From positions 1 to 53,288 of the forward strand of contig CAYYSG010000003.1 of the NCBI GenBank assembly GCA_964474375.1: 53,288 nucleotides of DNA, in the 5' to 3' direction. This DNA comes from an uncultured Candidatus Saccharibacteria bacterium (GTDB taxonomy: Bacteria > Patescibacteriota > Minisyncoccia > Phycocordibacterales > UBA9973). The notes below the pieces were generated by a model. It saw nothing but the letters and a program-made list of their open reading frames with translations, did no database searches and was not told where the DNA came from. The position numbers were made by a program, and so were the translations under genes. Below are positions 1 through 53,288 of the stretch, piece by piece; positions within the stretch are counted from its first letter, which is position 1, and each line of letters opens with the position of its first letter.

Positions 1-55
1 GCTAGCGGGGTCCGTGCATGTAGCGAACCTGGCGCTGACGACCGGAACGGTCCAG
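1..55. repeat. Terminal overlap, identical to 53234-53288 (circular contig signature)
   Basis: GCTAGCGGGG...CGGTCCAG (55 nt) is identical at both ends. A third identical copy lies at 52751-52805. Confidence 0.9.
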
Positions 56-481
56 ACGTTGGGAAGCGTCCAGACAGTCGGAACCGGACAGGTTCTGGGA
101 ACCGTCCAGGGGTTAGCAGGAAGCGTCCATATCGCGTCCCAGCTTCCAGGCACGGTCGTCGCCCGACAGTACCAGGTATCCGAAGGGTTCTTCGGGACCG
201 TCTTTACAGCGGCGGTCACGAACGGAACGCTTATTCCGGCCCCCGGCGCGGGGACGTTCATCCGGGTCTGGGATGTCATGGTATCGGGCTCCGCCGCTGG
301 AACGGCCTTCCTGGAACTGGGCGACGGAACCCCGTTCGGGAACGTCTTCACAGCGGCCCAGGGCGGGTTCGCGCTGAACTCCCATCGCGGGGTCCGGACG
401 AACGCGGCGAACCAGGACGTCCTGTTCAATTGTTCGGCGGGGTCATGGGGCGTTACCGTCGCATGGACACGGGAAACATAG
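2..481 (+). CDS. 3' part of the repeat-rich virion fibre-like protein that starts at 51867 and spans the circular junction
   Basis: The frame continues from 53288 through the 55-nt overlap. It has the same LGTVQGLAGSVH repeats followed by a short C-terminal domain. Stop at 479-481. Confidence 0.8.
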   Translation, partial: LAGSVHVANLALTTGTVQTLGSVQTVGTGQVLGTVQGLAGSVHIASQLPGTVVARQYQVSEGFFGTVFTAAVTNGTLIPAPGAGTFIRVWDVMVSGSAAGTAFLELGDGTPFGNVFTAAQGGFALNSHRGVRTNAANQDVLFNCSAGSWGVTVAWTRET

Positions 482-484
482 CAT

Positions 485-721
485 ATGCTTCTATTGCTGT
501 TCGCAGGGTCCGGAAGCGGCCTTCCGATCCCCCCGGACTATCGGGGCCGGTCGACCGGCGCGGACCAGGACCTGGTCCTGGGCGTTACGGCGGACCGTCC
601 CCGAACGGGCGGCCTGGGCGGAACCAGTTCGCGGGTTCTGGGTCGAACAAATGACCAGGCCCGGACGGGCGGCGGCATAGCGGACCAGAACACGGTCCAG
701 GGGGGAACGACGGATGAATAA
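485..721 (+). CDS. Small hypothetical virion-module protein
   Basis: 78-aa ORF packed between structural genes; its end overlaps the next start. Confidence 0.6.
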   Translation: MLLLLFAGSGSGLPIPPDYRGRSTGADQDLVLGVTADRPRTGGLGGTSSRVLGRTNDQARTGGGIADQNTVQGGTTDE

Positions 722-1031
722 TTACGACGCGGGGGACAGCGTCCGGATGGACGTTCTGTTCACGGACGCGGGCGGGACCCCAGCGGACCCGACGCTGGTC
801 GTCCTGAACATTGTCCCGCCGCCCCAGCGCTTCGCGGGCGTGCCTGGAACGGTCCAGTATACGTACGCATCCGGGTCCATCACGAAGGCCAGCGTCGGGT
901 CTTATTACTATGACATGATCCCGGTCCCGTCTGGGACGTACGGGTTCTGGACTTATTACTTCAGCGGAAGCGGGGACGTGAACGCGGTCTTCCAGGGGGC
1001 GTTCGGCGTTCGTCAGGGGGTAACACCATGA
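714..1031 (+). CDS. Small beta-sandwich (Ig-like) structural protein
   Basis: 105 aa, YDAGDSVRMDVLFTD...GSYYYD pattern. ATGA overlap with the next gene. Confidence 0.6.
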   Translation: MNNYDAGDSVRMDVLFTDAGGTPADPTLVVLNIVPPPQRFAGVPGTVQYTYASGSITKASVGSYYYDMIPVPSGTYGFWTYYFSGSGDVNAVFQGAFGVRQGVTP

Positions 1032-1615
1032 GCCGATACGTAACCTTGACCGAACTGAAGGCCCATATGGGGATCGACGGGACGACGGATGACGCCCTGC
1101 TTCAGATGAAACTGGACGACGCGGAAGGTATTATCGAAGCGGCGACCCGGCGACAGTTCGTCGGAACCGTGGGGACCGCGTTCATAAACCGCTGGGTCGC
1201 GGACGGGCGTATCACGCAAGGGAATAAGCTCTGGTTCCGCTCTGACCTGCTGAACGTCGACCAGGTTATTCTGGGGGACGGACAGGTCGTCCCCCAGGGG
1301 TCATACTGGTTAGAACCGAATGAAGGCCCGCCCTATCGCGCTATCCGTCTGAAAACGTCGTACGTCTTCACATGGAATACGGACGCGGACATGACAGTCG
1401 CCGGAACCTGGGGATTTAGCGTTCAGCCGCCGCCGTCCATCCGGGACGCGACCGTCCGCTTCGCCGCGCATCTGTACCGGGTCAAGGATGTCGGGCCGAT
1501 GGGGGACATGATCGGCGGGGAAGACGTTGGGGCGCAACCTGTCCAGCGGGGCATCCCGACCGACGTCATGGATATTATACGGCGCTATCGTAGCCGGTCC
1601 GGGGGCGCGGTCTAG
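1028..1615 (+). CDS. Head-tail connector (gp6/gp15-like adaptor)
   Basis: YVTLTELKAHMGIDGTTDDALL...AEGIIE...TRRQF N-terminus and a WGFS..PP.IRDAT...AAHLY C-terminal pattern. Confidence 0.85.
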   Translation: MSRYVTLTELKAHMGIDGTTDDALLQMKLDDAEGIIEAATRRQFVGTVGTAFINRWVADGRITQGNKLWFRSDLLNVDQVILGDGQVVPQGSYWLEPNEGPPYRAIRLKTSYVFTWNTDADMTVAGTWGFSVQPPPSIRDATVRFAAHLYRVKDVGPMGDMIGGEDVGAQPVQRGIPTDVMDIIRRYRSRSGGAV

Positions 1616-1631
1616 CATATCCGTTCGACCC

Positions 1632-1641
1632 ATGCTATACT
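1632..1641 (+). promoter_or_regulatory. Extended -10 promoter (TGnTATACT) upstream of the glycosyltransferase cassette
   Basis: ATGCTATACT; near-identical boxes at 6292-6301 and 46717-46726. Confidence 0.6.
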
Positions 1642-1758
1642 ACGGCCCAGACGACGGACCCGTGTTAGGGGAAGTGGGTCCCCCTGACTGGGATATACTG
1701 AAGACCGGGAAGTCCTTCCCCGCTCCGTCGTTTCAATCTTTTCGCCGTTCGTGTTGAG

Positions 1759-1803
1759 AACAGCGACCAGACGCCCCAGGCGGGCATCCGGTCGCTGTTT
1801 TTT
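1759..1803 (+). terminator. Intrinsic terminator in the leader
   Basis: Stem AACAGCGACC/GGTCGCTGTT followed by TTTTGTTGTTT. Confidence 0.7.
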
Positions 1804-1814
1804 GTTGTTTGTAC

Positions 1815-1882
1815 CCGTGCATGGCTAGACTGGACGACGGTCCAGTTCGACGAAGGCGGACCCGCCCCGCCGCCATGCACGG
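1815..1882 (+). ncRNA. Candidate multi-stem cis-regulatory RNA
   Basis: 11-bp closing stem CCGTGCATGGC/GCCATGCACGG encloses hairpin ACTGGAC-GACG-GTCCAGT and a GGCGG/CCGCC hairpin. Confidence 0.45.
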
Positions 1883-1918
1883 TTAATACCAGGCGGGGAC
1901 CTAGCGGGAGGTCAGAAC

Positions 1919-3172
1919 ATGCGTGTTCTTCTGGTATCGGACGCCCCCTGGACCAGTTCCGGGTACGGGGTCCAGGTCGGGATGATCGCCCGGATGATCC
2001 AGGACCTGGGTCATGACGTCGCCATCCTGGCATCCTTCGGTCTGATGGGGTCGCCCCAGTCCTGGAACGGCATCCCCGTCTTCCCAGGCGGCATGGACGG
2101 CTTCGCAAACGATCGCATCGGCCCCGTATCACGCGACTGGGCGGCGGACGTGACAATCACGCTGAAGGACCTATGGGTCTATAGTCCCCAGAACTGGGGA
2201 CCGGGCGTCCGTTGGGCTCCAATGGTCCCCGTTGATCATGACCCCATCCCCCCGGCCCATGCGAACCTGCTTCGCGCCGCCCCCGCCTTCGCCACAATTG
2301 CCTATGCTCCGTTCGGCGTTCGCAAGCTGAAGGAAGCCGGGTTCGCGCCCCTGTACGCTCCGCATTCGTATGACCCGAACGTGTATTTCCCGATCGACCG
2401 GGCGAAGGCCCGGACGGACCTGGTCGTCGAAGACCATACCGGGCGGCGCTTACACGTCAATCCGGACGTCTTCCTGGTCGGGGTCGTCGCGGTCAATCGG
2501 GGCGGCGTTCCCAGTCGGAAGGCATGGCCCCAGCTACTGGAAGGGTTCGCCCTGTACGCCCAGTCCCATCCGGACGCGGTCCTGTACTGCCATACCTGGA
2601 AGTGTACGGACGGGGCGGAACAGGGCGTCAACCTGGTCGCCCTTGCGGACCAGTTAGGCGTTCTGGACCGGGTCGTCTTCGCGCCCCAGGAACCATACCG
2701 ATCGGGGGCGCTTGCGGACCAGTACATGCGGACCGTGTATAACGCCCTGGACGTCCTTCAGGCGACGTCGATCGGGGAAGGGTTCGGGGTCCCGACCCTG
2801 GAAGCCCAGGCATGCGGGGTCCCGGTCGTCGCGGGCGACTGGGCCGCCCAGGAAGACCTGGTCTTCGCGGGCGTTCAGCTTCCGAAGGGGGACGCGCTAT
2901 CGTTCTACGATGGACAGGCGTCCCATGCCTTTATCCCCCATCCGAAGGCGGTCGCCGGGTCACTCGCGGCCATTACGGAACGGGTCAGGGCGGACCGGGA
3001 TACGCTGAAACGGAACGCCCTTGCGGGCGCGAACGTCTTCCAGATCGCCCAGGTTCGGCCCCTATGGGATGCCGTCCTGAAGTCGCTTCAGAACCAGATC
3101 GACCAGTACCCGTATCGCGGCGTCGTCCGGGTCGTCCCGGCATCCGCCGTCTTCCCGAAGGTGAGCGCATGA
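1919..3172 (+). CDS. Glycosyltransferase family 4 (GT-B)
   Basis: MRVLLVSDAPWTSSGYG N-terminus, VVAVNRGGVPSRK and ALDVLQATSIGEGFGVPTLEAQACGVPVV (EX7E motif). Confidence 0.92.
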   Translation: MRVLLVSDAPWTSSGYGVQVGMIARMIQDLGHDVAILASFGLMGSPQSWNGIPVFPGGMDGFANDRIGPVSRDWAADVTITLKDLWVYSPQNWGPGVRWAPMVPVDHDPIPPAHANLLRAAPAFATIAYAPFGVRKLKEAGFAPLYAPHSYDPNVYFPIDRAKARTDLVVEDHTGRRLHVNPDVFLVGVVAVNRGGVPSRKAWPQLLEGFALYAQSHPDAVLYCHTWKCTDGAEQGVNLVALADQLGVLDRVVFAPQEPYRSGALADQYMRTVYNALDVLQATSIGEGFGVPTLEAQACGVPVVAGDWAAQEDLVFAGVQLPKGDALSFYDGQASHAFIPHPKAVAGSLAAITERVRADRDTLKRNALAGANVFQIAQVRPLWDAVLKSLQNQIDQYPYRGVVRVVPASAVFPKVSA

Positions 3173-4359
3173 GTACAGTCATTATTACGCCCTGGAAGAA
3201 CGGGGTCGGGGCCCTTCTGGAAGACTATAGCAGGGCCGCTGACGGGGCGATCGTCGTTACTGTGGACAATGGATCGGATGCGGCGGACGCGGACGCCCTG
3301 AAGGCGTACACGGAGCCCAGGGGGGTCTATATCCGGAACGAACGGAACCTGGGCTTCGCCGCCGCGAATAACCAGGGCTTCGCGGGGCATACCTGGGAAC
3401 CGGAAGACGTTATCGTCTTCCTGAACAGTGACGTCGCCCCGACCGGGCCCTGGCTGGAACAGGCCCATCGGGATGTCCGGGACGGATACCTGTACGGCCC
3501 GTCCCTGGGTCAGCAGTTCGTCGGGGGCATGATGGTCCCGTACCTGGAAGGATGGTGTATTGCCGCGACGAAGGCGACCTGGGACCGGCTCATCCTGAAG
3601 GGACAGGCCGGTCCCTGGGACGCGGTCAAGTATCCGAAGCCATACTGGGAAGACAACGATCTAACCCTTCGGGCCCTGGACGCGGGGATCGGCCTGGTCC
3701 AGACGGCATGGATGATCGCCCATAAGGGCGGAGCGACGGCGGGGGCCCTGGTCAAGCATGCCCAGGGATACGAAGCGAACCGGGCGACCTTCGCCCGCCG
3801 CGTTCTTCGGGCTCTGGACGTGGGGAAGGCATGGCCGGATACGCCCATCCAGGCCGCGTACCAGTTCCACGCCCAGAACCCGTCCGACATCCAGCATCAT
3901 ATCCCGACCCTGTTCGGCGTCGCCCAGGGAAACATTGTCGAACTGGGAACCCGATCGGGCGTGTCGACGGCGGCCTTCCTGGCCGGGGTCGAAGGTCGCG
4001 GCGGGTTCGTGACCAGCGTCGACATTGACCCCCAGTCCGCCCAGGTGGCAAGAGGTCATCCGAACTGGGACTTCGTCCAGGGGGATACCACGGACCCGGT
4101 CGTCGTCGCGTCGGTCCAGGCCAGGGGGCCGATCGACCTGCTTCTGGTCGACACACTCCACAACGAAGACCATGTCGCCCGCGAACTTGCGCTCTGGTCG
4201 CCCCTGGTCCGTCCGGGCGGGCGGATATGCGTCCATGATACGGAAACGTTCCCAGGGGTCCGGACCGCCGTCGAACGCTTCGTCGAACAGAGCGGATGGA
4301 CCGCCGTGTACGTCCTTCCGGGGAACGGCATGGCTATTCTGGAAAGGCCGAACACATGA
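3169..4359 (+). CDS. GT2-like glycosyltransferase fused to a class I SAM methyltransferase (Methyltransf_24-like)
   Basis: VTVDNGS, RNERNLGFAAANNQG, VFLNSD and YWEDNDL in the N-terminal half; VELGTRSGVST, IDLLLVDTLH and GGRICVHDT in the C-terminal half. Start set at the ATGA overlap at 3169. Confidence 0.85.
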   Translation: MSTVIITPWKNGVGALLEDYSRAADGAIVVTVDNGSDAADADALKAYTEPRGVYIRNERNLGFAAANNQGFAGHTWEPEDVIVFLNSDVAPTGPWLEQAHRDVRDGYLYGPSLGQQFVGGMMVPYLEGWCIAATKATWDRLILKGQAGPWDAVKYPKPYWEDNDLTLRALDAGIGLVQTAWMIAHKGGATAGALVKHAQGYEANRATFARRVLRALDVGKAWPDTPIQAAYQFHAQNPSDIQHHIPTLFGVAQGNIVELGTRSGVSTAAFLAGVEGRGGFVTSVDIDPQSAQVARGHPNWDFVQGDTTDPVVVASVQARGPIDLLLVDTLHNEDHVARELALWSPLVRPGGRICVHDTETFPGVRTAVERFVEQSGWTAVYVLPGNGMAILERPNT

Positions 4360-4619
4360 CCAGACTGGACGAACTGAAGGACGACCTGGACCTGATCTGG
4401 ACCGCGTTTTCGACCTGGGCGGGCCGGTTCTGGGGGCGCTGGAAGGACTTTGTTCTTCTGTTCTTCGCGCTATTGTTTCTGTACGTATGTGGAACCGTCC
4501 TGGGGACGGTTCAACACGATCGCCAGAAGCTGGAACTGGTCCGTTTGTGCGTCGACGCATATCCGGACCGAACGATGGAACAGTGTCAATTCATCGTCGA
4601 AACGCGGATGGGTCCATGA
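4356..4619 (+). CDS. Small single-pass membrane protein
   Basis: FVLLFFALLFLYVCG hydrophobic stretch; ATGA-coupled on both sides. Confidence 0.7.
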   Translation: MTRLDELKDDLDLIWTAFSTWAGRFWGRWKDFVLLFFALLFLYVCGTVLGTVQHDRQKLELVRLCVDAYPDRTMEQCQFIVETRMGP

Positions 4620-5794
4620 TTTACGATTGCGTAACATACTTCCAGGAACCGGACCTTCTGGAACTTCGCATGCTAGAACTGGACGGATGGGTCGACCGCT
4701 TCGTCGTCGTCGAAGGGAACCGGACCCATGCGGGGGCTCCGCGAACGTCCAGCATCCCCCAGGCCCTTCGGGACCGCTGGGGGGACCGCCTGGTCACGGC
4801 CATGATCGACCTTCCCGAAGGGGACGGCCCGACCTGGACATGGCGGCGGGAGATGGGACAGCGGAACGGCATCCGGGACGTTCTTCGGGCCCTGGGCGCG
4901 GCCCCCGACGACATGGTCCTGGTATCGGACGTCGACGAACTTCCAAATCAGTTCTTCATGTCCATCCTGTCCCAGGTTCCCCCGGACGCGGTCGCGGTCG
5001 CCCATCAGCAGTTACATTATTACGACGTCAATCATGTCAGTCCGGGCGGATGGCGCGGAACCAGGGCGACCCAGTTCGCAAACCTGGACGTTCTGGGCGC
5101 GGACGGGGTCCGCTATGCCGGGACGGAGCGGGGCGGCTTTCCGCGCATCCTGGAAGTTCCCCATGCCGGATGGCATTTTAGCTACTTCGGGGGGCTCCGC
5201 CGCATCCAGACGAAGATAACGTCGTTCCTTCATCAGGAATTCAACCTTCCGGAACATGTCGACATGTCGACGATCCATAAGCGGGTCCAGGCCGGGGATG
5301 ACGTGTACGGACGCCCGGAACAGTCGTTCCGCGTCGGGCCGGTCGACTATCCGCTTCCGTTCGCCATGTACGCCCGTCCGGGGGCCTGGGGTCACTTCTT
5401 CTATCATCAGTACCGCCCGGACTTCTGGGCGACCCTGCCGCCCCGCCTGGACGCCCAGGCCGTCTTCGACGTCCAGTCGCGTATCGTGCATGACGCCCCG
5501 AAGGACCTTCCGATCGTAATCATCGGGGACGTCGGGGCCCGCCTGACGATCGCCGTCGCATCCGTCGCGGGCTCCCGCCCGGTAATGGTCGACGCGAAAT
5601 ACAAAGCGTCCCAGGCGAAGAAGACCCGCTGGAACATCCAGGCGTACGGCCTGGGGGACCGGGTTCAGATGCGCGGCCTTCCGACGTACCACGAAACGAT
5701 CGGAGCGCTCATCCTGGACGACGACGAAGGATACCCGACCCCGTATCTTCAGCGGCGACTGGACCCGACCGGCTTCGTCGTCAAGGTGAGGTAA
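4616..5794 (+). CDS. Glycosyltransferase family 17-like (beta-1,4-GlcNAc transferase/MGAT3 type) with a degenerate Rossmann-like C-terminal domain
   Basis: MIYDCVTYFQEPDLLELRMLELDGWVDRFVVVEGNRTHAG, REMGQRN, LVSDVDE and GWHFSYFGG motifs. Confidence 0.85.
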   Translation: MIYDCVTYFQEPDLLELRMLELDGWVDRFVVVEGNRTHAGAPRTSSIPQALRDRWGDRLVTAMIDLPEGDGPTWTWRREMGQRNGIRDVLRALGAAPDDMVLVSDVDELPNQFFMSILSQVPPDAVAVAHQQLHYYDVNHVSPGGWRGTRATQFANLDVLGADGVRYAGTERGGFPRILEVPHAGWHFSYFGGLRRIQTKITSFLHQEFNLPEHVDMSTIHKRVQAGDDVYGRPEQSFRVGPVDYPLPFAMYARPGAWGHFFYHQYRPDFWATLPPRLDAQAVFDVQSRIVHDAPKDLPIVIIGDVGARLTIAVASVAGSRPVMVDAKYKASQAKKTRWNIQAYGLGDRVQMRGLPTYHETIGALILDDDEGYPTPYLQRRLDPTGFVVKVR

Positions 5795-5797
5795 CAC

Positions 5798-6277
5798 ATG
5801 GGGATTGTCCAGACCATAAACTTAATTCAGACAGTCAACGCGACCATAAGCGGGGTCCGGAAGGCCCCCCAGGTCGCCCAGTACCCGGTCAAGGCGGATA
5901 CGCCCGACCTTCCGCTGGTCTTGACTGTTCCAGCGGCGGGACAATGGCATCATTCCGGGATCGGCGGGGCGCTGAAACGCATGGACCGGGTCTATCGGAT
6001 TGTCTGCTTCCTGGAACCCCTGGGACAGAACGAACTTCCGGCCCGCTTCCAGGACAGCATGAACTTACTTCAGGCGTTCGTCGACATGTGGCTGACCCCG
6101 ACCGGAACGACCGGGTATCCGATCGCCCTTGCGGACCCGGTCAACGCGGGCGACCCCCAGGTCACGATCGCGGACGGGAACCCGCATAGTGATACCGGGC
6201 TCCGCCGCGACCTTCGCATGGGGAACGTACTCTACATGGGCTTTACTATTGACCTTCGGGTCCGGGAACTGTGGTAG
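5798..6277 (+). CDS. Tail terminator/completion-like protein
   Basis: Size, position directly upstream of the tail tube gene, and an alpha/beta pattern ending FTIDLRVRELW. Confidence 0.6.
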   Translation: MGIVQTINLIQTVNATISGVRKAPQVAQYPVKADTPDLPLVLTVPAAGQWHHSGIGGALKRMDRVYRIVCFLEPLGQNELPARFQDSMNLLQAFVDMWLTPTGTTGYPIALADPVNAGDPQVTIADGNPHSDTGLRRDLRMGNVLYMGFTIDLRVRELW

Positions 6278-6291
6278 ACACTAGCACGCCC

Positions 6292-6301
6292 ATGCTATAA
6301 T
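6292..6301 (+). promoter_or_regulatory. Extended -10 promoter upstream of the tail tube gene
   Basis: ATGCTATAAT. Confidence 0.65.
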
Positions 6302-6331
6302 CCTTCCAGCATAACCGCGACCCGTGATGAG

Positions 6332-6360
6332 GGCCGCCCCAGACTGGGGCGGCCTATTTT
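6332..6360 (+). terminator. Intrinsic terminator in the tail leader
   Basis: GGCCGCCCCA-GAC-TGGGGCGGCC followed by TATTTTGTTGT. Confidence 0.7.
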
Positions 6361-6384
6361 GTTGTCAACAAAAGGGGAAAGAAC

Positions 6385-7446
6385 ATGGGCGGAAGGAAGG
6401 AACTTCGGAGCGTACGTCTGGGCCTGGAAACGACCCCAGGGACCCCGGTCGTCCCGCGTTACATCTATCGCGGCATGGCCGACATGCCGGAAGACATGCG
6501 GGAACCCCAGATCGTCGAAGAACTGGTCGGTATCTTCGGGGGGACGGACCGTTCGTACATCCCGAAGCTGGAAGGTAGTATCAAGCTGGGTCAGACGGAA
6601 CTGACCTTCGAACAGGCCCCGCTGTTCTTCGCGGCGGCGGGCATGGGTTCAGCCGGGGGATCGGCCCAGGGCGTCAGCGGGTCCGCCGTCGACTTCCAGT
6701 TCCCCATCCCGACGAACACCCTTCCGACGACCCAGGCGTTCACGATCGAAGCCGGGGATAACGTCGAAGCCGAACAGCTTACGTACGCGCTGGTCAACGA
6801 ACTGACGTTGACGTTCCAGGGCGACGAAGCGGTCAAGGTCGAAAGTACCTGGGTCGCCCGCTCCGTGGAACGTGCGAACGCGGTCGGGTCCTTCAGCGCG
6901 GTCGGGACCCTGGTATCCCCTGCTGAAGTCATCCTGTCCGGGAAGGGTTCCGTCTTCATGAACCCGGCTGTATCGGGGGCGACCTTCGGAGCAACACGGG
7001 GGACCCCTGGAAACATCCTGGGCGGCCAGATCAGCTTTAAGAACATGTGGACCCTGAAACATCCGATTGACAGCGGACAGCTTTACTTCAGCACGGCGGC
7101 GTACGTCGGATGCGAGATCGAAGGCGAATTGACGTACGAACATTGGAACGTCGGGTCGACCGGCGCGGCGGGCTCCGCTGGACAGAAACAGGCATGGCGG
7201 GACCAGGCCGCCCAGCTCATGGAACTTCGCTGGGCTGGCGGGACCATCCCGACCGGGACGACGTATCAGAACAAGCTGCTTGACATTAAGCTCCCGATCA
7301 AGTACACGAAGTTCGACCCGCTGGACGACCAGGAAGGAAACGGGATCGTAACTGCTTCGTTCGTCAGTCACTATAACGAAGACGTTCCAGCGGCGGGGCG
7401 CGGGACCATCCAGGTCGTTCGTCGCGGTCAACTGGAACACTTGTAA
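6385..7446 (+). CDS. Major tail (tube) protein
   Basis: LGLETTPGTPV N-terminus, FTIEAGD and DDQEGNGIVTASF; lies upstream of the chaperone and tape measure genes. Confidence 0.8.
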   Translation: MGGRKELRSVRLGLETTPGTPVVPRYIYRGMADMPEDMREPQIVEELVGIFGGTDRSYIPKLEGSIKLGQTELTFEQAPLFFAAAGMGSAGGSAQGVSGSAVDFQFPIPTNTLPTTQAFTIEAGDNVEAEQLTYALVNELTLTFQGDEAVKVESTWVARSVERANAVGSFSAVGTLVSPAEVILSGKGSVFMNPAVSGATFGATRGTPGNILGGQISFKNMWTLKHPIDSGQLYFSTAAYVGCEIEGELTYEHWNVGSTGAAGSAGQKQAWRDQAAQLMELRWAGGTIPTGTTYQNKLLDIKLPIKYTKFDPLDDQEGNGIVTASFVSHYNEDVPAAGRGTIQVVRRGQLEHL

Positions 7447-7466
7447 GCAGGAAGAAGGCGGGGAAC

Positions 7467-7751
7467 ATGGCGACTATTAAGCTGGACGTGACCCTGAACG
7501 GGTCCACACGAACGATCAATGTTGATATTGACGAAATTCCGATGGGCTTCTTCGAAGACGTATCGAAGCTGGACCCGAAGGACATGGGCGGCATTCTGAA
7601 GGAATACGGCGGCATGCTGGGGTTTACGCATGAGGAAATGCGACAGATGCGGCGGGGCGACTTCATGCGCGTGCTGAACGCCATGAAGTCCATCACGGAA
7701 GGGGATGTATCCGCCGTCGTCCCCCCAGGGAACGGGCCCGGCTCCGCGTAG
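7467..7751 (+). CDS. Tail assembly chaperone (gpG-like)
   Basis: Small acidic ORF between the tail tube and tape measure genes. Confidence 0.75.
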   Translation: MATIKLDVTLNGSTRTINVDIDEIPMGFFEDVSKLDPKDMGGILKEYGGMLGFTHEEMRQMRRGDFMRVLNAMKSITEGDVSAVVPPGNGPGSA

Positions 7752-7918
7752 CACTCCGTCACGGCGGAAAGATGCATGTACGGTTCTGGGCCCTGAAGAT
7801 GGCGGAAAGCTGGGGGATGCATCCAGAAGACGTTCTATCACGTCCAGGCGGGTGGATATGGTGGAAATGGTATAGCGTCTGGGAAGCGGAAAAGTCCGCC
7901 GCCCAGTCGAAGAAGTAA
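7721..7918 (+). CDS. -1 frame extension of the tail chaperone (gpGT-like), missing from the ORF track
   Basis: Open -1 frame reading PPRERARLRVALRHGGKMHVRFWALKMAESWGMHPEDV...KK*. Candidate slippery heptamer C CCC CCA at 7721-7727. Confidence 0.65.
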   Translation, partial: PPRERARLRVALRHGGKMHVRFWALKMAESWGMHPEDVLSRPGGWIWWKWYSVWEAEKSAAQSKK

Positions 7919-7923
7919 CCCGC

Positions 7924-10305
7924 ATGCCTGCTGAAATCAAGATAACGATCGTCGGGGTCGACCAGGCGTCCGGGGTCGCGGACGGGGTCGCCGGTTCGAT
8001 ACGCAAAATGGGGGACGCTGCCGGACAGGGCGGCGGGGGCTTTAACGCCCTGAAGGAAATCGCAATCGGGGCCCTTCGGGAAATCGGGACGGTCGCCGTC
8101 GACGTCGGCATGAAGGTCGGGGCGGCGGTCGTCGACTTTGCGAAGGATAGCGTCAACGCGGCGGGAACCTTCCAGTCCAGCGTCCAGGGCCTGTCCGCCG
8201 TCGCCGGGGATAGCCTAGCGAAGGCCGGGTTCAGCCTGGACGACGTATCGAAGAAGGCCCTTCAGTTAGGTAAGGATACCGCGTTCAGCGCCCAGGAAAG
8301 TATCGCGGCCATGACGGAACTGGCGAAGGGCGGCGTCCCTATTGCGGACGTTATGGGGGAAGCGACCGACGCCACACTAGCCCTTGCATCCGCGTCCGGC
8401 GAAGGGCTGGCCCAGTCAGCGGAAATTGTCGCAAAGCAGTTAGGCGTCTGGGCGGAAACAGGCGTCGACGCGACCCAGGTCACGGACCTGTTAGCATCCG
8501 CCGCGAACGCTTCGACGGTCGGGGTATCGGACCTGGCGCTGGGACTTGCGAACGCGGGCGGAACCGCGAAAACAGCGGGCGTATCGTACCAGGACCTGGT
8601 CCAGTCAATGGCCTTGATCGCCCCGAACTTCAGTAGCGCGTCCGACGCGGGGACCAGTTTCAAGACCTTCCTGTCCCGCATGATCCCGACGACGGATAGC
8701 GCAAAAGACGCCATGATCGCCCTGGGACTTGCGACCGAAGACGGGAAGTCGAAATTCTTCGACGCCCAGGGACAATTCATCGGCATGCACAATGCCGCCG
8801 CCCTGCTTCAGGAAGCGACGGCGGGCTTATCCGAAGAAGAAAAATTACTGGCGTTCAATACGATCTTCGGGAGTGACGCCATCCGGGCCGCCGCCGCGAT
8901 TGCGAACGGGGGCGCGGAAGGGTTCGACGCGATGGGTCAGGCAATGGCGGACAGCGGCGGGGCCGCCCAGGCCGCCGCGACCATGAACCAGGGGTATCAG
9001 TTCAGCCTGGAACAGCTTTCCGGCTCCGTGGAAACGCTTCAGATCATGCTGGGGACCGCCCTGCTTCCGGTCCTGACCCAGGTCGTCGACTTCTTTACAA
9101 CAGGCGTGAACCAGGTCATGACGTTCGCGGAAACATTCCTGAAACTGGTCCCCGAAGTCCAGAACGCGACGAACCCGCTTCAGGCGCTAGCCCAGGTGAT
9201 CGGCGTATCGCTGTCCAGCGTCGTTCCGGGAGCGGGGGCGCAAATTATCGCGCTGTCCGGGACCTTCGGTCAATTCTGGCCCGTGATACAACAGGGGATC
9301 GGCATTGTCCAGAACCTGGCATCCTGGTTCATGGCGAACCTTCCCGCCGCCCTTGCAATCGGGGGCGCGGCATTGACGACGCTCTGGGGTCTAGCCCAGA
9401 CGGCGTTCAATAACATCATGGCGGTCGTCAATGCGGTCATGCCGTCCATCCTGGCCCTGGTTCAGTCCGTGCTAGCACAAATGGCCGCCTTCTGGCAAGC
9501 GCACGGAGCGGAGATCATGGCCTTCGTCCAGACAACATGGGCGACGATCCAGAATATCATCGCGGTCGCCCTTCCGCTTATTTCCGGCATTATTGCCGGG
9601 ACGCTGGCCTTGATCGCCGGGTTCATCCAGGATCATGGGGCGCAAATTCAACAGATACTGGGCTATGCCTGGACCGCGATTAGTAGTCTCATCCAGGGGG
9701 CGCTGGCGCTCATCCAGGGTATCTTGACCGCCGCCCTTGCGATTATGCAGGGGAACTGGGAAGGGGCCTGGACGGCCATTCAGACCATGTCCGTAACCGT
9801 GACACAATCCCTATGGAACATTATTAAAGCGGCGCTGGACCTGATCGCCATGACCTTCGGAACGTCCGTCGACCAGATCGTCAGCATGTGGACAAATAAT
9901 TTTTCGAAGATAGCGACGGTCGTCGGGCCCTATATGCAACAGGCCCAGGACGCTATCACGCCTGTAATTGACGCGATCGTCGGGGCGTTCGGCTCCGTCG
10001 TTTCCGCGATCGAAGGGGCTATAACAGCGGTCGGGAATTTTATATCCGCCGCCGCGAAGATGGCGAATATCAGCATCCCCAGCATCCCAGGCGTCCCTGG
10101 GAAGGCGGTCGGGGGCCCCGTGTACGGCGGACAGGCGTACATGGTCGGGGAACAGGGTCCGGAACTGTTCGTCCCGGACCAGCCGGGGAACATTGTCCCA
10201 AACCATAGCGTATCGAATTACTACAATTACAGTCCGACCTATGGAAGCGCCCCGATGAACCCGTCCCAGGACTTCGCCCTTATGCAGACGCTAGCGGGGG
10301 TATAG
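7924..10305 (+). CDS. Tape measure protein (TP901 family)
   Basis: KKALQLGKDTAFSAQESIAAMTELAKGG core, amphipathic W-spaced repeats and a GKAVGGPVYGGQAYMVGEQGPELF C-terminus. Confidence 0.95.
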   Translation: MPAEIKITIVGVDQASGVADGVAGSIRKMGDAAGQGGGGFNALKEIAIGALREIGTVAVDVGMKVGAAVVDFAKDSVNAAGTFQSSVQGLSAVAGDSLAKAGFSLDDVSKKALQLGKDTAFSAQESIAAMTELAKGGVPIADVMGEATDATLALASASGEGLAQSAEIVAKQLGVWAETGVDATQVTDLLASAANASTVGVSDLALGLANAGGTAKTAGVSYQDLVQSMALIAPNFSSASDAGTSFKTFLSRMIPTTDSAKDAMIALGLATEDGKSKFFDAQGQFIGMHNAAALLQEATAGLSEEEKLLAFNTIFGSDAIRAAAAIANGGAEGFDAMGQAMADSGGAAQAAATMNQGYQFSLEQLSGSVETLQIMLGTALLPVLTQVVDFFTTGVNQVMTFAETFLKLVPEVQNATNPLQALAQVIGVSLSSVVPGAGAQIIALSGTFGQFWPVIQQGIGIVQNLASWFMANLPAALAIGGAALTTLWGLAQTAFNNIMAVVNAVMPSILALVQSVLAQMAAFWQAHGAEIMAFVQTTWATIQNIIAVALPLISGIIAGTLALIAGFIQDHGAQIQQILGYAWTAISSLIQGALALIQGILTAALAIMQGNWEGAWTAIQTMSVTVTQSLWNIIKAALDLIAMTFGTSVDQIVSMWTNNFSKIATVVGPYMQQAQDAITPVIDAIVGAFGSVVSAIEGAITAVGNFISAAAKMANISIPSIPGVPGKAVGGPVYGGQAYMVGEQGPELFVPDQPGNIVPNHSVSNYYNYSPTYGSAPMNPSQDFALMQTLAGV

Positions 10306-10306
10306 T

Positions 10307-12745
10307 ATGGCCTTCTGGTACATGGTCCTTCCGAAGGAAGGCACGAACTATCATCCGAACCCGTCCGCCGAACTGAACACGTCCGGATGGTCCGGGACCG
10401 GGGCCGGGGCGAACGTGAACCGTCAGGCCGGGACCAGCCGGTTCGGGGCCTGGGCGTTCGGCGGAACCCCGAACGGGGTCGCAACGGGCATCCAGGGCGG
10501 AACGGCGGTCCTTCCAGGGGCCGGGTCGTATACCTGGTCCGCCCAGGTCTTCGCGGGGTCCGGGTCCGTGTACAGTATCGGCATGAAGCTGACGGCGGCG
10601 GGCGGGGCGTTCGTCGGGTCGACGGTCGGGACCGGGAACGGGTCATGGCAACAGATTAGCCTGTCCTATGGGGACACGGTTCAGGCCGGGGATAGCGCGT
10701 CCGCCCTGTACCGGGCCTTCGCCGTCGTTCGGCGGACCGCTGGGAACGATCCCTTCTTCGTCGACGGGGTCCAGGTCGAACCCGGAACGTTCCAGACGAC
10801 CTATATTGACGGCGACCAGGACGGATGTTCCTGGGTCGCGGGACGGCATGCGTCCGCCAGTGTACGGTCGGGCACGGCCCGACAGGGCGGGACGATCGTC
10901 CCGCTGGCATCCCTGGGCATGACCATCCTGGAAATGGGGAATACGGGCATGCCGCCCGTGCTGAACACGGTCCAGGACTATACCGTCCTGGACGGGGCCG
11001 CCTTCCAGCGTCAACGCGCCGCCCTTCGCCCGTTCGCCCTGACAACGTTCATGCAAGGGACGACATGGCCGGAATTGCATGCCGTTCGGCGGGCCGTGAT
11101 TGACCAGATCAAGGTCAATCGGACCGTCAAGCCCCAGCCGGTCCGCTTCGCGTACACGGGACAGGGCGGGACGAAGTTCCTGGACGCCTATTACGACGGC
11201 GGGATGGACTATTCCGGGCGGAACGGTTTTACGGAAACGACCGCCATCCGGTTCATTGCCACCGATCCCATGTGGTATGACCCGACCGACCAGGGGACGG
11301 CCCTGACATCCCAGACGTCCCTGGGGTCCGTCGCGTATTTGCTGGAACGACAGACGAACGGGTCCTGGGGGCCCATGACCGGCGTATCGGGGAACGTATA
11401 CGCCCTGGCCGAACGGGACGGGACCGTCTTCGCCGGGGGGTCGTTCAGCGCAGCGGGCGGAACCCTGGGCGGAAATCATCTTGCCTTCTGGCATCCCGTC
11501 GTCCGGACCTGGGGAACGCTGAACGGGACCGTATCCGGGGGGAACGTCCGGGACCTGTCCTTCAGCCCAGACGGGACGCTGTTCGTCGCCGGGTCGTTCG
11601 CCGGGGTCGCCGGGACGGCGGGGGCCCGCTTCGCGGCCCTGTACCGGAACGGGGCCTGGGGGACACTCACGAACGGAACCCCGAACGACTATACGAACGC
11701 GGTTCTGTGGACCCCTGGGACAATCTTCTGGGGCGGGTCGTTCACGCAGGTCGCCGGAACGGCGGGCGTGTTCAAAGTCGCCACCCATAGTAATGGGCGC
11801 TGGGGGTCGGTCGTCGACACGTACGGCGGAACCCTGTACGGCGGCGGCGAAGTCTTCAGCATCCTTCGGGGCGGCGATCGGGGGATTTACTTCGCGGGGA
11901 ACGTCGGGAGCGTGTCCGGGGTCGCGGCGCGGGGGATGGTGTTTTACGGGACGAACCCGACCCTGACCGGCTTCGAAGGCAACACGTACGGGACCCTTCA
12001 GGGCGGCCTGACGTCCGGAACGGTCCGGGACCAGGTTCAACTGGACGACGGTCGAATTATTGTCGGGGGACAATTGACGCTGGCCGGGGGGAACGTCGCG
12101 TATGGGTTCGCGTTCTGGTCCGGAAACAACTGGACCAGTCAGTCCCGGACGAACATCCAGGCGTACGCCTTCGACATGTCGTCGGACGGGGCGGACGGCC
12201 TTCTGGGACAGTTCCAGAACTTCACCCTGACGGACGTATACCAGTTTACCCCCAGGGTCCAGAACGGATACGTCCTTCCATCGGAAATTCAGTTCGTCAA
12301 CGGGTCGAACCTTCGCCCGGACCATATCCTTCGGACCAGTGACGGACGCTGGATCGTCGGGGGCTATTTCGACGGAACCGCGACGGTCCCGGCCCTGTCC
12401 TATGTTGTGAACCAGTCCAGCCATGACGGGTATCCGGTCGTCCGGGTCAAAAACACGGGCGGAACGACCGCGTACCTTCGTCAACTGCTGAACGTGACGA
12501 CCGGGGACGGGCTGTTCTTCGAACAGGGTATCGAACCAGGCGAAACATGGACGATCGACCTTCGTCAGGGGCGGAAGTCGGTTCAGAGCGACTTCCAGGG
12601 GAACTTGATCGGGGCCGTCCTTCCGGGGTCGAAATTTACGAACTGGCGCTTGACCCCCGGAACGAATACAATTAGCGTTCTGTCGACCCCCGGAACTGTG
12701 GAAGTGTCCATGTCCTGGAAGGGTCGGCACTGGTCCGCCGATTAG
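10307..12745 (+). CDS. Evolved distal tail (Dit-like) protein with a carbohydrate-binding N-terminal domain and beta-propeller insert
   Basis: Directly after the tape measure gene. NPSAELNTSGW CBM-like start, RFIATDPMWYD Dit motif, repeated FAGGSF..AGG blades and an LTPGTNTI C-terminus. Confidence 0.75.
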   Translation: MAFWYMVLPKEGTNYHPNPSAELNTSGWSGTGAGANVNRQAGTSRFGAWAFGGTPNGVATGIQGGTAVLPGAGSYTWSAQVFAGSGSVYSIGMKLTAAGGAFVGSTVGTGNGSWQQISLSYGDTVQAGDSASALYRAFAVVRRTAGNDPFFVDGVQVEPGTFQTTYIDGDQDGCSWVAGRHASASVRSGTARQGGTIVPLASLGMTILEMGNTGMPPVLNTVQDYTVLDGAAFQRQRAALRPFALTTFMQGTTWPELHAVRRAVIDQIKVNRTVKPQPVRFAYTGQGGTKFLDAYYDGGMDYSGRNGFTETTAIRFIATDPMWYDPTDQGTALTSQTSLGSVAYLLERQTNGSWGPMTGVSGNVYALAERDGTVFAGGSFSAAGGTLGGNHLAFWHPVVRTWGTLNGTVSGGNVRDLSFSPDGTLFVAGSFAGVAGTAGARFAALYRNGAWGTLTNGTPNDYTNAVLWTPGTIFWGGSFTQVAGTAGVFKVATHSNGRWGSVVDTYGGTLYGGGEVFSILRGGDRGIYFAGNVGSVSGVAARGMVFYGTNPTLTGFEGNTYGTLQGGLTSGTVRDQVQLDDGRIIVGGQLTLAGGNVAYGFAFWSGNNWTSQSRTNIQAYAFDMSSDGADGLLGQFQNFTLTDVYQFTPRVQNGYVLPSEIQFVNGSNLRPDHILRTSDGRWIVGGYFDGTATVPALSYVVNQSSHDGYPVVRVKNTGGTTAYLRQLLNVTTGDGLFFEQGIEPGETWTIDLRQGRKSVQSDFQGNLIGAVLPGSKFTNWRLTPGTNTISVLSTPGTVEVSMSWKGRHWSAD

Positions 12746-12758
12746 AAGGAGGGAACCC

Positions 12759-13127
12759 ATGCGAACCCTGTCCATCATCCTGGGAACGATCGTCGTCGCC
12801 GCCGCGCTGCTTCTGGGCGTCCAGACGCCCGCCCGCGCATCCGGCCCGCTGGACTGTTCGACGTATACGCCCGACCAGGCCCGCCCCCAGTTAGTGATCA
12901 GCGAACACATGACCCGCTCCCAGCTTGCCACGTCCGAACAGACGGTCCAGGTCCGGGCCTGGGCGATCGGGGATACGGACTACGTCCTGTCCGATACGCT
13001 GTCCATGACCGGAACCCTGGTCGTTCCAGCGGGGGTCGACTTCGTTCAAGTGACCCCGTATAGCGGGACGTTCTCATTGTGTCCGCTGGCGTACACATCC
13101 GCCCTTCCAGTCGTGAGAACCCCATGA
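12759..13127 (+). CDS. Secreted protein with a signal peptide
   Basis: MRTLSIILGTIVVAAALLLGVQTPARA signal; C-terminus SALPVVRTP. Confidence 0.7.
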   Translation: MRTLSIILGTIVVAAALLLGVQTPARASGPLDCSTYTPDQARPQLVISEHMTRSQLATSEQTVQVRAWAIGDTDYVLSDTLSMTGTLVVPAGVDFVQVTPYSGTFSLCPLAYTSALPVVRTP

Positions 13128-14224
13128 ACCTGGACGTCACATTGTATACGCCCCAGGGCGTCCGTATGCTGGAACTGGACAACGTGACCCGCGTCAAGTA
13201 CGCACGGGCCGCGAACCAGATCGGACGCCTGGTCCTGGATGTCCCGTTCAGGGCGGACCTTCCCCGGTCCGCCCTTCGCCGTGACATGGGCGTCATCCTG
13301 GAACAGGATGGCGACCTGGTCCTGGACACGCGCTGGTTACTTCTGGGGGCAATGCTGAAGGACGCCCCCAGCGGACAGGTCATGTCCCTGACATGCGTCG
13401 ACGGGATCGATCTGCTTCGCCGCCGCATCATAGATTACGACGCGGGTTCATCCCAGGCCCAGAAGACGGGCTACCTTGACAACGTCCTGAAGGCCCTGGT
13501 CCGGGAGAATTTGGGGTCGTCCGCGTCGGACACGGACCGCCGTCTGTCGACCGGGGTCTTCCAGGTCCAGGCGGATGTATCCGGGTCGATCGCCATATCC
13601 GATACCATCTTCGTCCATCGGCGGAACCTGCTTCAGGCATGTCAGGATATAGCGAAGCGGGCCGCCCAGACGGGACAGTACCTGTCCTTCGACGTCGTCT
13701 GGACCGGAACAATGTACGAATTCCGGACGTATGCCGGATGGCGCGGGTCGGACCGACGCCAGTCCGGGGTCAATCCCATCACGCTATCCCTGGGGAACGG
13801 GTCCCTATCGGAAATTACGGAAGACACCGACTGGGAGCCCGAAGTGTCCCGCATGGTCGTCACGGCATCCGGAGCCCCGAACGTGGAAACGGTCGTCCGG
13901 GTTACGTCGACGTCCAGGGCGTCCCAGTCCCCGTTCAGCTATACGGAAGACACGATCAATGCATCCTACGGGTCGACCGGGGACAGTTCCTGGGCGACGA
14001 CGTTAGGCTATATGGGCCTTCGGGACCGCCGCGCCCGTCAGGTCTATACGGCGAAGGCGAACCCGGACGCGGTCGGGTTCCAGTATGGGGTCCAGTACCA
14101 GTACGGGGACGTCATCCCGGTCGAAGCGTTCGGACAGATCGTCGACTGTCGCCTGGACGCGGTCAACGTCGAATGGAAGGGCGGAGCCCAGACCGTCGAC
14201 CTGGTCCTTCGGAGTGTCACATGA
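13124..14224 (+). CDS. Tail hub/Tal-like minor tail protein (ReqiPepy6 Gp37-like)
   Basis: KYARAANQIGRLVL, GIDLLRRRI, YRGSDRR-like motif, NGSLSEI and QYGVQYQYGDVI. ATGA overlaps at both ends. Confidence 0.8.
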   Translation: MNLDVTLYTPQGVRMLELDNVTRVKYARAANQIGRLVLDVPFRADLPRSALRRDMGVILEQDGDLVLDTRWLLLGAMLKDAPSGQVMSLTCVDGIDLLRRRIIDYDAGSSQAQKTGYLDNVLKALVRENLGSSASDTDRRLSTGVFQVQADVSGSIAISDTIFVHRRNLLQACQDIAKRAAQTGQYLSFDVVWTGTMYEFRTYAGWRGSDRRQSGVNPITLSLGNGSLSEITEDTDWEPEVSRMVVTASGAPNVETVVRVTSTSRASQSPFSYTEDTINASYGSTGDSSWATTLGYMGLRDRRARQVYTAKANPDAVGFQYGVQYQYGDVIPVEAFGQIVDCRLDAVNVEWKGGAQTVDLVLRSVT

Positions 14225-14724
14225 GCATGGATGTTATCCGCCGTCTTCAGGCGATCGAAGCGATCCTGGACCGACTGATACGGGGGAACCGCCCGCCGCG
14301 TTACGGATGCGCGGTCTATAAAAGCTCCAACACGTCAATAGCGACCGGCTCCGCGACGGTCCTGACGTTCGATACGGTCCTGTATGATGATGCGTCCATG
14401 TGGAGCGGCGCGAACCCGGCCCGTATCACGGTTCCAGCGGCGGGGCGCTATATGATCGGGGTCAATCTGTCAATGGATGCCAGCGCAACCGGCGACCGCC
14501 AGGTCTATATTGAGAAGAACGGGACGACCGTTATCATGGCGAAGCTGGACCGGGCCCCTGGAACGTTCGGATGGCAAGCGACCCCGTCGAAGGTCGTCCA
14601 GCTTGCGGCGACCGACTATATCCGGGCCGTCGTGACCCAGACGTCCGGGGGGGCGCTGAACGTCAACGCGGACGGCGGGGACGGGTATCAGCAGTCGCTA
14701 TGGGTCGAACGTGTATCGGACTAA
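14221..14724 (+). CDS. Short tail fibre/receptor-binding protein with a C1q/TNF-like domain
   Basis: Coiled N-terminus followed by TVLTFDTVLYD...RITVPAAGRYMI...VQLAATDYI. Confidence 0.7.
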   Translation: MSMDVIRRLQAIEAILDRLIRGNRPPRYGCAVYKSSNTSIATGSATVLTFDTVLYDDASMWSGANPARITVPAAGRYMIGVNLSMDASATGDRQVYIEKNGTTVIMAKLDRAPGTFGWQATPSKVVQLAATDYIRAVVTQTSGGALNVNADGGDGYQQSLWVERVSD

Positions 14725-14727
14725 AGC

Positions 14728-15105
14728 ATGAAACAACAAATATGGGTCCTGGGCGCGTTGTGCGCCATTCTGGGGGCCGCTGGCCTGTTCGCGCAAGGGT
14801 CTAGCCCGCTGGTCGCGTCCTGGACGTCCGACCGGGTCTTGACCGTGGCCTGGACGGCGACGGTCCCCGCATGCCTGTACCTGGACCAGGTCCGGGTCGA
14901 CGCGCCATGCGGGATACACGGAGCCGCCGAACTGGTCCTGGGCGGACAGGACGTTCAGTATACGCCCTATGCGGGCCGAACGCTCCGCCTGGTCCAGAAC
15001 GGGACCCAGGCCGTCCTGGGAACCCTTCCGGTCCCGTACCACGAACCGACCCCGACGACCGGGCGGTCCGGTCGACAGATACTTCCGATCATCCAGACGC
15101 CATAA
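14728..15105 (+). CDS. Secreted protein with a signal peptide
   Basis: Hydrophobic N-terminus MKQQIWVLGALCAILGAAGLFA; C-terminus QILPIIQTP. Confidence 0.7.
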   Translation: MKQQIWVLGALCAILGAAGLFAQGSSPLVASWTSDRVLTVAWTATVPACLYLDQVRVDAPCGIHGAAELVLGGQDVQYTPYAGRTLRLVQNGTQAVLGTLPVPYHEPTPTTGRSGRQILPIIQTP

Positions 15106-15107
15106 CA

Positions 15108-15153
15108 AAACGGGACCCGCTTTGATCGTGCCCTATCTAGGCGTGTCCCGTTT
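15108..15153. terminator. Stem-loop at the end of the late arm
   Basis: AAACGGGAC...GTCCCGTTT inverted repeat right after the 15105 stop. Confidence 0.45.
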
Positions 15154-15229
15154 CACTTTACACATAGCGATCATTCTCGCTACGCGCTGTTCTGGGCCCA
15201 CACGGGTCCAGGCGTTCAGTATAACAGAA

Positions 15230-15260
15230 GAACCCCCAGGAATACCAGTCCTGGGGGTTC
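15230..15260. terminator. Stem-loop between the convergent arms
   Basis: 12-bp perfect stem GAACCCCCAGGA/TCCTGGGGGTTC with a 7-nt loop. Confidence 0.55.
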
Positions 15261-15311
15261 CGTTCGTCCTGGGGCCGCCTGTCGCGTCCTGGGACCTGTT
15301 TTTAGTGAAGT

Positions 15312-16040
15312 TCAGTGGGGGGCGTATGTGGACATGGGGCGGAGCGTGTACACGTTGACGACCTGGACGTCATAGTCCGGGAATGCCGCCGCATGCTGAT
15401 GGGCCCAGTTCTGGGCGACCAGAGCGAAGCCGAACGTCCGGGCCTGGTCCGGGTCGTTCGTCCAGTACGTCGCCGCCCCCCATGCGTCCTTCAGGTACAT
15501 GACTTCGCCGTTGACCGTCGACCGGATGATCCAGCGCTTGTTCGCGGCCCGCAAGGCCGGGGAAACGTTCGGGACCTTCGGGGCATCCGCTTCCTTCAGG
15601 ACCTGGGGCTTCGTGTTCGGGAACAGGTCATGGGCCGCGTTCCCGGCCCGGAAGGCATCCCCGTACACGTCCCAGCGGGTCGCGTCTTCCAGGCCGGGAG
15701 CCCAGACCAGTTCCCCGTCCAGGTCGCGGACGACTAGGAACCAGTTCCCGTCGTCCCGAACGTCCAGGATGACGTACGGGCCCATGAAGCCCCCGTTCCG
15801 ATTGTACAGGGACTGGGTCGTTCCGGGAAGGAAGTAAACCGGGGGCGGTCCGTCTTCCCCCCGGACCGCCAGGACGCGGGACTGGTCCATCAGGGCCGCC
15901 AGCACGGACCAGGCCCAGATCGGGTCCTTCTGGGCGCGAAGCAGGTCGACCATGTCGGGTTCCGGCATGGTCCGGACCTGGGCGATCGCGGAAATCAGAA
16001 CGGCGGACAGGTCGATCGCGGCGGGCGTGTTGAGTGTCAT
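15312..16040 (-). CDS. Hypothetical early protein with two copies of a small W...YWT.D.D.A..F module
   Basis: Start reassigned to the ATG at 16040, preceded by the GGAAGGA-GAACCC initiation signature. Confidence 0.7.
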   Translation of the reverse strand: MTLNTPAAIDLSAVLISAIAQVRTMPEPDMVDLLRAQKDPIWAWSVLAALMDQSRVLAVRGEDGPPPVYFLPGTTQSLYNRNGGFMGPYVILDVRDDGNWFLVVRDLDGELVWAPGLEDATRWDVYGDAFRAGNAAHDLFPNTKPQVLKEADAPKVPNVSPALRAANKRWIIRSTVNGEVMYLKDAWGAATYWTNDPDQARTFGFALVAQNWAHQHAAAFPDYDVQVVNVYTLRPMSTYAPH

Positions 16041-16104
16041 GGGTTCAGTCCTTCCTTCAGAAGATAGCGGCGGGCCTGGGGACAGCCCCCAGGCCCGAAG
16101 AAGA

Positions 16105-16707
16105 TTACATCCAGACCATTTCCATGTTTTTGACCGTGAACCAGCGGCGGTCCAGGTCGTCCAGAGCGATCGACGCGATACCCTTGACCTTGAACCGTGT
16201 CCCGGCATCCGCTTCCGTCGTCCAGTAATCAGCCCCCCGGTTCGCTTTGTGGAAGAAGACCCGGTCGCCGTCCAGTTCGCCCTGGATGACCCAGCGGCCC
16301 AGGCCCCGCGCTTCCAGTTCGGCCTGGATGCTTCGCCGCATTGACCAGCGGACGTCCGCCGTATAGTCCGACGCTTCCAGGGTCTTCAATTCGTCGACCA
16401 GAACGTCGTCCGCCCAGGCGCGAACCTTCAGCGTGTAGCCCTGAAGCTCCGGAGCGACGGCGGTCCAGGCGATCATCCCGTATTCATAGGCCGGAAGATT
16501 GACGCGGAAGCCGTCCTGGTTCGTGTGGACCTTCGGTTCGCGGGCGGTCCAGGCGTCGACGACCCGCTGGGCGGACGCTTCGCTGAACAGGACCAGGTCT
16601 TCGTTGTTGAGGTCGTTCGTCCATGTGTCGCGGCGGGTCAGGAACTTCGGGGCCGTGCTGTTAATATGCGTCCGGGTGATCAGGAACAGGCGTTCGGGAG
16701 CGTTCAT
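16105..16707 (-). CDS. Hypothetical early protein, partly paralogous to the downstream gene
   Basis: Initiation signature present; RWVIQGELDG...YWTTEADAGTRF module. Confidence 0.75.
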   Translation of the reverse strand: MNAPERLFLITRTHINSTAPKFLTRRDTWTNDLNNEDLVLFSEASAQRVVDAWTAREPKVHTNQDGFRVNLPAYEYGMIAWTAVAPELQGYTLKVRAWADDVLVDELKTLEASDYTADVRWSMRRSIQAELEARGLGRWVIQGELDGDRVFFHKANRGADYWTTEADAGTRFKVKGIASIALDDLDRRWFTVKNMEMVWM

Positions 16708-16760
16708 GGGTTCGTGTCCTTCCGGGACTGAAGGGCCGGAACGTCCGGCCCGCTGAAGTA

Positions 16761-16789
16761 AATATACACGGATATACGGATATTGTCAA
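16761..16789 (-). promoter_or_regulatory. Sigma70-type early promoter with operator
   Basis: TTGACA-17-TATATT on the - strand; ATATACGGATAT at 16772-16783 lies in the spacer. Confidence 0.8.
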
Positions 16790-16856
16790 GGGGTGAATTC
16801 TAGGTACGCGAAGACCCCGGACCGAAGGCCGGGGTCAATGCTCCGTCAGGGGCGTT

Positions 16857-17549
16857 CTAGCGGGGCGAACGGACCGGAATACCCTGGTACGTCAACGCTT
16901 CCGCGTAATGGACGGCCCGGATGTGTGGGGACAGCGCCAGGGACGCGATCGACCGGGCGACCCGAAGAACAGCATCCATGTGTCCCGTCGTCGCCCCGAT
17001 CTGGGCCTGGATGAACCGGGCCTTCAGCTTCCGGCATGGGTCGTCCAGGTCCAGGCGGTCCGCATGGTCGATCATGTGTTCGACCCCCAGCGCAACACGG
17101 CGGAAGACGGCCTGGTCGGTCCAGTATGTTTCCGGACTGGTCCGCTTCGCTCCGTCCCCGAACGGGACTTCCAGGACCAGGTCCGCCCGCATGGCGGACA
17201 GGTATCCGTCCGAACGCGGATAGTCATGCGTAAGCTGTTCCGAACAGACGCATGGGTCGTTCGGCTTCCCGCTGTTTCCACAGAAGCAACTGAACACGGT
17301 CGCAACCGGAAGACCGTACGCCCGTCCCCAGGTCGCAAAGCGCATGGTCGTTTGCGGGTTCCCATGGGACAGAAGCGTCACACGATGGGAGCATACCAGG
17401 GCGACTTCCAGGGCCCGCTTGACGTGTTCGTGTCCCTGGATGCTTTCCAGCTTTGGGACCGAACATTTCCGGAAGACCGACATGGGGAACCAGGTCGACG
17501 CTTCGTCGACCCAGCGGGCGTCCGATGGAAGTAAGTTCAACGTCTGCAT
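16857..17549 (-). CDS. Truncated ComM/YifB (Mg-chelatase-related AAA+) homolog lacking intact Walker motifs
   Basis: SIQGHEHVKRALEVA, CFCG...PCVC, RADLVLEVP and VLRVARSIASL...HYAEALTY match successive YifB/ComM blocks. Confidence 0.75.
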   Translation of the reverse strand: MQTLNLLPSDARWVDEASTWFPMSVFRKCSVPKLESIQGHEHVKRALEVALVCSHRVTLLSHGNPQTTMRFATWGRAYGLPVATVFSCFCGNSGKPNDPCVCSEQLTHDYPRSDGYLSAMRADLVLEVPFGDGAKRTSPETYWTDQAVFRRVALGVEHMIDHADRLDLDDPCRKLKARFIQAQIGATTGHMDAVLRVARSIASLALSPHIRAVHYAEALTYQGIPVRSPR

Positions 17550-17601
17550 GGGTTCTTCCTTCCAGGATGAGCGGGCCGGAACATCCGGCCCCGTGACAGG
17601 G

Positions 17602-17630
17602 ACTATATCAGTATATCCGGATATTGTCAA
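17602..17630 (-). promoter_or_regulatory. Sigma70-type early promoter with a perfect palindromic operator
   Basis: TTGACA-17-TATAGT; ATATCCGGATAT at 17613-17624. Confidence 0.8.
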
Positions 17631-17914
17631 GGGCATGACCAGGGATACTTCCGGCATGCGTCCTTCCGGACCGCGTCTTCCTGGACGGCGGCCTGTTCCA
17701 GAAGGTCGTCGCGTCCCGCGCATGACCAGACCGTATACGACCCGACAGGAAGGGTTCCCGCGAAGACCGTCGCGGTCAGATGGAACGGGGCCGCGTATTC
17801 CGGACAGGGGGCGTCCTGGGCCGTCTGGGGCCGTTCTGGGGCCTGGGCGTTCGTCGGGGTCGACCAGACGATCCCGCCCAGGATGACCAGGACGACCAGA
17901 AGCGTTCGGTTCAT
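17627..17914 (-). CDS. Small secreted Cys-containing protein
   Basis: Signal peptide MNRTLLVVLVILGGIVWSTPTNA; four Cys residues. Confidence 0.75.
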   Translation of the reverse strand: MNRTLLVVLVILGGIVWSTPTNAQAPERPQTAQDAPCPEYAAPFHLTATVFAGTLPVGSYTVWSCAGRDDLLEQAAVQEDAVRKDACRKYPWSCP

Positions 17915-18834
17915 TGACTGACCTTCCGTTCTACGCCGTTCGTCGACCGGCGAAGGTCGACCGCGTTCTGTATCGCGTTCTCATCCGCTTCCGCCTGGGA
18001 CGTACAGGATGTCCCGACGACTTCGCCTAGCGGGATGCGGCCCGTCGCATCGTACACGATCATGCGTTTCTCATAACACTGGGCCGCGACGGCGGGCGCG
18101 GGCGCAGGCACGTACACGGGGTCCGGGGGCGGCGGAACGGCGGTCGGGCGGACGGTCATGTCGACCAGGCCCAGGGGGTCTAGTTCGAACCCAGACAGGG
18201 CCGCCCGCTGGACCCAGACCTGGGGTCCGTCCGGGGTTCCGACATGGACCAGGACCCATGCTCCGCCGTCCGCCGTTCCAGCGGGGAAGACCGCCGTCCC
18301 GTCGTCAAGCGGGGTCGCCTGGTCCGCGAAGCGATAGTCCCAGCGGGCGACCTGGGAACCGTTCAGGCGGGCCTGGGGGGACGGGGTCGGTTCCAACGTC
18401 GGGGGAACGCTGGTCGGACGTTCCTGGGCCGTTCCAGGGGCTTCCAGGCCTGTCTGGGGAACAGCGGTCGGAACGTTCTGGTCAACGTTCGCGGACCCGA
18501 AGAAGAACCGGGCTAGCCCCATCCCCATCAGGACGACCAGGACGACGGCGGCGACGTTCGCCCAGGCGTTCCGGGGACGTTCCGGGGCCGCCTGGTCCGG
18601 GTCCGCTGGAAGCAGGTCCCGGATGGACTGGGGCTCCCGATATGCGGGTTCCGCCGTTCCGGGCGTCCTGGGCCCGCCTGTCGCGGGCCGGGGGGCTTCC
18701 TGGACCGGGTCGTCCTTCGCCGGGGGGGCCGGGTCGTCGTCGACCCAGACCCGTTCGACGAACAGGCGATCGTCTTCTTCCAGGATGCGTCCGTCCGGCC
18801 CCCGGTCCGCTTCCGTAATAACCATACGCGGCAT
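17911..18834 (-). CDS. Single-pass membrane protein with Pro/Thr-rich linkers and an SH3-like extracytoplasmic domain
   Basis: TM segment VAAVVLVVLMGMGLARFFF; PTSVPPTLEPTPSP linker; GAWVLVHVG...QVWV. Start set at 18834. Confidence 0.75.
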   Translation of the reverse strand: MPRMVITEADRGPDGRILEEDDRLFVERVWVDDDPAPPAKDDPVQEAPRPATGGPRTPGTAEPAYREPQSIRDLLPADPDQAAPERPRNAWANVAAVVLVVLMGMGLARFFFGSANVDQNVPTAVPQTGLEAPGTAQERPTSVPPTLEPTPSPQARLNGSQVARWDYRFADQATPLDDGTAVFPAGTADGGAWVLVHVGTPDGPQVWVQRAALSGFELDPLGLVDMTVRPTAVPPPPDPVYVPAPAPAVAAQCYEKRMIVYDATGRIPLGEVVGTSCTSQAEADENAIQNAVDLRRSTNGVERKVSQ

Positions 18835-18848
18835 GGGTTCTGTCCTTC

Positions 18849-20012
18849 CTAGAATGTAAAGCGATAGCGGCCCCGCATGGCCCCCGGTTCGACCAGGCCC
18901 GCGTCCTTCCACATGTCAAGATAGGATCGGACCGTGCTTTCCGCTCCGTTCATCCGCTCCGCAAGGTCCCGAACGGTCCAGTCCGAACGTCCGACCAGCG
19001 CCTGGGCCTTCCGGGCGGTTACGGACGGCCCGTCGTCGTCGAATGCGTCCTGGGATCGATCCTGGGACACATCCGGAACGTTCGGAACGTTCGACGCGGG
19101 GTCCAGTTCCAGCGTTTCGCCGGTCGACGCTTCGACCAGTTCCCAGGGGTTCCGGTTCATGGCGTCCAGACCCCGTTCTAACGTTCGTGGGGTCAAGGCC
19201 ATGCCCGTGTCCCGAACGGCCTTCGCCACAACGTCCAGGCGGGCCGTCCGATAGGGGTCATTGTCCGGGATGGCGACGTCCATCTGAACCAGTTCGCCTA
19301 ACAGCTTGACGACCTTCTGGGTCCGCTGGTCATGGGCCGTATGCATGGCCCGGACGACGTCCGCGACGTAGCTCCGCTGTTCGACCGTCGCCTGGTCCAG
19401 GCCCGCCGCCATAATGGCGTACGCCCGGACGACCGCCGCTTCCGCCAGTAGCAGATCGGCCTGATGGTCCCGCCGCATCCGTTCGACTTCCTGGGACATG
19501 GTCACTTCCGCGAACCAGTGTCCCGGACTGGACGCGGACCAGACTAAGGCCGGGATGATCGCCGTAACGCTGAACGTCAGGATCGTATACATCCAGACGC
19601 GGCCCGACAGGGCGACGGACGCCTGGGCCGCATAGAACGCCCGCAGCATGTCGATTGACGTCCAGCATAGGAACCCGGTTACGCCCAGAAGCAGGACGAA
19701 GCCCAGGGTCTTCCACTGGAATTCCAGAAGGTACATGCCCGCCTTCGTCGACGGAAGGACCTGGGCGAGTAACGCCGGGACGACCAGGGACTGGGACATG
19801 GACAGTAGCAGGGTCAACATGACCAGAAGCCCCATGCGGAACATCCCGAAGGCGTTCGTCGGGAACGGACTGTCCCAGGGGATGAGCAGGGCACAATGTA
19901 CATATAACCAGAAGACCCCGGCCCCCAGGACCCCCAGGTCGGAAAGCTGGTTCTTGACCGTCCGGCCCCCGGCCCGCCTGGGGGTCGACAGAACATTCTG
20001 GAACGTGTTCAT
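18849..20012 (-). CDS. Multi-pass membrane protein with a helical linker and C-terminal winged HTH
   Basis: About four hydrophobic segments, then WTVRDLAERMNGAESTVRSYLDMWKDAGLV...GRYRF. Confidence 0.75.
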   Translation of the reverse strand: MNTFQNVLSTPRRAGGRTVKNQLSDLGVLGAGVFWLYVHCALLIPWDSPFPTNAFGMFRMGLLVMLTLLLSMSQSLVVPALLAQVLPSTKAGMYLLEFQWKTLGFVLLLGVTGFLCWTSIDMLRAFYAAQASVALSGRVWMYTILTFSVTAIIPALVWSASSPGHWFAEVTMSQEVERMRRDHQADLLLAEAAVVRAYAIMAAGLDQATVEQRSYVADVVRAMHTAHDQRTQKVVKLLGELVQMDVAIPDNDPYRTARLDVVAKAVRDTGMALTPRTLERGLDAMNRNPWELVEASTGETLELDPASNVPNVPDVSQDRSQDAFDDDGPSVTARKAQALVGRSDWTVRDLAERMNGAESTVRSYLDMWKDAGLVEPGAMRGRYRFTF

Positions 20013-20050
20013 GGGTTCTTCCTTCCTGTTCCCTTGACCGGACAGGCCGG

Positions 20051-20686
20051 TCAGGGTGTGTGTACGGTCACAGTATACGACGACGGCGGCTCGTCGTCGT
20101 CCGGACGGTCCCGGAAGTCGACGGCGAAGGCGTAACAGAATTCGACCGCGTCGATCCATTTCCGCTCGGCTCCGTGTATTCGTTGATCAAGGGGAAGGTT
20201 CCCGTCCGTAATCATATGGATGAGCCCGATCCCCATCGCTTCGACCAGGTCGTCTTCGACCTTGACCTGGACCCGGATCATGGACCGCTCCGCTTCCGAC
20301 GTAGGCTTCGGAATATTGACCAGAACTTCGTACGTCGCTTCCGCATTATGGCGCGTCATGGGGAAGTCGGGCCCCATCTTGATCAGGTTCAGACACCGGG
20401 TCGGGCGTCCAGGCCGATGGGGGACCAGCGTCCACAGAATAGCGATCGACCGTGCTAACGCCTTCGCTTTGTCGTCCGGTATCTTGTCCTGCTTCTGGAT
20501 GACCCGATCAATGTTTTCGCAGATAGCGGTGTATTCCAGTCCGACGATCGCCGCGACCGGCTGCCCGGTATGGTCCAGCGTGAACCCGCTGGCCCGCCCC
20601 TGGTCGTCCCGTTCGATAACGGTCACAAGATGGACGCGGCCCCGGATGGGCCGCTGGAACGGGTTCTGTTGTTTCCCCCACTTCAT
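20051..20686 (-). CDS. Hypothetical soluble protein in the membrane operon
   Basis: Start at 20686, 1 nt from the upstream stop, with an SD-like GGAAGGGA. Confidence 0.7.
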   Translation of the reverse strand: MKWGKQQNPFQRPIRGRVHLVTVIERDDQGRASGFTLDHTGQPVAAIVGLEYTAICENIDRVIQKQDKIPDDKAKALARSIAILWTLVPHRPGRPTRCLNLIKMGPDFPMTRHNAEATYEVLVNIPKPTSEAERSMIRVQVKVEDDLVEAMGIGLIHMITDGNLPLDQRIHGAERKWIDAVEFCYAFAVDFRDRPDDDEPPSSYTVTVHTP

Positions 20687-20687
20687 G

Positions 20688-21383
20688 TTAGTTCCCTTCC
20701 TGGTCAATCGTATCAGTGAGCGATCGGAGCGCACGGGATGCCGTGTCGACGCTGGTTCCACACGCACGGGCTAGAACGGTCGGACTATCCGTCCCCAGTT
20801 CCTTCGCACGGGCGACCAGGAAGTCCTGGGTCGTCGTCGGAAGGGCTATGATGGGGGCGTTCTGGATCGTCACGTTGACGCCGCCGTTCGTATGCTCCGT
20901 CCGATCGGGCGCGGGGCGGAGCGGAACCAGGTCCAGTCCATCGGACGACAATCGGACGGGGATGCGGGCGTTCGCCGTGAATATCAGATGGAAGACGTAC
21001 GCGATCATGGTCACGGCGGGGGCCGCCGTAAGCCATCCCCCGGTCTGTCCGTCCGCAACCTGTAAGGCCATAAGGGCCGATACCAGGCCCGCGACGATCG
21101 CCGCGACCAGGCCCGCCCCCAGGTCACGGAGCGCCCCGCCCCGCTTCCAGGTCTGGATGGCGTCGACGACGACCGATACCAGGACCAGGTCGAACGCGAC
21201 GAAGCCTAACAGGGCAAACGCAACGCGGACGATCGCCGCAACGTCCCAGACGACCCCGTCCCGAACGGGAACCGGGATGGAAGCGTTCAGCGTCCATCCC
21301 AGGGAATGGAGAAGTATCTTATACGCGGCGGCGGCCCCGACCGTGAACAGGGTCAGCTTCTGATACCAGGTCAAATTATTCAT
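20688..21383 (-). CDS. Multi-pass membrane protein with C-terminal HTH
   Basis: Four to five hydrophobic segments, then SPTVLARACGTSVDTASRAL. Confidence 0.75.
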   Translation of the reverse strand: MNNLTWYQKLTLFTVGAAAAYKILLHSLGWTLNASIPVPVRDGVVWDVAAIVRVAFALLGFVAFDLVLVSVVVDAIQTWKRGGALRDLGAGLVAAIVAGLVSALMALQVADGQTGGWLTAAPAVTMIAYVFHLIFTANARIPVRLSSDGLDLVPLRPAPDRTEHTNGGVNVTIQNAPIIALPTTTQDFLVARAKELGTDSPTVLARACGTSVDTASRALRSLTDTIDQEGN

Positions 21384-21404
21384 GGGTTCTTCCCTTCAGG
21401 CGCG

Positions 21405-21428
21405 GACCGGCCCCGCCTGGGGCCGGTC
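21405..21428. repeat. Intergenic palindrome, copy 1
   Basis: GACCGGCCCC-GCCT-GGGGCCGGTC. Confidence 0.85.
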
Positions 21429-21447
21429 AACACATGCGGTCGTCCGA

Positions 21448-22434
21448 CTAGCGTTCGATCTGGTCCCGTATCCATCCCTGGACCAGTTCGGACGGTTCCG
21501 GGTCAAGGTCCAGACAGAACGAACGATGGGGGTCCAGGACATGGGTCCATCCGTACCCGTCGAAGAATTCCTGATGGACCCCAGCGACCATGACGGAGCG
21601 GGAGCGAACCAGGGCGGGCGTCATGCCCAGTCCCTGAAGTTCGTCGAAGCTGGACACACGGATGACTTCCGCGTACGGAAGGTTCCAGTCGTTCAGCAGG
21701 TATTCATGCGACTTCGTATCCCATCCGCATCCGACCAGCTTCCCGCCCGGTCCCAGCTTGTCCTGGGCGGACCAGACCGACGTCGTTTCGCCCTGGTCGT
21801 CCCCATACGATGGGACAATGGACCAGGTCCAGCGATACAGGGTCAACGTAAACCCGTCCGGCCATGCGAACGGTTCCCCGGCTTCCAGGCGGGCCCGGTC
21901 CAGAAGGTCCTGGGCCCCCAGGCGGTCCGCTTCGCGGGCCAGCCATGCCTGTTCGCGCTTCTGGTCCCGCTTCGCGTTCTGGGCTTCCCGGAGCATACGG
22001 GAATACGCCATGTCCGTCAGGACCTTGACCAGACCGTCCAGAAGGCCGCCGATCGGAAGGGTCGGGCTGGAATGGTTTTCGTCCCCATCACGGCCCGCCC
22101 GAACGACCCAGACCAGCCCGTCCAGACTGTACGGGTCTTCCGGGCCCTTCGCGTTCTTATACACGATGCGCTGAAGGGTGAATGTCCCCTGGTACGGCCC
22201 CAGCTTCCAGGATACGAACAGGGTCATGTCTTCGTCAACGTCCGGATAGTCCAGGTTCAACTGGGCCGCATGGGCCGCGCCCAGTTCCTGTTCCAGGACC
22301 CCCCGGAACCAGGCGTCCCGCTGGTCCTTCGCGACCTGGGCGGCGGCCTGGGCGGCCTGGTATGCCGACTGTTTGTCCAGGAACTTCGTTCGGCCTTCGT
22401 TCTGGGCGACTTCCAGGATGTCGATTGTCTTCAT
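21448..22434 (-). CDS. Hypothetical protein
   Basis: 328-aa ORF with the initiation signature; no family recognised. Confidence 0.75.
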   Translation of the reverse strand: MKTIDILEVAQNEGRTKFLDKQSAYQAAQAAAQVAKDQRDAWFRGVLEQELGAAHAAQLNLDYPDVDEDMTLFVSWKLGPYQGTFTLQRIVYKNAKGPEDPYSLDGLVWVVRAGRDGDENHSSPTLPIGGLLDGLVKVLTDMAYSRMLREAQNAKRDQKREQAWLAREADRLGAQDLLDRARLEAGEPFAWPDGFTLTLYRWTWSIVPSYGDDQGETTSVWSAQDKLGPGGKLVGCGWDTKSHEYLLNDWNLPYAEVIRVSSFDELQGLGMTPALVRSRSVMVAGVHQEFFDGYGWTHVLDPHRSFCLDLDPEPSELVQGWIRDQIER

Positions 22435-22534
22435 GGGGTCTTCGTGCCTTCCTGGGCGTTCTGACGCCCTATTTTCAATTGATCATTAGAAACGTAATGT
22501 TATTTTAGACCATTATTCCGCATTGGAATGCGGT

Positions 22535-22861
22535 CTACAAAAACAGGTCCCATCCTTCTTCCTTCGGGTCCGGGATGTCCCGTTCCACATCCAGAACGTC
22601 CGCCGCGACATGGACGAAGCCGGTATTCCGGGCCCGCTGGACGAAGATTTGTGTGTTCCATCCGTCTTCGACCAGGTGGATGGCTCCGTCAACGTCTTTA
22701 ACGGTGACGTACTCCATTCCTTCGTCGTCTGGATCGGCCCCGGCCTTGACCTTCAGGATGTCCCCTGGACGAAGGATGTCCTTCAGGTCGCGGATATACC
22801 GCCGTTCCGCCGCGTCCAGGTCTTCGACCGCCCGCGTTATGGCCGCATGTATCTTCGACAT
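22535..22861 (-). CDS. Hypothetical protein (possible SH3/KOW-like fold)
   Basis: LRPGDILKV...VTVKDV; initiation signature present. Confidence 0.7.
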   Translation of the reverse strand: MSKIHAAITRAVEDLDAAERRYIRDLKDILRPGDILKVKAGADPDDEGMEYVTVKDVDGAIHLVEDGWNTQIFVQRARNTGFVHVAADVLDVERDIPDPKEEGWDLFL

Positions 22862-22927
22862 GGTTCTGTCCTTCCTGGGGCCCCTGGACGCTTCCCAGGG
22901 GCCCTTCTGCTATGCCGCTGGTCCGCG

Positions 22928-23353
22928 TTAGACCAGTTCGTTCATGGCGCTGGCCGCTTCTTCGACCGTCGTTTCGCCCGTAACGTCTTTCCCGCAACGC
23001 GAACATGTCGCCTTGACCGTGATAGTCGCTCCGTAATAATGCGTCTGGGCGCGGGCCGGAAGGGCCTTCCCGTTCTTCCCGACCGTTTCGTATCGGTCCA
23101 TCGGCTCCGCGTCAACGGACTGAAGTTCCAGTTCCGGGTCTTCGTCTTCGTCTTCGTCTTCTTCGTCGCATACATGGTCCAGTTCGACGTCGTATTCCAG
23201 TTCGGCGTCCTTCAGTTCTTCCCCGCATTCAGCGCACGGGATGACGACCCGGACCGTTCCGGTTACGCTCCGATCGTTCAGTTCTTCGTCCCCGCCCAGT
23301 TCGACGTCCGGGTCGCCGTTCGACACAAATTTGTTACACGATGGACAGCGCAT
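22928..23353 (-). CDS. Highly acidic zinc-ribbon protein
   Basis: CPSC, CAEC and CSRC motifs; DEEDEDEDED tract. Confidence 0.8.
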   Translation of the reverse strand: MRCPSCNKFVSNGDPDVELGGDEELNDRSVTGTVRVVIPCAECGEELKDAELEYDVELDHVCDEEDEDEDEDPELELQSVDAEPMDRYETVGKNGKALPARAQTHYYGATITVKATCSRCGKDVTGETTVEEAASAMNELV

Positions 23354-23373
23354 GGGGTTCTTCCTTCCTGTTC

Positions 23374-23973
23374 TTATTTTGTTCCCAGGGCCGCCCGGAC
23401 CTGGTCCAGGGCCGCCCGTGCTTCCGCTGCTTCCGCCTTCGCCCGCTCCGCTTCTGCTTCCGCCGCTTCCGCAAGGTTCAGGGCGACGTCCCGTTCCCCT
23501 TCCAGCGTCCGGACCCGCCGTTCCAGGTCCGCCTGGTCTTGTCCGCCGAACGCCTGAACCAGCGTCCGGAACGTGTCGTCATGCTGCTTAACCAGCGCCC
23601 CCAGGCGTTCGACTATCGCCATCAGACGGGCGACGTTTCCCAGAAGGGCGTCAAGGTCGATCTGGACCCGCTCCGTGTCCGACGTCGGGGGCGGGGCCTT
23701 CTGTTCGTCCTGGGCCCGCTGGTCGCGTCCTGGGGCCTGTTTCTGGACCTTCGACCGGCCCTGGGCCGTCAGGCGATACCCGATCGGGGTCATGGATCGA
23801 ACCTGTTCGACATCCTTCCGCTTCAGCAGGTCCCGGACCAGGGACGGGACCGTCTTCCCCCGTCCGCCCTGGGCTTCCACATGGGCGACAATGGCGGACA
23901 GCGGGCGGGGACGGGCTTCCTGGAACAGGAACGTCCGGATCATGTCCGTCGCCCCCGTCGAACGTACGTTCAT
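23374..23973 (-). CDS. Winged-helix plus coiled-coil protein
   Basis: PLSAIVAHV...TVPSLVRDLLKRKDVEQV...GYRLTAQG, then a heptad-rich tail. Start set at the ATGA overlap at 23973. Confidence 0.65.
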   Translation of the reverse strand: MNVRSTGATDMIRTFLFQEARPRPLSAIVAHVEAQGGRGKTVPSLVRDLLKRKDVEQVRSMTPIGYRLTAQGRSKVQKQAPGRDQRAQDEQKAPPPTSDTERVQIDLDALLGNVARLMAIVERLGALVKQHDDTFRTLVQAFGGQDQADLERRVRTLEGERDVALNLAEAAEAEAERAKAEAAEARAALDQVRAALGTK

Positions 23974-24641
23974 CGCTGCATGTCCCTTCGCAAGCCGTCC
24001 AGGCATGTCTGATGGACCAGGCCCTTCCCCCAGGGGTTCCGGGTCGTCGGGCCGAACTGGTCCAGTGGGGACAGACAGATCGGACACTTCTTCGGACGAC
24101 GAAGTAACTGTTCGACCGCCCGGACCGCCTTCTGGAGAAGCTGTTTGTCTGCCTGAACCTGTTTGACGATCGTCGACTGGGGACTGGTCGGGTTCAGTTC
24201 GGCCCGCCCCCTGGACTGTTCCAGCATGGACGCCTTCTGTTCGTCCTGGGCCCGCTGAAGACGTTCCAGGCCCTGTTCCTGGGCCGCCCGAAGGGCCGCC
24301 GTCCGATCCCGGTCCAGCGTTCCGGTCCAGGCCGCGAAGGCCAGTTCGTATCGCTCCGCCGTCTTCAGGCCCGTCCGATGCGGCGGGCGGAAAATGACGT
24401 TCAGTCGTCGGTCGGTGATAATGGTCTTCGGGGTCAAGCGGATATACCCTTCGACGTCCAGGCGGGCGCTATTCGTGACCGTCTTCCATCCGTCGACCGG
24501 GTTCGATACCTGGACCGTATCCGTCCCGACATGCAGAAACGATACAAAGCCGATTGACCCGGCCTGGACCGTCCCGCCGTGTAAGTTCTGTTCCGGATAC
24601 TTCAGCCGAACGATCGTTCCGGTCCGTCCCTGGAACTTCAT
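23970..24641 (-). CDS. Hypothetical protein: SH3-like N-terminus, coiled coil, C-terminal Zn finger
   Basis: CPIC...HQTC; start at 24641 with SD. Confidence 0.7.
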   Translation of the reverse strand: MKFQGRTGTIVRLKYPEQNLHGGTVQAGSIGFVSFLHVGTDTVQVSNPVDGWKTVTNSARLDVEGYIRLTPKTIITDRRLNVIFRPPHRTGLKTAERYELAFAAWTGTLDRDRTAALRAAQEQGLERLQRAQDEQKASMLEQSRGRAELNPTSPQSTIVKQVQADKQLLQKAVRAVEQLLRRPKKCPICLSPLDQFGPTTRNPWGKGLVHQTCLDGLRRDMQR

Positions 24642-25018
24642 GGGGTCTGTCCTTCCTGTTGTGCAAGGGTCCATGTATGCCACTCGCGGAACGCTTCCGC
24701 GTCCCGATAGTCCGATATGCGGTGTCCGTGATGGGTCAGTGAACACGGGACCGGCTTCCCGTTCGGGTCTTCGACGAACGTCCAGGACCGCGTAATAACC
24801 AGGCGTCCGACCAGGTCCAGGTCCGCGATCGGGACCGTGACCCGGAACCCGTCGTCAACGTCGTTCGCAACGGTCGCGGCCTGGGAATACAGGTCGACGT
24901 CCAGGACCCGCCCGTACGTTCCGGCCTGGATGTCCAGATACGGGTCCGGATGGAAGTCATGTCGGGCGACCCCCTTCTGGTTCGACCGAAGACGAACCAG
25001 GCATCCGCGATAGATCAT
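24638..25018 (-). CDS. Hypothetical protein with an SH3-like N-terminus
   Basis: LVRL...QAGTYGRV resembles the neighbouring gene's IVRL...QAGSIGFV. Confidence 0.7.
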   Translation of the reverse strand: MIYRGCLVRLRSNQKGVARHDFHPDPYLDIQAGTYGRVLDVDLYSQAATVANDVDDGFRVTVPIADLDLVGRLVITRSWTFVEDPNGKPVPCSLTHHGHRISDYRDAEAFREWHTWTLAQQEGQTP

Positions 25019-25203
25019 GGCGTTCCGTCCTTCTTCCGGGCGTCGACCAGGGCGACGTCCCCGCGTTCGATCGCTTCCAGCATGCGGGGAAGCGACCCTT
25101 CCCCGCCCCGCCTGTACCCCAGCTTCAGCGCCATCCGTTCCAGGACCTTCCGGGTCTTCGGACTGATATAAACGCTACTGGTCCGCTCCGCCTGACGTGC
25201 CAT
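25015..25203 (-). CDS. Small DNA-binding protein (ribbon-helix-helix-like)
   Basis: TSSVYISPKTRKVLERMA strand-helix pattern; ATGA-coupled. Confidence 0.55.
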   Translation of the reverse strand: MARQAERTSSVYISPKTRKVLERMALKLGYRRGGEGSLPRMLEAIERGDVALVDARKKDGTP

Positions 25204-25215
25204 GTCTGTTCCTTC

Positions 25216-25335
25216 CTAGTAATCAACTGGTCCGCCGTACGGCGGTTCCGGACCGGGGTCCGGGGCTGGTTCTTCCAGGGGTTCTTCGAACGGGCCGTCG
25301 ACGTCCGGGTCGGGGACCGGGGTCGGGTCAACCAT
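25216..25335 (-). CDS. Possible 39-aa acidic Pro-rich micro-protein
   Basis: MVDPTPVPDPDVDGPFEEPLEEPAPDPGPEPPYGGPVDY* fills the gap between two genes. Confidence 0.4.
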   Translation of the reverse strand: MVDPTPVPDPDVDGPFEEPLEEPAPDPGPEPPYGGPVDY

Positions 25336-25340
25336 CCAGA

Positions 25341-25682
25341 TCATTCCGCGCCCCCTTCCATCTGATGGGCGATCGACCAGCGGCGGGCCGCGTCCAGCGC
25401 CTGGGCGACCGGGAGCGAACAGCGGGGGTTGAACAGGTCCGTCAGTCGCCCGGTCGTCCGGTCCAGCTTCGCCCGGATGCCGCCCATGTCATGTCGGAAG
25501 TCGAAGTCCGGGAAGTCCAGAAGGCGCGGGAGGTCCAGCGGGCAATGGGACATGGCCGCGCATAGGTCCATCTCTGCATGTATCCGCGTCTGGTACAGGC
25601 CCAGGTCGACCGCCCGCCGCGATATACGGATGACGGTCATGTATTCGTCGGTCGACAGGACGGGAAGGTCAAAATTGAACAT
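25341..25682 (-). CDS. Conserved phage protein (DUF6874-like)
   Basis: LDLPRLLDFPDFDFRHDMGGIRAKLDRTTGRL..FNPRC motif, recalled from memory. Confidence 0.6.
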   Translation of the reverse strand: MFNFDLPVLSTDEYMTVIRISRRAVDLGLYQTRIHAEMDLCAAMSHCPLDLPRLLDFPDFDFRHDMGGIRAKLDRTTGRLTDLFNPRCSLPVAQALDAARRWSIAHQMEGGAE

Positions 25683-25689
25683 GGGTCAA

Positions 25690-25743
25690 TCCTTCCGTAT
25701 GGACCGGCCCCGCCTGGGGCCGGTCAACGCACACAATACAGGG
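25690..25743. repeat. Intergenic direct repeat with palindrome, copy 2
   Basis: TCCTTCCGTATG-GACCGGCCCC-GCCT-GGGGCCGGTC-AACGCACACAATACAGGG. Confidence 0.9.
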
Positions 25744-25745
25744 AC

Positions 25746-26021
25746 CTAGCGGTGATACTTTTCCAGGCCGGATGCCTGTCCGTCCGTGACCCGCTGGATG
25801 TAATCTTCAGCGGAAGCAACGGACCGGAAGGTTCTGTTCGCCGCGTTATGGGTTTTAACCCATTCGTCCGTCTGGGCGTCCGTCTGGGCCGCTTCTTTCG
25901 GGTCTGTATCCGGGTTCTCCGCCGCCGACTCGGTCCGTGCGAACGTGACCCGCCCGAAGGCGTACGTCGCCCGACACTGGATGCCCGTTACCGGGTTCTG
26001 GAAGTTCGCATAATAGGACAT
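25746..26021 (-). CDS. Hypothetical protein flanked by direct repeats
   Basis: Start reassigned to 26021 (initiation signature); 91 aa. Confidence 0.7.
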   Translation of the reverse strand: MSYYANFQNPVTGIQCRATYAFGRVTFARTESAAENPDTDPKEAAQTDAQTDEWVKTHNAANRTFRSVASAEDYIQRVTDGQASGLEKYHR

Positions 26022-26028
26022 GGGTTCA

Positions 26029-26082
26029 TCCTTCCGTATGGACCGGCCCCAGGCGGGGCCGGTCAACGCACACAATACAGGG
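26029..26082. repeat. Intergenic direct repeat with palindrome, copy 3 (loop inverted)
   Basis: Identical to copy 2 except that the loop is AGGC instead of GCCT. Confidence 0.9.
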
Positions 26083-26083
26083 G

Positions 26084-26641
26084 CTAGACGGCAGCCGGGA
26101 CGGTCCGGGTCTTCCGGGCCCGTCGTTCGACCAGGTCCCGAAGGGTCAAGGGGCCCTGAAGACGGGGGCCGGGGTCGACGATCCATCCGTGACCGTCCCG
26201 GCTGGACACGGCAATGGGAAGCGGGTCGACGCCCCAGCGCTTCGCTTCGCGGTCCATCATGCGGCCCAGGAATTCCGGGGAATAGGCCCGCTGGGGGAAG
26301 ACGAAATTGGAACCGAACTTCGTCGGGCGGCCCTGGAACATGCATGACGTATACGACCGCATGTCGTTCGACAGTTCGACCGACGCCCCGTCGAAGCAGC
26401 GACAGACGGCGGACACTTCCAGTTCGGTCGGGCCGTCAATCCAGGATACACGAAGGGATGTCCCCCGCGTCGTCTGGACGCGGAAGGTCGTTCCGGGGAA
26501 GCGTTCCTTCAGGGCCGTCCGAACGAACCGGGCGACTTCAGCGGCGCTATAGCGCTGGAAGTCCTGGGCCGGGGTCGAAAAAATGTCCAGGGGCGTCATG
26601 GGGGTCGGAAGTTCGAAGCTGAACTGGGTCTGGGAAGTCAT
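26084..26641 (-). CDS. LPD29-like (large polyvalent protein-associated domain) protein
   Basis: ARFVRTALKERFPGTTFRV...LRVSWIDGPT...V...FDG motif. Confidence 0.7.
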   Translation of the reverse strand: MTSQTQFSFELPTPMTPLDIFSTPAQDFQRYSAAEVARFVRTALKERFPGTTFRVQTTRGTSLRVSWIDGPTELEVSAVCRCFDGASVELSNDMRSYTSCMFQGRPTKFGSNFVFPQRAYSPEFLGRMMDREAKRWGVDPLPIAVSSRDGHGWIVDPGPRLQGPLTLRDLVERRARKTRTVPAAV

Positions 26642-26686
26642 GGGTCCTGTCCTTCCTGATGGATGTCAATCCGCTTGTCAGGACCC

Positions 26687-26715
26687 AGTATATAGGGATA
26701 TGCGGGCATTGTCAA
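26687..26715 (-). promoter_or_regulatory. Sigma70-type early promoter with operator
   Basis: TTGACA-17-TATACT; ATATAGGGATAT at 26690-26701 overlaps the -10 box. Confidence 0.8.
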
Positions 26716-26829
26716 GGGGGGGCGGGAGCAGGGGACCAGGGCCCGCCAGGGTCCCCGCCCCCTTCCTCACGAACGGCGACATGGAACCCATGCAAGGGAA
26801 GGCATGTCGGAACCCCGTTCGGTCTTGGT

Positions 26830-27147
26830 TCACTCCCGGCGCGATTGTACCATGACGCGGGCGCGGCGCATGCGGTCCATCACGTCCAGCGGGTCCTGTC
26901 GGACCTGGGCGGCGCTGAAGACCAGCACGGTCCATCCGTTCAGGACCAGGTCCTGAACCTTCTGATGGTCGCGGACCGTGCCATGCTTTCCGCCGCCCTT
27001 CGCGTGGTATCCGCCGTTGACTTCGAACCCCAGGCGAAGGTCCGGCCATGCCAGGTCGACCCGGAACGTCTGGAAGGGATGGTCCCGGACCAGGCCGTCC
27101 AGGTCGGGGGCATGAACGCGGACCAGGTCCAGAAGCACGTCCGCCAT
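26830..27147 (-). CDS. DUF559/Vsr-like PD-(D/E)XK endonuclease (start uncertain)
   Basis: FRVDLAWPDLRLGFEVNGGYH...RDHQKVQDLVLNGWTVLVF. Confidence 0.8.
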   Translation of the reverse strand: MADVLLDLVRVHAPDLDGLVRDHPFQTFRVDLAWPDLRLGFEVNGGYHAKGGGKHGTVRDHQKVQDLVLNGWTVLVFSAAQVRQDPLDVMDRMRRARVMVQSRRE

Positions 27148-27217
27148 GTCGACCTGGGCGCGGGTCCGCCGCTGGACCTGGGGGTCGTCAAGGACCGGGT
27201 TCAGGGCGCGGACGTCT

Positions 27218-27376
27218 TTAGAATAGCGTGAACGTGACAAGTCCGCCCCCGTAGTGACAGGCGGCCCAGGCAACGACGCCCAGGAACGCAAGGGATAAAA
27301 GCTGTCCCAGAAGCGTCATGCGCTTCCAGGCGGAGCCCATCGCCATGCCCCATAAGAACAGGAACGCCCAGATCAT
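27218..27376 (-). CDS. 52-aa membrane protein, missing from the ORF track
   Basis: MIWAFLFLWGMAMGSAWKRMTLLGQLLSLAFLGVVAWAACHYGGGLVTFTLF*; ATGA overlap with the MTase stop. Confidence 0.6.
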   Translation of the reverse strand: MIWAFLFLWGMAMGSAWKRMTLLGQLLSLAFLGVVAWAACHYGGGLVTFTLF

Positions 27377-28359
27377 GCGGCATCTCCCAGGTCCAGCGGG
27401 ACCGACTGAAACGGGTCGACCGGCGCGAACGGGATCGGGACAGTCTGGGCGCGAAGGCGTTCGCGGCCCCGCTCCGCGACGTCCGGAAGCAGTTCGGATG
27501 CGTACCAGGGGCGACGAAGGGCCTGGGCGACGATCGGGATACTCGCTTCGCCCGTGAACGGGTCCCAGACCGTTCCCCCGATCGGACTGAACACGTCCAT
27601 CCAGTTCGTCAGAACCCCGACGTTCTTATTCCAGGCGTACGTCCCGGACGGGCCCGCCGTGCTGATGAACGTGTCCGAACAGACCGCCCGGACGTCGACC
27701 TGTTCGGCCTGGTCCGGGGACAGTTCGACGGTCGTCTGATACGTGTCCGGAACCCAGCGGCGCGGCCTGGTCGCCCGCCCCTTCCGCTGGAACCACAGAC
27801 ACGGGGTCGACCAGCAAAACAGGTTATACCAGCGCATCCGGAACGTCTTTGCGACGACCGTATACGTGAGCGTATACACGTATTCCAGGCCCGCGTCTTC
27901 CATTGCACACTGGATGCGGCCTAACTTCGGGAACCCGGACCAGACCAGGACGACCCCGCGTTCGGTCAGGACCCGCTGGGCGACCTGGGCCAGCCATGCA
28001 TAGTCGTCGACGTTCTGGTACACGGGGTCCGCGAAGACCAGGTCGACCGACTGGTCCGGAAGACTGGGTTCCAGCGTCCGGGCGTCCCCCGTGACCAGGT
28101 CGTTCAGGACGTAGCCTGGGGCCGGGGGCGGGGTCTTCCTGGGCCGTCCCCGCTTGCGCTTCTGTTCGGTCTGTTCCATCTGATTAGCCCATCCTTCTAT
28201 CGCGTTCAACGTCTTGAACCATGCGTCCTGGTCCCCGGCCTTCCGAAGGACCCAGTTCGCCCGGTATCCGTTCGTGACCAGGGTCCCCGGTTCGATCGTG
28301 TATCCCAGCGGGCCCAGGCGGGCCCGTAGCGTGTTCAATTGTTCGATCTGGTCTGTCAT
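27373..28359 (-). CDS. Beta-class N6A/N4C DNA methyltransferase with an N-terminal AT-hook-containing extension
   Basis: VTGDA...SVDLVFADPVY (motif IV variant), GTVWDPFTGEAS (motif I variant) and KRKRGRPRK. Confidence 0.8.
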   Translation of the reverse strand: MTDQIEQLNTLRARLGPLGYTIEPGTLVTNGYRANWVLRKAGDQDAWFKTLNAIEGWANQMEQTEQKRKRGRPRKTPPPAPGYVLNDLVTGDARTLEPSLPDQSVDLVFADPVYQNVDDYAWLAQVAQRVLTERGVVLVWSGFPKLGRIQCAMEDAGLEYVYTLTYTVVAKTFRMRWYNLFCWSTPCLWFQRKGRATRPRRWVPDTYQTTVELSPDQAEQVDVRAVCSDTFISTAGPSGTYAWNKNVGVLTNWMDVFSPIGGTVWDPFTGEASIPIVAQALRRPWYASELLPDVAERGRERLRAQTVPIPFAPVDPFQSVPLDLGDAA

Positions 28360-28408
28360 GGGGGGATACTCCGCCTGGGCCCGCTGGGGCCGTCCCATAG
28401 GGACACTG

Positions 28409-28753
28409 TCATAAGTCCAGTTCGATCTGTCCCGCGTCGATCTGTTTCTGTCGTCGGGTCTTCGCCCGGTTCAGGACGTGTTCGTTCATGTCGTATAGCA
28501 GATGACACCGTTGACACATGGCCTTCAGGTTCTGGGGGCGAACATCCAGCTTGTCATGGGGGTCCCCAGGGGACCCGTCGTCCTTCGGGGCCCCCAGGTG
28601 AGCGGTCGTCAAAATAACGATCGACCCCGTGATGGGATGGGGCTGTTTGTGAACAGCCCCGCAAACTTCACACTTCCCCCCGGCCCGGACGAACCGGATG
28701 TCATGACTGATCTGTTTCCAGTCCGGGGGATACCGTCGCCGGTCGAATGGCAT
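28409..28753 (-). CDS. HNH-like endonuclease
   Basis: CEVCG...LTTAHL...NLKAMCQRCHLLYD. Confidence 0.8.
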   Translation of the reverse strand: MPFDRRRYPPDWKQISHDIRFVRAGGKCEVCGAVHKQPHPITGSIVILTTAHLGAPKDDGSPGDPHDKLDVRPQNLKAMCQRCHLLYDMNEHVLNRAKTRRQKQIDAGQIELDL

Positions 28754-28771
28754 GGGTTCGTCCTTCCGCGT

Positions 28772-29938
28772 TCAATTCCGGGTCGTCATGGGCTGGACCA
28801 TATGCAGATAGGTTCCATCGTGCCCGACCGGGCGGAAGATTGCGCCATGTACGGGCGACTTGACCGCGATATGAACCATTGGCATGGGAAGACAGGTCAA
28901 ACAGTCCCGGAAGTATTTCCCGTTGACCGCTATCCGCATGGGGGTTCCGTCCAGGCCGGATACGTCCGCCGTCGCCGTCGCCATACTGACGCCGCGCCCC
29001 TGGGTCGACGCTTCGACCGTGACCTTCCCCGGTTCGTCGTCGTTCGACCGGGCGATCGTCAGATGGGTTATGTTGTTTGTGGACATGACCAGCGCCTGGT
29101 CCAGCGCCTTCAGCAGGTCCGCGACCGCGACCCGAACATGGACCGGGTCGTCGTCCTGGTTCCGAAGGACCGGGTCGACGTTCGGGAAGTCCCCATCCAG
29201 GATGCGGGTCCAGACCTGGGCGAACCCCGCGTCCAGGACGAACAGACCGGCCTTCCCCATCAGGCCCCCTTCAGACGCGGCTAGGCCCAGGAAGACGTCG
29301 TCGTCGCCCGATAGCCCCAGCGCCTGGAAGGATTTAACCGCGTCGACGAAGCCCTTCGCCGGGACCAGGACGTCCAGCGGAGCGACCGATCCCGGAAGGT
29401 CCTGTTCCAGGCGGGCGCAGCGGAACCCGTCCGCCGCTTCCGCCCGGACGATCGTGTCCAGTGTCAGATGGATGCCGGACAAGACCGGGCGGGCGAAGTC
29501 GGTCGCGGCGGCGGGGGCGACCTGGGACACGATCGCGTCCAGGCATCCCAGCGGAACGGCCCGGTCGCCCGTCAGGGACGGAATAGCGGGGAAGTCGTCC
29601 GGGTCCATCACGTTAATGATCGTCGACGTCGACGGGGCCGTCAGGGATACCTGGGGGCCGTTCAGTTCCAGGTCGACGGCATCCTTCGGGAGCTTCGACA
29701 CGATCTGGGACAGCGGGTCGAACGGGATACAGGTTCGACCCGCGTCCCATATCTTCGCCGCGACCTTGACCCGGATGGTCAAATGGTCGTTTGACGCGCT
29801 GAACACGACATGTCCGTCGTCGACCGTGACCAGGACCGACGTTCGGATGGGATGGGCGGCCTTCGTGTCCGCCTGGACGGCGGGCTTGACGACGGACAGG
29901 GCCTGCTTCAGGACATCCTGAAGGATCGTAATGTGCAT
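28772..29938 (-). CDS. dnaN: DNA polymerase III beta sliding clamp
   Basis: AATDFARPVLSGI, ADGFRCA, TRILDGDFPN, VNGKYFRD and VQPM C-terminus. Confidence 0.93.
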   Translation of the reverse strand: MHITILQDVLKQALSVVKPAVQADTKAAHPIRTSVLVTVDDGHVVFSASNDHLTIRVKVAAKIWDAGRTCIPFDPLSQIVSKLPKDAVDLELNGPQVSLTAPSTSTIINVMDPDDFPAIPSLTGDRAVPLGCLDAIVSQVAPAAATDFARPVLSGIHLTLDTIVRAEAADGFRCARLEQDLPGSVAPLDVLVPAKGFVDAVKSFQALGLSGDDDVFLGLAASEGGLMGKAGLFVLDAGFAQVWTRILDGDFPNVDPVLRNQDDDPVHVRVAVADLLKALDQALVMSTNNITHLTIARSNDDEPGKVTVEASTQGRGVSMATATADVSGLDGTPMRIAVNGKYFRDCLTCLPMPMVHIAVKSPVHGAIFRPVGHDGTYLHMVQPMTTRN

Positions 29939-29939
29939 G

Positions 29940-30344
29940 CTAGTTTCCTTCTGTACTCAACACGTCCGACAATGCGTCCAGTTCCAGTTCGGCGTACATG
30001 GCCCAGGTCTTCGCCCGGAACAGGGCGTCTTCGACCGACAGAAGCTGGGACAGTTCGTCCTTCTGGTCGATCGTCCGCTTGCGACGGCGAAGATACCCGA
30101 CCATTTGTTCCGGATGGTCCAGGGCCTGGAAATACGCCTTCAGCATGACGCCCCAGCGGCGGAGCGTGTCGATCGAACAGCGACACATGGTCGCTTCGAA
30201 GCGATCGTCCGCCCGCTTCAGGGCGTCGTCGACCAGCGTCCGCGTTTCGGACGGGTCGTTCCGACAGGTCGGGCACAACAGGATGCCGTCATCCTGGGGG
30301 GCGGTCTTCGTCGAACAGACCCGGCATGTAATCTGTCCATCCAT
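29940..30344 (-). CDS. Zinc-finger hypothetical protein
   Basis: CRVC...CPTC; tightly packed between dnaB and dnaN. Confidence 0.7.
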   Translation of the reverse strand: MDGQITCRVCSTKTAPQDDGILLCPTCRNDPSETRTLVDDALKRADDRFEATMCRCSIDTLRRWGVMLKAYFQALDHPEQMVGYLRRRKRTIDQKDELSQLLSVEDALFRAKTWAMYAELELDALSDVLSTEGN

Positions 30345-30346
30345 CT

Positions 30347-31675
30347 CTAGTATCCTTCCGGGCTCCGATAGGTCAGGTCGTCGAAGCTGGTCGTCCGGGC
30401 ATCGAAGCGGACCGGGATGACGCCCAGCGGACCATTGCGATGCTTTGAGATATGAAGCTCCGCGATCCCCTTCTTATCCGTGTTCTGGTCGTACAGTTCT
30501 TCCCGATAGATGAACATGACCAGGTCCGCGTCCTGTTCCAGGTCGCCGCTTTCCCGAAGGTCACTTAGCTGGGGGACGTGGTTCTGTCGCCCTTCGACCG
30601 CCCGGTTCAACTGGGACAGCGCGATCGCCTGGACGTCGAATTCACGGGCGATCGCCTTCGTCATGCGGCTGACCCGTCCGACTTCCTGGACCCGGCCTTC
30701 GGTCCGCTTCTGGGATGACAACAGGCCGATATAGTCCAGGATGACCAGGGCCGGTCCGGAATGCCGTTGACGCCATGCCCGGACCCGGTTCCAGGTCTGT
30801 TCGATCGTGACCCCGGCCCGGTCCCAGATCGTCAGGTTCATGTCCTGGAACTGGTCCAGGCGGGACAGAAGGACGTCCTGGTCGTCGTCCCCCAGGGTAT
30901 GCATGCGGATGCGGTTACTGTCGATCCCGGTCACGGTCGACAGAAGGCGGGTCGTCAAGCTCTGATGGCTCATTTCGAACGACCCGACGAAGACCGGGAT
31001 ACGCGGGGCGGCCCGAAGTGCAAGTGACATGGCTAGCGACGACTTCCCGTTCCCCGGACGGGCGGCGACGATCCAGTAATCCCCCATGTGGTATCCGCCC
31101 GTGATATGGTCCAGGTCGCGGAACCCCGTCATGGTTCCGGGGACCGCTCCGCTGGTCAGGGACTGAAGGACCTGGTCCAGACTGTCCTGGACCGTAATCA
31201 GTTCGGAACGGGCGATCGACATGCCGTCCGATAGGGCGGCGGCGGCTTCGTTCAGTTCGGCCAGGACTTCGTCCGCCGTAATGCCGGGGGTCCGGACCCG
31301 GACGATCGTCCGTTTCGCCAGGTCGTCAATGCGGCGAAGGAAGAACGCGGACTGGACCGCCTGGGCGTACACGTATCCCAGGGCCGGACCCCGATCGTCC
31401 GCCGCCAGCGCCTGGAACCAGTTCAGGTCCGGTTCCGCCATGCCCATGCGGCGGACTTCGCGCCATATCAGAAGCGGGTCCAGCAAGTCGCCCCGCTCCC
31501 GCAAGTTCATGATCGCCGTGTACGCCGTGCGATGGTCCGGCCACAGAAACGCATCCAGGGGAAGGTCCCCCAGAAGTTCATCGGTCAGGGCGGCGTTCGT
31601 CGTGCAACAGGCTAACAGGGCCCGTTCGTTCGCCCGGTCTTCGGTCGGGTCCATCCCGCTGATCTGGTTCGGCAT
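30347..31675 (-). CDS. dnaB: Replicative DNA helicase
   Basis: AARPGNGKSS Walker A, VILDYIGL, ALSQLNRAVEGRQ, LSDLRESGDLEQDAD and KHRNGPLG. Confidence 0.97.
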   Translation of the reverse strand: MPNQISGMDPTEDRANERALLACCTTNAALTDELLGDLPLDAFLWPDHRTAYTAIMNLRERGDLLDPLLIWREVRRMGMAEPDLNWFQALAADDRGPALGYVYAQAVQSAFFLRRIDDLAKRTIVRVRTPGITADEVLAELNEAAAALSDGMSIARSELITVQDSLDQVLQSLTSGAVPGTMTGFRDLDHITGGYHMGDYWIVAARPGNGKSSLAMSLALRAAPRIPVFVGSFEMSHQSLTTRLLSTVTGIDSNRIRMHTLGDDDQDVLLSRLDQFQDMNLTIWDRAGVTIEQTWNRVRAWRQRHSGPALVILDYIGLLSSQKRTEGRVQEVGRVSRMTKAIAREFDVQAIALSQLNRAVEGRQNHVPQLSDLRESGDLEQDADLVMFIYREELYDQNTDKKGIAELHISKHRNGPLGVIPVRFDARTTSFDDLTYRSPEGY

Positions 31676-32663
31676 GGGTCTGTTCCTTCCTGTTTGCTAG
31701 GCGGGCCTTCAGGCCCTGGGCGGTCTTCTGGGGCGTCGTCACTGGTTCATCCGGGGTTCGGACCAGGGTCGCCCCGTTCCGGGCGTCCTGGGCCTTCAGG
31801 GCCTTCTGGGCGGCCTTCCAGAAGTCCAGGATGGCGGACGGCGGAATACGCTGGTCCGGGTTCGTCGCATAGGGATGCTGGGTCGCCCGGACCCATTTCC
31901 CGACCCGCCTAACTTCCAGGACCATGCGGTCGACGTCCCATCCGGGCTCCCGCATGTTCTCCCAGAGCTTCAGAGCGTTGACGTTGACCTGGGCTATTGA
32001 CTTCCCGGTCCCGTATTCCAGGTCTATCCCGGACCCCTGGGCGAGTGCCACGCGGAGCGGTTCCGGGGACCCCCGCTTCGGGGGACGGCTGTCCCCCTGG
32101 TCGGATGGGTCTTCAGACGGAGCGGGCGGACCGGGTTCGCAAGAACCCGCGTCAACATGTAGATCATGTAAGTCATGAGTACCTATATAAGGGGCGTTCA
32201 AATCTGATACGATTTTTGTTCGATTTTTGTTCGATTTCGACGAATTCTGGTCCGTTTCGTCTGGAATTCGTATCAACTCTGATACTATTTCTGTTCGATT
32301 TCCTTCAGGGTCTTCTGGAATTCGTATCACTTCTGATACTATTTCTGTATTCTTTTCACGGGCCGATAGGACGCGCCAGTCGACCCAGTCCTGGGCGAAG
32401 CGGGCGCGGACCCCGCCCCGACCGGCGCTGACGACCATGTCGAAGAAGGGCCCGTCGACCAGGGCCCGCCACCAGCGCTTAATTGTCGGATACGGGACGC
32501 CCATGTCCGCCGCGACAGACGGAAGGTTCATGAGAACCCATCCGTCTGTCTGGACCATGTCCCAGCAATACCCCAGAAGCGGGGCCCCCGGCCCCAGGCT
32601 GATTACTTCCGGGGACCAGGACGCCCCAGGCGGGACCGGGGGAACCCAGCGCGATCGACCCAT
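31578..32663 (-). CDS. Replication initiator (lambda O-like architecture)
   Basis: N-terminal HTH (LPSVAADMGVPYPTIKRWWRAL), internal AT-rich iteron region, directly upstream of dnaB. Confidence 0.7.
   Translation of the reverse strand: MGRSRWVPPVPPGASWSPEVISLGPGAPLLGYCWDMVQTDGWVLMNLPSVAADMGVPYPTIKRWWRALVDGPFFDMVVSAGRGGVRARFAQDWVDWRVLSAREKNTEIVSEVIRIPEDPEGNRTEIVSELIRIPDETDQNSSKSNKNRTKIVSDLNAPYIGTHDLHDLHVDAGSCEPGPPAPSEDPSDQGDSRPPKRGSPEPLRVALAQGSGIDLEYGTGKSIAQVNVNALKLWENMREPGWDVDRMVLEVRRVGKWVRATQHPYATNPDQRIPPSAILDFWKAAQKALKAQDARNGATLVRTPDEPVTTPQKTAQGLKARLANRKEQTHAEPDQRDGPDRRPGERTGPVSLLHDERRPDR
32200..32350. other. Putative replication origin (iterons in the initiator gene)
   Basis: 35-nt direct repeats at 32260-32294 and 32314-32348 (33/35 identical), each with GTATCA-N4-TGATAC; adjacent AT-rich CGATTTTTGTT repeats. 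Confidence 0.75.
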
Positions 32664-32676
32664 GACGAACCCCGTT

Positions 32677-32991
32677 CTATAGCTTCCCCAGGTCCCGAAG
32701 ATACCGTTCGTACGCCGCCGCCGCTTCCTGGACCCCTACGGTCCGGACGAAGGCCGCCGCCGCGTCCCGTGCTGACCCGAAGGTCTGGTCCTGGGGGCCT
32801 GGAACCCGTCCCAGAAGCCCCCAGGCGTACACGTTCGGGGCGACCTTGACCATGCCGACCGACCAGTCGGGGGCCATGACGACGGCCCCCGTCCCGGCCT
32901 GGATGGCGTTCTGGACCCAGGTCACGATCCCCCAGAATTCCAGGTACGCGGTCCGGGCCGCCAGTTCTGATACCACGATGGGATGGGTCAT
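32677..32991 (-). CDS. Hypothetical protein
   Basis: Initiation signature present; 104 aa. Confidence 0.7.
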   Translation of the reverse strand: MTHPIVVSELAARTAYLEFWGIVTWVQNAIQAGTGAVVMAPDWSVGMVKVAPNVYAWGLLGRVPGPQDQTFGSARDAAAAFVRTVGVQEAAAAYERYLRDLGKL

Positions 32992-33004
32992 GGGTTCGTC
33001 CTTC

Positions 33005-33358
33005 CTATGCTGTCAACTTGATTGTGCGAACGTCGACGGCCTGGACGTCCAGGCCGTGTTCGACCAGGCATGCCTGGTATCCGTCCTGGAACCCCTGGTC
33101 GTATGCCGCGTCCGCCCGTCGTCCGGCCTGGATGCCCAGGTCATGTTCGGCCTGTCGTCGCCCGTTCTCCGTCCCGTCCTGGTATCCCTGGGCGTAACCC
33201 CCGGCATGTTCCTTCAGTCGAACCTGGGCGTCATGGGCGTCCAGTTCGGCCCGGTCGACGGCCCGTTCCAGGCGGCGGGTCTTCCAGACGTGGAAGACCC
33301 CCAGCGCAATCACGGCGGTCAAGGCGAAGGCGATCGGGTCAAATGTAGGCATGGTCAT
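33005..33358 (-). CDS. Membrane-anchored protein with GYxxG helical repeats
   Basis: N-terminal TM segment, GYAQGYQDG and YDQGFQDGY. Confidence 0.65.
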   Translation of the reverse strand: MTMPTFDPIAFALTAVIALGVFHVWKTRRLERAVDRAELDAHDAQVRLKEHAGGYAQGYQDGTENGRRQAEHDLGIQAGRRADAAYDQGFQDGYQACLVEHGLDVQAVDVRTIKLTA

Positions 33359-33875
33359 GCTCCGTGCATTCTGGGGCCGCTGGGGCCGTTTCAGGGCCTG
33401 TATAGCGGTGATGGCGGGTCCGGAAGCGGGCTTCGTACCAGTCCATGCGGAGAAGATGGGGGGCCGGGACCATTCCGAAGTCCCAGTCGGGGTCCAGTTC
33501 GGCCTGGTATTGACGGACGATCGGCGGGGCCCAGACCTTCCGTCCGGCCTGGGCGCAACAAACGGGACAGAGTAACGGGGCATTGTGCAGGTTCTTCAGC
33601 GCCCGTTCCAGGGCCCGGTCGCCCTTCCAGGTCGCCGCAACCTGGAAGACGATCCCGCGTTCGCGGGCGACCTGGGTCAACCGGGCCCCGCGTCCGCGTT
33701 CGTGTTCGTCCAGGCGGGCTTCCAGGTCCAGGGCGAACCCGATGTAATGCTGGGTCGTATGCTGGTCGGAAATGGGGGCCGCAAAATGCAACAGGTACAC
33801 GTCGCCCCAGACCAGGGGCGACGACGTTCGGGGCGTTTCCATCCAGGCAGGAAGGGTTCCGGACGTGTACGTCAT
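33339..33875 (-). CDS. GIY-YIG nuclease
   Basis: VYLLHF...HYIGFALDLEARLDEHERGRGARLT; ATGA-coupled start at 33875. Confidence 0.85.
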   Translation of the reverse strand: MTYTSGTLPAWMETPRTSSPLVWGDVYLLHFAAPISDQHTTQHYIGFALDLEARLDEHERGRGARLTQVARERGIVFQVAATWKGDRALERALKNLHNAPLLCPVCCAQAGRKVWAPPIVRQYQAELDPDWDFGMVPAPHLLRMDWYEARFRTRHHRYTGPETAPAAPECTEHDHAYI

Positions 33876-34108
33876 CGTGTCCGCCCTTCCAGTTCGGCCT
33901 GGTCGTACATGATGGCATTGCGGACCGTTCGGGCTTCCTGGGCGCTCCCGAACGAACCGCAATATTCGCCCCCGACCTTCAGGTCGAAGTCCGCCGTTTC
34001 CGGCATGCGCCATATTTCCCAGCCGTCGCCATGTTCGTACACGTACGGAGCCGGAAGACCCTTCCGGGGCTTCTGGACCGTCGATCGGGAACTGTTTACT
34101 GTCTGCAT
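33872..34108 (-). CDS. Hypothetical protein
   Basis: First gene downstream of the 34159-34187 promoter; initiation signature present. Confidence 0.7.
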   Translation of the reverse strand: MQTVNSSRSTVQKPRKGLPAPYVYEHGDGWEIWRMPETADFDLKVGGEYCGSFGSAQEARTVRNAIMYDQAELEGRTR

Positions 34109-34139
34109 GGGTTCGCTGTCCTTCCGTAGTGCTACGTAA

Positions 34140-34199
34140 ATATACGGATATTACGGGAAGTATACACCCGTTGACAGGGAACGTCAAGCCCCGTATACT
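34140..34199. promoter_or_regulatory. Interdigitated divergent sigma70 promoters plus operator
   Basis: + strand: TTGACA(34171)-17-TATACT(34194). - strand: TTGACG(34187)-17-TATACT(34164). ATATACGGATAT at 34140-34151. Confidence 0.8.
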
Positions 34200-34239
34200 A
34201 ACAGGGCCGATATAGAACGGATGTACACGGAGCGAACCC

Positions 34240-34458
34240 ATGACGACCCCCAAACAGAACAGCGGAACGAAGTCGACGATCGTCCTGGAAGACGACCTTC
34301 GGACGGCCCTGGACCAGTTCGTCCAGGGGGATGAAGACCGCCCCCGGACGACCCTTCAGGACGGCATGGTCTTCCTGATCAAGAAGGGTCTTCAGGCGGT
34401 CGGAGCATGGCCCCGAACGACCGAAGACCCGGAACCTAACGATCGGCGGGCCGCCTGA
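34240..34458 (+). CDS. Small transcription regulator (ribbon-helix-helix-like)
   Basis: KSTIVLEDDLRTALDQF...LQDGMVFLIKKGL; the only + strand gene inside the early arm, with its own promoter. Confidence 0.65.
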   Translation: MTTPKQNSGTKSTIVLEDDLRTALDQFVQGDEDRPRTTLQDGMVFLIKKGLQAVGAWPRTTEDPEPNDRRAA

Positions 34459-34729
34459 CACGCCGCATGCGGCCCCTGTTCCCCTTCCAGTTCTTCAGAA
34501 CCTTCCCGCCCGCCGCGACGGGATAGAACCCTATGGTCACAATACGGACCCCGTTCGTCCCTTCGGGGCGAGCGATATACCCCATGTCTTCCAGGCGCTT
34601 CAGGGCCCAGAAGATCGCGGCCCGCCCGTACCCGGTCCGGTCCATCAGGCGTTCCGCCGATATGTTCGGGCACGCGGTCACATGGGCCCAGACGACCCGT
34701 ACCCGTTCCGGAACCAGTCGATCATTCAT
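34436..34729 (-). CDS. Winged-helix DNA-binding protein (LexA N-domain-like)
   Basis: ISAERLMDRTGYGRAAIFWALKRLEDMGYIAR. Confidence 0.7.
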   Translation of the reverse strand: MNDRLVPERVRVVWAHVTACPNISAERLMDRTGYGRAAIFWALKRLEDMGYIARPEGTNGVRIVTIGFYPVAAGGKVLKNWKGNRGRMRRVRRPADR

Positions 34730-34943
34730 TGCCGCCCCCTTCCAGGTCGTCCAGGCATGACACGGACTTGACCCGGCATTTCGCGCAGCGCGGCGGGTTC
34801 GCCTGGACCAGCGGTTCGTCATGGACCCAGCATAGGTTCCCCAGCATGCCCAGGACGGACCCGGATACCTGTCCATCCCGGAACGCATGGACCAGGGCGA
34901 CCCCCAGGGGGACGTCCTGGTCAAGGTCAAGTGTGCTAGTCAT
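34722..34943 (-). CDS. Small Cys/His hypothetical protein
   Basis: CWVH...CAKC; overlaps its neighbours by a few nucleotides. Confidence 0.55.
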   Translation of the reverse strand: MTSTLDLDQDVPLGVALVHAFRDGQVSGSVLGMLGNLCWVHDEPLVQANPPRCAKCRVKSVSCLDDLEGGGNE

Positions 34944-35463
34944 GGCGGACCATCCAGGTTCCCAGAAGCGTTCCCAGCCCCCGGTCGGAGCGAACGGTAT
35001 AGACCTGGTACGCCTGGAACTGGGCATCGTAGAACAGGACCGCGTCCGTCATGAAGCGAAGCCGGTCGACCCCGTCCTGGGCCTTCAGGACGAAGACCTG
35101 GGTCGCCTGGTCGAAGGCCCGGTCGCCGTCCATGCCGGATGTCAGGAAGGTCGACGTTCCCAGACGGGCCGCGACGGCCTTCGCCGCGTAGTATCCGTCC
35201 GTGACATCCGGGACCTGGGCCTGGAACGGAACCCGGACCAGCGTCCCGTCCCGCTCCGCGACCGTGTACGGGACCAGGTCCCGCGTCGACAGGATGAGCC
35301 CGATCTGAAGCTCCGCGTCCGCGTACGTATACGCTTCGTCGACGACGACCCCGTCGATCGACGCGGCATACTTGACGACCTTCCCGATCGCCGTGATTTC
35401 CACTCCGTCCCGGAACGCCCGATAGGGAAATGTTCGGTCGACGGCCTGTATCTGATGGGTCAT
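34936..35463 (-). CDS. Hypothetical protein
   Basis: Initiation signature present; 175 aa. Confidence 0.7.
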   Translation of the reverse strand: MTHQIQAVDRTFPYRAFRDGVEITAIGKVVKYAASIDGVVVDEAYTYADAELQIGLILSTRDLVPYTVAERDGTLVRVPFQAQVPDVTDGYYAAKAVAARLGTSTFLTSGMDGDRAFDQATQVFVLKAQDGVDRLRFMTDAVLFYDAQFQAYQVYTVRSDRGLGTLLGTWMVRHD

Positions 35464-35484
35464 GGGTTCCGTCCTTCCTGCTGA

Positions 35485-36702
35485 TTACAATCCAGCAAAC
35501 ATGGGTAAATCCGCGATCTGTCCGCATCCGGGGCTGAACCAGATCATTTCCCGGCCCGCGTTCTCTCGCCCCGCCCCGTCGCCCTGGCTCCCGTATCCGC
35601 CCGCCCGCTTCCAGCGATAGGGCATCCATGTGTCCGGCATGACCTGGTCGTCCATGCCACACAGCGCAATCCGGAAGGCCGGGTCGTCCCCGTGTTCGAT
35701 CGCCCATGCCTGGGCGGCATGCCATGCGTCCGTCCCGCCGTGTTCGTAGAACGCCGTATCAGTGCCAGGATACGGCGGGTCCAGGAAGACCCCACACGTC
35801 CCGAAGGCGGTCGTAATGCGGGGCGACAGAACCCGTTCCCAGTCGCCGCACACAATACGTACGTTCCGAAGACGGGCGGAAAGCTGGTCAAAATACGCGA
35901 ACAGGTTGGCGTTGGGACGATGGATGGTACTGGTCGCGTCGTACCCTTTGCCGTCCGCCCCAACGCCGCTCGGCATCTTCCGCGCCACGCCGCCGCGAAG
36001 CCGGGAACTGTGGATGCCTTTTACGTGGCCGGCCCCGCCATCAGTGCCGGCCCCAACACTCGGCATCTGCCGCGCAACCCCGCGAAGCCGGGAACTGTGG
36101 ACCCCGGCCTGGGTCGCGGACCCCCCGTCGTTCGCACTGACATGCGGCATTTGCTTTGCTACGCCGCCCCGCAACCGGGCGCTGTGGATGCCTGTATAGC
36201 CACCGTTTCCTTTACCGTCCGCCCCTACCATCGGCATCTGCCGCGCCACGCCGCCCGCCCGCTTGACGACCTTCCCGTCGTCGACCGACCAGGGGCCGCC
36301 CCCGTTACACCAGCCGCTCCCGATCCAGCTTGACGCGCCCCATATCCACCATGCGGCCAGTTCCGGGTCGCAATAATGCGGGTCGACCATAAGACGTTCG
36401 GTCAACCCCTGGGCGGCCTGGACCAGCGCCACATGACGGGCGAACAGGTCGATTTCGTTAATAGGCCAGTCGCATCGGGCCGCGACGGCATGCGGAACGG
36501 TCTGGATGCTCCGCCAGACGTTCGTAATGTGGCCGCTGGCATCGTTCAGCGTTTCAGCACGGGCGGGAGCGGGACATGCCAGGAAGACGGCGGCGGAACC
36601 CGCGAAGGGTTCGACGTACGCATCCAGGGGGCCGAACTGGGACCAGACCAGGTCCGCGACGGCCCGCTTCCCCCCGGCATAGGGGAACGGGGCGGTCAAC
36701 AT
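35485..36702 (-). CDS. D12-class (Dam-like, alpha-group) DNA amino-methyltransferase with an internal repeat array
   Basis: PFPYAGGKR, YVEPFAGSAAV, ETLND and GVFLDPPY; start reassigned to 36702. Confidence 0.9.
   Translation of the reverse strand: MLTAPFPYAGGKRAVADLVWSQFGPLDAYVEPFAGSAAVFLACPAPARAETLNDASGHITNVWRSIQTVPHAVAARCDWPINEIDLFARHVALVQAAQGLTERLMVDPHYCDPELAAWWIWGASSWIGSGWCNGGGPWSVDDGKVVKRAGGVARQMPMVGADGKGNGGYTGIHSARLRGGVAKQMPHVSANDGGSATQAGVHSSRLRGVARQMPSVGAGTDGGAGHVKGIHSSRLRGGVARKMPSGVGADGKGYDATSTIHRPNANLFAYFDQLSARLRNVRIVCGDWERVLSPRITTAFGTCGVFLDPPYPGTDTAFYEHGGTDAWHAAQAWAIEHGDDPAFRIALCGMDDQVMPDTWMPYRWKRAGGYGSQGDGAGRENAGREMIWFSPGCGQIADLPMFAGL
35917..36255 (-). repeat. Four tandem intragenic repeats (three of exactly 87 nt/29 aa)
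   Basis: GGVARQMP-(variable)-GIHSxRLR units at 36255-36169, 36168-36082, 36081-35995 and 35994 to about 35917. Confidence 0.9.
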
Positions 36703-36947
36703 GGGGCCCCCGCTTCGACGTCGACGTCGACGACCAGGTCCATGACTTCCTGGGTCCATCCGTCGTCCTGGGGGGCGGCCTTCTGGGCCCGTAACCAGTC
36801 ACGAAGGGCCCATCGCACGATCGTGCTGACCTGCGTTTCCAGGCGGTCCGCCGCATCCTGGACGTCCTGCTTCAGTTCGGGCGAACACTCCGCCCCGATC
36901 CAGGTTCGCCCCGTCCCCTGGGCGTCCTGTCCTGTCTGTTCTGTCAT
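36696..36947 (-). CDS. Ribbon-helix-helix regulator (CopG/Arc-like, Cro position)
   Basis: WIGAECSPELKQDVQDAADRLETQVSTIVRWALRDWL. Confidence 0.75.
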   Translation of the reverse strand: MTEQTGQDAQGTGRTWIGAECSPELKQDVQDAADRLETQVSTIVRWALRDWLRAQKAAPQDDGWTQEVMDLVVDVDVEAGAPC

Positions 36948-36986
36948 TCCTTCCGCCTTCCCTTATGAACATCCGGTCGCCCGGAT

Positions 36987-37047
36987 AGTGTATCATGATT
37001 GCGGAACGGTTTCAATATTTGCGGGATATACGAACATGATCTATAGT
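36987..37047. promoter_or_regulatory. Back-to-back divergent promoters (genetic switch region)
   Basis: - strand: TTGAAA(37015)-17-TACACT with an extended TG. + strand: TTGCGG(37019)-17-TATAGT(37042). Confidence 0.65.
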
Positions 37048-37106
37048 TCGGGCTGTCCGACAGGCTGTCGAAGTGTCCGTCCATGCAGACGAAGGAAGGA
37101 AGACCC

Positions 37107-37526
37107 ATGCCCATAACAGAACTGGCCCGGTTTTTGCGGGCCGAGGTCGAACGGACGTCCTACGAACAGGTATCCGAACGAACGGGGGTCGGACGGGGGA
37201 CGATCGAAGACTTGGTCAAGGGGCGGCATAGCGGATACCCGACCCTGGTCACACTCATCCGTATTGCGGATGCGTACGGCATCCCGCTCTACCAGGTTCA
37301 GGAAATGGCGGGGGTCGACCTGGACCTTCCCGGCGACAGGGCCGAGCTAACCCGCCGTCTGGAAAGCCTGGTCAGTCGTGAACCGGCCTGGACGCCGCTT
37401 CTGGAACTTCTGACGACGGCGGACCCGCGTCTGTCTGGTCCGATCCTTCGTCATGTGGAAGCCCTGTACCAGTTAGGGAAAGAACCGCCGCCGTCGCGTC
37501 GACCCAGTGACCGACCAGAAGAATAG
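37107..37526 (+). CDS. XRE-family HTH repressor
   Basis: SYEQVSERTGVGRGTIEDLVKG...PTLVTLIRIADAYGI; divergent from the early arm. Confidence 0.85.
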   Translation: MPITELARFLRAEVERTSYEQVSERTGVGRGTIEDLVKGRHSGYPTLVTLIRIADAYGIPLYQVQEMAGVDLDLPGDRAELTRRLESLVSREPAWTPLLELLTTADPRLSGPILRHVEALYQLGKEPPPSRRPSDRPEE

Positions 37527-37735
37527 TGTCTTCAGTAACCATGCATGCATCCTAGTGTGTGGTGATGATATGCGGTCCGCATACGATAGCACATCCCCCC
37601 GGACCCGATCTATAACAGTCCCGTAACACTTCCCCGACAATCTTTACAGTTTATATATCTTCAGCACACGGATAGCGCGTCAGACAGGACCGGAACGCAT
37701 GTTCTACGTTCTGTCGCATCCGTTCGGGCGGATAC

Positions 37736-37765
37736 TTGACAGGTCGAACGGACGTTCTGTACACT
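37736..37765 (+). promoter_or_regulatory. Promoter for the lysis/packaging operon
   Basis: TTGACA-18-TACACT, followed by hairpin CTGAACC/GGTTCAG. Confidence 0.55.
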
Positions 37766-37801
37766 GAACCGGACACATACTGGTTCAGGAAGGGACGTTC
37801 T

Positions 37802-38971
37802 ATGACAGCGCTTCGCCATCCGCCGATCGTGACCGGGTCCCCGCCGATGGTCGGGGTATGCCTCACGAAGGCGGAATTCCAGGACTACGTCCAGTCGGTT
37901 CCCATCCCCCTGGTCCCCCGCGTATCGGGGATCGTGCTGCACCATACGGTCGAACCGACGCCCCAGGACTGGTCCGGTCTTCGGTCCATGCGGGGCATGC
38001 AAACGTACTATCGGCGGAAGGGCTGGACGTCCGCCCCCCATATCTACGTCGCCCCCGATGGCATTTGGATATTTACCCCCTTACACATGATCGGCATCCA
38101 TGCGAACGCCGGGAACGGGTCGACGAAGGCCGGATGGTATACGATCGGGGTCGAAATGGTCGGGCGCTATGATGCGGCCCGCCCGGACGGAACGATCTGG
38201 GACCTGACCCGCTTCGTCCTGGGAACGCTCTGTCGCCGCTTCCATCTTGACCCGGACCGCGATATAGACCCCCATCGGCAATACAACACGGACAAGACCT
38301 GTCCGGGCTCCGCCGTCAAGATGGAATGGGTCGCAAACGAAGTGAAGCTGTTCTTACAGCACGAATTCACGGCCCCGCCCCCGGCCCGCGTGTATACCCC
38401 CCAGTCCCTCATCATAGCCCCGCCCGGTATCGCGTCGGTCCAGGCTGAACGCTACATGACCGCCCGCCCGATGGGGGAATACGTTCCGATCGACCTGCAT
38501 GACCATATCCTTCCGGAATACTTCCGGGTCTGCATCCCGGTCGGGGTCGACCCCGCCGTCGCAATCGCGCAAATGATCCATGAGACAGGGAACCTGACCA
38601 GCGACTGGGCGGCCCGCCCCCATCGGAACCCCGCTGGGATCGGCGTGACGGGCGTCAAGGGGGAAGGACTGTCGTTCGTGTCCTGGGAACGCCCGAAGGA
38701 CCCGACGAAGGTCGGGAGCGTCGAAGCGCATATCGGGCGCTTACTTGCGTACGCGCTTCCCCTGGACCAGCGGAACCAGCTTCAGTCCGCCCTGATCTAT
38801 CGCGCCATGTCGGTTCGCCCCCTTCCGGCGAAGGTTCACGGCTCCGCGCCGGACCTGCTTCGCCTGGGCGCGGTCCATAACCCGTCTGGAAGCGGATGGG
38901 CGGACCCTGGGGACGAATACGGCGAAGCCCTGGCCGGACTAGCGAACGCCCTGGTCGTCCAGGCGAAATAG
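37802..38971 (+). CDS. Endolysin: Amidase_2 plus a glucosaminidase (GH73)-like domain
   Basis: IVLHHT...APHIYV...IGVEMVG...HRQY..KTCPG, then AIAQMIHETGNLTS...RNPAGIGVTG. Confidence 0.9.
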   Translation: MTALRHPPIVTGSPPMVGVCLTKAEFQDYVQSVPIPLVPRVSGIVLHHTVEPTPQDWSGLRSMRGMQTYYRRKGWTSAPHIYVAPDGIWIFTPLHMIGIHANAGNGSTKAGWYTIGVEMVGRYDAARPDGTIWDLTRFVLGTLCRRFHLDPDRDIDPHRQYNTDKTCPGSAVKMEWVANEVKLFLQHEFTAPPPARVYTPQSLIIAPPGIASVQAERYMTARPMGEYVPIDLHDHILPEYFRVCIPVGVDPAVAIAQMIHETGNLTSDWAARPHRNPAGIGVTGVKGEGLSFVSWERPKDPTKVGSVEAHIGRLLAYALPLDQRNQLQSALIYRAMSVRPLPAKVHGSAPDLLRLGAVHNPSGSGWADPGDEYGEALAGLANALVVQAK

Positions 38972-38982
38972 AAGGAATACTG

Positions 38983-39207
38983 ATGGAACCGCTAGACCCC
39001 CGCGATGCGGCCATAATTGAACTGAAGGTCCAGGTGGGCGACCTTCGGGACCAGGTCGCCCGCCTAACCGAACAGATCGTCCATCGTATGGTCGACCCCC
39101 AGGCGGCCCTGAAGGACCGCCTGGACGACGTCGACCGTCGTCTGGGGACCGTCGAAGAACAGGTTCACGCCCTGATGGGATGGGACCCAGGGAAGGAAGC
39201 GCTATGA
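38983..39207 (+). CDS. Small coiled-coil protein in the lysis cassette
   Basis: Heptad pattern; SD GAAGGA; ATGA-coupled to the next gene. Confidence 0.65.
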   Translation: MEPLDPRDAAIIELKVQVGDLRDQVARLTEQIVHRMVDPQAALKDRLDDVDRRLGTVEEQVHALMGWDPGKEAL

Positions 39208-39554
39208 TCCTGTCGACCCTGCTTCAGCAAACCCCGACCCTGGACATCCCGTGGTGGGTTCAGGTCATCCTGCTTCCGGGCGCGGGATGGCTGGCCGCCC
39301 AGGTTTTCCCGATCCTTCGGGACCGGGCGCAACAGACCATCCAGACCGAGCAGGAAGAACGGAAGCACCGTTTAGCCCTGGATGAACGCGGGGTCAAGGC
39401 CCAGGAGAACATGGCGGCGGCGGTCGACCAGATCGGGCGGACGCTTGCGGTCATGCAATTCCAGATCAGCACGATCGAACGGCATCTGGGCATGAGCCCG
39501 GACGACAAAGTCGTTCCGCGCCAGCGGGACCGGGATGACAGGAAGGCCCCATGA
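39204..39554 (+). CDS. Holin-like single-TM protein
   Basis: One TM segment (WWVQVILLPGAGWLAAQVF), a coiled coil and a charged tail; follows the endolysin. Confidence 0.55.
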   Translation: MILSTLLQQTPTLDIPWWVQVILLPGAGWLAAQVFPILRDRAQQTIQTEQEERKHRLALDERGVKAQENMAAAVDQIGRTLAVMQFQISTIERHLGMSPDDKVVPRQRDRDDRKAP

Positions 39555-40204
39555 GCGGAACCGGGAACCCCATGCGCGTCGACGACGATCGGTTGTGTGG
39601 CGCGAAGACCCGGGCGGGCGGGTCCTGTCGCCGGGTCGCAATGGCGAACGGGCGCTGTGACATGCACGGCGGAAAGTCGCTGTCCGGCATCGCGGCCCCT
39701 GCGTTCAAACACGGGCGCTATTCGAAGCATCTTCCGGCCCGGATGGCGGAGCGATACCAGGCATCCCTGGACGACCCGGACGCGCTGAACTTGCGACAGG
39801 ATGTCGCCCTGGTCGACGCCCGCCTGAACGACCTGCTATCCCAGGTCGACACGGGCGAAAGCGGTCGCCGCTGGGGGCTTCTGAAGGACGCGGCGGATGC
39901 GTACCAGGATGCGTCGACCCCGGACGACCAGAAGACGGCCCTTCGTCGCATGCTGGGGCTCATCCAGGCCGGGTTCAGTGATCACCTTGCATGGCAGGAT
40001 ATAGGACAGGCCCTGGAACAGCGGCGGAAGCTGGTCGACACGGAAGCGAAGCGCCTGAACCAGAACCGCCTGACTATTTCCGTTGAACGCGGCCTGGTTC
40101 TTATGGGCGCTATGGTCCAGATCGTCCGGAACCACGTCAAGGACCCGCATGTCCTGGGAGCGATAGCGGATGAATTCGAACAGCTTACGATCGTCGACGG
40201 CTGA
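39551..40204 (+). CDS. terS: Terminase small subunit (HGGxSTG-motif type)
   Basis: CGAKTRAGGSC...GRCDMHGGKS...KHGRYSK; immediately upstream of terL. Confidence 0.8.
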   Translation: MSGTGNPMRVDDDRLCGAKTRAGGSCRRVAMANGRCDMHGGKSLSGIAAPAFKHGRYSKHLPARMAERYQASLDDPDALNLRQDVALVDARLNDLLSQVDTGESGRRWGLLKDAADAYQDASTPDDQKTALRRMLGLIQAGFSDHLAWQDIGQALEQRRKLVDTEAKRLNQNRLTISVERGLVLMGAMVQIVRNHVKDPHVLGAIADEFEQLTIVDG

Positions 40205-41570
40205 ACGGCGGATGGTCCAGTACGGAGCGGACCAGCTTCGGGAGCCCGTGACCGACCAGAACGGCCCGATCGCGTGGCGCGGCTCCGCCGCGCAAGTTCA
40301 GGACTGTTACGACCAGGAATGGATGATCGCGGGCCCCGCTGAAACGGGGAAGACCTGGGCGGCCTTATGGAAGCTGGACAATCTCATGCGGTCGACCCCG
40401 AAGGCGAAGGCGGCCCTGGTCCGGAAAGTCGCGGCGGACATCCCGGCGACGGTGTTACAGACCTGGTATCGGGTCCTGGAACGGTCTGGGAGCGGCGCGG
40501 AACCGTACGGTGGGAAACATCGGCCCAGTGAATTCGTCTATCCGAACGGGGCGGTTCTGTATATCGGCGGCATGGACCGGGCGTCCGCCGTGCTGTCCGG
40601 GGAACGGGACTTCGTGTACGTCAATCAGGCGGAAGAACTGTCCCTGAACGACTGGGAAACGCTGTCAACGCGAACCACGGGGCGCGGCGCGGTCACGGAT
40701 ACGCCCATGCTGTTCGGGGATTGCAATCCCGGCCCGCCGTCGCACTGGATTTTAGCCCGACAGGGTCTGAAGCTGTTTCACTCCCAGCATAAGGACAATC
40801 CGTCCCTGTACCGGGATGACGGGAGCTTGACCGCCCAGGGCGAACGGACCATGAAGACCCTGTCCCGCTTGACCGGCATCCGGCGCGAACGGCTGTTCCT
40901 GGGCCGCTGGGTCGCCGCTGAAGGGACCGTCTACGAATTCGACCGGGCGCGGCATCTGCTACCCCGGTTCGACATCCCGAAGGACTGGGCGCGGTATCGG
41001 GCGATCGACTGGGGCTATACGAACCCGTTCGTCTGTCAATGGTGGGCGGTCGACGGGGACGGGCGGATGTACCTGTATCGGGAGATATACATGTCCAGGC
41101 GGACCGTTCGGAAACATGCGGGACAGATCAAAGACCTGGAACGCTGGACGCTTCCAGACGGCGAAACGAACCCGGACCGGGAACGTATCGCGGGGACGAT
41201 CGCGGACCATGACGCGGAAGACCGCGAAACGCTCCGCGAAGAAGGCATCCCCAGTCGACCGGCGAACAAAGCGATTACAGTCGGCATCCAGAAGGTCCAG
41301 GAACGCCTTCAGGACGCGGAAGACGGGCGGCCCAGGTTGTTCGTCCTGGAAGGGTCCCTGGTCGAACTGGACCAGGACCTGGTCAATGCCCATCAGCCGA
41401 CGTCGACGCTTGCGGAATTCGACGAATACGCATGGCCGAAGGGACAGGACGGGAAGGCCGTCAAGGAAGTCCCGGTCGACGCCTATAACCACGGGATGGA
41501 TGCCATGCGCTATATGGCTATGCGTCTGGATCGATCGTATCAGAATACCGCGTTAGGGGCGTTCTCATGA
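40170..41570 (+). CDS. terL: Terminase large subunit (start may be 40212)
   Basis: GPAETGKT Walker A, YVNQAEE, GDCNP, IDWGYTNP and NHGMDAMRY. Confidence 0.95.
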   Translation: MNSNSLRSSTAERRMVQYGADQLREPVTDQNGPIAWRGSAAQVQDCYDQEWMIAGPAETGKTWAALWKLDNLMRSTPKAKAALVRKVAADIPATVLQTWYRVLERSGSGAEPYGGKHRPSEFVYPNGAVLYIGGMDRASAVLSGERDFVYVNQAEELSLNDWETLSTRTTGRGAVTDTPMLFGDCNPGPPSHWILARQGLKLFHSQHKDNPSLYRDDGSLTAQGERTMKTLSRLTGIRRERLFLGRWVAAEGTVYEFDRARHLLPRFDIPKDWARYRAIDWGYTNPFVCQWWAVDGDGRMYLYREIYMSRRTVRKHAGQIKDLERWTLPDGETNPDRERIAGTIADHDAEDRETLREEGIPSRPANKAITVGIQKVQERLQDAEDGRPRLFVLEGSLVELDQDLVNAHQPTSTLAEFDEYAWPKGQDGKAVKEVPVDAYNHGMDAMRYMAMRLDRSYQNTALGAFS

Positions 41571-41887
41571 TTGACCCATACCTGAAGCTCATGTTCGGCC
41601 TGGGCCTTCTGCTGATCTGTCTGGGCGGAGCGCTGGTCCGGGTCCCCGCCGTTCGGCGCGGGACGTACGTCGTCGGGGTCTGGATCGTCTGGGGATGGGA
41701 ACAGCTTGTCTACGTCGTCGCCCAGGCCGTCGCATGGGTCTATACGGTCGCCCTGCTTCTGATGGGCGCGGTTCTGGCGGTCGTCGCCCTGGTCGGGTAC
41801 GGGATCGGACTGGCGGCGGGGCTGGTCGTCCGTATCGTTCTCTGGGTCTGGGTCGCCTTCGTGGAAGGGTATAAGGAAACGGTATGA
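41567..41887 (+). CDS. Hydrophobic membrane protein between terL and portal
   Basis: Almost wholly hydrophobic 106 aa; ATGA-coupled on both sides. Confidence 0.7.
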   Translation: MIDPYLKLMFGLGLLLICLGGALVRVPAVRRGTYVVGVWIVWGWEQLVYVVAQAVAWVYTVALLLMGAVLAVVALVGYGIGLAAGLVVRIVLWVWVAFVEGYKETV

Positions 41888-43629
41888 ACAGGAAGTCCAT
41901 CTTCGACCGGGTTCAGGACGCCTTTGTCCGTTCCCGTGCGGCCTTCGCGGGGAAGGCGCTTCCCGATCCCGGCGAACTGTATCGGGGCCCGTCGACCCAG
42001 TTCGCCATGACGGGACCGATCGGGTTCCCAGGCTGGGACGAATGGCAGAAGCGCAAGGGACAGGACGCCCAGGACGAACAGCGGGCACGGCGGGCCGTCG
42101 CGTCCCCCTGGGTCTTCAGTGACGTCACGGCAATAGCGAACGAAGCCGCCGCCGCCGAACTGGTCATGAAGGAACGGGTCAAGGATACGCTGGAAGACGT
42201 CCAGAACCATCCGCTAGAACTGATCTGGGAACGCCCGAACGAGCACATGGGCCGGTCCTTCGTGACGTCATACTGGGTCTGGTCGTATACGCTGGTCGGG
42301 AAGGCGTTTCTGTTCTGGGCCCCCAGGGGGAACGACCTTGCGGAAGTGTGGCCGGTCCCGCCTGGGATGCTCATGCCGATCCCGGACCCGAAGACGTTCA
42401 TCCGGGGGTACATGTTCAAGTCGTCCCCGACCGCGAAGCCCATCACGATCCCGCCCCAGTTCATCACATACTCCCATAGCGTGAACCTGTTCGACATCCG
42501 GGACGGCCTGTCCTTCCTGGCGGCGGCCTGGACCGGGATCGAAAGTGACCTGGCGGCGGCGGACTGGAACAAGAACTTCTTTAAGGAAAGTAACGGGGTC
42601 CCGGACGGCATGATTACGCTGAACCAGGAAACGCTGGACGAAGACGTTCCGCGTATCCGGGATGAGATACGGGAATTCTTCGGGGGGACGCGGCGCGGGG
42701 TCGCGGTCGCCCGCGCCGGGGACATGGACTATAAGCCCTTCGGACGGACCCAGAAGGACGCGGAATTCCTGTCCGGGCGGGCGTTCAGTCAGAAGGAAAT
42801 TGATCGGACCCTGGGCTTCCCGGAAGGATACTGGTCGGAGCGGGCGAACCGGGCGAACGCGGAACAGGCGCGGGACACCATGATAAGCGGCGCGGTCTGG
42901 CCGCTTCTGGTCCGCCTGTCGGAAGACCTGAACGCCCAACAGGTTCGAACCTGGTACGGCCCCCAGTTCCGGGCGGAATTCAAAGACATCCGGGCGGAAG
43001 ACCGGGACATGAAGCTGAAGGAACAGGAAAGCCGGAAGACGCACTGGACCGTGAACGAACTTCGGGAAGCGGACGGCAAGGACCCGCTGGACGACCCCAG
43101 GGGCGACATGTTGATCGCGGAAATTGCGAAGGGCATGCCCATCCCGGCGACCCCCGCGTCCGAACAGACCGAAGCGTACGTTCAGGAACAGGAAACAGCG
43201 GCGGGAATATCCCCTGGAAGCGCCCAGGCGGCCCCAGGCGGCCCGGACGACGCCCAGGCGGCGGAAGACACGGCCACGGCCCCCGACGACGCCCAGGACG
43301 TTCCAGAAGATATTCCAGGAAGCGACCTTCCGATCCATCTGAAGCTGGTCGACCTGGACCGCTGGGAACGGAAGTCCCTGAAGGCCCTGAAGGCGGGTCG
43401 ACCAGCCCTGGTCCCGTTCCAGTCGGACGCCCTGTCCCAGGACGAACTGGGATGGGTCATGGAAGACTTGCGGAAGGCGCGGACCCCGGAAGGGGTCAAG
43501 GCCGTGTTTACGGAGTATCGCGGCGAACTGAAGGCGACGACGGACGACGACCTGGGGGACGACGTCTGGGCCCTTGCGACGTCCTGGGCGGAAGCGTTCC
43601 TGGAAGACGAAGGGGGCGACCGTGCCTGA
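41884..43629 (+). CDS. Portal protein (HK97 family) with an acidic C-terminal extension
   Basis: NHPLELIWERPNEHM, GLSFL, WNKNFFKESNGVPDG, KDAEFL and TVNELRE..GKDPL. Confidence 0.95.
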   Translation: MNRKSIFDRVQDAFVRSRAAFAGKALPDPGELYRGPSTQFAMTGPIGFPGWDEWQKRKGQDAQDEQRARRAVASPWVFSDVTAIANEAAAAELVMKERVKDTLEDVQNHPLELIWERPNEHMGRSFVTSYWVWSYTLVGKAFLFWAPRGNDLAEVWPVPPGMLMPIPDPKTFIRGYMFKSSPTAKPITIPPQFITYSHSVNLFDIRDGLSFLAAAWTGIESDLAAADWNKNFFKESNGVPDGMITLNQETLDEDVPRIRDEIREFFGGTRRGVAVARAGDMDYKPFGRTQKDAEFLSGRAFSQKEIDRTLGFPEGYWSERANRANAEQARDTMISGAVWPLLVRLSEDLNAQQVRTWYGPQFRAEFKDIRAEDRDMKLKEQESRKTHWTVNELREADGKDPLDDPRGDMLIAEIAKGMPIPATPASEQTEAYVQEQETAAGISPGSAQAAPGGPDDAQAAEDTATAPDDAQDVPEDIPGSDLPIHLKLVDLDRWERKSLKALKAGRPALVPFQSDALSQDELGWVMEDLRKARTPEGVKAVFTEYRGELKATTDDDLGDDVWALATSWAEAFLEDEGGDRA

Positions 43630-45754
43630 CGTATTGAACCTGGTCATGATGATGGCGGGGGCGCTCCCGGCCCCCGGCGCGAAGACATGGCGGAAGGACA
43701 TGGAACGGGCGATCGAAGCGGGACATCTGGCCGCATGGCTTGCGGGCTCCGCTGAACGACTGAACGTCCCGGTCGGGTCGAAGCTCTTGAACCGGAAGAA
43801 CCTGTCCAGGGTCGAACGGGCGGAAATCAAAGCGGCGATCGCGGCCCAGCTTCCCTACCTGGAACGCTTCGACCGGGAGCGGGCGAACCTGACGGACGGA
43901 CAGATACGGGTCCGGGAACAATTGTACGCGAAGGCCATCCAGGCAACGTACCACCGGGCCCGGTGGGGGGACTGGGACATCCCCTGGGTCCCCGGCGACG
44001 GGTCGACGGAATGCCTGGGGAACTGTCTTTGCTCCGTCAACCTGGTCGACAATGGCGACGGGACCGGGGTCTATACCTGGACGCTGGGGAAGGGCGCAAG
44101 CGAACAGCATTGCGATACCTGTCCAGGCCGGGAAGGGGACCATGTCGTCAAGCGCAAGGGCTACGCGACGAAGACCCTGTTCGGCTTCCCGATCATCGAA
44201 ACGGACGCCATGCCGGACGGGAAGGTCCTGTTCGGGGACTGGACCGCCCTGGTATCCGTCCCGATCGGCGCGGCGGCCCAGAAGATGGCAGCGTTCGGGC
44301 CTATTGCCATCCAGACGGACTTCGGTCTTCGGGACTGGGTCAAGCACATGCCGGGGGCGCATGACCAGCGGTCGCATGGCCGGTCGACCGGGCGGCGGCG
44401 GGCGGTTCAAACAGCGTATCGCGGGGCGCGGGCCGGGGGCGCAACCGTCGCGGAAGCGCGGGCGTTTGCGAAGCAGGTATCACGGTTCGGCGCGGTCGAA
44501 CAGCGTACGATGAACATCCAGGTTCAACTGAACGGGCATCTGTCCCCAGCGGAACGGTCATCCCTTCAGGCGGAACGCTCCCGCCTTCTGAAAGAGAAGG
44601 GCGGTCTTTTGCTGGAACTGTCCAGGTCGAAGCATGTCGACGCATGGCAGGATGCCTACAATCAAATGGGGGACATGGGCCCGACCGTGACAGGCCGGAA
44701 GAAGCCGGTCGCGAAGAAGCCCCCGGTCGAACCGGCGAAGCCCCCGGCGAAGCCCCCGGCGAAGCCCCCGGCGACCAGTGGCGACGACACGGGCCCGGCC
44801 CCCGCGAAGCAGAAGGGGCCGTTCGCGGACGACGGGTCCTGGACGCCCAGTCCGGAAGCGAAGGCCGCCCTGGAACGAACCCTGGGCGCGGAAGAACGGG
44901 TCCGGTCCCAGCTTCAGAAATACGACATGCGGATCAGCGCCATGAACGACGCCCTGACCGCGAAGAAGCTGGAACGCGATCGGTACTACAAAGAATACAA
45001 AGACATGGACATGCAATCGGGTATCCCCATCCGGGAACGCCTGGAAAAGAAGGCCGCATGGCTTAGGGCGGCGAAGGACACGGAAGCGCTGAAGGGGAAG
45101 ATCGACAAGGTCTTCGAACAGCGGGACGAAACGCTAGCAAGCGAAGGTCGGAAGTCGTTCTTCGTTTCGAAAGATCAGCAGAAGCTAACGTTCGGCGTTC
45201 CCCTGGGGCGCGTATCGGACACGGCCTTGACCCGTATTCATAAGGGCTTCGACGCGGCGGCGCAAATTACGACGCATGCGGGAGCGCCGCCCGGACACGG
45301 CATCCATGTGTCGACCGGGACGAAGAAGACCAGGGCGTACGCGCTAGAATATTCGTCGTCCCGGACGCTGGTTTCACATGGTCCGGACACGAAGGTCAAG
45401 GGGCTGATCCATGTCAGTCCGACGACCCCGCTGCGGACCGTTATCCACGAATACGGACACCATGTCGAATTCACGAACCCCCAGGTTAAACAGCGGGCGA
45501 ACGCATGGCTTGACCGCCGAACAGCGGGCGAAACGCCCCAGAAGCTGTCCGCCGTGACCGGGAATAAGGGGTATCGATCGGACGAAGTGACGACCCCGGA
45601 CAAGTTCGTCAGTCCGTATATCGGGAAGCGCTACAAAGACCAGTCGACCGAAGTGATCAGCATGGGTCTGGAAATGGCCTGGACGACCCCGGTCGCCCTT
45701 GCCAATTCGGACCCGGACATGTTCATGTTTATTTACGACGTAACGCGGAACTAA
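43622..45754 (+). CDS. MuF-like minor head protein with a C-terminal zincin-like (HEXXH) domain
   Basis: GTG start at 43622; PGDGST.CLGNC.C and HCDTC MuF-type Cys motifs; IHEYGH at 45446-45460 followed by TEVISMGLE. Confidence 0.7.
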   Translation: MPDVLNLVMMMAGALPAPGAKTWRKDMERAIEAGHLAAWLAGSAERLNVPVGSKLLNRKNLSRVERAEIKAAIAAQLPYLERFDRERANLTDGQIRVREQLYAKAIQATYHRARWGDWDIPWVPGDGSTECLGNCLCSVNLVDNGDGTGVYTWTLGKGASEQHCDTCPGREGDHVVKRKGYATKTLFGFPIIETDAMPDGKVLFGDWTALVSVPIGAAAQKMAAFGPIAIQTDFGLRDWVKHMPGAHDQRSHGRSTGRRRAVQTAYRGARAGGATVAEARAFAKQVSRFGAVEQRTMNIQVQLNGHLSPAERSSLQAERSRLLKEKGGLLLELSRSKHVDAWQDAYNQMGDMGPTVTGRKKPVAKKPPVEPAKPPAKPPAKPPATSGDDTGPAPAKQKGPFADDGSWTPSPEAKAALERTLGAEERVRSQLQKYDMRISAMNDALTAKKLERDRYYKEYKDMDMQSGIPIRERLEKKAAWLRAAKDTEALKGKIDKVFEQRDETLASEGRKSFFVSKDQQKLTFGVPLGRVSDTALTRIHKGFDAAAQITTHAGAPPGHGIHVSTGTKKTRAYALEYSSSRTLVSHGPDTKVKGLIHVSPTTPLRTVIHEYGHHVEFTNPQVKQRANAWLDRRTAGETPQKLSAVTGNKGYRSDEVTTPDKFVSPYIGKRYKDQSTEVISMGLEMAWTTPVALANSDPDMFMFIYDVTRN

Positions 45755-45765
45755 GGGGGAACGGC

Positions 45766-46026
45766 ATGCCGATCGTGATACGGGCCCTGGACATCCAGAT
45801 CACACTGGACGACGACGCGGAAGAAACGGTCTGGAAGACGGACGACCAGACCCCCGGCATCCAGGGCTTCCTGGACAGCTTGACGGCCCTATGGGACCGG
45901 ACCCAGGTCGAACCGTCCGACCCCTGGCCGGACCGGACCCGCCTGGACGCCCTGGTCGACGTTATGGGCGTCGACGTTGTCGACGAAGGTCCGCCCCCGG
46001 ACCTTGTCGAAGATCGGATTTACTGA
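45766..46026 (+). CDS. Small acidic protein (candidate immunity partner of the MuF C-terminal domain)
   Basis: 86 aa, Asp-rich, directly downstream of the MuF gene. Confidence 0.6.
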   Translation: MPIVIRALDIQITLDDDAEETVWKTDDQTPGIQGFLDSLTALWDRTQVEPSDPWPDRTRLDALVDVMGVDVVDEGPPPDLVEDRIY

Positions 46027-46472
46027 TGGAACTGAAGATTGTCGTCGACGCGGACCAGGCGCTTCGTCTGCTGAAGATACCGAAGGGCGAACTTGTCCGG
46101 AACATATCGGAAGCGGCGGTCGACGCGGTCCTGGACGTCGCCCTGGAAGACCCGCCCCAGACGCATGACCCGCAACCGTTCGTGTCGGACAAACAGCGGC
46201 GGTTCTTCTTCGCCGCCCTTCGGGACGGGACGATCGACGTTCCGTACATCCGGACCGGGGAAATGGTTGAAAGCTGGGACCCCCAGTACCTGAACGACGG
46301 GGCGGTTCTGTCGAATTCCAGCGACCATGCGTTCTGGGCCCTTGCGAAGGATACGCGGACCAGCTACTTCCAGGGCGGGCCCTGGATGGACGAATACGAT
46401 ATAGCGGACGAAGCGGAAGGGCCGGTCGGGACCGCCGCCGCCGACGAAGTCGAAAGGATGATCGGGCCGTGA
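46026..46472 (+). CDS. HK97 gp10-like neck/tail completion protein
   Basis: SDKQRRFFFA...YIRTGEMVESW...SNSSDHA pattern. Confidence 0.6.
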   Translation: MELKIVVDADQALRLLKIPKGELVRNISEAAVDAVLDVALEDPPQTHDPQPFVSDKQRRFFFAALRDGTIDVPYIRTGEMVESWDPQYLNDGAVLSNSSDHAFWALAKDTRTSYFQGGPWMDEYDIADEAEGPVGTAAADEVERMIGP

Positions 46473-46711
46473 TTGCACATGACGACGTCACAGTCGCACT
46501 ACTCGCCACCATGCGGATGAACCTCATCCTTCTGGAAACGGCGATCGTCCCCAGGCTGACCCCGGACCAGGCGAACCGGGTCAAGGCCGGATGCCGGATG
46601 CTTCTGGGCGGGGTCGAAGACGTCCTGGGTCTGGAACGGACCATCCCGACCCATCGGGAACGCCGTCTGGGCCGCGACCAGACGACGGAACGTAGCACGC
46701 CGGGGACTTGA
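46469..46711 (+). CDS. Small helical protein upstream of the head operon leader (possible regulator)
   Basis: GTG start overlapping the previous stop; MLLGGVEDVLGLERTIPTHRERR. Confidence 0.55.
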   Translation: MIAHDDVTVALLATMRMNLILLETAIVPRLTPDQANRVKAGCRMLLGGVEDVLGLERTIPTHRERRLGRDQTTERSTPGT

Positions 46712-46716
46712 TCATT

Positions 46717-46726
46717 ATGCTATACT
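46717..46726 (+). promoter_or_regulatory. Extended -10 promoter for the head operon
   Basis: ATGCTATACT. Confidence 0.65.
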
Positions 46727-46824
46727 TCCGGGCAAGGGGATGAACGTCCCCGACCCAGGAAGAACAGGGGCGGTCACTTGATCCTTGCGCCGCCCCTGGA
46801 ACCTAATATCCGACCCGTGTTGAG

Positions 46825-46852
46825 GGCCGATCCCGGAAGGGGTCGGTTTTTT
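46825..46852 (+). terminator. Intrinsic terminator immediately before the protease gene
   Basis: GGCCGATCCC-GGAA-GGGGTCGGTT followed by TTTT. Confidence 0.7.
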
Positions 46853-46854
46853 CT

Positions 46855-49215
46855 ATGCCTGACCAGAACGCGCCGCCCCCAGGGGCCGATCAATCCGTCA
46901 AGCCGGGGTCCGGAAGCGGACCGGGCGGCAAAATGACACCGGCTGAACGGGCCCGCCATGCGTCCCTGGTCCGCTGGAAGAAGGAACAGCCCTTCGCGGC
47001 CCGACTGGCCGCCGCCCGCGAAGCCCGGAAGGCCGCGAAGAAGGGCGGCAAGGGGAAGGGGAAGGGCGGCGGGGCGAAGGAAACGCCCGACCAGAAGAAG
47101 GCGAAGGCCCAGGCGGAAGCAGCGAAGAACCGCGCCCAGGTCATGGCCGCGTTCAGTGGCGCGTATGACACGGACATCCTGAAGAACATGGAAGCCCTGG
47201 TCCGGGGGGACGACCTACCCGAAGACGGGGCGGACGACATGATCCGGTCTGGACTGGCGGAGCGGGTCGGACCGGACGGAACCCTGGTCCCGACCCCGGC
47301 GCTTCGTCAACTCTGGAACGCGGCATCCGATGGGGACCGGGGCAAGGCGAAGGAAATCATCGCACGGGCGGAAGACAGTTACGACCAGAAGGTCCAGAAG
47401 GACCAGGCGAAGGCCGAACGCGAAGCCGGACGTACGTCCGGCAAGAACGGAACCGAAGGCCGGGGTCTGGACAAGTCCGGGAACCCAGCGGACGCGATCG
47501 GGAAGAAGGGCGAAAACGCCCCCCAGGACGCGACAGGCGGGTCCGGGACGGGCCTGAAGGACAAGCTGAAGGGAATGATGGGGGAAGCCGGTTCCGGCGC
47601 GTCTGGGGCCGCCCAGGAAAAGAAGAAGGGCGGCGGGGGCGGCGGCGGGAAGGGGAAGGACGACAAACCGACCCCGGAACAAACCGCAGCGGACACCGCA
47701 TCCCAGACGACGGGCCGGTCCGCCGTGTCCGACCAGGATGTATCCGCCCTTCGGGACCTGTCCCAGGGCCGGACGGCGAAGAACACGGACCGCCTTCGGG
47801 CCCTGGGCTATATCGAAACGGACGACGACGGGAACGACGTCGCCACATCCGAAGGACGGCGGGCGCTGTCCGCCCTGGAACGCGGGGACCTGGGAGCATA
47901 CCAGGCCGCATATGAACAGGCCCGGTCGAAGAAGCGTTCAGCGGACCGGGCCCAGGTCGACCGGAACCAGCGGGGGAACGCCCAGGCCGAACAGGACGCG
48001 GAACGGCGGAACGCGATACGGCGGGCCGTGACCCGGAACCCGATCAAAGCGCACGAAGGAACAGACATGAGCTATGCGGACATCCTGGAAGCCCTGGACC
48101 CGCTCCCGGACCAGTTAGCAGACTACGCGGACCGCCTGGTCCAGGACGGAACGAAGGCCGGGGCGCGAAACAGCGCAGCGGACCAGGCCCTGATCAATGA
48201 AATTTACAACAAAGCGGAAGACCTGCTTCTGTTAGCGGAAGAACTGGGGGCCGAACTGGGCGTCGACCTGGGGGACGAAGACCAGGAAGAACCGGACGAC
48301 GACATGGACGACGACGCCATGAAGGCGCTGTCCTATGACCAGGCGTCCGAACAGGTCCGCTCCGCCTGGTATCAGGCCATGCGGTCGAACGGCCCGCCCA
48401 TGCTGGACGACGACGGTCCGGCCCGTATCTATCCGATCGCAATCTACCCGGACGCCCTGATTATTGAACAGGGCACGAAGAAGTACAAAGTCGGGTACAC
48501 GGTCCAGAACGGCGACTATACCTTCGCGGACCGCTCCGCCTGGGTCCAGGTCGAACCGGCCTGGGTCCCGGTTCAGGCCCCGCCGTCCGGCCTGGAAGCG
48601 GTCAAGGCCCTGAACGATACCGGGAAGGTCGGGGCGTACGCCATCCTGTTCGGGAGTGAAGATACCCCGGACCTGTCCCCGTTCCAGGACTTCTTCACAA
48701 AGAAGACCGACTTCTGGCTAGGGGAATGGTCGAAGCGGCCCATGCTGTTCCATCACGCAATGGACCCGGCGACGAAGGCCGCCCCTGTTATCGGGACCTG
48801 GAATAAGGCGGTCCTGGACGACGTCGGGGTCTGGATGGAAGGTCAACTGGACATGGCGCATAAGTATGCGTCCGCCGTCCAGCAACTGGTCACAATGGGG
48901 AAGCTCCGCGTGTCCAGTGATAGCGCCCCCCACCTGGTCGTCCGCGACCAGAAGCCGAACGGGACGAACGAAATCAAGCGCTGGCCGATCATGGCCGCGT
49001 CCTTGACCCCGACCCCAGCGGAACCGCGTTTACTCCCGGTCGAAGCGCTCAAGAGTGTGTTCAGCGCGGCGGGTCTTGACTTGCCGCTGGAACTTATGCA
49101 GACCCAGGACGCCCCCCAGGCGTCGACGAAGGCGGCCCAGGCCGCGAAGGTCGACCCTGAACACGAACGTCAACGTCTGCTTCTGGAACTGGATTTAATG
49201 GAACTGGAAGGCTAA
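46855..49215 (+). CDS. Prohead protease (HK97/S78-like) with a roughly 570-aa charged N-terminal extension
   Basis: C-terminal GAYAILFG...FFTKKTDF...LFHH...GVWMEGQL...SSDSAPHLV...SLTPTPAEPR. Confidence 0.85.
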   Translation: MPDQNAPPPGADQSVKPGSGSGPGGKMTPAERARHASLVRWKKEQPFAARLAAAREARKAAKKGGKGKGKGGGAKETPDQKKAKAQAEAAKNRAQVMAAFSGAYDTDILKNMEALVRGDDLPEDGADDMIRSGLAERVGPDGTLVPTPALRQLWNAASDGDRGKAKEIIARAEDSYDQKVQKDQAKAEREAGRTSGKNGTEGRGLDKSGNPADAIGKKGENAPQDATGGSGTGLKDKLKGMMGEAGSGASGAAQEKKKGGGGGGGKGKDDKPTPEQTAADTASQTTGRSAVSDQDVSALRDLSQGRTAKNTDRLRALGYIETDDDGNDVATSEGRRALSALERGDLGAYQAAYEQARSKKRSADRAQVDRNQRGNAQAEQDAERRNAIRRAVTRNPIKAHEGTDMSYADILEALDPLPDQLADYADRLVQDGTKAGARNSAADQALINEIYNKAEDLLLLAEELGAELGVDLGDEDQEEPDDDMDDDAMKALSYDQASEQVRSAWYQAMRSNGPPMLDDDGPARIYPIAIYPDALIIEQGTKKYKVGYTVQNGDYTFADRSAWVQVEPAWVPVQAPPSGLEAVKALNDTGKVGAYAILFGSEDTPDLSPFQDFFTKKTDFWLGEWSKRPMLFHHAMDPATKAAPVIGTWNKAVLDDVGVWMEGQLDMAHKYASAVQQLVTMGKLRVSSDSAPHLVVRDQKPNGTNEIKRWPIMAASLTPTPAEPRLLPVEALKSVFSAAGLDLPLELMQTQDAPQASTKAAQAAKVDPEHERQRLLLELDLMELEG

Positions 49216-49221
49216 AAACAC

Positions 49222-50604
49222 ATGACAGTAGCAGAACTGATCGCCCAGGCGAAGCAGAAGCTGGACGCGGGGGACCTGGACGGCGCGAAGGCGCTTCGTG
49301 ACCAGGCCGCCATGCTGAAGGACCTGGAAGCCCTGGAAACGCCCGCCCCCGCCCCGAAGGAAGAAGTCAAGCGTCTGGACTTCGGGAACCCGGCCCCCGT
49401 CGTCGAACAGTCGACCGCCGCGACGAAGGCGATCGAAGTCGCGTATGTGAAGAAGTTCGGGAACCTGGACGAAAGTGTCAATCAGGTCATGCGCGAACTG
49501 TACGGGACGGAAAGTTACGCTCTGATCCGCGCCGCGAAAATGGCGGACATGAACCGCTATCTTCGGACGAACACGTACGATCCCCGCTTCCAGAAGATGG
49601 TCCTGTTGACCCCGGACCAGGTCCTGGCGGCGATCATGACGGGCGTTCCCGTCGCGGACGGACAGTACACGATCAAAGCGACAATGGTCGAAGCCCAGGA
49701 CACCCTGGGCGGATACCTGGTCCCGGAAGAATACAACCAGGACATGGTCGAACGTCTTCCGGGCCTGACGGTCGTCCGCTCCCGTGCCAAGAAGTACAAC
49801 ACATCCCGCGATGCGCTGTCCTTCCTGGTTCGCACGGGCGGCGACAAGCGGCGTATCGGCGCGGTCCGGTCGAAAATGACCAGCGAGAACCCGACCGGAA
49901 CGTATAGCACGAACGCGACCTGGGGGAAGCTCGCCATCCCGGTCCATGTGAACCTGTCGAAGGTTCCGGTCACGAAGTCACTTCTGGAAGACGCGACTAT
50001 GAACATCATGTCGGATGTTCTTATGCCGGAATTCCAGACCGACCAGGCCATTCTGGAAGATCAGCAGTTCCTGTGTGGAAGCGGTTCCGACGAACCTCAG
50101 GGCATCCTGAAGCCTGACTTTACGGCCCCCTGGTCGCCCGATACCGTGACCCAGAACACGGGTTCCGCCGCCGCCGTCAACTTTGACGGCATGGTCGCGG
50201 CTCCGTTCAAGCTGGGAGCCCAGTACCGGGCGCGGAAAAACCCGAACGTCGCCTGGACGTTCAACGCGAACACGGCGGCCAGTATCGCGGCCCTGAAGGA
50301 CCTGGATGGCGCGTATTACTGGGCGGAAATCCGGGGGAATAACGCGGTCGGGAACCCGGACACCATCCGGGGATGGCAATACGCGGAAAGCGAAGCGCTT
50401 CCGAACGAAGCCGCGAACGTGTACGTCGGTATCTTCGGGGACTTCAGCGGATACCGCATCGTGGACCGCATCGGCATGAGCGTCGAACGCTATTCCGATA
50501 GCGCGACGGCGGATACCGACACGGTCGTCTTCTATTGCCGCCGCCGCTATGGCGGTCAGGTCGCGGAAGGCTGGAAGTTCGTCGGTCTGAAGTGTTCGAC
50601 CTAG
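49222..50604 (+). CDS. Major capsid protein (HK97 fold)
   Basis: Delta-domain-like N-terminus, GGYLVPEEY, IFGDFSGYRIVDRIG and RRRYGGQV. Confidence 0.95.
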   Translation: MTVAELIAQAKQKLDAGDLDGAKALRDQAAMLKDLEALETPAPAPKEEVKRLDFGNPAPVVEQSTAATKAIEVAYVKKFGNLDESVNQVMRELYGTESYALIRAAKMADMNRYLRTNTYDPRFQKMVLLTPDQVLAAIMTGVPVADGQYTIKATMVEAQDTLGGYLVPEEYNQDMVERLPGLTVVRSRAKKYNTSRDALSFLVRTGGDKRRIGAVRSKMTSENPTGTYSTNATWGKLAIPVHVNLSKVPVTKSLLEDATMNIMSDVLMPEFQTDQAILEDQQFLCGSGSDEPQGILKPDFTAPWSPDTVTQNTGSAAAVNFDGMVAAPFKLGAQYRARKNPNVAWTFNANTAASIAALKDLDGAYYWAEIRGNNAVGNPDTIRGWQYAESEALPNEAANVYVGIFGDFSGYRIVDRIGMSVERYSDSATADTDTVVFYCRRRYGGQVAEGWKFVGLKCST

Positions 50605-50633
50605 TCCCGGCGACTGGGCTGTCCGGATAGATT

Positions 50634-50657
50634 GACCGGGGGAACGGTCCCCCGGTC
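50634..50657. other. Stem-loop after the capsid gene (stabiliser/attenuator)
   Basis: GACCGGGGGA-ACGG-TCCCCCGGTC; no U-tract. Confidence 0.5.
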
Positions 50658-50679
50658 CATGCCATAAGGGGAAATCATC

Positions 50680-51135
50680 ATGTCGAACCGGAACCTATTT
50701 GCAGAAGCCCGCGTGACGTCCTTCGCCGGGGCGGCGGGCCTGTTCGTCAATACTCAAATGGGGGGAACCGTGAACGGGGCCCCGCTGGGCGAGTATGAAT
50801 ACCATTCCGTCCAGTTCGTCGGGTCGTTCGGACACCAGGGAACGCTGAACGTGTACGCATGCACGAACGCGGGCGGGTCGAACCCGGTCCTGGTCAAGTC
50901 CCTGTCTGTCGGGTCGGGCGACAATCCCGCCGCCGCGATCGACGTCAAGTCGTCCGCGTTGGGAAGCCTGGGCGCGGCCCTGGGAACCCCGTACACGCAT
51001 CTGGGCGCGATGGGATCGGTCGGAGCGGGCGGAACCTGGCGCGGGGCGCTCATGATCCTGTCGACGAACGGACGGGTCGAACCGCCCGGAACGACGGGCC
51101 TTCAGGGATACGGCTCCTTCCTGTCGGGTCAGTAG
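50680..51135 (+). CDS. Capsid decoration/cement-like protein
   Basis: Gly/Ala-rich beta protein immediately after the capsid gene. Confidence 0.6.
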   Translation: MSNRNLFAEARVTSFAGAAGLFVNTQMGGTVNGAPLGEYEYHSVQFVGSFGHQGTLNVYACTNAGGSNPVLVKSLSVGSGDNPAAAIDVKSSALGSLGAALGTPYTHLGAMGSVGAGGTWRGALMILSTNGRVEPPGTTGLQGYGSFLSGQ

Positions 51136-51143
51136 AACGCGAA

Positions 51144-51167
51144 GCCGGGGACCAGCCGGTCCCCGGC
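51144..51167. other. Stem-loop after the decoration gene
   Basis: GCCGGGGACC-AGCC-GGTCCCCGGC. Confidence 0.5.
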
Positions 51168-51183
51168 AAGTCTGGACTAGCAC

Positions 51184-51864
51184 ATGATCGCATTCGTTCA
51201 GGAAGCCCCGACCCAGAATACCGCCGCCGCTTCGCATGTGGTTCCCATAAGCAGCGGCGGCGGTTCGTGTTTGGTCGCCGTGATTGCGGTCCGGACGGGG
51301 GCGACCCAGTCTGTCACCGGGGTCAGCGACGACGCGGGGGATACCTGGACGGCGGGTCCGATCGGCCTGGTATCCGGGTCGAACACGCGCATGGAAATCT
51401 GGTACGCGCTGAACGCCGCCGCCGTGACCCAGGTCCAGGTCGACCTGTCGAACAGTCTTCCCGCGACGATCAACATCCTGGAATTCTCCGGGGTTCTGGA
51501 CGCTTCCGCCCTGGACCAGTCGAATAGCGCGTCGAACGCGTCGACGTCGACCCCGACGTCCGGGTCTGTAACCACGGCAAACGCGGACGACGTTTTGATC
51601 GCCGCCGTGTCCAGTACGTCGACGGCGACCCTAAACAGCGTGACCGCTGGATGGAACGCGCTGACCGGGTTCAGCGGGGTCGGGACGACGAAGCAGGGCA
51701 TGCAGAATGCGTATCAGATCGTCAACGCGACCGGAACCTATGAATGTATTTTTACCATGTCCGCGTCCCAGAACTGGGGCGGGGTCATCCTGGCGCTGAA
51801 GGCGGCGGCGGCCCCAGCGGCGGCCCGTGGTTATATGACGCCTAATATTCACTTCTGGGGATAA
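51184..51864 (+). CDS. Ser/Thr/Ala-rich beta-sandwich virion accessory protein
   Basis: VTGVSDDAGDTW, EIWYALN, ILEFSGV and TTANADDVLIAAV pattern. Confidence 0.65.
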   Translation: MIAFVQEAPTQNTAAASHVVPISSGGGSCLVAVIAVRTGATQSVTGVSDDAGDTWTAGPIGLVSGSNTRMEIWYALNAAAVTQVQVDLSNSLPATINILEFSGVLDASALDQSNSASNASTSTPTSGSVTTANADDVLIAAVSSTSTATLNSVTAGWNALTGFSGVGTTKQGMQNAYQIVNATGTYECIFTMSASQNWGGVILALKAAAAPAAARGYMTPNIHFWG

Positions 51865-51866
51865 AC

Positions 51867-53288
51867 ATGGCCGACAATGTAACATTCCAGAATACCGTAA
51901 CCGCAACGCCCCCGACCGCGACGGTCGTCGCAACGGATGAGATCGGCGGCGTACACTTCCAGCGGGCGAAGATTGCGTTCGGGGAAGATGGGACCGCCTG
52001 GTCTGTATCAGACGGGACCCCGTTCCCTGTCCAGACGATCGGAACTGGACAGGTCCTGGGAACCGTCCAGGGCCTTCCAGGAAGCGTTCATATCGCGTCC
52101 CCTATTCCGGGCACGGTCCAGGCGCTGGGGACGTTCCAGGGCCTTCCAGGAAGCGTACACGTAGCGAACCAGGTCGACGCCCAGATCGTCGGGACCGTCC
52201 AGGCGCTGGGGACCCTTCAGCCGTTAGCAGGTTCCGTCCATGTGGCGAACCTGGCGCTGACGACCGGGACCGTCCAGGTCCGGGGAAGCGTTCAGCCGTT
52301 AGCGGGCTCCGTCCATCTTGCATCCGGCCTTCCGGGAACCGCCCAGGTCCTGGGAACCGTCGTCGTCATGCCGCTTCCGACTGGGGCTGGAACGCCCTTG
52401 ACGGTTCGACTATCGGACGGGGCGTCGTTCTATACCGCGTCCGGGGGCGCGGGCGGCGGCGGAGCATCCGCAACCGACCAGGCCGCCTTCAGCGCCGGGG
52501 TTCTGACGGTCGCCCCCATTGCGGGGGTCAGTACCATTACGGCGATCGGACAGGGAAGCGTCGGGGCCCTTGCGATGGACCAGTCCCGCGTCCTGTACGT
52601 CCGGGGGACCCTGGACGGCGGAACGGTTCAACCCCTTGCGGGCTCCGTGCATGTGGCGAACGTTCCCCAGGTCACGGTCGGGGGAACCGTCCAGGTTCTA
52701 GGAAGTGTCCAGGCGGTCGGAACCGCCCAGGTTCTAGGAACGGTCCAGGGGCTAGCGGGGTCCGTGCATGTAGCGAACCTGGCGCTGACGACCGGAACGG
52801 TCCAGGCGCTGGGGACCGTTCAACCGTTAGCGGGGTCGGTCCATGTGGCGAACCTGGCGCTGACGACCGGGACCGTCCAGGTCCGGGGAAGCGTTCAGCC
52901 GTTAGCGGGCTCCGTCCATCTTGCATCCGGCCTTCCGGGCACAGTCCAGACGCTGGGAACCATTGTCAATACCGGCTTCGGGTCCAGCGGGACCCCGACC
53001 GCCGCCGCCGAACAGTCCGCCGTCCGGTTCTGGGTCGACCTGAACGGTCGACAGGTCATCCGGGGAACGATCGACCAGGTCCTGGGAACCATCCAGGCAC
53101 TGGGAACCGTTCAGCCGTTAGCAGGTTCCGTGCATGTCGCAAATGTTCCCCAGGTCACGGTCGGGGGAACCGTCCAGGTTCTAGGAAGTGTCCAGGCGGT
53201 CGGAACCGCCCAGGTTCTAGGAACGGTCCAGGGGCTAGCGGGGTCCGTGCATGTAGCGAACCTGGCGCTGACGACCGGAACGGTCCAG
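51867..53288 (+). CDS. 5' part of a roughly 615-aa repeat-rich fibre-like protein, missing from the ORF track because it has no stop before the window end
   Basis: MADNVTFQ...TDEIGGVHFQRAKIAFGEDG, then many GTVQxLAGSVHVAN repeats. Open to 53288 and continues in frame at 56-481. Confidence 0.85.
   Translation, partial: MADNVTFQNTVTATPPTATVVATDEIGGVHFQRAKIAFGEDGTAWSVSDGTPFPVQTIGTGQVLGTVQGLPGSVHIASPIPGTVQALGTFQGLPGSVHVANQVDAQIVGTVQALGTLQPLAGSVHVANLALTTGTVQVRGSVQPLAGSVHLASGLPGTAQVLGTVVVMPLPTGAGTPLTVRLSDGASFYTASGGAGGGGASATDQAAFSAGVLTVAPIAGVSTITAIGQGSVGALAMDQSRVLYVRGTLDGGTVQPLAGSVHVANVPQVTVGGTVQVLGSVQAVGTAQVLGTVQGLAGSVHVANLALTTGTVQALGTVQPLAGSVHVANLALTTGTVQVRGSVQPLAGSVHLASGLPGTVQTLGTIVNTGFGSSGTPTAAAEQSAVRFWVDLNGRQVIRGTIDQVLGTIQALGTVQPLAGSVHVANVPQVTVGGTVQVLGSVQAVGTAQVLGTVQGLAGSVHVANLALTTGTVQ
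52662..52805 (+). repeat. 144-bp perfect direct repeat (second copy at 53145-53288)
   Basis: Base-by-base identity. A separate 101-bp perfect repeat lies at 52236-52336 and 52839-52939. Confidence 0.85.
53234..53288. repeat. Terminal overlap, identical to 1-55
   Basis: Direct comparison. Confidence 0.9.

Follow-up and report, generated by a model that had tools for sequence, protein, structure and literature searches.

Classification and features

The window, that is, the whole analysed stretch of 53,288 nucleotides (63.6% G+C), is the entire genome, circularly permuted, of a siphovirus recovered from soil metagenomes. The phage is probably lytic, and no prophage relatives were found in 185,579 species genomes. 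Among cultured phages, the terminases nearest to that of the window are those of Thermobifida and Streptomyces phages, and the host is most likely an actinomycete; the Chloroflexota host assumed in a preliminary description of the sequence found no support. The features considered here are as follows.

1..53288, no strand: genome-wide short-word avoidance, a uniform, strand-symmetric, codon-phase-independent deficit
26830..27291, minus strand: DUF559 protein with a Vsr-like endonuclease fold (Pfam PF04480, E=3.4e-6; PHROG 503)
27373..28398, minus strand: beta-class N6/N4 DNA methyltransferase with CcrM-like motifs (Pfam N6_N4_Mtase; partial matches to NCBIfam CcrM/PRK13699; PHROG 67)
28754..28771, minus strand: example ribosome-binding site upstream of dnaN, GGAAGGA type
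33339..34253, minus strand: ORF weakly matching the GIY-YIG nuclease domain (Pfam PF01541, E=5.5e-4, 20.6 bits, cut-off 22.6)
35485..36759, minus strand: Dam-family (D12 class) N6-adenine DNA methyltransferase (Pfam MethyltransfD12, TIGR00571 dam, PHROG 56)
49222..50604, plus strand: HK97-fold major capsid gene, the orthologous yardstick for recoding

The DUF559 gene lies immediately downstream of the N6/N4 methyltransferase gene. The N6/N4 methyltransferase, for which no close solved structure was found, may protect some of the tolerated words, and the DUF559 protein is a possible phage-borne nuclease; the GIY-YIG ORF, with a domain match below the Pfam cut-off, is a possible second one. No homologues of the candidate nuclease proteins were found in the examined parts of the relatives.

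Word deficit and codon usage

Observed/expected ratios (O/E) were calculated over the whole window with expected counts from base composition. GAG occurs 119 times vs 1037 expected (O/E 0.11) and CTC 139 times vs 926 expected (O/E 0.15), whereas GTG (301 copies) and CAC (307 copies) reach 0.30 and 0.32. With a first-order Markov model as the expectation, the ratio for GAG is 0.13. The preliminary description had called GAG and CTC almost absent after a hand count over positions 1-480; that count proved exact (GAG 0, CTC 2, GTG 1, CAC 4, GAC 12, GTC 18, CAG+CTG 23), and the near-absence extends to the entire genome. The avoided short words are GAG/CTC (except in SGGAGC), GGTG/CACC, GTGG/CCAC, GTGC/GCAC, GCAG/CTGC and CCAA/TTGG.

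The GAG/CTC deficit is uniform over all 27 two-kb bins and over both transcription arms, as had been noted for the minus-strand arm, and is free of strand bias (GAG 119 vs CTC 139; sense 106 vs antisense 112). Counts are low in all three codon phases, sense and antisense (GAG 49/26/31, CTC 58/20/34), and the 8.8 kb outside the annotated gene list hold 18 GAG vs 158 expected. Against a null in which synonymous codons were permuted inside each gene, with protein and codon usage kept, the z values were -15.6 (GAG), -18.1 (CTC), -15.4 (GTG) and -17.5 (CAC). The divergence of 4-mer frequencies from base composition was 0.32 bit in the window vs 0.06-0.20 in four cultured actinophages. The missing words are set at the level of double-stranded DNA, being strand-symmetric, phase-independent and gone also from ribosome-binding sites and unassigned DNA.

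Codon choice is as unusual as first described (Glu GAA 92%, His CAT 71%, Leu CTC 5%, Val GTC 69%), while G/C-ending codons are retained elsewhere (Lys AAG 85%, Gln CAG 91%, Asp GAC 86%). In the capsid gene the Glu codons GAA/GAG are used 24/1 times, whereas relatives at 61-66% identity have 7/16, 3/24, 0/23 and 5/20, at the same amino-acid composition. In the upstream regions of 39 genes the ribosome-binding sites are of the GGAAGGA type and rarely contain a GGAGG core, so that translation signals, too, obey the avoidance. The words have been removed by synonymous codon and codon-pair choice, with protein composition unaltered.

Sequence context of the depletion

The word GGAGC (O/E 0.62) contains 123 of the 258 surviving GAGs, vs O/E values of 0.01-0.22 for the remaining 15 NGAGN words. 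It turns up in every phase and on either strand, with C or G as the flanking base of 119 of the 123 copies. GAGG/CCTC is reduced to 15 copies in the genome vs 625 expected. GTG contexts are also unequal, with GGTG at 0.09 vs CGTG at 0.54, and CGTG, GTGA and GTGT all at 0.5-0.6. For 4-bp NGAG/GAGN words, a class of readers that has yet to be characterised is possible.

Palindromes and over-represented words

Of 56 testable 6-bp palindromes, 30 occur at less than 0.1 of expectation. CCGCGG, CGGCCG and GGCGCC are absent and CCCGGG is present once; for CGGCCG the codon-permutation null gave z = -9.7. All nine hexamers that had looked rare on reading (these four and GCCGGC, CAGCTG, GGATCC, CCATGG and CTGCAG) have 0-2 copies vs 18-55 expected. 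A maximal-order Markov model gave 13 minimal avoided hexamers, of which 12 are palindromic vs about 3% by chance. Degenerate sites are likewise depleted (observed/expected: GANTC 1/178, CTNAG 5/178, CCWWGG 1/72, CYCGRG 1/136). The longer missing words are overwhelmingly palindromes of the type II restriction enzyme kind.

Enriched trimers over the whole window are GAC (O/E 1.70), GTC (1.89), GAA (2.32), TTC (2.34) and AAG/CTT (1.24-1.31). Among the words previously listed as abundant, an excess was found for GTCGAC (137 copies, 7.6x; z = +12.4 vs the codon-permutation null), CGATCG (97, 5.4x), GACGTC (66), TCCGGA (55), CGTACG (37), CCWGG (733, 3.7x) and GGWCC (546, 2.8x), but not for GGGCCC (63, 1.15x), which simply escapes avoidance. 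GATC is tolerated (271 copies, O/E 1.5). When about 50 avoided words were forbidden during codon permutation, the CCWGG expectation rose from ~170-190 to 250-300, vs 273-352 observed; the excess of CCWGG and GGWCC is mostly a passive by-product of the forbidden words. A surplus of GTCGAC (128 observed vs 75) and CGATCG (87 vs 45) persisted under the same constraint and is only partly explained in this way; thus not all of the enrichment is shown to be passive.

Relatives and sister strain

In relatives with a capsid identity of 61-66%, GAG stands at an O/E of 0.71-0.91 and GTG at about 1, and these phages avoid different palindromes, e.g., GTCGAC, TCCGGA and GGGCCC, all of which are common in the window. 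These comparisons indicate that the avoided set is a lineage-specific trait. At ~2.4% of positions the window differs from a sister strain that was obtained in a different study. Among 187 sister-strain substitutions, five create GAG/CTC vs 31.1 +/- 4.9 expected from a coding-aware null, and seven destroy one; GTG/CAC is barely constrained (15 created vs 21.7 expected). The substitution pattern indicates that new GAG/CTC words are still being excluded and that the constraint is ongoing.

Cultured Streptomyces phages

Parallels open to testing are provided by cultured Streptomyces phages of cluster BG (genus Woodruffvirus). In phiSAJS1, CGAG/CTCG has 0 copies vs 631 expected, and AGGAG, CCAAG and CTCTC are near zero; all four words are near-absent in the window, too. 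Plasmid SAP1 of the phiSAJS1 host has CGAG at an O/E of 1.05, so this host replicon does not share the avoidance of the phage. GGAG is observed once in YDN12 (638 expected) and not at all in Xkcd426 (564 expected). YDN12 and Xkcd426 share their S. griseus isolation strain with NootNoot, an unrelated phage that retains GGAG (O/E 1.09), so the lost word does not simply track the isolation host. The word-lacking cluster BG phages carry an HNH endonuclease, and YDN12 also a methylase. No mention of the missing words of phiSAJS1, YDN12 and Xkcd426 was found in the examined papers on these phages.

The window and the three phages have in common the loss of an asymmetric GAG-containing 4-mer on both strands, and the palindromes CCGCGG, CTCGAG, CTGCAG and GAGCTC are at zero in both the cluster BG phages and the window. 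However, each of these cluster BG phages lacks a single 4-mer; from the window, six of the eight GAG-containing 4-mer pairs have gone, along with several that contain GTG. The terminase of the window is 36-38% identical to those of cluster BG phages, whereas its capsid and the majority of its remaining genes have no relationship to theirs.

Origin of the word avoidance

Natural selection has probably purged the recognition words of host nucleases from this presumably lytic, most likely actinomycete-infecting soil siphovirus. The preliminary description had left the choice between a panel made up of many restriction or DNA-targeting specificities and a single system reading CWC/GWG; the former is favoured and the latter is not. 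The palindromic nature of 12 of the 13 hexamers, the loss of degenerate type II sites and the different avoided sets of relatives all argue for the panel, which also fits the constraint still acting in the sister strain and the partly passive word excess. The selective agents would be restriction-modification enzymes that the phage lineage encountered as it passed through many hosts or strains, with orthodox type II enzymes causing the palindrome losses and type IIS, type III or uncharacterised enzymes causing the asymmetric ones (GAGG/CCTC, CGAG, AGAG, GAGA, GAGT, TGAG, GGTG, GCAG, CCAA). Loss of GAG/CTC at the trimer level may result from about six 4-bp avoidances (HGAG and GAGD) that overlap and together would leave SGGAGC as the sole tolerated context. 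The two adenine methyltransferases of the phage may shield some retained words, and the over-represented words would be partly the residue left for encoding the same proteins. A counterpoint is the size of the panel, since at least 40 specificities are very many for a single lineage.

Site avoidance is classic in Bacillus and Staphylococcus phages, which lack the sites of host enzymes, and the window is an extreme example of this known phage trick against host DNA-cutting defences. A survey of restriction-site avoidance in ~4000 phage genomes (Rusinov et al. 2018, PMC6286503) found it almost only at orthodox type II sites; type III sites were rarely avoided, and type I or IIG sites were not. 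Likenesses to the surveyed phages (PMC6286503) are the synonymous removal, the dominance of palindromic 4-6-mers, the different sets of related phages and the match to non-temperate dsDNA phages, in which avoidance was strongest. The window, however, is broader, with ~30 hexamer palindromes, several degenerate ones and 10 or more asymmetric short words, and its depletion, unlike that in the survey, is visible at the trimer level. Since asymmetric sites were hardly avoided in the survey, the near-total loss of asymmetric 3-5 bp words is not predicted by known restriction biology; it hints at defence systems, so far uncharacterised, with very short and asymmetric target words. Phage T7 escapes type III restriction by keeping all EcoP15I sites in one orientation. 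In both cases the words are short, asymmetric and adenine-containing, but the window drops both orientations. The T7 type of escape is discussed in PMC6286503.

A single, still undescribed defence or repair system that recognises GWG/CWC trimers as a class, the palindrome loss being a separate and ordinary restriction effect, is an improbable cause. Depletion does appear at trimer level for GAG/CTC and GTG/CAC, with other S-W-S trimers normal or enriched, and the trait arose inside one lineage and is still maintained for GAG/CTC. A single reader nevertheless does not fit, because about half of the surviving GAGs stand in GGAGC, at a ratio far above those of its 15 sister words, and GTG contexts are unequally depleted (GGTG vs CGTG, GTGA and GTGT); GTG/CAC is barely constrained in the sister strain, and the cultured phages each lose a single 4-mer (CGAG or GGAG), not a trimer. 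Cumulative selection by many sequence-specific host nucleases is the best reading of these contexts.

Just as improbable is that short-site nucleases of the phage itself, serving host-DNA degradation or rival exclusion, set part of the avoidance, with immunity conferred by lacking the sites. The methyltransferase/DUF559 gene pair, the GIY-YIG ORF and the HNH endonuclease and methylase genes of the 4-mer-lacking cluster BG phages are consistent with it, and the absence of GGAG avoidance in NootNoot is expected if the phage sets the word. However, a specificity is assignable to none of these proteins, and one or two nucleases cannot account for at least 40 words, mostly classic type II palindromes.

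Slightly less credible again is that the phage shuns the targets of host methyltransferases, so that DNA left unmarked in one host escapes type IV restriction in the next. Methylation-dependent restriction is prominent in Streptomyces (S. avermitilis, S. coelicolor). Most of the short asymmetric words contain adenine (CGAG, GGAG, GAGG, AGGAG, CCAAG) and resemble type III or IIG methylation motifs; CGAG is the motif of H. influenzae ModA4. Motifs like those of type III or IIG systems are rarely avoided because of a cognate nuclease (PMC6286503), which also speaks for the marks. On the other side, the two adenine methyltransferases of the phage would expose it to m6A-dependent restriction, and the lost palindromes are the ordinary type II set.

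It is very unlikely that the phage copied the skew from its host, be it a signature of the whole host genome or a codon preference in translation, even if the unusual codons (GAA, CAT, GTC) and the frequent drift of phages to host usage point that way. The deficit is equal in all phases, antisense, in ribosome-binding sites and in unassigned DNA and remains with codon usage fixed; other two-fold codon families stay G/C-ending, close relatives lack the deficit, and the phiSAJS1 host replicon does not share that phage's avoidance.

Depletion of GAG/CTC as a CRISPR protospacer-adjacent motif (PAM) is more doubtful still. A 3-nt word avoided on both strands has the expected look of PAM loss, and the type I-E system of E. 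coli tolerates GAG as a PAM. Kupczok and Bollback reportedly described CRISPR PAM depletion in phage genomes in 2014, and the reported depletion is weak. A very short word (2-4 nt) scarce on both strands is common to both cases, but the depletion in the window is 8- to 50-fold, context-dependent and accompanied by palindrome loss, which a PAM leaves unexplained; the exemption of GGAGC is unexpected as well. The type I-E PAM of S. avermitilis was measured as AAG (PMC4762764), and AAG/CTT is enriched in the window.

Least plausible of all is erosion of the words by a context-specific mutational process (deaminase or error-prone repair): GAA/TTC, one transition from GAG/CTC, are the most enriched trimers, but the replacements are mixed (the transition GAG->GAA, the transversions GTG->GTC and CTC->CTG) and the pattern is strand-symmetric, palindrome-centred and context-specific.

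Genome features

The window (53,288 bp, 63.6% G+C) is a complete, circularly permuted genome of the siphovirus type. The identical sequence was recovered again from soil and other metagenome runs of three studies and is therefore not an assembly curiosity. Genes were listed heuristically from ORF length, G+C phase pattern and Pfam matches, whereas the genome-wide word counts are independent of the gene list. Neither tRNA genes nor Rfam families were found in the window. The main features are as follows.

Main features of the window (coordinates, strand, feature)
1-15 kb, + strand: head-tail connector, tape-measure and tail genes, with a three-gene glycosyltransferase/methyltransferase cassette
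15-37 kb, - strand: replication arm, which holds the next five entries and an ORF with a weak GIY-YIG match
26830-27291, - strand: DUF559 nuclease-fold protein
27373-28398, - strand: adenine DNA methyltransferase
28772-29938, - strand: DNA polymerase III beta-clamp homologue
30347-31675, - strand: DnaB
35485-36759, - strand: second adenine DNA methyltransferase
37736-38971, + strand: lysin
40170-41570, + strand: large terminase
41884-43629, + strand: portal
49222-50604, + strand: HK97-fold capsid

The cassette (1919-5794, inside the structural module) comprises glycosyltransferases (GT1, GT2 and GT17-like) fused to or paired with Methyltransf_24/CmcI-type methyltransferases, and is conserved in the phage family (capsid-family contigs L003, 16627-19245; L004, 18826-21386; L075, 8490-12972). 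We take it to resemble the virion-glycosylation genes of some actinophages. Two large ORFs lie between the portal and capsid genes: one of 726 aa (43574-45754), which yielded nothing beyond a marginal capsid-family match, and one of 786 aa (46855-49215), in which a prohead protease (S78) domain is confined to the C-terminal region (residues 588-688). The relatives carry an ORF of 760-994 aa at the equivalent position. A non-coding array of 1.3 kb (52020-53288, running over the window junction to about position 13) lies between the head module and the connector module. A 27-nt motif (consensus GGGAACCGTCCAGGTCCTGGGAACCGT) occurs in it at least 15 times, and a 186-nt segment is repeated 483 bp downstream with 95% identity; the array may represent putative protein-binding sites for packaging, replication or regulation.

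On the - strand, a gene for a beta-class adenine/N4 DNA methyltransferase is followed directly by the DUF559 (Vsr-like nuclease fold) gene (26830-28398), and the two may form a candidate phage-borne restriction-modification-like pair. NCBIfam, PHROGs and PDB sequences allowed no specificity to be assigned to either methyltransferase or to the DUF559 protein, and homologues of the three were not found in the relatives' genome fragments examined.

Regarding relationships, a nucleotide search against 50,697 phage records gave no match. The nearest terminase was that of Thermobifida phage P1312 (44%), followed by those of Streptomyces phages (36-41%). The capsid family comprises about 140 metagenomic relatives (35-66% identity). 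Single-protein capsid scans of viral and genome collections gave no match, and a profile scan of 185,579 species genomes found no prophage relative. When lysin, DnaB and DnaN were compared with phages and plasmids for host inference, the result was either no match or identities of 26-36% to mixed phyla.

Depletion of GAG/CTC and other short words

A preliminary description, made from the sequence alone, had called GAG/CTC almost absent on the basis of word counts for positions 1-480, all of which proved exact on recount. Over the whole window, GAG occurs 119 times and CTC 139 times, with about 1000 copies of each expected from base composition (observed/expected ratio, O/E, 0.11 and 0.15), so that the near-absence holds throughout. 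GTG (O/E 0.30) and CAC (0.32) are depleted as well; GAC/GTC stand at 1.7-1.9 and GAA/TTC at 2.3. The deficit of GAG/CTC is flat over all 2-kb bins and both arms, is seen in all three codon phases and on the sense and antisense strands, and extends to DNA outside the gene list. Even the ribosome-binding sites conform to it (GGAAGGA, not GGAGG). The avoidance is thus strand-symmetric and independent of the reading frame, i.e., a property of double-stranded DNA. Avoidance of translation signals (Shine-Dalgarno-like words) was also considered and rejected, as depletion is the same in sense and antisense.

Codon usage is skewed as the preliminary description had stated, with GAA making up 92% of Glu codons, CAT 71% of His codons, GTC 69% of Val codons and CTC 5% of Leu codons. 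Lys, Gln, Asp and Asn codons retain G/C endings, and the skew is therefore not an effect of third-position composition.

Dozens of words have an O/E of 0.00-0.15 in the window, with z-scores of -6 to -18 when synonymous codons are permuted. A trimer deficit may simply be an artefact of codon usage, and the window was therefore tested with codon phases resolved and with codons permuted. (Phage Lika is nearly without AAA/TTT, ATA and AAT, a deficit dismissed as trivial, which would follow if third-codon-position G+C were near 100%, a conjectured value.) In a strict null model, synonymous codons were permuted with each protein and the codon usage of each gene preserved. This gave z = -15 to -18 for GAG, CTC, GTG and CAC, -12 to -17 for GCAG/CTGC, CACC/GGTG and CCAA/TTGG, and -4 to -10 for palindromes. 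The Markov correction proposed beforehand led to the same result, GAG/CTC still being avoided under the maximal-order model, as the minimal avoided trimer; words are thus under-represented whether the expectation comes from composition, from a Markov model or from codon-preserving permutation. The 4-mer spectrum diverged from base composition by 0.32 bit in the window, compared with 0.06-0.20 bit in four cultured actinophages and 0.07-0.12 bit in family relatives.

Palindromes and minimal avoided words

Five or more copies are expected for 56 of the six-bp palindromes, and 30 of these fall below a tenth of expectation. These include hexamers which had been called rare on first reading: CCGCGG, CGGCCG and GGCGCC (0 of about 55), CCCGGG (1 copy) and GCCGGC (2 copies). 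GCGCGC and CGCGCG do not occur either (about 55 expected). Degenerate palindromes are nearly gone as well (observed/expected): CTNAG (5/178), CCWWGG (1/72, W = A or T), CYCGRG (1/136), GWGCWC (1/72) and GANTC (1/178), the typical target of CcrM-like enzymes. The minimal avoided words under the maximal-order Markov model were GAG/CTC, CCAA/TTGG, GAATC/GATTC (0 copies), 13 hexamers and CCGCCGG. Twelve of the 13 hexamers are palindromes, compared with about 3% of hexamer pairs in general. Such a bias is the classic mark of type II restriction, and the avoided words are accordingly enriched for palindromes read by orthodox type II enzymes.

The strong over-representation of some palindromes, also noted in the preliminary description, was borne out for GTCGAC (137 copies) and CGATCG (97 copies), which are 5-8 times over expectation. 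It had been suggested that avoidance funnels the genome into a few permitted words. When the codon shuffle was constrained so that about 50 avoided words could not become more frequent than they are in the window, CCWGG reached 250-300 copies (about 170-190 without the constraint; observed 273-352) and GGWCC came near its observed level, so that funnelling accounts for most of the excess of these two words. It does not account for all of that of GTCGAC (128 vs 75) and CGATCG (87 vs 45), which remain above a constrained null whose forbidden list is incomplete. Both words are also in excess in ordinary Streptomyces DNA and phages (plasmid SAP1, 3.2-fold and 1.9-fold; phage Dagobah, 3.4-fold), and we see no need for a special function.

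Context dependence of the depletion

GGAGC/GCTCC holds 123 of the 258 surviving GAG/CTC copies (O/E 0.62), while all other NGAGN words have an O/E of 0.01-0.22. GGAGC is present on either strand and in every reading phase, so coding needs do not explain its survival. Since AGGAG and TGGAG are likewise avoided, the base on its 5' side is C or G in 119 of the 123 copies. Six of the eight tetramer pairs containing GAG are nearly eliminated: GAGG (O/E 0.02), CGAG (0.04), AGAG (0.08), GAGT (0.10), GAGA (0.10) and TGAG (0.15). GGAGC is the sole pentamer free of all six, and the one that is left. The contexts of GTG/CAC are likewise unequal, with GGTG at 0.09, GTGG and GTGC at 0.16-0.17, and CGTG, GTGA and GTGT at 0.5-0.6. 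Asymmetric words of 4-5 bp are removed in both orientations. The preliminary description had offered, beside selection by many specificities, a single defence or repair system which reads GWG/CWC. Such a reader would deplete both trimers, but the uneven contexts of GAG and GTG loss speak against it and in favour of several short targets taken together, and we consider it improbable.

Lineage specificity and present constraint

In the four relatives nearest by capsid (66, 63, 62 and 61% identity), the GAG/CTC O/E is 0.71-0.91 and the GTG/CAC O/E about 1. The relatives avoid 10-18 of 32 testable palindromes, in a set which differs from that of the window: several avoid GTCGAC, TCCGGA and GGGCCC, all common in the window, and one over-uses GCGCGC, which is absent from it. 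The avoided set is therefore specific to the lineage and not inherited across the phage family. In the capsid gene, Glu is encoded by GAA/GAG in a ratio of 24/1 in the window, compared with 7/16, 3/24, 0/23 and 5/20 in the relatives; Val GTC/GTG stands at 27/5 compared with about 13/20, and Leu CTC occurs once compared with 7-11 times. Window and relatives do not differ in Lys and Gln usage or in amino-acid composition. As codons differ while composition is unchanged, the recoding is synonymous and derived. A loss of Glu, His, Val or Leu from the proteins was rejected on the same capsid composition.

A sister strain from another soil study differs from the window at about 2.4% of positions. 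Of its roughly 1,000 substitutions, 187 were sampled; the changes are unpolarised, with five creating a GAG/CTC and seven destroying one. The expected number of new GAG/CTC was 31.1 +/- 4.9, derived from 1000 simulations in which the same base changes were placed at positions matched for codon phase and synonymous status, and none of the simulations was as low as five. New GTG/CAC showed a weak deficit (15 vs 21.7 expected). With so few new GAG/CTC among these substitutions, the exclusion is maintained at present and is no fossil; the avoidance is specific to this lineage, of recent origin and still in force.

Parallels in cultured Streptomyces phages

CGAG/CTCG, with 631 copies expected, is missing altogether from 50 kb of Streptomyces phage phiSAJS1 (NC_029005.2, 1-50000; host S. 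avermitilis), in which AGGAG, CCAAG and CTCTC occur 3-4 times each, compared with about 100 expected. All four words are near-absent from the window as well. Plasmid SAP1 of the same host has a CGAG O/E of 1.05 (AGGAG 1.62), so the avoidance of CGAG belongs to the phage and not to host composition. YDN12 (NC_028974.1, 1-50000) and Xkcd426 (KU530220.1, 20000-64477), of the same genus as phiSAJS1 and isolated on S. griseus, have normal CGAG and lack GGAG/CTCC almost completely (1/638 and 0/564, respectively). CCGCGG, CTCGAG, CTGCAG and GAGCTC occur in 0-1 copies in the window, Dagobah, phiSAJS1 and YDN12. NootNoot (MF347636.1, 1-20000), an unrelated phage of the same S. griseus strain, keeps GGAG (O/E 1.09) and has lost GATC (0/78 in 20 kb); the missing word is thus not simply set by the isolation host. 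The open-access literature searched, papers on cluster BG/Woodruffvirus among it, yielded no account of Streptomyces phages lacking GGAG or CGAG.

Selective agents and alternative explanations

The effect is one of DNA, centred on palindromes, specific to the lineage and under present constraint, which favours the first alternative of the preliminary description, selection by many restriction or other DNA-targeting specificities. The lineage has probably accumulated avoidance of many host nuclease sites through synonymous recoding. Orthodox type II enzymes would be the selective agents for the palindromes, and type IIS, type III or unknown enzymes may have selected against the short asymmetric words. 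Some of the retained words, e.g., GATC, could be covered by the phage's two adenine methyltransferases. The palindrome loss is a familiar phenomenon in strong form. What is unusual is that very short asymmetric words have been nearly eliminated, and this is not predicted by published surveys; in a large survey of site avoidance, type I, type III, type IIG and asymmetric sites were rarely or never avoided (PMC6286503). No enzyme known to drive avoidance accounts for this asymmetric part. As such sites are otherwise found unavoided, the loss of GAGG, CGAG, AGAG, GGTG and others points to undescribed defences or nucleases with short asymmetric sites. It is possible, though we advance this only tentatively, that uncharacterised DNA-targeting defences widespread in soil actinomycetes (or phage-borne nucleases) read 4-bp asymmetric NGAG/GAGN words, the cultured Streptomyces phages having each been purged of one such word (CGAG or GGAG) and the window of nearly all of them, with GAG tolerated in no context but SGGAGC (S = C or G).

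A nuclease carried by the phage (the DUF559 or the GIY-YIG protein), whose sites the phage itself would avoid, could account for one or two words but leaves 40 words beyond its reach, and is an unlikely cause of the pattern as a whole. Little probability is given to the avoidance of host methyltransferase motifs as an escape from methyl-dependent restriction, which fits badly with the phage's own methylases. A host signature or adaptation to host codon usage is very unlikely: the phase, strand and relatives tests, with antisense and unassigned DNA included, speak against it, the skew survives a null model with fixed codon usage, and the relatives are without it. Depletion of CRISPR PAMs is less plausible still, as GGAGC is exempt and AAG, the type I-E PAM of Streptomyces measured in S. 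avermitilis (PMC4762764) and the only actinomycete PAM checked, is enriched in the window. Mutational bias or deaminase-type hyper-editing can practically be dismissed, the replacements including both transitions and transversions in a strand-symmetric pattern.

If selection by many host nucleases is the right reading, the genome naturally documents the sequence specificities that a soil phage lineage was forced to survive, and this record of about 40 words is far above what any single characterised host imposes. Because cultured Streptomyces phages show a loss of CGAG or GGAG, the question can be addressed by experiment, with S. avermitilis and phiSAJS1, or S. griseus ATCC 10137 and YDN12 or Xkcd426, as testable pairs. 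In practical terms, the window shows how far 53 kb of coding sequence can be recoded with its proteins unchanged, and a list of which words are tolerated and which forbidden could be of use in designing DNA to enter restriction-rich actinomycetes.

Variation in the sister strain and in distant relatives

The sister strain (34-kb contig, run X4) is roughly 2.2 kb shorter somewhere within window positions 20.0-28.7 kb, and is without 54 bp at 32259-32314, beside an 11-nt tandem repeat (CGATTTTTGTT, 32210-32237). These gaps point to variation in gene content and repeat length within the phage population.

Two distant relatives of low G+C content have nearly lost words containing CG. L022 (Ga0233425_10002375, 20.6 kb, 29.5% G+C) has a CGC/GCG O/E of 0.00 and 0 copies each of ACGC, AGCG, CGAG, CGCA and GCGA; in L019, GATC and TCGA stand at 0. 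The vocabulary of a distant capsid relative, L047 (IMGVR_UViG_3300011116_000533, 15.6 kb), is tighter still than that of the window (4-mer divergence 0.41 bit), with AGCT at 0/57 and AGGGC, CGGGC, GGGCA, GGCCC, CCAGC and GCAGC at 0-1 copies, which makes this contig another candidate for extreme multi-site avoidance.

Follow-up and report, generated by a model that had tools for sequence, protein, structure and literature searches.

The late operons of the phage genome examined here begin with leaders of one and the same layout, and the question that these leaders raise is what decides whether transcription passes from the promoter into the structural genes. The window, by which we mean the whole stretch of 53,288 nucleotides that was analyzed, contains three of them. 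A first-pass annotation had described in each leader a promoter, a nine-nucleotide box (CGTGWTGAG) and an intrinsic terminator, and had proposed a nut/qut/boxA-like antitermination element that gates late expression. We find that cis elements bearing on termination are indeed located before the late operons, while their assignment to the nut/qut/boxA type is not sustained. Since the conserved part of the element is a helix that competes with the 5' arm of the terminator, our results point to local antitermination by alternative structures, of the RAT/ANTAR type, rather than to modification of the polymerase of the nut/qut/boxA type.

The window makes up the whole of its contig (C3), begins and ends with a 55-bp direct repeat (1-55 and 53234-53288), and has a G+C content of 63.6%, compared with about 37% in the other contigs of its bin. 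It is therefore a complete, circularly assembled and mis-binned phage genome of about 53.2 kb, and the bin is chimeric, because a phage contig of such composition sits among contigs of 37% G+C. The genes are laid out in two blocks. The virion block on the + strand begins at about 37.7 kb, passes the junction and ends at about 15.1 kb. Its start side carries an amidase/glucosaminidase, the large terminase (40170-41570) and a conserved portal-like gene, and its head genes encode a 786-aa protein with a prohead protease domain, the major capsid protein and a head-tail adaptor. Three glycosyltransferase/methyltransferase genes and the tail tube, tape measure and distal tail genes belong to the same block; the tail-tube-like protein matches phrog_290, and its homologs match Phage_tube_2. 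The early block on the - strand (15.3-37 kb) encodes DnaB, a DNA polymerase III beta-like clamp, methyltransferases and HTH proteins. The gene assignments agree with those made earlier, by which the box-bearing leaders precede the glycosyltransferase, tail-tube and protease/capsid operons. A DNA similarity search against deposited phages gave no match for the window, the protein search with the 786-aa protein returned no viral relatives, and a tail-tube profile search of the genome's contigs found nothing.

Each leader opens with an ATGCTATAMT box, at 1632, 6292 and 46717 on the + strand, exactly where promoter boxes had been placed. These are the only three occurrences in the window, and none is expected from 100 dinucleotide shuffles. 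The box corresponds to an extended -10 element (TGnTATAMT) with no -35 hexamer at 17 bp. The predicted promoters are thus TGCTATACT (1633-1641) for the glycosyltransferase-operon leader, where a TTCGAC hexamer is located 3 nt upstream of the TG, TGCTATAAT (6293-6301) for the tail-tube leader, and again TGCTATACT (46718-46726) for the protease/capsid-operon leader. The same promoter type is found at the homologous place in related phages. A scan for -35/-10 pairs with a spacing of 17-18 bp revealed near-consensus promoters (TTGACA-17-TATACT and similar) only in and around the - strand block. The late promoters of the window (1624-1641, 6284-6301, 46706-46726) and of its relatives also carry a TTGAC/TTGCR/TAGCAC-like hexamer 3-6 nt upstream of the TG, at a distance of about 7-9 bp, not 17, from the -10 element. 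In the relatives this hexamer often lies within a short palindrome (CTTGCGCAAG, TTGCGCGCAA, TTGCAA), and it could be an operator or an activator site. The reading of TAGCA as a -35 or Q-binding element was rejected, as its spacing is 8, 17 and 22 nt and its TAG is the stop codon of the upstream gene at two sites.

The box CGTGWTGAG occurs in the window in five exact copies, at 1750, 6323, 46816 and 16026 on the + strand and at 29956-29964 on the - strand; four had been listed, at the right positions, and the last had been missed. The expected number is 0.92 by dinucleotide shuffles and 0.04 by a second-order Markov model, which takes into account the depletion of GAG and GTG, whereas one-mismatch variants stay at the chance level (19 versus 22.7 expected). 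The copies in the tail-tube and capsid leaders extend, as had been stated, to an exact GACCCGTGWTGAGGGCCG at 6319 and 46812. The depletion of the words contained in the box is real and genome-wide, with observed-to-expected ratios of 0.11/0.15 for GAG/CTC (about eight-fold) and 0.30/0.32 for GTG/CAC (about three-fold). It is strand-symmetric and present in all three codon frames; eight long genes of the window use GAA 220 times versus 10 times for GAG, and among the 119 GAG words 78 are GAGC and 69 are GGAG. No such depletion was seen in the relatives G001, C367 and L046-49, and it looks like a lineage-specific avoidance of GWG/CWC at the DNA level. The earlier argument for selection on the box is borne out by the five copies against 0.04 expected, despite a depletion of GAG and GTG of 3-9 fold.

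Two of the five copies, CGTGTTGAG(T) or CGTGTTGAGT, lie outside the leaders and have no terminator. One, at 16026-16034 on the + strand (with the T to 16035), covers codons 2-4 of a - strand gene (start at 16040) in the antisense direction; its place within a - strand coding sequence had been noted before. The other, at 29956-29964 on the - strand (with the T from 29955), is read in the sense orientation in the early transcript and precedes by 25 nt the start codon (ATG at 29938) of the DNA polymerase III beta-like (dnaN-like) gene. Because only 0.04 copies are expected, these two are unlikely to be due to chance. The early mRNA also carries CUCAACACG, the complement of the leader loops. A hammerhead-like reading of UGAUGAG was rejected, as there is no GAAA/CUGA partner core and no Rfam match.

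At the three leaders the box is situated at U-tailed hairpins that are strong predicted terminators, as had been proposed; instead of merely abutting them, however, it overlaps the stem by 1-3 nt. Its nine letters belong to a second, smaller hairpin, in which they make up the 7-nt loop, the C that closes it and, on the 3' strand, the first G. In the glycosyltransferase-operon leader this hairpin, CGC-C-GUUC(GUGUUGA)GAAC-A-GCG, occupies 1743-1765 (+), and its last 8 nt are the start of the 5' arm of the predicted terminator (1758-1811), which has a stem at 1758-1799 of about -30 kcal/mol followed by UUUUGUUGUUUG. The tail-tube leader has GCG-A-CCC(GUGAUGA)GGG-C-CGC at 6317-6337 (+), with 7 nt in common with a predicted terminator (6331-6365) that consists of an 11-bp stem (6331-6355, about -26 kcal/mol) and AUUUUGUUGU. 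The protease/capsid-operon leader has CG-A-CCC(GUGUUGA)GGG-C-CG at 46810-46830 (+), also with 7 nt in common with its predicted terminator (46824-46852), in which a stem with G-U pairs (46824-46849, about -20 kcal/mol) is followed by U6. All three sites thus have the features by which intrinsic terminators are predicted from sequence, namely a G+C-rich hairpin and a U-tract directly behind it on the transcribed strand.

Only one of the two structures, small hairpin or terminator, can form at a time, as the 3' strand of the former is also the first 7-8 nt (4-9 nt in related phages) of the 5' arm of the latter. At the first site the shared strand GAACAGCG has the partners CGCCGUUC upstream and CGCUGUU downstream, and at the second site GGGCCGC can pair with GCGACCC or with GCGGCCU. 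The shared strand thus co-varies with each of these partners, which marks the element as an expression platform. The two structures differ in stability: the small hairpins have energies of -6 to -9 kcal/mol in the window and -6 to -14 kcal/mol in the relatives, versus -20 to -30 kcal/mol for the terminators of the window and -20 to -40 kcal/mol when those of the relatives are included. The loop GUGWUGA is constant at all three leaders though GTG and GAG are strongly avoided genome-wide, and for this reason it is probably part of what the factor of this phage reads.

Several further features of the leaders were noted. The first leader contains early on a second box-like mini-hairpin, GACCCGUGUUAGGGG (CCC-GUGUUA-GGG, 1657-1671, +), which may serve as an additional binding site. 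In the third leader, the start codon of the 786-aa protease-fusion gene (ATG at 46855) comes 5 nt past the U-tract of the terminator, whose loop and 3' arm contain the likely ribosome-binding site of this gene (GGAAGGGG), so that the hairpin may also mask translation initiation in read-through transcripts. Two additional pairings were considered and rejected. A general anti-antiterminator upstream of the small hairpin was not substantiated, since a GGUAGCG complement is present only in the tail-tube leader of G001, and pairing of an ACAAC tract with GUUGU of the U-tracts is inconsistent across relatives.

To follow the element beyond the window, we gathered related phages via the tail-tube protein (114 homologs) and then inspected their contigs. 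The first relative, IMG/VR contig 3300029171_000010 (G001), has 54% G+C and is syntenic with the window, with 30-62% amino-acid identity. It carries a promoter-leader-terminator unit before its glycosyltransferase, tail-tube and capsid operons, and none of these contains CGTGWTGAG. Directly 5' of each terminator there is instead CGCUACCC-(5-6 nt)-GGGCGGUG or CGCUGCUC-AAUC-GAGCGGUG, the second half of which is the beginning of the terminator 5' arm. We observed the cassette at homologous places in G001 (three times), L046 (two), L047, L048 (two), L049, L044 (two), L197, L198-L200 and C367 (five). Altogether the unit is present in at least a dozen contigs, before tail-tube, glycosyltransferase, capsid, tape-measure and distal-tail genes. 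Conservation of the box in relatives, which the first-pass annotation had itself set as the measure of its proposal, does not hold: the loops of the relatives read ACAC, UUA, ACAA, GUUUA, GAACA and others. What the relatives keep is the helix that contains the box, and this helix competes with the 5' arm of the terminator.

When 20 elements were folded singly for minimum free energy, every one formed the same hairpin, the 3' strand of which falls within the terminator arm. From its foot upward the hairpin has 3-4 bp, a 1x1 internal loop and another 3-6 bp, topped by a loop of 2-7 nt, and its overlap with the terminator is 4-9 nt; distant members read GCC-A-UCGG(loop)CCGG-C-GGC. The 1x1 position is an A-C mismatch in 14 of the 20 elements and a G-C pair in four, and in L200 it is an A-U pair. 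This architecture, taken as a fixed definition, is present in 22 of 25 elements, compared with 6.0 expected when the flanks are shuffled, and two terminators outside late leaders lack it. A tract ACAAYC located 2-5 nt upstream of the hairpin is conserved beyond any pairing, as in ACAACCUAAGAGCCAUCGG (five times in C367) and gACAACCnnCGCUACCC (nearer group), and its counterparts in the window are AUAACC, GAACCUAA and CAAUC. The loops are conserved neither between relatives nor within G001 or C367, and the leader bodies differ between relatives as well, whereas the hairpin/terminator junction is conserved. A factor, if there is one, probably reads the mismatch-bearing stem and the 5' tract. The device is absent in some relatives: L018 has the promoter only, and L014-17 have no intergenic region.

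Two groups of leaders in the relatives deserve separate mention. Leaders with 170-300 nt between promoter and hairpin and with T-arm-like GGTTCRAYTCC motifs are found in L048 (9760-9945), L046 (5240-5360) and L047 (1090-1360); the suggestion that they contain tRNAs was dropped, as ARAGORN predicted no tRNA and Rfam no known RNA. In G001 (g1rc 454-520 and 52378-52440), a promoter TGGTATACT/TGGTAGAAT with a terminator about 25 nt further on and no competing hairpin occurs twice near the contig ends, and such a unit would give a short RNA.

The helix is also supported by covariation. In the main alignment (A3) of 20 elements, which was padded and fitted by hand to the structure and so favors it, 96% of the cells are standard pairs and nine of ten pairs show compensatory changes on both sides, for example CCC/GGG, GCUC/GAGC, GUUC/GAAC and UCGG/CCGG. 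None of 500 shuffles reaches any of the five measures used, and controls with slid partners are 43-70% paired. RNAalifold recovered the same helix from a plain, unfitted MAFFT alignment of 13 distant elements; the same procedure predicted no structure for the nearer group, because variable loop lengths misalign the 3' strands. The instances are homologous, not independent, and the covariation rests partly on the hand-made alignment.

The element is specific for phages and is not a motif of their hosts. This is best seen in C367 of G002, a complete phage contig of 57.8 kb with a 141-bp terminal repeat that an NCBI Herpetosiphonaceae MAG includes among its contigs. C367 carries five copies of the pattern GCCATCGG-N3-9-CGGCGG, always on the + strand and each before a virion gene or operon, compared with 12 in the other 7.6 Mb of the MAG, where the backwards-read control also gives 12. 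A covariance model of the distant group recovers all five elements of C367 and, applied to 300 more genomes from this phylum, detected no genuine copy; its matches in seven other Chloroflexota genomes were rejected as false positives in coding regions without terminators. The host group is probably Chloroflexota, an assignment taken only from the binning of C367. On this contig a tRNA-Trp (57347-57421) is located about 215 nt upstream of the capsid-leader element, and the fifth element (16777-16860), which separates the tape-measure gene from that of the tail chaperone, lacks a promoter and has a degenerate U-tract. The leaders have no match in Rfam 15 at the gathering score or at E<=5, and the only Rfam matches in the loci of the relatives are two tRNAs. 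An exact-pattern scan of IMG/VR (AGCCATCGG..CGGCGGCG) returned 119 matches that are mostly chance occurrences in coding regions, together with one true element.

Taking these results together, we consider it somewhat more probable than its negation that the element acts as a local terminator/antiterminator switch, at which transcription ends unless a trans factor opens it. The cassette would operate in the order extended -10 promoter, variable leader, antiterminator hairpin, strong terminator and first virion gene. Termination is expected to be the default, because the mismatch-bearing hairpin (-6 to -9 kcal/mol) is much weaker than the terminator (-20 to -30 kcal/mol), and it would yield short leader RNAs of about 54, 115 and 150 nt; the shortest is that of the tail-tube leader, with a predicted start near 6308. 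A trans factor produced at an earlier stage of infection, in the simplest case an RNA-binding protein of the phage, would clamp the emerging hairpin, the terminator would then lose the base of its stem next to the U-tract, and the polymerase would read into the glycosyltransferase, tail and head operons. Loss of the 3-8 bp at the foot of the terminator stem, beside the U-tract, is also how antiterminators such as RAT and ANTAR are established to act. What the analysis shows is the anatomy of the cassette, its conservation, the covariation and its confinement to phage DNA; transcription from these promoters, the activity of the terminators, and the existence and identity of a factor are inferred. 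Some observations count against the switch. The two exact box copies outside any leader are not accounted for by it, the differences between loops within one phage (G001, C367) speak against a loop-reading factor as a general rule, and the promoter-less C367 element with its poor U-tract fits a constitutive attenuator equally well.

This last element leads to the reading of all copies as constitutive attenuators or insulators that act without a trans factor, the hairpin tuning the leakiness of the terminator, setting the ratios between operons and blocking read-through from upstream, with internal promoters re-supplying transcription. The location of the promoter-less, weak-U element of C367 between tail chaperone and tape measure, where down-tuning is expected, agrees with it, as do the dispensability of the device in L018 and L014-17 and the finding that a Watson-Crick pair can stand in for the mismatch (four elements have G-C and L200 has A-U), which looks like an adjustment of strength. 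Such attenuators would not explain, however, why the 5' strand and the ACAAYC flank are conserved well beyond the need of pairing (ACAACCUAAGAGCCAUCGG recurs five times in C367), nor why the loop in the window stays constant despite the strong avoidance of its words; a hairpin far weaker than the terminator should moreover rarely win unaided. We therefore regard this explanation as unlikely and retain the factor-opened switch as the preferred reading.

Processive antitermination, in which the hairpin and ACAAYC tract would serve as a nut/put-like loading site for a factor or RNA that modifies the polymerase and the overlap with the terminator would be secondary, has rather little probability in our judgment. 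The presence of a separate copy on its own terminator before each late operon (three in the window, five in C367) would be needless if the polymerase were modified once, and the shared-strand design is conserved with three-way compensatory change. The layout of promoter followed by terminator is that of lambda PR'-tR', and the conserved single-stranded tract followed by a small hairpin recalls boxA and boxB; against this, the initially transcribed region has no -10-like pause element and no DNA site at constant spacing. The arginine-rich tail of orf80, described below, loosely recalls ARM peptides, but no Q, N or NusG-like protein is found among the approximately 65 proteins of the window. In the Thermus phage P23-45, extended -10 late promoters are known together with antitermination by a protein alone, gp39 (PMC3351154), which is a further point in favor of this explanation.

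We consider it quite improbable that CGTGTTGAG is a duplex DNA site for a regulator of this phage, with its position at terminators being incidental. A DNA site would agree with the number of exact copies, five where 0.04 are expected, and with the location of two of them away from the leaders, one along and one against the direction of transcription, and the strand symmetry of the GAG/GTG depletion places that depletion at the DNA level. However, relatives without the 9-mer keep the helix, the stems around the constant loop co-vary (GUUC/GAAC versus CCC/GGG), which is a signature of RNA, and the 9-mer has no dyad symmetry. We give the least credit to stand-alone sRNA or tRNA units, in which promoter and terminator would bracket a short stable RNA and the virion genes would be transcribed from elsewhere: a tRNA-Trp (C367) and a tRNA-Leu (L026) are located upstream of such elements and the leaders of L046-L048 are 170-300 nt long with T-arm-like motifs, but the tail-tube leader has only about 54 nt, nearly all of them hairpin and terminator, the leader bodies vary between relatives while the hairpin/terminator junction is conserved, and for neither the tail-tube nor the capsid operon can a promoter apart from these be discerned.

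The preferred reading, a local switch opened in trans, calls for a factor. Pfam and PHROG scans of the approximately 65 window proteins detected no Q, N, ANTAR, CAT_RBD/PRD or NusG-like domains, in agreement with the earlier statement that no N or Q homolog is recognizable. Since the virion module alone is common to the window, G001 and C367, a conserved phage-encoded factor would be located in this module or would be too diverged to be recognized. The small ORF at 46469-46711 (+), which had been named as a candidate effector, is conserved at the same place in relatives. It is the one conserved non-structural candidate for the trans factor and a weak one, as its support consists of synteny and composition only. 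It encodes a protein of 80 aa (orf80) with a basic C-terminal tail, modeled as three helices and the tail (pLDDT 77), and is situated just upstream of the capsid-operon leader. The gene is kept in G001, C367 and a fourth contig, after a homolog of orf193 and immediately before the capsid leader. A word-indexed protein search returned only orf80 itself, one further homolog was found among 1.8 billion representatives, and there was no fold match and no sequence match in the PDB. The gene belongs to the upstream packaging operon, the promoter of which has no terminator after it in the window and in G001, and this location would make for a simple cascade.

A more far-reaching version of this model can be put forward tentatively, and we hold it to be doubtful as a whole. 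According to it, the ACAAYC tract and the mismatch hairpin fused to the terminator form a new cis-RNA family that would control all virion operons of a siphophage group probably infecting Chloroflexota. Its readers would be small basic-tailed proteins that likewise constitute a new family (orf80, at the end of the packaging operon), so that a feed-forward cascade of local antitermination would take the place of Q, N or a late sigma factor or activator. In the phage of the window this protein would have a second task: bound to the two extra GUGUUGA sites, of which one is just ahead of the dnaN-like ribosome-binding site, it would shut off early genes late in infection.

The textbook account of late-gene timing in phages relies on a few devices, namely Q, N, late sigma factors and activators. 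Among the known systems, the closest resemblance is to the RAT elements of BglG, SacY and LicT, which are also small imperfect hairpins with a mismatch that overlap the 5' arm of a terminator, and where default termination gives way to local read-through upon clamping by a protein, as proposed here. Unlike in these systems, no CAT_RBD/PRD protein was found among the approximately 65 window proteins, the hairpin is about 21-23 nt long compared with about 29 nt for RAT and is unrelated in sequence, and it is located before three to five phage virion operons, whereas RAT precedes sugar operons. The targets of ANTAR regulators (AmiR, NasR, EutV) are likewise short hairpins that compete with terminators, and one regulator serves several leaders; those targets, however, are two tandem hexaloop hairpins, in contrast to the single hairpin with a 2-7 nt loop observed here, and no ANTAR domain was found.

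The lambdoid late switch (PR', qut, 6S RNA, tR' and Q) shares with the present leaders an apparently factor-independent promoter, a strong terminator close behind it and late genes downstream, with a short leader RNA predicted. Such a promoter-terminator unit before late genes, its activity predicted, occurs three times in the window. Lambda, on the other hand, has a single unit, and its Q loads on promoter DNA and acts processively, whereas here each late operon has a unit of its own and the element is an RNA helix fused to the terminator, with no Q protein or sigma-dependent pause element seen. A search for a Q-type DNA element gave only a shared upstream motif (TAGCAY/TTGAC-like) at variable distance, and no -10-like repeat after the starts. 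In lambda N/nut and HK022 put, too, the nascent RNA has a conserved single-stranded tract and behind it a small hairpin, the sequence is specific for the phage, and a small basic protein is a candidate partner here. Unlike the present hairpin, which shares bases with the terminator, nut and put are located away from the terminators that they suppress and act over kilobases. The boxA consensus (CGCUCUUA-like) and a boxB with a 5-bp stem and a GNRA-like pentaloop are absent, the tract being ACAAYC and the loops variable (2-7 nt). No N protein with an N-terminal arginine-rich motif was found; the basic tail of orf80 is C-terminal, and this protein matches no family.

Thermus phage P23-45 (gp39, gp76) resembles the present phage in its division into early -35/-10 promoters and late extended -10 promoters with no -35 at 17 bp, and antitermination at intrinsic terminators, proposed here, is part of its programme (PMC3351154). 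Its gp39, however, acts on RNA polymerase without a cis RNA element, whereas the conserved feature here is a cis hairpin. In the Pfam and PHROG scans of the window proteins no antiterminator family was matched. The literature searched yielded Q, N, Xp10 p7, P23-45 gp39 and BaGTA BrrG, and in it we found no hairpin overlapping a terminator as a phage late switch, nor any known device that is a local RNA switch repeated before every virion operon. The present switch is defined to the base and supported by covariation over about 25 instances, in phages of poorly studied and mostly uncultured hosts. If its factor is found, the pair would provide a compact, orthogonal RNA/protein gate for synthetic biology and also a marker by which annotators could recognize late operons in metagenomic phages. 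The setting of such an element before late operons is undescribed in the literature searched, and the element itself, while a member of none of the families tested, would work like the attenuation governed by RAT and BglG.

Follow-up and report, generated by a model that had tools for sequence, protein, structure and literature searches.

Why would a siphovirus carry sugar-transferring and methyltransferase genes between its head-tail connector and its tail terminator, and on what would their products act? The question is raised by positions 1919-5794 of the window, by which we mean the whole 53,288-nucleotide stretch of DNA analyzed here. The window is the complete circular 53 kb genome of an uncultured siphovirus, with a 55-bp terminal repeat. 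Its GC content is 63.6%, and the Paceibacteria MAG to which it was wrongly assigned in binning has 37%. Gene calls agree with the first-pass annotation that the locus is a cassette of four ATGA-coupled genes (g1 to g4), with start/stop overlaps at 3169, 4356 and 4616 joining a GT4-type glycosyltransferase (GT), a GT2 enzyme fused to a Methyltransf_24/CmcI-type methyltransferase (MT), an 87-aa peptide with a single transmembrane (TM) segment, and a GT17 enzyme (Table 1). Such overlaps are not peculiar to the cassette; three further ones occur among the head genes. The best reading of the locus, to which we give a rough probability of 0.5, is that it directs late glycosylation of the virion by a cytoplasmic pathway of the phage's own.

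Pfam recovered the GT4, GT2 plus methyltransferase and GT17 domains proposed initially, with all calls for g1, g2 and g4 exceeding gathering scores. Glyco_trans_1_4 and Glycos_transf_1 matched g1 at 41.8 and 34.3 bits (cut-offs 27 and 26.4), and its EX7E motif is present as EGFGVPTLE; the named matches of g1 are weak only and MshA/MSMEG_0565-like. In g2, Glycos_transf_2 (PF00535) covers residues 29-99 at 35.4 bits (cut-off 23.3), and residues 236-359 match PF13578 (Methyltransf_24, E 2e-17) and PF04989 (RMNT_CmcI, E 7e-10), with the MT motifs VELGTRSGVST, SVDID and LLLVDTLH present. The same domain matches the rhamnosyl O-methyltransferase model NF045824 weakly and under its cut-off. More than 120 full-length homologues share the GT2-MT24 architecture of g2 (PF00535 + PF13578) at 45-63% identity. 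The GT4, GT2, g2 MT and GT17 domains all retain intact catalytic motifs.

The reading of g4 as a GT17 enzyme holds for its N-terminal domain. Glyco_transf_17 (PF04724) matches residues 2-232 at 72.7 bits (gathering score 26, E 4e-20), the DXD motif is D105-V-D107, all family-invariant residues are kept, and alignment with 17 relatives gives more than 40 invariant columns in common. The AF2 model of this domain (pLDDT above 90) matches GT-A folds, and a PDB sequence search found no GT17 structure. Yet structure prediction also revealed that g4 is not GT17 alone. Its C-terminal domain, which has no Pfam match, aligns with the MT24 domain of the 17 relatives but carries deletions and lacks the motifs conserved in them (VEIGxWEGxST, DTWxGN and HLDAxHD); Foldseek pairs it with the class-I O-methyltransferases 3dul and 6jcl, and only the fold remains. 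We considered and rejected an active class-I SAM methyltransferase here, as SAM-binding motif I, acidic motif II and the metal/catalytic motif are replaced or deleted. The domain is a remnant of the Methyltransf_24 domain that is intact in relatives. Compared with L003, a phage 95-98% identical to the window, eight of the nine amino-acid changes in g4 fall in residues 259-392.

Eukaryotic MGAT3 (GnT-III) is the founding GT17 enzyme. Like g4, it belongs to PF04724 and combines a DXD motif with a GT-A fold; unlike g4, which is soluble, phage-encoded and fused to an MT remnant, it resides in the Golgi as a type II membrane protein and acts on N-glycan cores. To our knowledge, the sole characterized GT17 activity is beta-1,4-GlcNAc transfer to a mannose acceptor. 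We know of no described activity for bacterial or viral GT17 enzymes, and none is described for bacteria or phages in the literature searched. The genes themselves are common among uncultured viral contigs, with at least 532 GT17 stretches in IMG/VR.

The remaining gene, g3, encodes one strong hydrophobic helix (residues 32-50, Kyte-Doolittle 2.53). A search of 1.84 billion representative proteins found no homologue of g3, and the corresponding slot in related cassettes contains unrelated non-membrane ORFs or is empty. Five synonymous and one nonsynonymous codon changes separate it from its L003 counterpart. These comparisons do not support the earlier view of a small membrane anchor as part of the system; g3 is a lineage-specific accessory ORFan outside the cassette core, and the glycosylation model has no need of it.

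The cassette is flanked by a gp6-like head-tail adaptor on one side and a tail-terminator-fold protein on the other, which places it inside the virion operon, as first proposed. The adaptor forms the upstream edge of this slot. The terminator-fold protein starts 3 nt downstream of g4, inside the same leader-bounded unit, and its AF2 model (pLDDT 80) best matches the tail terminators R4C, T5 p142 and lambda gpU, and also that of T1, with TM scores of 0.45-0.56 and a probability of ~0.99 but E-values of only 1e-3 to 1e-2. The promoter-like motif ATGCTATAMT has exactly three exact matches in the genome (at 1632, 6292 and 46717; 0 expected by chance), and every copy stands before a CGTGWTGAG box adjoining a U-tailed hairpin. 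The first leader heads the GT cassette, the second the tail-tube gene and the third the protease/capsid operon, the box and hairpin architecture of the cassette leader being repeated at 6323-6365 and 46816-46854. The cassette leader forms a long hairpin in its MFE fold (z = -4.25), the inner stem of which was detected by the terminator scan. What had been called a late-type leader is a promoter-box-terminator arrangement common to the cassette, capsid and tail-tube operons, and these shared motifs suggest that the cassette is expressed late.

Table 1. Features of the cassette, its leaders and the virion genes discussed in the text.
Feature	Coordinates	Strand	Basis or remarks
Head-tail adaptor (gp6-like connector)	1028..1615	+	phrog_442 E 7e-20; PF05135 E 8e-8
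Late promoter-like box ATGCTATACT, extended -10 type	1632..1641	+	1 of 3 in genome; conserved in L003
Leader box CGTGTTGAG, then intrinsic-terminator hairpin and U-tract	1750..1811	+	hairpin arms 1759-1768, 1790-1799
Shine-Dalgarno GGGAGG for g1	1906..1911	+	sequence
g1, GT4-type glycosyltransferase (GT-B, retaining), 417 aa, soluble	1919..3172	+	PF13692, PF00534, phrog_2170
g2, whole gene, 396 aa	3169..4359	+	GT2 + MT fusion
g2 N-terminal domain, GT2 (GT-A, inverting)	3169..3843	+	PF00535
g2 C-terminal domain, intact Methyltransf_24 / CmcI / rhamnosyl-O-methyltransferase-type SAM MT	3874..4359	+	PF13578, PF04989
g3, 87-aa single-pass membrane peptide	4356..4619	+	hydropathy; no Pfam family
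g4, whole gene, 392 aa	4616..5794	+	GT17 + C-terminal degenerate MT-fold domain
g4 N-terminal domain, GT17 (GT-A fold)	4616..5401	+	PF04724; DXD
g4 C-terminal domain, degenerate shortened MT-fold remnant	5453..5794	+	alignment to relatives; Foldseek
Tail terminator-fold protein, 159 aa	5798..6277	+	AF2 model vs tail terminators
Second late leader (ATGCTATAAT, CGTGATGAG, terminator hairpin)	6292..6365	+	ahead of tail-tube gene
Major tail (tube) protein	6385..7446	+	phrog_290
HK97-fold major capsid protein	49222..50604	+	PF05065 E 3e-43

The same slot holds GT4, GT2, GT17 and one to three MT24 domains, fused or free, in at least ten diverged phage contigs with GC contents of 0.55-0.66. A terminator homologue follows the cassette in all relatives, and in a relative without the cassette (L096) the adaptor homologue directly adjoins the terminator homologue. 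Identity to the window in relatives is 36-57% for the cassette, 43-53% for the adaptor and 42-63% for the tail tube; cassette identity falls in step with the other two, indicating that the cassette has been inherited vertically together with the structural module and not tuned to a host. All four cassette genes are under purifying selection in the comparison with L003.

No TM segment was detected by hydropathy in g1, g2 or g4, and Pfam searches of ~50 larger ORFs found no flippase, polymerase, initiating phosphoglycosyltransferase or oligosaccharyltransferase, which together fit direct cytoplasmic glycosylation of a soluble acceptor. These results also bear on an alternative in which the cassette would remodel a glycan of the host envelope late in infection (a cell-wall polysaccharide, S-layer glycan or lipid-linked intermediate), which could mask receptors on debris and neighboring cells and thereby spare progeny from being lost or prevent superinfection. 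Envelope polysaccharide synthesis typically involves GT4 and GT2 enzymes, the best named matches of the cassette, all weak, are MshA, EpsE, EpsD and a rhamnosyltransferase, and this phage has a small membrane peptide, g3, within the cassette. The first-pass annotation also left room for a host-surface target. Envelope remodeling is nevertheless unlikely: the enzymes lack membrane segments, neither Gtr-type components nor an integrase or lysogeny module were found among the phage ORFs scanned, g3 is unconserved, the cassette is located and regulated with virion genes, and co-divergence of the set with structural proteins across the full GC range would be unexpected for host-specific glycans. 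Gtr-type serotype conversion was likewise considered and rejected. The Gtr and O-antigen modules of temperate phages are membrane GtrA/GtrB/GtrV-type systems, encoded beside an integrase and expressed from the prophage, whereas the cassette encodes soluble enzymes in a late virion operon of an apparently integrase-free genome.

For virion glycosylation, we infer sequential GT action, O-methylation of the sugar and the virion as target. The soluble GT4 (retaining GT-B), GT2 (inverting GT-A) and GT17 (inverting GT-A) enzymes would add sugars one after another from host nucleotide-sugars, and O-methylation of the glycan would fall to the Methyltransf_24/CmcI-type domain of the GT2 fusion; the other MT domain, fused to GT17, is degenerate in the window phage. 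The most likely acceptor would be at least one co-produced structural protein (capsid, tail tube or another virion protein), and the released particle would wear a methylated glycan coat, as do the mycobacteriophages Corndog, Che8 and Myrna and the chloroviruses. The multi-sugar, O-methylating pathway inferred at the outset is supported by three soluble GTs of different families and a sugar-O-methyltransferase-type domain. GT4 and GT2 enzymes also use lipid-linked or small-molecule acceptors, a point against the virion reading.

The major capsid and tail tube proteins are candidate acceptors. The capsid has no C-terminal extension specific to cassette-bearing phages, and neither protein has a Ser/Thr tract specific to them. 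In the cassette clade the tube carries a 5-9-residue C-terminal extension, which is not Ser/Thr-rich in the window phage, and several cassette-bearing relatives lack a Thr/Val/Gly-rich fibre-like protein (51867-481). That capsid and tube yielded no target motif would suit some other cytoplasmic acceptor, such as a non-structural phage protein, a host protein modified in host takeover, or a small molecule, as would the much faster amino-acid change of the enzymes (17, 19 and 9 nonsynonymous codons relative to L003, versus 0-6 in neighboring structural genes). We consider such an acceptor improbable, given the fixed slot in the neck/tail block of at least ten phages and the late leader in common; host-takeover genes are usually early and lie in non-structural regions.

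Phage DNA could also be the substrate, with glycosylated and methylated hydroxymethylated bases serving in restriction evasion. GT-A and GT-B enzymes of other phages glycosylate DNA (Pyle et al. 2024, as cited in PMC12619734), and the g2 MT domain has a weak match to phrog_2675, whose annotation is 'DNA methyltransferase'. This domain is, however, of the sugar/small-molecule O-methyltransferase type (PF13578/PF04989; fold matches 3dul and 6jcl), and two ordinary DNA methyltransferases are the only ones seen among the ORFs scanned. Pfam/PHROGs searches of ~50 ORFs found no thymidylate-synthase/hydroxymethylase-like, DNA kinase or base-modification gene, which is absence of evidence only, and the cassette lies inside the virion operon, distant from the replication module. 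DNA hypermodification is very improbable on these grounds.

Virion glycosylation genes are described in the mycobacteriophages Corndog (cluster O, gp35-38), Che8 and Myrna (Freeman et al. 2023, via PMC11600133, PMC12363180 and PMC4351075). As in these phages, the GTs of the window are clustered with virion genes, here in the adaptor-terminator slot and behind a shared late leader. Corndog in particular has a tandem, co-oriented Methyltransf_24/TylF-type O-methyltransferase and several soluble GTs inside a siphovirus virion operon, with neither sugar-nucleotide synthesis genes nor membrane machinery, as in the window. The two systems differ in that Corndog gp35-38 have no detectable sequence similarity to the cassette (blastp E > 0.07), comprise GT2-like and GT25-like enzymes (gp38, which clusters with Che8 gp110 among the essential GTs, being GT25-like) without GT4 or GT17, and occupy a portal-protease slot; the MT domains of the window are fused to GTs, unlike those of Corndog, and its host is apparently not an actinobacterium. 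In mycobacteriophages, the capsid and tail-tube subunits bear O-glycans on their C-terminal segments; no extension was seen in the window capsid. Glycosylation of the Corndog, Che8 and Myrna virions has been shown; that of the window phage is predicted.

The first-pass annotation regarded the combination of enzymes as undescribed, and it now appears less unprecedented. The capsid-glycan tool-kit of chloroviruses lists GT17 and GT4-type enzymes and a GT-MT fusion, the Vp54 machinery including A064R (two GT domains and a methyltransferase domain), the GT4-type A546L/B736L and, in some viruses, GT17 (PMC5408694). Chloroviruses resemble the window in virus-encoded cytoplasmic glycosylation of a capsid protein and in fusing a GT to a sugar-methylating domain, and share GT4-type and GT17 members at family level only; they are giant eukaryotic viruses with atypical N-linked glycans and genes dispersed in the genome. 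Among cultured phages, cyanomyoviruses such as RB11-B and S-B05 of Synechococcus have an annotated GT17 beside methyltransferase and GT2 genes, and Gordonia phage GMA2 has a GT17-like gene, Orf4, between terminase/Orf2 and structural proteins. These GT17 domains are only 24-25% identical to that of g4, and in the cyanophages, which are 200-kb myoviruses, the clusters form large islands that carry their own genes for making sugar-nucleotides. The GT17 stretches in IMG/VR point the same way.

A Chloroflexota host, called probable in the first-pass annotation, is suggested for relatives and not established for the window phage itself. One cassette-bearing relative lies in a Herpetosiphonaceae MAG whose tetranucleotide usage it matches (r 0.94-0.96); for the window, the correlation with the same MAG is just 0.41-0.50. 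Extending the argument to the clade, we tentatively propose that a large group of uncultured siphoviruses, with a link to Herpetosiphonaceae (Chloroflexota) for at least one member, as a rule covers its virions in an O-methylated oligosaccharide made by a vertically inherited GT4-GT2-GT17 + MT24 module. Between close relatives, the glycan may be diversified by one to three active MT domains, varying through fusion, fission and decay, and by fast-changing enzyme surfaces.

In the literature searched, experimental proof of phage virion glycosylation is confined to a few mycobacteriophages. It was reportedly regarded as rare elsewhere. Judged from sequence comparisons, the cassette is conserved across a sizeable environmental phage family and most likely gives the virion a coat of methylated glycan. 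Virion glycosylation would be broadened by a conserved enzyme set that is non-orthologous and belongs to an unrelated family of environmental phages; if the reading is true, it would prove widespread outside actinobacteriophages, and GT17 would gain its first prokaryotic-virus function. The cassette would give bacterial and viral GT17 enzymes a biological setting, and as a defined system of three GTs and one MT it would suit heterologous reconstitution, the varying number of live MT domains among relatives offering a natural series that links genes to glycan structure.

The window spans contig C3 in full, one of 34 contigs in a 727-kb bin, and carries an exact 55-bp terminal direct repeat (1-55 and 53234-53288), so that it represents a closed circular assembly and a complete phage genome. 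An ORF of 616 aa starting at 51867 runs across the circular junction to 481. GC content is 63.6%, against ~37% in most of the bin, and the tetranucleotide correlation with the bin is -0.34; the window is therefore a mis-binned phage genome, foreign to the small-genome bacterium of the bin, and these values rule out host assignment by binning. The bin's other high-GC contigs correlate with the window at only 0.2-0.6. Six contigs (C3, C4, C9, C16, C27 and C28) have 55-65% GC compared to 35-40% in the other 28, and these composition outliers are likely bin contamination; C9 has weak tape measure and portal similarity to the window. The siphovirus gene set comprises terminase, portal, S78 protease, HK97 capsid, gp6-like adaptor, tape measure, Dit-like and Gp37-like tail proteins, accompanied by DnaB, a beta-clamp, two DNA methyltransferases and an amidase/glucosaminidase endolysin; no integrase was found among the ORFs scanned with Pfam or PHROGs. 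In the 786-aa product of 46855-49215, the S78 prohead protease match is confined to residues 588-688. An AT skew of 0.50 and a GC content of 68% at 47001-48000 point to a long N-terminal region of odd composition, which may be a fused scaffold or decoration protein.

Four co-oriented genes, g1 to g4, are joined by ATGA start/stop overlaps at 3169, 4356 and 4616, bearing out the coupled arrangement described in the first-pass annotation. The coupling is real, yet it is no peculiarity of the cassette, as ATGA overlaps are also common among the head genes of this phage. That annotation had also placed the cassette between the head-tail connector and the tail terminator. This placement is supported, since the gp6-like adaptor lies on the 5' side and an AlphaFold model of the 159-aa protein on the 3' side (pLDDT 80) best matches the tail terminators R4C, T5 p142, lambda gpU and T1.

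Features of the cassette region and of the late-type leaders in the window
Feature	Position	Strand	Evidence
gp6-like head-tail adaptor	1028-1615		
Leader box and hairpin, cassette	1750-1811	+	motif scan, sequence, folding
Ribosome-binding site GGGAGG, ahead of g1	1906-1911	+	sequence
g1 (GT4)	1919-3172	+	ORF listing, sequence reading, translation
g2 (GT2 and Methyltransf_24)	3169-4359	+	ORF listing, sequence reading, translation
g3 (membrane peptide)	4356-4619	+	ORF listing, sequence reading, translation
g4 (GT17)	4616-5794	+	ORF listing, sequence reading, translation
159-aa terminator-fold protein	5798-6277		AlphaFold model
Leader box and hairpin, tail-tube gene	6323-6365	+	motif scan, sequence
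Leader box and hairpin, protease/capsid operon	46816-46854	+	motif scan, sequence

The sequence ATGCTATAMT, similar to an extended -10 element, is present at exactly three sites in the 53 kb (1632, 6292 and 46717), where chance would predict none. Downstream of every copy lies a CGTGWTGAG box abutting a GC-rich hairpin with a U-tract, and the architecture is common to the cassette, the tail-tube gene and the protease/capsid operon, confirming the late-type leader proposed earlier. By this common leader, the cassette and the terminator gene form one unit carrying the signals of the two most abundant virion proteins, from which we infer late expression of the cassette. The cassette leader also contains a small hairpin at 1664-1688 (TAGGGGA...TCCCCCTGA) in which an A-T pair is changed to G-C between the window and L003, a close cassette-bearing relative; this compensatory change suggests that an RNA structure is conserved in the stretch separating promoter and terminator.

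All three enzymes were assigned by Pfam above curated thresholds: g1 as GT4-type (Glyco_trans_1_4 and Glycos_transf_1), g2 as GT2 (residues 29-99 matched) followed by Methyltransf_24/RMNT_CmcI (residues 236-359), and g4 as GT17 (PF04724, 72.7 bits, residues 2-232). An NCBIfam search gave no match near any equivalog cut-off, and a PDB sequence search returned weak MshA-like and O-methyltransferase matches alone, with none for the GT17 or the terminator. A match to PF20706 ("GT4-conflict") in the Pfam scan scored 14.5 bits, far below the 26-bit threshold, and a defense-system reading was rejected.

The product of g4 carries a second, decayed methyltransferase-type domain beside its GT17 domain. 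Its closest relatives (38-58% identity) are ~445-aa proteins with PF04724 and PF13578. In an 18-sequence alignment, g4 keeps all invariant GT17 residues, including D105-x-D107, and its last 120 residues align to the Methyltransf_24 domain of the relatives with the VEIGxWEGxST, DTWxGN, HLDAxHD and GDDY motifs replaced and ~50 residues deleted. The AlphaFold model (pLDDT 84.6) has a confident GT-A N-terminal domain, matched by Foldseek to GT-A enzymes, and a lower-confidence Rossmann-type C-terminal domain, matched to class-I O-methyltransferases (3dul, Rv0187). Eight of the nine amino acid changes from the 98% identical L003 protein fall within residues 259-392, a clustering that fits relaxed constraint on the methyltransferase remnant.

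The order adaptor, GT4, GT2(/MT), GT17(/MT), terminator, tube, tape measure, Dit recurs in related phages. Besides L003, with 95-98% protein identity in the enzymes, the cassette is carried by L002/L087, L008/L088, L009/L094, L010, L011/L093, L016, partial L092, L141, L142 and L140 (57.8 kb, from a Herpetosiphonaceae MAG); GC content of these contigs, apart from L141 and L142, is 0.55-0.66. A 98% identical phage is present in Logan run SRR14194050. Enzyme identity to the window (36-57%) falls in parallel with that of the adaptor (43-53%) and the tube (42-63%), which points to vertical inheritance of the cassette with the structural module. In L096, whose tube is 41% identical, the adaptor homologue directly adjoins the terminator homologue, so the cassette is an accessory insertion at that junction. 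In L095, a 209-aa ORF without an adaptor match lies 5' of the terminator homologue, and no glycosyltransferase was found in the 2.3 kb covered. Methyltransf_24 genes are free-standing in L009, L010 and L011 and fused to GT2 and/or GT17 in other cassettes, with three such units in L141 and L142; the window has one live domain, as does L016. In the larger relatives L140, L141 and L142, genes for HNH endonucleases and numerous unrelated small ORFs lie among the glycosyltransferase genes; the slot is apparently an insertion hot spot. For the GT2-Methyltransf_24 fusion, over 120 full-length homologues (45-63% identity) exist, most of them on contigs whose size is typical of phages. IMG/VR includes at least 532 stretches encoding a GT17, and g4 matches only 9 of 50,697 deposited phage records.

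A codon comparison of the window with L003 gave synonymous/nonsynonymous differences of 36/17 for GT4, 19/19 for GT2-MT and 21/9 for GT17, compared to 2/0 for the terminator, 16/0 for the tube, 46/3 for the tape measure, 28/6 for Dit and 19/1 for the adaptor. The cassette enzymes thus diverge far faster at the protein level than the neighboring structural genes; their nonsynonymous changes are well under the neutral expectation, by which measure the enzymes are judged functional. The small membrane anchor named earlier as a cassette member is no core part of it. The g3 peptide has one strong hydrophobic helix, and Pfam and PHROGs scans assigned it no family; it is present in the window and L003 only, with no homologues among 1.84 billion representative proteins. 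In other cassettes, the slots between glycosyltransferases are either empty or occupied by HNH genes or by small, unrelated ORFs that encode no membrane protein. Five synonymous changes and one nonsynonymous change relative to L003 suggest that g3 is translated.

We propose that g1, g2 and g4 would act as soluble glycosyltransferases, sequentially glycosylating a phage-made acceptor in the cytoplasm from host nucleotide-sugars, with the g2 methyltransferase domain O-methylating the glycan. GT4-fold enzymes such as GtfA/GtfB of serine-rich adhesins can start cytoplasmic protein O-glycosylation, and g1 would for this reason be a reasonable initiating enzyme. This model is favored by the position of the cassette and its regulation shared with virion genes, by its co-divergence with structural genes across presumably different hosts, and by the precedents in mycobacteriophage Corndog and the chloroviruses. 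A further argument is that Pfam scans of ~50 of the larger ORFs showed no membrane or export components; no membrane segments were found in the three enzymes, and remodeling of the host envelope glycan by the cassette is an unlikely reading. Action on another cytoplasmic acceptor is a distinctly unlikely alternative. Genes for hydroxymethylated or other hypermodified bases were not found among the ~50 ORFs scanned with Pfam or PHROGs, and glycosylation of DNA is highly improbable. We place virion glycosylation at a probability of about 0.5.

In a search for the acceptor, neither capsid nor tube showed a C-terminal extension or Ser/Thr tract specific to cassette carriers. The tube of the cassette-bearing clade does have a C-terminal extension of 5-9 residues and conserved Gly/Ser-rich loops at residues 88-101 and 256-266 (GSAGGSAQGVSGSA; GSTGAAGSAGQ), both missing from more distant cassette-less relatives. 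The L095 tube has them as well. They are not diagnostic as acceptor marks. The 616-aa Thr/Val/Gly-rich fiber-like protein (51867-481) was rejected as acceptor, being missing in several cassette-bearing relatives.

The first-pass annotation regarded the window as a probable Chloroflexota phage, which is plausible for the clade but unproven for the window phage. L140 correlates with the other contigs of its Herpetosiphonaceae MAG at a tetranucleotide r of 0.94-0.96, while the window correlates with that MAG at only 0.41-0.50. A tube-protein search for prophages in 200 genomes of the same class gave no further matches, and a GTDB-wide scan gave only two distant ones. Of these, one lies in a Chloroflexales contig (L138/L143-L145, G001 contig C67) as a genuine integrated prophage, which is without a cassette and has a 36-38% identical tube and distantly related tape measure and Dit proteins. 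This 85-kb contig also has ABC-transporter genes, a polysaccharide-biosynthesis locus and a resolvase/serine recombinase. The phage beta-clamp, with at most 31% identity to anything, was uninformative as to host.

Corndog gp35-38 include a TylF/Methyltransf_24 O-methyltransferase as well as one GT2-like and one GT25-like enzyme. They have no significant similarity to the window proteins, and the glycosyltransferase families and genomic slot differ; the window cassette is therefore analogous rather than orthologous. Chlorovirus enzymes include a glycosyltransferase-methyltransferase fusion, a GT4-type enzyme and a GT17 (PMC5408694). In cultured cyanomyoviruses, large glycan islands contain annotated GT17 genes with methyltransferase and GT2 genes as neighbors. 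Gordonia phage GMA2 (L148) encodes a GT17-like protein, Orf4 (3971-4774; 25% identity, E 1e-4), which is annotated as hypothetical and sits between terminase/Orf2 and structural proteins, among the head genes of a cultured actinophage. Orf4 of GMA2 is thus a tractable system for the study of phage GT17.

Follow-up and report, generated by a model that had tools for sequence, protein, structure and literature searches.

In many bacteria, ComM acts as the motor of branch migration during natural transformation, with its gene being a preferred site of insertion for mobile elements. Within the AAA+ proteins, BchD falls into the clade of ComM, and the N-terminal domain of BchD/ChlD of Mg-chelatase and clamp-loader delta-prime are both AAA+-derived shells without nucleotide chemistry that work by binding. 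H-NST, a truncated H-NS from genomic islands, antagonises H-NS. Insertional inactivation of comM by mobile elements has been described for Tn7-like AbaR islands and for serine-recombinase elements (PMC11014353). ComM itself is monomeric and forms rings only with ATP and DNA; its oligomerisation requires the Lon-like domain, and its zinc finger is unresolved in the cryo-EM map (PMC11612176). The region of residues 225-341 comprises the end of Walker A (K224/T225), the H2 insert (281-289), the Walker B glutamate (E302), sensor 3 (R316), and the PS1-beta hairpin (324-336), while R463 is the arginine finger in the naming of the same study (PMC11612176).

The locus presented here encodes a protein of 230 aa (P0001, denoted mini-ComM), which shares with ComM/YifB (TIGR00368; Legionella pneumophila ComM, 8rxd) helix alpha0, strand beta1, the sensor-1 strand, the CxCG...CxC cluster, and the R-x-D strand; its C-terminal part is a shortened, Mg_chelatase_C-like lid. 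It differs from ComM by the absence of the Lon-like N-domain, the Walker A lysine, the H2 insert, Walker B, sensor 3, the PS1-beta hairpin, and R463. Whereas BchD/ChlD and delta-prime have a full five-stranded core and act as chromosomal partners in one complex, mini-ComM is a three-stranded stub found on mobile elements. Its likeness to H-NST lies in a mobile element carrying a shortened paralogue of a host DNA-transaction protein with the effector part gone; however, H-NST keeps its oligomerisation domain and loses DNA binding, whereas mini-ComM, a putative antagonist, has lost the known oligomerisation determinants. With insertional inactivation it has in common that the same host gene stands at the centre of a conflict between mobile element and host, but insertion is a disruption at the DNA level, whereas the window studied here contains no comM flank and no integrase was found in it.

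P0001 is very probably a true ComM homologue and a member of an unrecognised mobile-element family of ComM-derived pseudo-ATPases, judging from the homology, alignment, and census data presented below. In the literature, nothing was found on truncated ComMs from mobile elements; this family, specific to mobile elements, appears to be new. It is devoid of all motor parts, its zinc finger and lid are strongly constrained, and it points to a function of those parts of ComM that are least understood. It also suggests how phages and islands might interfere with host recombination at the protein level, in a manner open to testing.

The phage genome and its probable host

The window, i.e. the whole stretch of DNA that was analysed (53,288 nt), is the entire contig C3 of a 727-kb bin. 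Because its GC content is 63.6% versus ~37% in the rest of the bin and a 55-bp direct repeat is common to both of its ends, contig C3 represents a complete circular genome of a tailed phage of ~53.2 kb, which was mis-binned in a low-GC bin. Its gene content includes a portal, a prohead protease-capsid fusion, a tape measure, an endolysin, DnaB, a DNA polymerase III beta clamp, and two DNA methyltransferases. Neither a tyrosine integrase nor a serine recombinase was found in the whole window. The phage DnaB is nearest to cellular DnaBs named Roseiflexaceae, Kouleothrix, Oscillochloris, and other Chloroflexota, and because of these relatives the host is probably a Chloroflexia-type bacterium and not the low-GC organism of the bin. 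The mini-ComM family also provides a rare handle on phage-host biology in Chloroflexota.

The bin's own ComM (contig C1, 518 aa) was considered as the host target and rejected, since the window is a mis-binned phage. Contigs C4, C9, C16, C27, and C28 of the bin are likewise high in GC and probably foreign to it. Elsewhere in the phage genome, overlapping divergent consensus promoters were observed at 34159-34199 (plus strand, TTGACA-17-TATACT, 11/12; minus strand, TTGACG-17-TATACT, 10/12), a candidate early or regulatory switch region.

The mini-ComM gene and its expression signals

The features of the locus are compiled in Table 1. The reading frame is real: its ATG start codon is preceded by GGAAGGAAG, and a homologue that is 96% identical and also 230 aa long is encoded in syntenic phage contigs from two other metagenomes. 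The gene had been described as having its own promoter, and this holds, the match to the sigma-70 consensus being one of only four of this quality (11/12) in the whole phage genome. Near-identical modules composed of promoter, GGGCCGGAyGTTCCGGCCC palindrome, and RBS occur only before the mini-ComM gene and before the next gene, and phage L002, a relative, has retained both promoter-hairpin-RBS modules. A role of the palindrome as a 5' mRNA stabiliser or as an operator for a dimeric repressor is conceivable, and the hairpin behind the mini-ComM stop codon may be a terminator or a 3' stabiliser. The gene thus appears to form an autonomous cassette, with a promoter of consensus host type and a 3' hairpin without a U-tract; early expression from the promoter at 17630 is plausible. 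A search for RNA runs covering the locus retrieved none.

Table 1. Features of the mini-ComM locus (window coordinates) and of the encoded protein
Feature	Position	Strand	Evidence and remarks
Mini-ComM CDS, 230 aa (P0001)	16857..17549	-	ORF and translation, ComM homology, AF2 model
Sigma-70-type promoter TTGACA-17-TATAGT, 11/12, TG extension	17602..17630	-	abuts the stop codon of the upstream gene; kept in phage L002
8-bp perfect palindrome/hairpin GGGCCGGAtgtTCCGGCCC	17573..17591	-	5' leader, between -10 box and RBS
RBS GGAAGGAAG	17555..17563	-	sequence
Helix alpha0, first AAA+ helix, codons 37-50, IQGHEHVKRALEVA	17400..17441	-	R45, A46, and V49 invariant in the family
Degenerate P-loop, codons 60-68, LSHGNPQTT, no GK[ST]	17346..17372	-	alignment with Chloroflexota ComM, motif census
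C4 zinc cluster, codons 88-102, CFCGNSGKPNDPCVC	17244..17288	-	four Cys and G91 invariant in 73 members
Four-helix lid (Mg_chelatase_C-like), codons 145-221	16887..17117	-	PF13335, AF2 helices; ends with invariant A-E-A-x-x-Y
Stable hairpin GACCCCGG...CCGGGGTC, 20 nt past the mini-ComM stop codon, no U-tract	16813..16836	-	
Twin promoter TTGACA-17-TATATT and same hairpin, for the next gene	16733..16789	-	next gene: 16105-16707, 200-aa ORFan
Strong intrinsic terminator, 13-bp stem and T-run	15229..15261	-	closes the leftward gene block

The neighbours of the mini-ComM gene in the window are ORFans in both Pfam and PHROGs and therefore provide no functional context for P0001. The two downstream ORFans, 15312-16040 (242 aa) and 16105-16707 (200 aa), both on the minus strand, have a module of ~40 aa in common (BLASTP E 4e-5; RW.I....G......A.YWT..D...F), which is present in more than one copy per protein; neither of them matched anything in Pfam, PHROG, or PADLOC. 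The five upstream genes (17627-21383, minus strand) are ORFans as well, one encoding 95 aa with a signal-peptide-like N-terminus and another 387 aa with a weak C-terminal HTH (Pfam HTH_23, E 1.4e-3).

Relationship of P0001 to ComM

The similarity of P0001 to ComM far exceeds the level of chance. The Pfam model Mg_chelatase matches P0001 with 23.6 bits (cut-off 20.3), and Mg_chelatase_C (PF13335) matches residues 168-221 with 23.9 bits, just below its cut-off of 26. NCBIfam TIGR00368 (YifB) is hit with an E-value of 1.7e-8 and 33.5 bits, a score that does not reach the curated whole-protein cut-off of 362.4. P0001 gave no match in PHROGs, PADLOC, or a single-sequence search of the PDB. When a profile of 73 family members was compared with the PDB, the sole match was Legionella ComM (8rxd, E 9e-28), which is covered in two pieces, profile positions 13-53 corresponding to ComM 184-224 and positions 68-206 to ComM 342-498, with ComM residues 225-341 being skipped. 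The AF2 model of P0001 (pLDDT 84, pTM 0.81) is made up of one helix and three strands together with a zinc loop and a four-helix lid; the strands that are kept, beta1, beta4, and beta5, are neighbours in the AAA+ sheet. Structurally, the model is closest to ATPase modules of MCM and ComM (query-normalised TM-score 0.50-0.56), the ComM fold ranking behind an MCM ATPase chain by E-value, yet reaching the highest TM-score.

The deletion boundaries were read from a multiple alignment of P0001 with Chloroflexota ComMs. In this alignment Walker A is replaced by SHGNPQTT, and the residues from GKT through 'LRQPLED' (~95 aa) are gone, the deletion starting at codons 60-68; P0001 furthermore lacks eight residues of the PS1-beta hairpin, and its lid is shorter by ~18 aa. 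Substitutions have affected the sensor-1 Asn as well as the 'SAR' arginine (ComM R463). Residues C88, C90, C100, and C102 represent the CxCG...CxC ligands and are predicted to form a zinc finger as in ComM. Basic residues matching ComM R366, R369, and K373 are absent from P0001, and DNA binding by that segment is therefore doubtful in P0001. Only 36 poorly structured residues precede alpha0, and no match to the Lon-like domain (PF13541) was found in P0001 at E<=1. Given the missing motor residues and pore loops, it follows from the sequence that P0001 is incapable of hydrolysing ATP, of supplying arginines in trans, and of threading DNA; it cannot be a helicase.

The first-pass annotation, made from the DNA sequence alone, had described P0001 as a miniaturised, catalytically dead ComM homologue, and this description is borne out by the Pfam, NCBIfam, and PDB-profile matches together with the alignment of the deletions. 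All four YifB/ComM blocks that it named were recovered in order, namely IQGHEHVKRALEVA (residues 37-50), CFCG...CVC (88-102), RADLVLEVP (121-129), and the C-terminal helical lid. The same applies to the replaced Walker A, the absent N-terminal domain, and the loss of about 100 aa including Walker B, which the alignment resolves into ~95 plus 8 aa. The shortening of the lid by ~18 aa had gone unremarked in that annotation.

A family of reduced ComM proteins

An exhaustive HMMER scan of 1.84 billion cluster representatives yielded 309 matches at E<=1e-3, most of them 185-260 aa in length with one continuous match over residues ~33-222, and a profile search returned thousands more, full-length ComMs included. 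A motif census covered the 241 retrieved sequences that carry both the alpha0 motif and the Cys cluster. In these, the spacing between the two motifs is sharply bimodal, being 30-45 aa in 176 proteins, referred to as minis, versus ~140 aa in 65 full-length proteins. Minis are defined by a length of ~190-260 aa, a spacing of 30-45 aa, homology over a single stretch, and the invariant R45, four Cys, G91, and AEA..Y; P0001 has a spacing of 37 aa and all of the residues that are invariant in the family. The deletion of roughly 105 aa is common to at least 176 mini cluster representatives, and P0001, which had at first been taken for a singular oddity, is one member of a large family.

Among 73 minis with a mean identity of ~29%, eleven residues are invariant (R45, A46, V49, C88, C90, G91, C100, C102, A216, E217, and Y221). 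The arginine of the R-x-D block, which had been put forward as a key feature, is not among the residues conserved across the family. The median pI of the family is 8.35. An additional N-terminal CxxC motif, absent from P0001, is present in 61 of the 176 minis. An alignment of 42 family sequences contained no conserved stretch usable for a pattern search, and 12 closer sequences were used instead.

Three metagenomic proteins of 530-550 aa (P0015, P0016, and P0017) are tandem duplications of the mini-ComM module, with an N-terminal zinc ribbon (C-x4-C-x9-C-x2-H) and a helical linker in front. One of these fusions was modelled with AF2 from only three sequences (pTM 0.70), and the model hints that the two modules pack together. 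The natural tandem fusions suggest that the mini-ComM module works as a pair, and they point, as do the extra CxxC motifs, to self-association.

Distribution and genetic contexts

Minis are encoded by the tailed phage described here (tape measure, portal, DnaB) and a related phage, by viral contigs of 18-100 kb in IMG/VR, and by islands that end in a tyrosine integrase and harbor genes for Replic_Relax, an HTH_17 excisionase, PIN, and RadC. Other surroundings comprise RadC, a DUF6094-helicase giant, orphan DNA methyltransferases, a ligase, and a terminase; RadC lies close to the mini gene in three contexts. An all-against-all BLAST comparison of 11 mini loci revealed no conserved neighbour or partner gene. 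Most of the phages and islands with minis are those of Chloroflexota; named sources of minis are Roseiflexaceae, Anaerolineae, and other Chloroflexota. ComM (~510 aa) is present in 265 of 301 Chloroflexota species genomes, and minis occur in only a few of these 301 genomes, at least in G111 and G143, where the gene neighbourhoods of the minis proved uninformative at their present annotation. Minis are absent from isolate phage collections, isolate plasmid collections, PHROGs, and PADLOC; the isolate collections gave only C-terminal halves of full-length ComM genes, e.g. that of Thermomicrobium roseum and those flanking Acinetobacter prophages. On contig C9 of G143, mini-ComM is located 19 kb from the genome's own full-length comM (47367-47894 versus 66728-67210; L121).

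These contexts bear on a reading in which mini dimers or oligomers serve the DNA transactions or the regulation of the element itself, unrelated to host ComM, for instance as a zinc-finger adaptor, a scaffold, or a transcription factor built from an exapted AAA+ shell, much as in clamp-loader delta-prime or the degenerate AAA+ domain of BchD. Minis are found among early or accessory DNA-handling genes (RadC, methyltransferases, ligase, Replic_Relax), the family has a median pI of 8.35, the tandem-fused and CxxC-extended variants point to self-association, and one old clade with long branches (see below) is spread over very different elements with no conserved neighbour. On the other hand, neither a conserved partner nor a cognate DNA site indicates a specific role, and the strongest conservation resides in motifs shared with ComM, which may be purely structural but would agree just as well with minis imitating ComM. 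That minis serve only the element itself is a possibility that we consider rather doubtful.

Origin and selection

A tree was calculated from the 205 columns common to minis and ComM, with 60 minis, the halves of the tandem proteins, and Chloroflexota ComMs. The latter form a tight clade with short branches, and 52 of the 60 minis and all tandem halves fall into a separate, long-branched group (SH-aLRT 85); variants that retain Walker A, and other unusual ones, could not be resolved at the base of the tree. P0001 and P0002 belong to the mini group, in which they lie on a very long branch; for P0001 it measures 1.52 substitutions per site, and the function of P0001 may therefore have drifted from that of the rest of the family. 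Minis are thus, as far as this tree indicates, an old and fast-evolving lineage of mobile elements and not recent captures of each host's comM.

Two observations could be taken to mean that P0001 is a functionless, decaying relic of a captured or split comM gene: its very long branch and the pairwise dN/dS of 0.51 between P0001 and its close phage homologue, a value that suggests weak constraint and is based on only 23 substitutions (9 synonymous and 14 non-synonymous). Strong evidence of purifying selection on the mini family, much stronger than this ratio, comes from the eleven residues that stay invariant at ~29% identity. Moreover, two phages have an uninterrupted reading frame and share a dedicated promoter of consensus type and an RBS, hundreds of relatives of ~30% identity display the same architecture and the same invariant residues, and AF2 predicts the fold with confidence. 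Decay is hence already largely refuted and extremely improbable. The related possibility that the gene is an integration relic, which would show as near-identity to a host comM end, was rejected: P0001 is at most ~35% identical to any ComM, belongs to a separate clade, and is not flanked by comM.

Possible modes of action

The observations as a whole are best explained by P0001 belonging to a ComM-derived pseudo-ATPase family and acting as a static binding module, an explanation that we hold tentatively and rate as somewhat short of probable. The family arose from a ComM-like AAA+ protein by loss of the Lon-like N-domain, of ~105 aa of the ATPase core, and of ~18 aa of the lid; the core is reduced to a three-stranded stub, to which the C4 zinc finger and the lid are added. 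The conserved face formed by zinc finger and lid would bind the ligand that this face binds in ComM, be it a DNA intermediate, branched or single-stranded, or a protein partner in recombination. Mini-ComM would probably work as a dimer or small oligomer, and by its binding, branch migration by host ComM would meet with competition or be re-routed while the DNA of the element is being established, without mini-ComM joining the ComM ring. Binding is favoured over a motor function because the catalytic and pore elements are all absent and the zinc ligands are invariant. That the module occupies precisely the ligand of the zinc-finger/lid face of ComM is possible, though doubtful. Less likely still, minis might be dedicated, widespread pseudo-enzymes of mobile elements that neutralise the host ComM pathway at the protein level: they would cap ComM itself or, by way of the retained zinc-finger/lid face, sequester its partner or DNA substrate. 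If true, such neutralisation would be the counterpart to insertional inactivation of comM, and no anti-recombination or anti-transformation factor would have been described for Chloroflexota elements before the minis.

A different mechanism had been proposed in the first-pass annotation, in which mini-ComM is a dominant-negative ring poison: dead on both its cis and its trans face, it would co-assemble with host ComM protomers on DNA, stall the hexamer, and thereby block branch migration. P0001 is a true ComM homologue that retains beta1/beta4/beta5 and the lid, and with every catalytic residue gone, its entry into a ring would cripple that ring. Nearly all members of the probable host phylum have ComM, the tandem fusions suggest protomer-protomer contacts, and mobile elements benefit from inactivation of comM (PMC11014353). 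However, the Lon-like domain needed for oligomerisation of ComM is lacking in the mini, and ComM stays monomeric unless ATP and DNA are bound (PMC11612176). The mini has neither the P-loop lysine nor the pore loops. Equivalents of R316 and R463, which would bridge to the ATP of a neighbouring protomer, are missing too, the R-x-D arginine varies within the family, and an old, fast-evolving clade does not resemble a set of copies tuned to each host's ComM. As all known determinants of ring assembly are absent from P0001, this mechanism is weakened; in its stated form it appears structurally disfavoured, and we regard it as quite unlikely.

The purpose that had been assigned to such poisoning, protection of the element from transformation-mediated curing, fits the phage poorly. 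With no tyrosine or serine recombinase found in the window, curing by transformation is not an obvious threat to it, and the rationale fits the integrase-linked relatives among the minis better than the integrase-less phage.

Variant forms and annotation

The GK[ST] signature is kept in 16 of the 176 minis versus 62 of the 65 full-length proteins, and some minis may therefore still bind nucleotide. Most of them cannot bind ATP, and for these the automated names 'ATP-binding protein' and 'ATPase with chaperone activity' are misnomers; this systematic mis-annotation is corrected here. An intact or nearly intact Walker A (GPPGCGKT) without Walker B was observed in mini or intermediate forms, namely L090:7980-8573, L096:7977-8771, L089, and L091 (IMG/VR) as well as in P0027 and P0030, and a viral protein (L095:7989-8531) keeps alpha0 and the lid and is devoid of the Cys cluster. 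Together, the forms that keep Walker A and the Cys-less one constitute a graded series of ComM reductions on viral contigs.

Follow-up and report, generated by a model that had tools for sequence, protein, structure and literature searches.

Why would a phage DNA methyltransferase carry a tandem array of short peptide repeats in its target-recognition region, and what could such an array do for the enzyme? The question arises from a gene on contig CAYYSG010000003.1 (assembly GCA_964474375.1, recorded under an uncultured Candidatus Saccharibacteria bacterium), of which positions 1 to 53,288 were analysed and constitute the window referred to throughout. The window corresponds to a tailed phage, with genes for a portal, a tape-measure protein, and an endolysin, and it also encodes a DnaB helicase and a second methyltransferase, of the PF01555 type. 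Orphan methyltransferases are a main counter-measure of phages to restriction, and a large subfamily of them carries this kind of array beside the recognition hairpin.

The gene lies at 35485-36702 on the minus strand and comprises 405 codons, counted from the ATG at 36702, which overlaps the stop codon of an upstream 83-aa open reading frame (ATGTTGA). Homologues start at MLTAPFPY, and the longer reading frame that extends up to 36759 is not used by them; the N-terminal sequence of the protein is MLTAPFPYAGGK. The neighbouring genes code for helix-turn-helix (HTH) proteins and unknowns, the matches being an HTH regulator at 37083-37526 (PHROGs and Pfam) and a winged-HTH in 34436-34930 that falls just below the Pfam threshold. 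None of these neighbours matched PADLOC, and nothing nuclease-like was found among them in PHROGs or Pfam; the methyltransferase is, therefore, regarded as an orphan. A Type II restriction-modification system was considered and rejected, as there is no adjacent gene for a cognate endonuclease. The relatives of the gene sit in the early and replication modules of phages, and their neighbours are frequently other methyltransferase genes (MT-A70, N6_N4) rather than nucleases.

The encoded protein is an alpha-order, Dam-like amino-methyltransferase (D12 class, N6-adenine), as identified from Pfam, Foldseek, and its homologues, and it belongs to a subfamily distinct from the GATC-specific Dam. The AdoMet-binding motif I, EPFAGS, is found in the translation at residues 31-36 (36595-36612, minus strand) and is nearly invariant in an alignment of 121 sequences (A2), while the catalytic motif IV, DPPY, read from the sequence at residues 308-311 (35770-35781, minus strand), is invariant in the same alignment. 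The order of FxGxG, recognition region, and DPPY is that of the alpha group. Pfam family PF02086 is matched above its gathering threshold (40.2 bits for a cut-off of 22, E = 4.2e-10), with an alignment that covers residues 8-68 only. The TIGR00571 (dam) model gives 44.4 bits, below its curated NCBIfam cut-off of 114.85, so that the enzyme is placed in a distinct subfamily for which GATC specificity cannot be assumed.

The fold agrees with this assignment. The core of the AlphaFold2 (AF2) model is predicted with confidence, 200 residues reaching a pLDDT of at least 90, and a Foldseek search of the PDB with this model retrieves EcoDam, T4Dam, DpnM, and Mcbe1 with a probability of 1.0 and E-values of 1e-6 to 1e-4; TM scores, normalised to the target, are 0.62-0.71. 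In BFVD, the structural matches are phage adenine methyltransferases. Like EcoDam, T4 Dam, and DpnM (PDB 2g1p, 4rtj, 1yfj, 2dpm), the protein joins an N-terminal AdoMet half (PYxGGK and EPFxGxG) to a central hairpin region and a C-terminal DPPY half, and like T4 Dam it is encoded by a phage-borne orphan gene. Nevertheless, its sequence similarity to these enzymes is detectable in the N-terminal ~70 residues only, and none of the solved enzymes contains the ~110-aa disordered repeat insertion that follows the hairpin here. A search of the PDB by protein sequence returned no real match for the methyltransferase, and the family profile reached the Dam enzymes via the N-terminus and the DPPY region only. 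When this profile was aligned by hhalign with EcoDam (a query identical to PDB 4gol_D at 278/278 positions), residues 1-71 alone were aligned, so the correspondence between the two hairpins is not established by sequence. With the alignment confined to these residues, it is a conjecture that the RQLPHLG motif of the family derives from the FNVPFG hairpin strand of Dam.

The array itself spans residues 150-261 (35920-36255, minus strand) and contains 23% glycine. It follows directly after a predicted beta-hairpin (WSVD/KVVK, residues 138-147, 36262-36291, minus strand; AF2 pLDDT of 82-85 for this block), which places it, according to the model, in the target-recognition region. Between the hairpin and the DPPY half lie four units of about 29 residues (28-30), each of which opens with a head, GVARQMPxVGA, continues with a variable core rich in Gly, and closes with a tail, G[IV]HSxRLR. 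All four are on the minus strand and, in the direction of translation, they are W1 (36166-36252, GVARQMP-MVGADGKGNGGYT-GIHSARLRG), W2 (36082-36165, GVAKQMP-HVSANDGGSATQA-GVHSSRLR), W3 (35992-36081, GVARQMP-SVGAGTDGGAGHVK-GIHSSRLRG), and the terminal, partial W4 (35920-35991, GVARKMP-SGVGADGKGYDATST-IH), the last being recognised from the unit alignment and its head score. The cores share a loose pattern, VGA[DN]GxG followed by an aromatic residue, and form no discrete recurring classes. When the heads were scored with a position matrix derived from 121 canonical units that occur in distant homologues, and compared with shuffled sequence, values of 8.0, 3.8, 3.1, and -5.1 were obtained, all above the 99.9th percentile of the shuffles (threshold -18.2). 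The second strand of the hairpin, KVVK (residues 144-147), is positionally equivalent in alignments to the first motif copy of the relatives, QLVH(LG), and, thus, coincides with a first, degenerate copy of the motif. The original prediction, thus, described the locus well in its essentials: the translation of 35485-36702 reproduces its repeat peptides exactly, the alpha-group methyltransferase with FAGS and DPPY is borne out by PF02086, the motif order, and Foldseek, and the array does lie in the target-recognition region. Its boundaries of 35917-36255 needed a small correction, to 35920-36255.

At the DNA level, the repetition appears as direct repeats of 49 and 41 nt, 87 nt apart and 67-78% identical; Tandem Repeats Finder did not detect the array, because the copies of the unit have diverged too far. 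The conserved peptides GVARQMP and GxHSxRLR are retained through synonymous differences (for example, GGC GTG GCG CGG CAG in one copy and GGC GTA GCA AAG CAA in another), a pattern that shows protein-level selection on heads and tails. This bears directly on the idea that the repeat acts as nucleic acid, with the peptide repeat as a by-product: the DNA might contain iterons or a regulatory site, encode a structured RNA, or serve a diversity-generating retroelement as its variable region. The 87-nt period would suit such a role, and the origin iterons of phage lambda, which lie within gene O, offer a precedent. We consider it very improbable all the same, since amino acids are conserved with synonymous change in thousands of homologues whose DNA sequences differ widely, the array has no Rfam matches, its RNA fold is no better than that of shuffled sequences (z = +0.92), and no notable promoter or terminator signal occurs within it. 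As for a retroelement target, this candidate was rejected after a blastn search of the window with the array, which found its own internal repeats and no template copy.

The head motif is found far beyond this phage. The family counts 3,892 proteins at E <= 1e-5 among the candidates scored, and at least 1,310 clusters (50% identity) at E <= 1e-30, an annotated example being gp26 of Mycobacterium phage prophiGD11-3; relatives in IMG/VR are all distant, at 34-55% identity. Nearly all members contain tandem copies of GxGV[NH]R[QK]LPHLG[DN]A between a conserved WIGSGWC...GPW segment and an LxxRLR helix, and those apparently devoid of the motif carry an RQLVHLG variant. The canonical motif has 14 residues, with a dominant spacing of 14 residues and a secondary class of 20-31, and enzymes that are otherwise alike have anywhere between about 1 and 7 copies of it. 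Copies inside one protein are usually near-identical, such as the seven copies of GRGVNRQLPHLGD in P0028. Database genes are often split within the array. A protein search with a canonical array alone returned only truncated or split fragments of the same methyltransferase family, so the motif does not travel as a module between proteins. A comparison of homologues, which had been proposed together with the original prediction, thus, finds both repeat number and cores to vary and the head motif to be conserved family-wide.

The tails may indicate how the 14-residue motif and the 29-residue unit are related. Those of the window's units are the best matches to the 14-aa matrix outside the heads, with scores of -23 and -26 that lie under the 99.9% null of -18, and arrays of intermediate form, with periods of 20-31 residues, exist in P0314, P0196, and P0014/15. 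Since these intermediate forms suggest a doublet origin, the 29-aa unit is probably an intact motif followed by a decayed second copy, the tail G[IV]HSxRLR. While the enzyme class is already known, the repeat architecture looks undescribed, even though thousands of database sequences contain it: a full-text literature search found no description of it, in line with what had been supposed at the outset.

How such an array evolves is best seen among close relatives. The closest, P0001, is encoded on a 9.9-kb soil contig (L003) that represents a sister phage. The flanks of the array on this contig differ at 13/447 and 16/420 nt (97% identical), whereas the array has three units instead of four: core 1 is replaced, unit 2 is kept, and the remainder is replaced or deleted. 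The units are not collinear, the first unit of the sister phage being nearest to W3 (0.80), the second to W2 (0.85), and the third being without a partner. W2, at 85% nucleotide identity, is, thus, the sole unit common to both phages, and the closest relative of W3 is the first unit of the sister phage and not its third. The same trend holds for six close pairs in the clade, with flanks 82-97% identical, arrays 46-69% identical, and different array lengths.

Smaller events are also visible. One soil contig carries a 90-nt in-frame deletion (35980-36069) with its junction in the (Q)MP codons, which takes out one unit, the W3 core with a head recombined at the MP codons, and yields W1-W2-W4. In another soil contig, 96 nt are replaced by 9 nt (a net loss of 87 nt), with the removal of W2. 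Natural relatives of the phage, thus, display in-frame, unit-register variants and not frameshifts. Contigs of the same phage from four metagenome runs have identical arrays, so the turnover is not rapid on short, ecological timescales. Altogether, these sequence comparisons show that the array changes when units recombine in register at the codons of the conserved heads. They also show that its copy number and its Gly/Ser/Asp-rich cores evolve much more rapidly than the remainder of the gene. The altered cores and unit order in the sister phage, along with the one-unit deletions, support a modular turnover, probably involving import.

The composition of the array provides a second line of evidence on import. 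Rare codons are enriched in it (AAA for 3/5 Lys, CAC for 4/6 His, AGT for 5/10 Ser, and GTA for 3/10 Val), and its synonymous-codon likelihood falls at the 4.5th percentile of equal-sized gene windows. The lowest 336-nt window of the 53 kb by 6-mer usage is the array, with a score of -0.22; the minimum itself, -0.25, is reached at 35903-36238, for a mean of 0.53 (sd 0.13) and a next-lowest window at +0.20. Measured against its own synonymously recoded versions, the array has a z of only +1.6, compared with +5.9 and +4.7 for the two flanks of the gene and +5.7 +/- 1.0 (minimum 3.4) for 40 control gene segments. As real genes stand far above their synonymous recodings, the phage genome must be under strong constraints beyond codon usage. 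GCCGGC, expected about 55 times from base composition, is present only twice in the whole window (36028 and 36046), both times in the W3 core.

This strict genome vocabulary allows recently acquired segments of about 90 nt to be recognised. W1 and W3 depart from the word usage of the genome (unit z of -0.3 and -0.6, respectively, with -2.0 for the W3 core), whereas W2, the unit common to the sister phage, conforms to it (z = +2.45). The simplest reading of these sequence data is that W1 and W3, and perhaps W4, are recent arrivals by recombination with a diverged allele. A search for donors with back-translated patterns found no match to core 3 in JGI metagenomes and none to core 1 in IMG/VR. 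The predicted break in vocabulary is, thus, confirmed, and the shuffling of modules by recombination is supported, in that units are gained, lost, and reordered in register in the sister phage and the soil contigs; recent import is probable for W1 and W3, W2 being genome-like. Phage-to-phage exchange of modules can be viewed in this array at the resolution of a single repeat.

What the exchanged units do is a separate matter. The original prediction took them for serial specificity modules, each variable core reading a different DNA sequence, so that one enzyme would protect against several restriction systems and the recombination of units would shift the protection spectrum. The location of the array next to the hairpin of the target-recognition region, the cores that differ between units and between sister phages within conserved flanks, the in-register exchange, and the resemblance of the units to duplicates of the distal hairpin strand plus loop are all compatible with this proposal. 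There is also a precedent in the multispecific C5-cytosine methyltransferases of Bacillus phages SPR, phi3T, rho11s, and H2, which are likewise phage orphans with serial variable segments between catalytic motifs and module exchange. In those C5 enzymes, the target-recognition domains (TRDs) are non-repetitive, folded segments of ~40 residues or more between motifs VIII and IX, each with one target assigned by experiment. The units described here are different: they are 14-29 low-complexity residues long, share one motif, are near-identical in most relatives, and are predicted to be disordered (pLDDT < 50), instead of forming several distinct folded modules.

The near-identity weighs heavily, because most copies in the family have no variable core and near-identical copies cannot encode different targets. 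To our knowledge, no characterised TRD, in the C5 multispecific enzymes or in Dam, is as small as 14-29 residues. In addition, the cores follow a loose common pattern rather than discrete classes, and these phages possess additional, separate methyltransferase genes. The palindromes of the genome point in two directions: most 6-bp palindromes are purged but a subset of A-containing ones is retained, which is compatible with protective methylation without being diagnostic of it, while many A-containing palindromes are still purged, CTGCAG, GAGCTC, GGATCC, AAGCTT, and GATATC each having 0 copies in the phage genome. We, therefore, consider serial specificity improbable. A related and equally doubtful scheme would have the units as duplicates of the reading strand and loop of the recognition hairpin, any of which could fold back on the DNA to complete the hairpin; units gained, lost, or imported would then alter or widen the set of targets, in a cassette-like system that evolves as co-infecting phages recombine in register under restriction pressure. 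If the array does affect specificity, it would constitute a new way of diversifying methylation targets.

Another comparison concerns the TAEL repeats of the Type I HsdS subunits (EcoR124I and EcoR124II), which are also in-frame tandem peptide repeats of variable copy number in a DNA-recognition component. The copy number of TAEL shifts by unequal recombination, and the helical spacer formed by these repeats determines how far apart the half-sites of a bipartite target lie. Unlike HsdS, the phage methyltransferase has no second TRD and no bipartite architecture.

The physical properties of the array also bear on its function. In the AF2 model, residues 153-262 have pLDDT values below 50 and no secondary structure, and the canonical seven-copy array of P0028 is modelled in the same way (pLDDT 33-43, no secondary structure); the cores of both models exceed pLDDT 90. 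Low array pLDDT could partly stem from the poor alignment of repeats that vary in copy number. The array carries a net charge of +9, with 6 His, and the remainder of the protein -10. Over 102 proteins of the family, the mean charge per 100 aa is +5.1 for the insert, which is positive in 89% of the proteins, and -2.4 for the remainder of the protein; the charge of the insert rises with its length (r = 0.64). The array is, thus, predicted to be an unstructured, basic segment on an otherwise acidic enzyme.

Disorder would also be expected if the extra copies were neutral, with one copy belonging to the fold and the others being debris of slippage or recombination in a surface loop. The range of about one to seven copies among otherwise similar enzymes, the freely drifting cores, and the database genes often split at the array all suit a neutral expansion. 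Against it, the amino acids of the full motif are preserved in all extra copies although their codons have diverged synonymously, here as in distant homologues; arrays are consistently basic, with a charge that scales with their length; and natural variants are in frame and in unit register, not frameshifted. For these reasons, we hold a purely neutral origin to be rather unlikely.

The reading we prefer is that of an expanded flexible loop, a motif array with fast turnover, acting as a non-specific DNA tether on an orphan phage Dam-like enzyme. The first motif copy would form the distal strand of the predicted beta-hairpin in the target-recognition region, and the motif copies in general would touch the DNA weakly, and without sequence specificity, beside the active cleft. 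As a flexible tether, the array would increase the affinity for DNA, sliding, or processivity, while the Gly-rich cores would serve as spacers that can drift and be swapped unit by unit. Specificity would reside in the conserved globular TRD (the SGWC...GPW hairpin), and not in the cores of the repeats. In the clade of P0014, P0015, and P0044, an additional motif copy is found at the N-terminus, and, as the N-terminus of EcoDam is DNA-proximal, this was counted in favour of the proximity of the motif to DNA. The whole account has, in our opinion, about an even chance of being right. Confidence is high for the architecture and the evolutionary behaviour of the array, and modest for the tether function, which is deduced from position, charge, and composition.

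Gly-rich, positively charged, disordered repeats beside a DNA-acting domain are not without parallel, as the Gly-Lys linker of DNMT1, AT-hooks, and RGG- or SPKK-type repeats have the same general character. They have no sequence relationship to the present array, the motif of which conserves Leu, Val, Pro, and His and is confined to one methyltransferase family. Should the array tune affinity or processivity, it would show a disordered repeat modulating a DNA-modifying enzyme.

A disordered region with a conserved short motif, including hydrophobic, Pro, and His residues, is also typical of linear docking motifs, and tandem copies could bind a protein partner, for instance the sliding clamp of the host or phage, which would favour the prompt methylation of nascent DNA at forks. 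The phage does encode its own DNA polymerase III beta clamp (28772-29938) along with its DnaB helicase, and the Q-L-x-x-L of the motif loosely resembles clamp-binding motifs, which are of the QL[SD]LF or QLxLxL type. The spacing of the hydrophobic residues nevertheless misfits the clamp consensus, and Q, the best-conserved residue of clamp motifs, alternates freely with K (RQ, RK, KK). In three relatives, no clamp gene lies within 10 kb, and a clamp motif would not usually occur in seven tandem copies. Docking is, consequently, a reading to which we attach little probability.

Two minor observations can be added. A scan of genomes for the host of the phage gave one match, a distant Anaeromyxobacteraceae MAG. 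As regards the motif itself, it conserves L, P, H, L, and V, and not only basic residues, which is more than a purely electrostatic tether would require; the conserved hydrophobic, Pro, and His residues hint at a defined bound conformation or at a partner.

The window is extremely purged of 6-bp palindromes. Across its whole length (1-53288), CCGCGG, CGGCCG, GGCGCC, CGCGCG, and GCGCGC are each absent, against about 55 expected copies, while CCCGGG is found once and GCCGGC twice. About 25 further palindromes of this length, such as CTGCAG, GAGCTC, GGATCC, GGTACC, CACGTG, and AAGCTT, also have 0 copies versus 6-18 expected. Others are plentiful, namely GTCGAC (137 copies), CGATCG (97), GACGTC (66), GGGCCC (63), TCCGGA (55), and GAATTC (25). 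Among the 4-mers, CTAG, TTAA, and TGCA are depleted approximately 3-fold, and CATG is enriched 2.4-fold. This purging suggests a host lineage equipped with many restriction systems. In 6-mer usage, the real coding segments of the window genes score far above their own synonymously recoded versions (z = +5.7 ± 1.0), and the genome is, therefore, under strong word constraints, beyond codon usage. In all the predicted genes of the window, CAT accounts for 72% of the His codons, despite a GC content of 63%.

The start of the methyltransferase gene overlaps the stop of an 83-aa open reading frame (ORF) of unassigned function (36696-36947, minus strand) in the sequence ATGTTGA, an overlap which suggests that the two are translationally coupled. 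This ORF is closed by a perfect threefold repeat of TCGACG (36715-36732), encoding VDVDV, and the same two-gene arrangement is conserved in L003, a soil contig from a sister phage. The methyltransferase operon and the gene of a Cro/CI-type HTH regulator (37083-37526, plus strand) are divergently transcribed. The gene at 34436-34930 (minus strand), two genes downstream of the methyltransferase, encodes a winged-HTH protein, called from a Pfam match just below threshold. These two genes, therefore, place the methyltransferase in an early or regulatory region, adjacent to the endolysin gene (37736-38971). Three other genes of the phage, all on the minus strand, encode a second DNA methyltransferase (27373-28398), which matches PF01555/N6_N4 weakly, a DNA polymerase III beta sliding clamp (28772-29938), and a DnaB-type helicase (30347-31675). 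This phage-encoded clamp has the full set of three clamp domains.

Many database entries are halves of this methyltransferase, starting or ending within the repeat array (P0121, P0128, P0169, P0174, and P0177). Some of these array-split entries are located on long contigs, and one comes from the chromosome of Mycobacteroides chelonae. The array is, thus, often hit by frameshifts, pseudogenisation, or assembly errors. The clade comprising the homologues P0014 (gene at L018:10001-11323), P0015, and P0044 harbors an additional copy of the repeat unit at the extreme N-terminus, before the PFPYxGGK start of the fold (for example, MGVPKKMPAISAGD...GVQFYRYRN). The internal array is also present in this clade, with a period of 29-30 aa.
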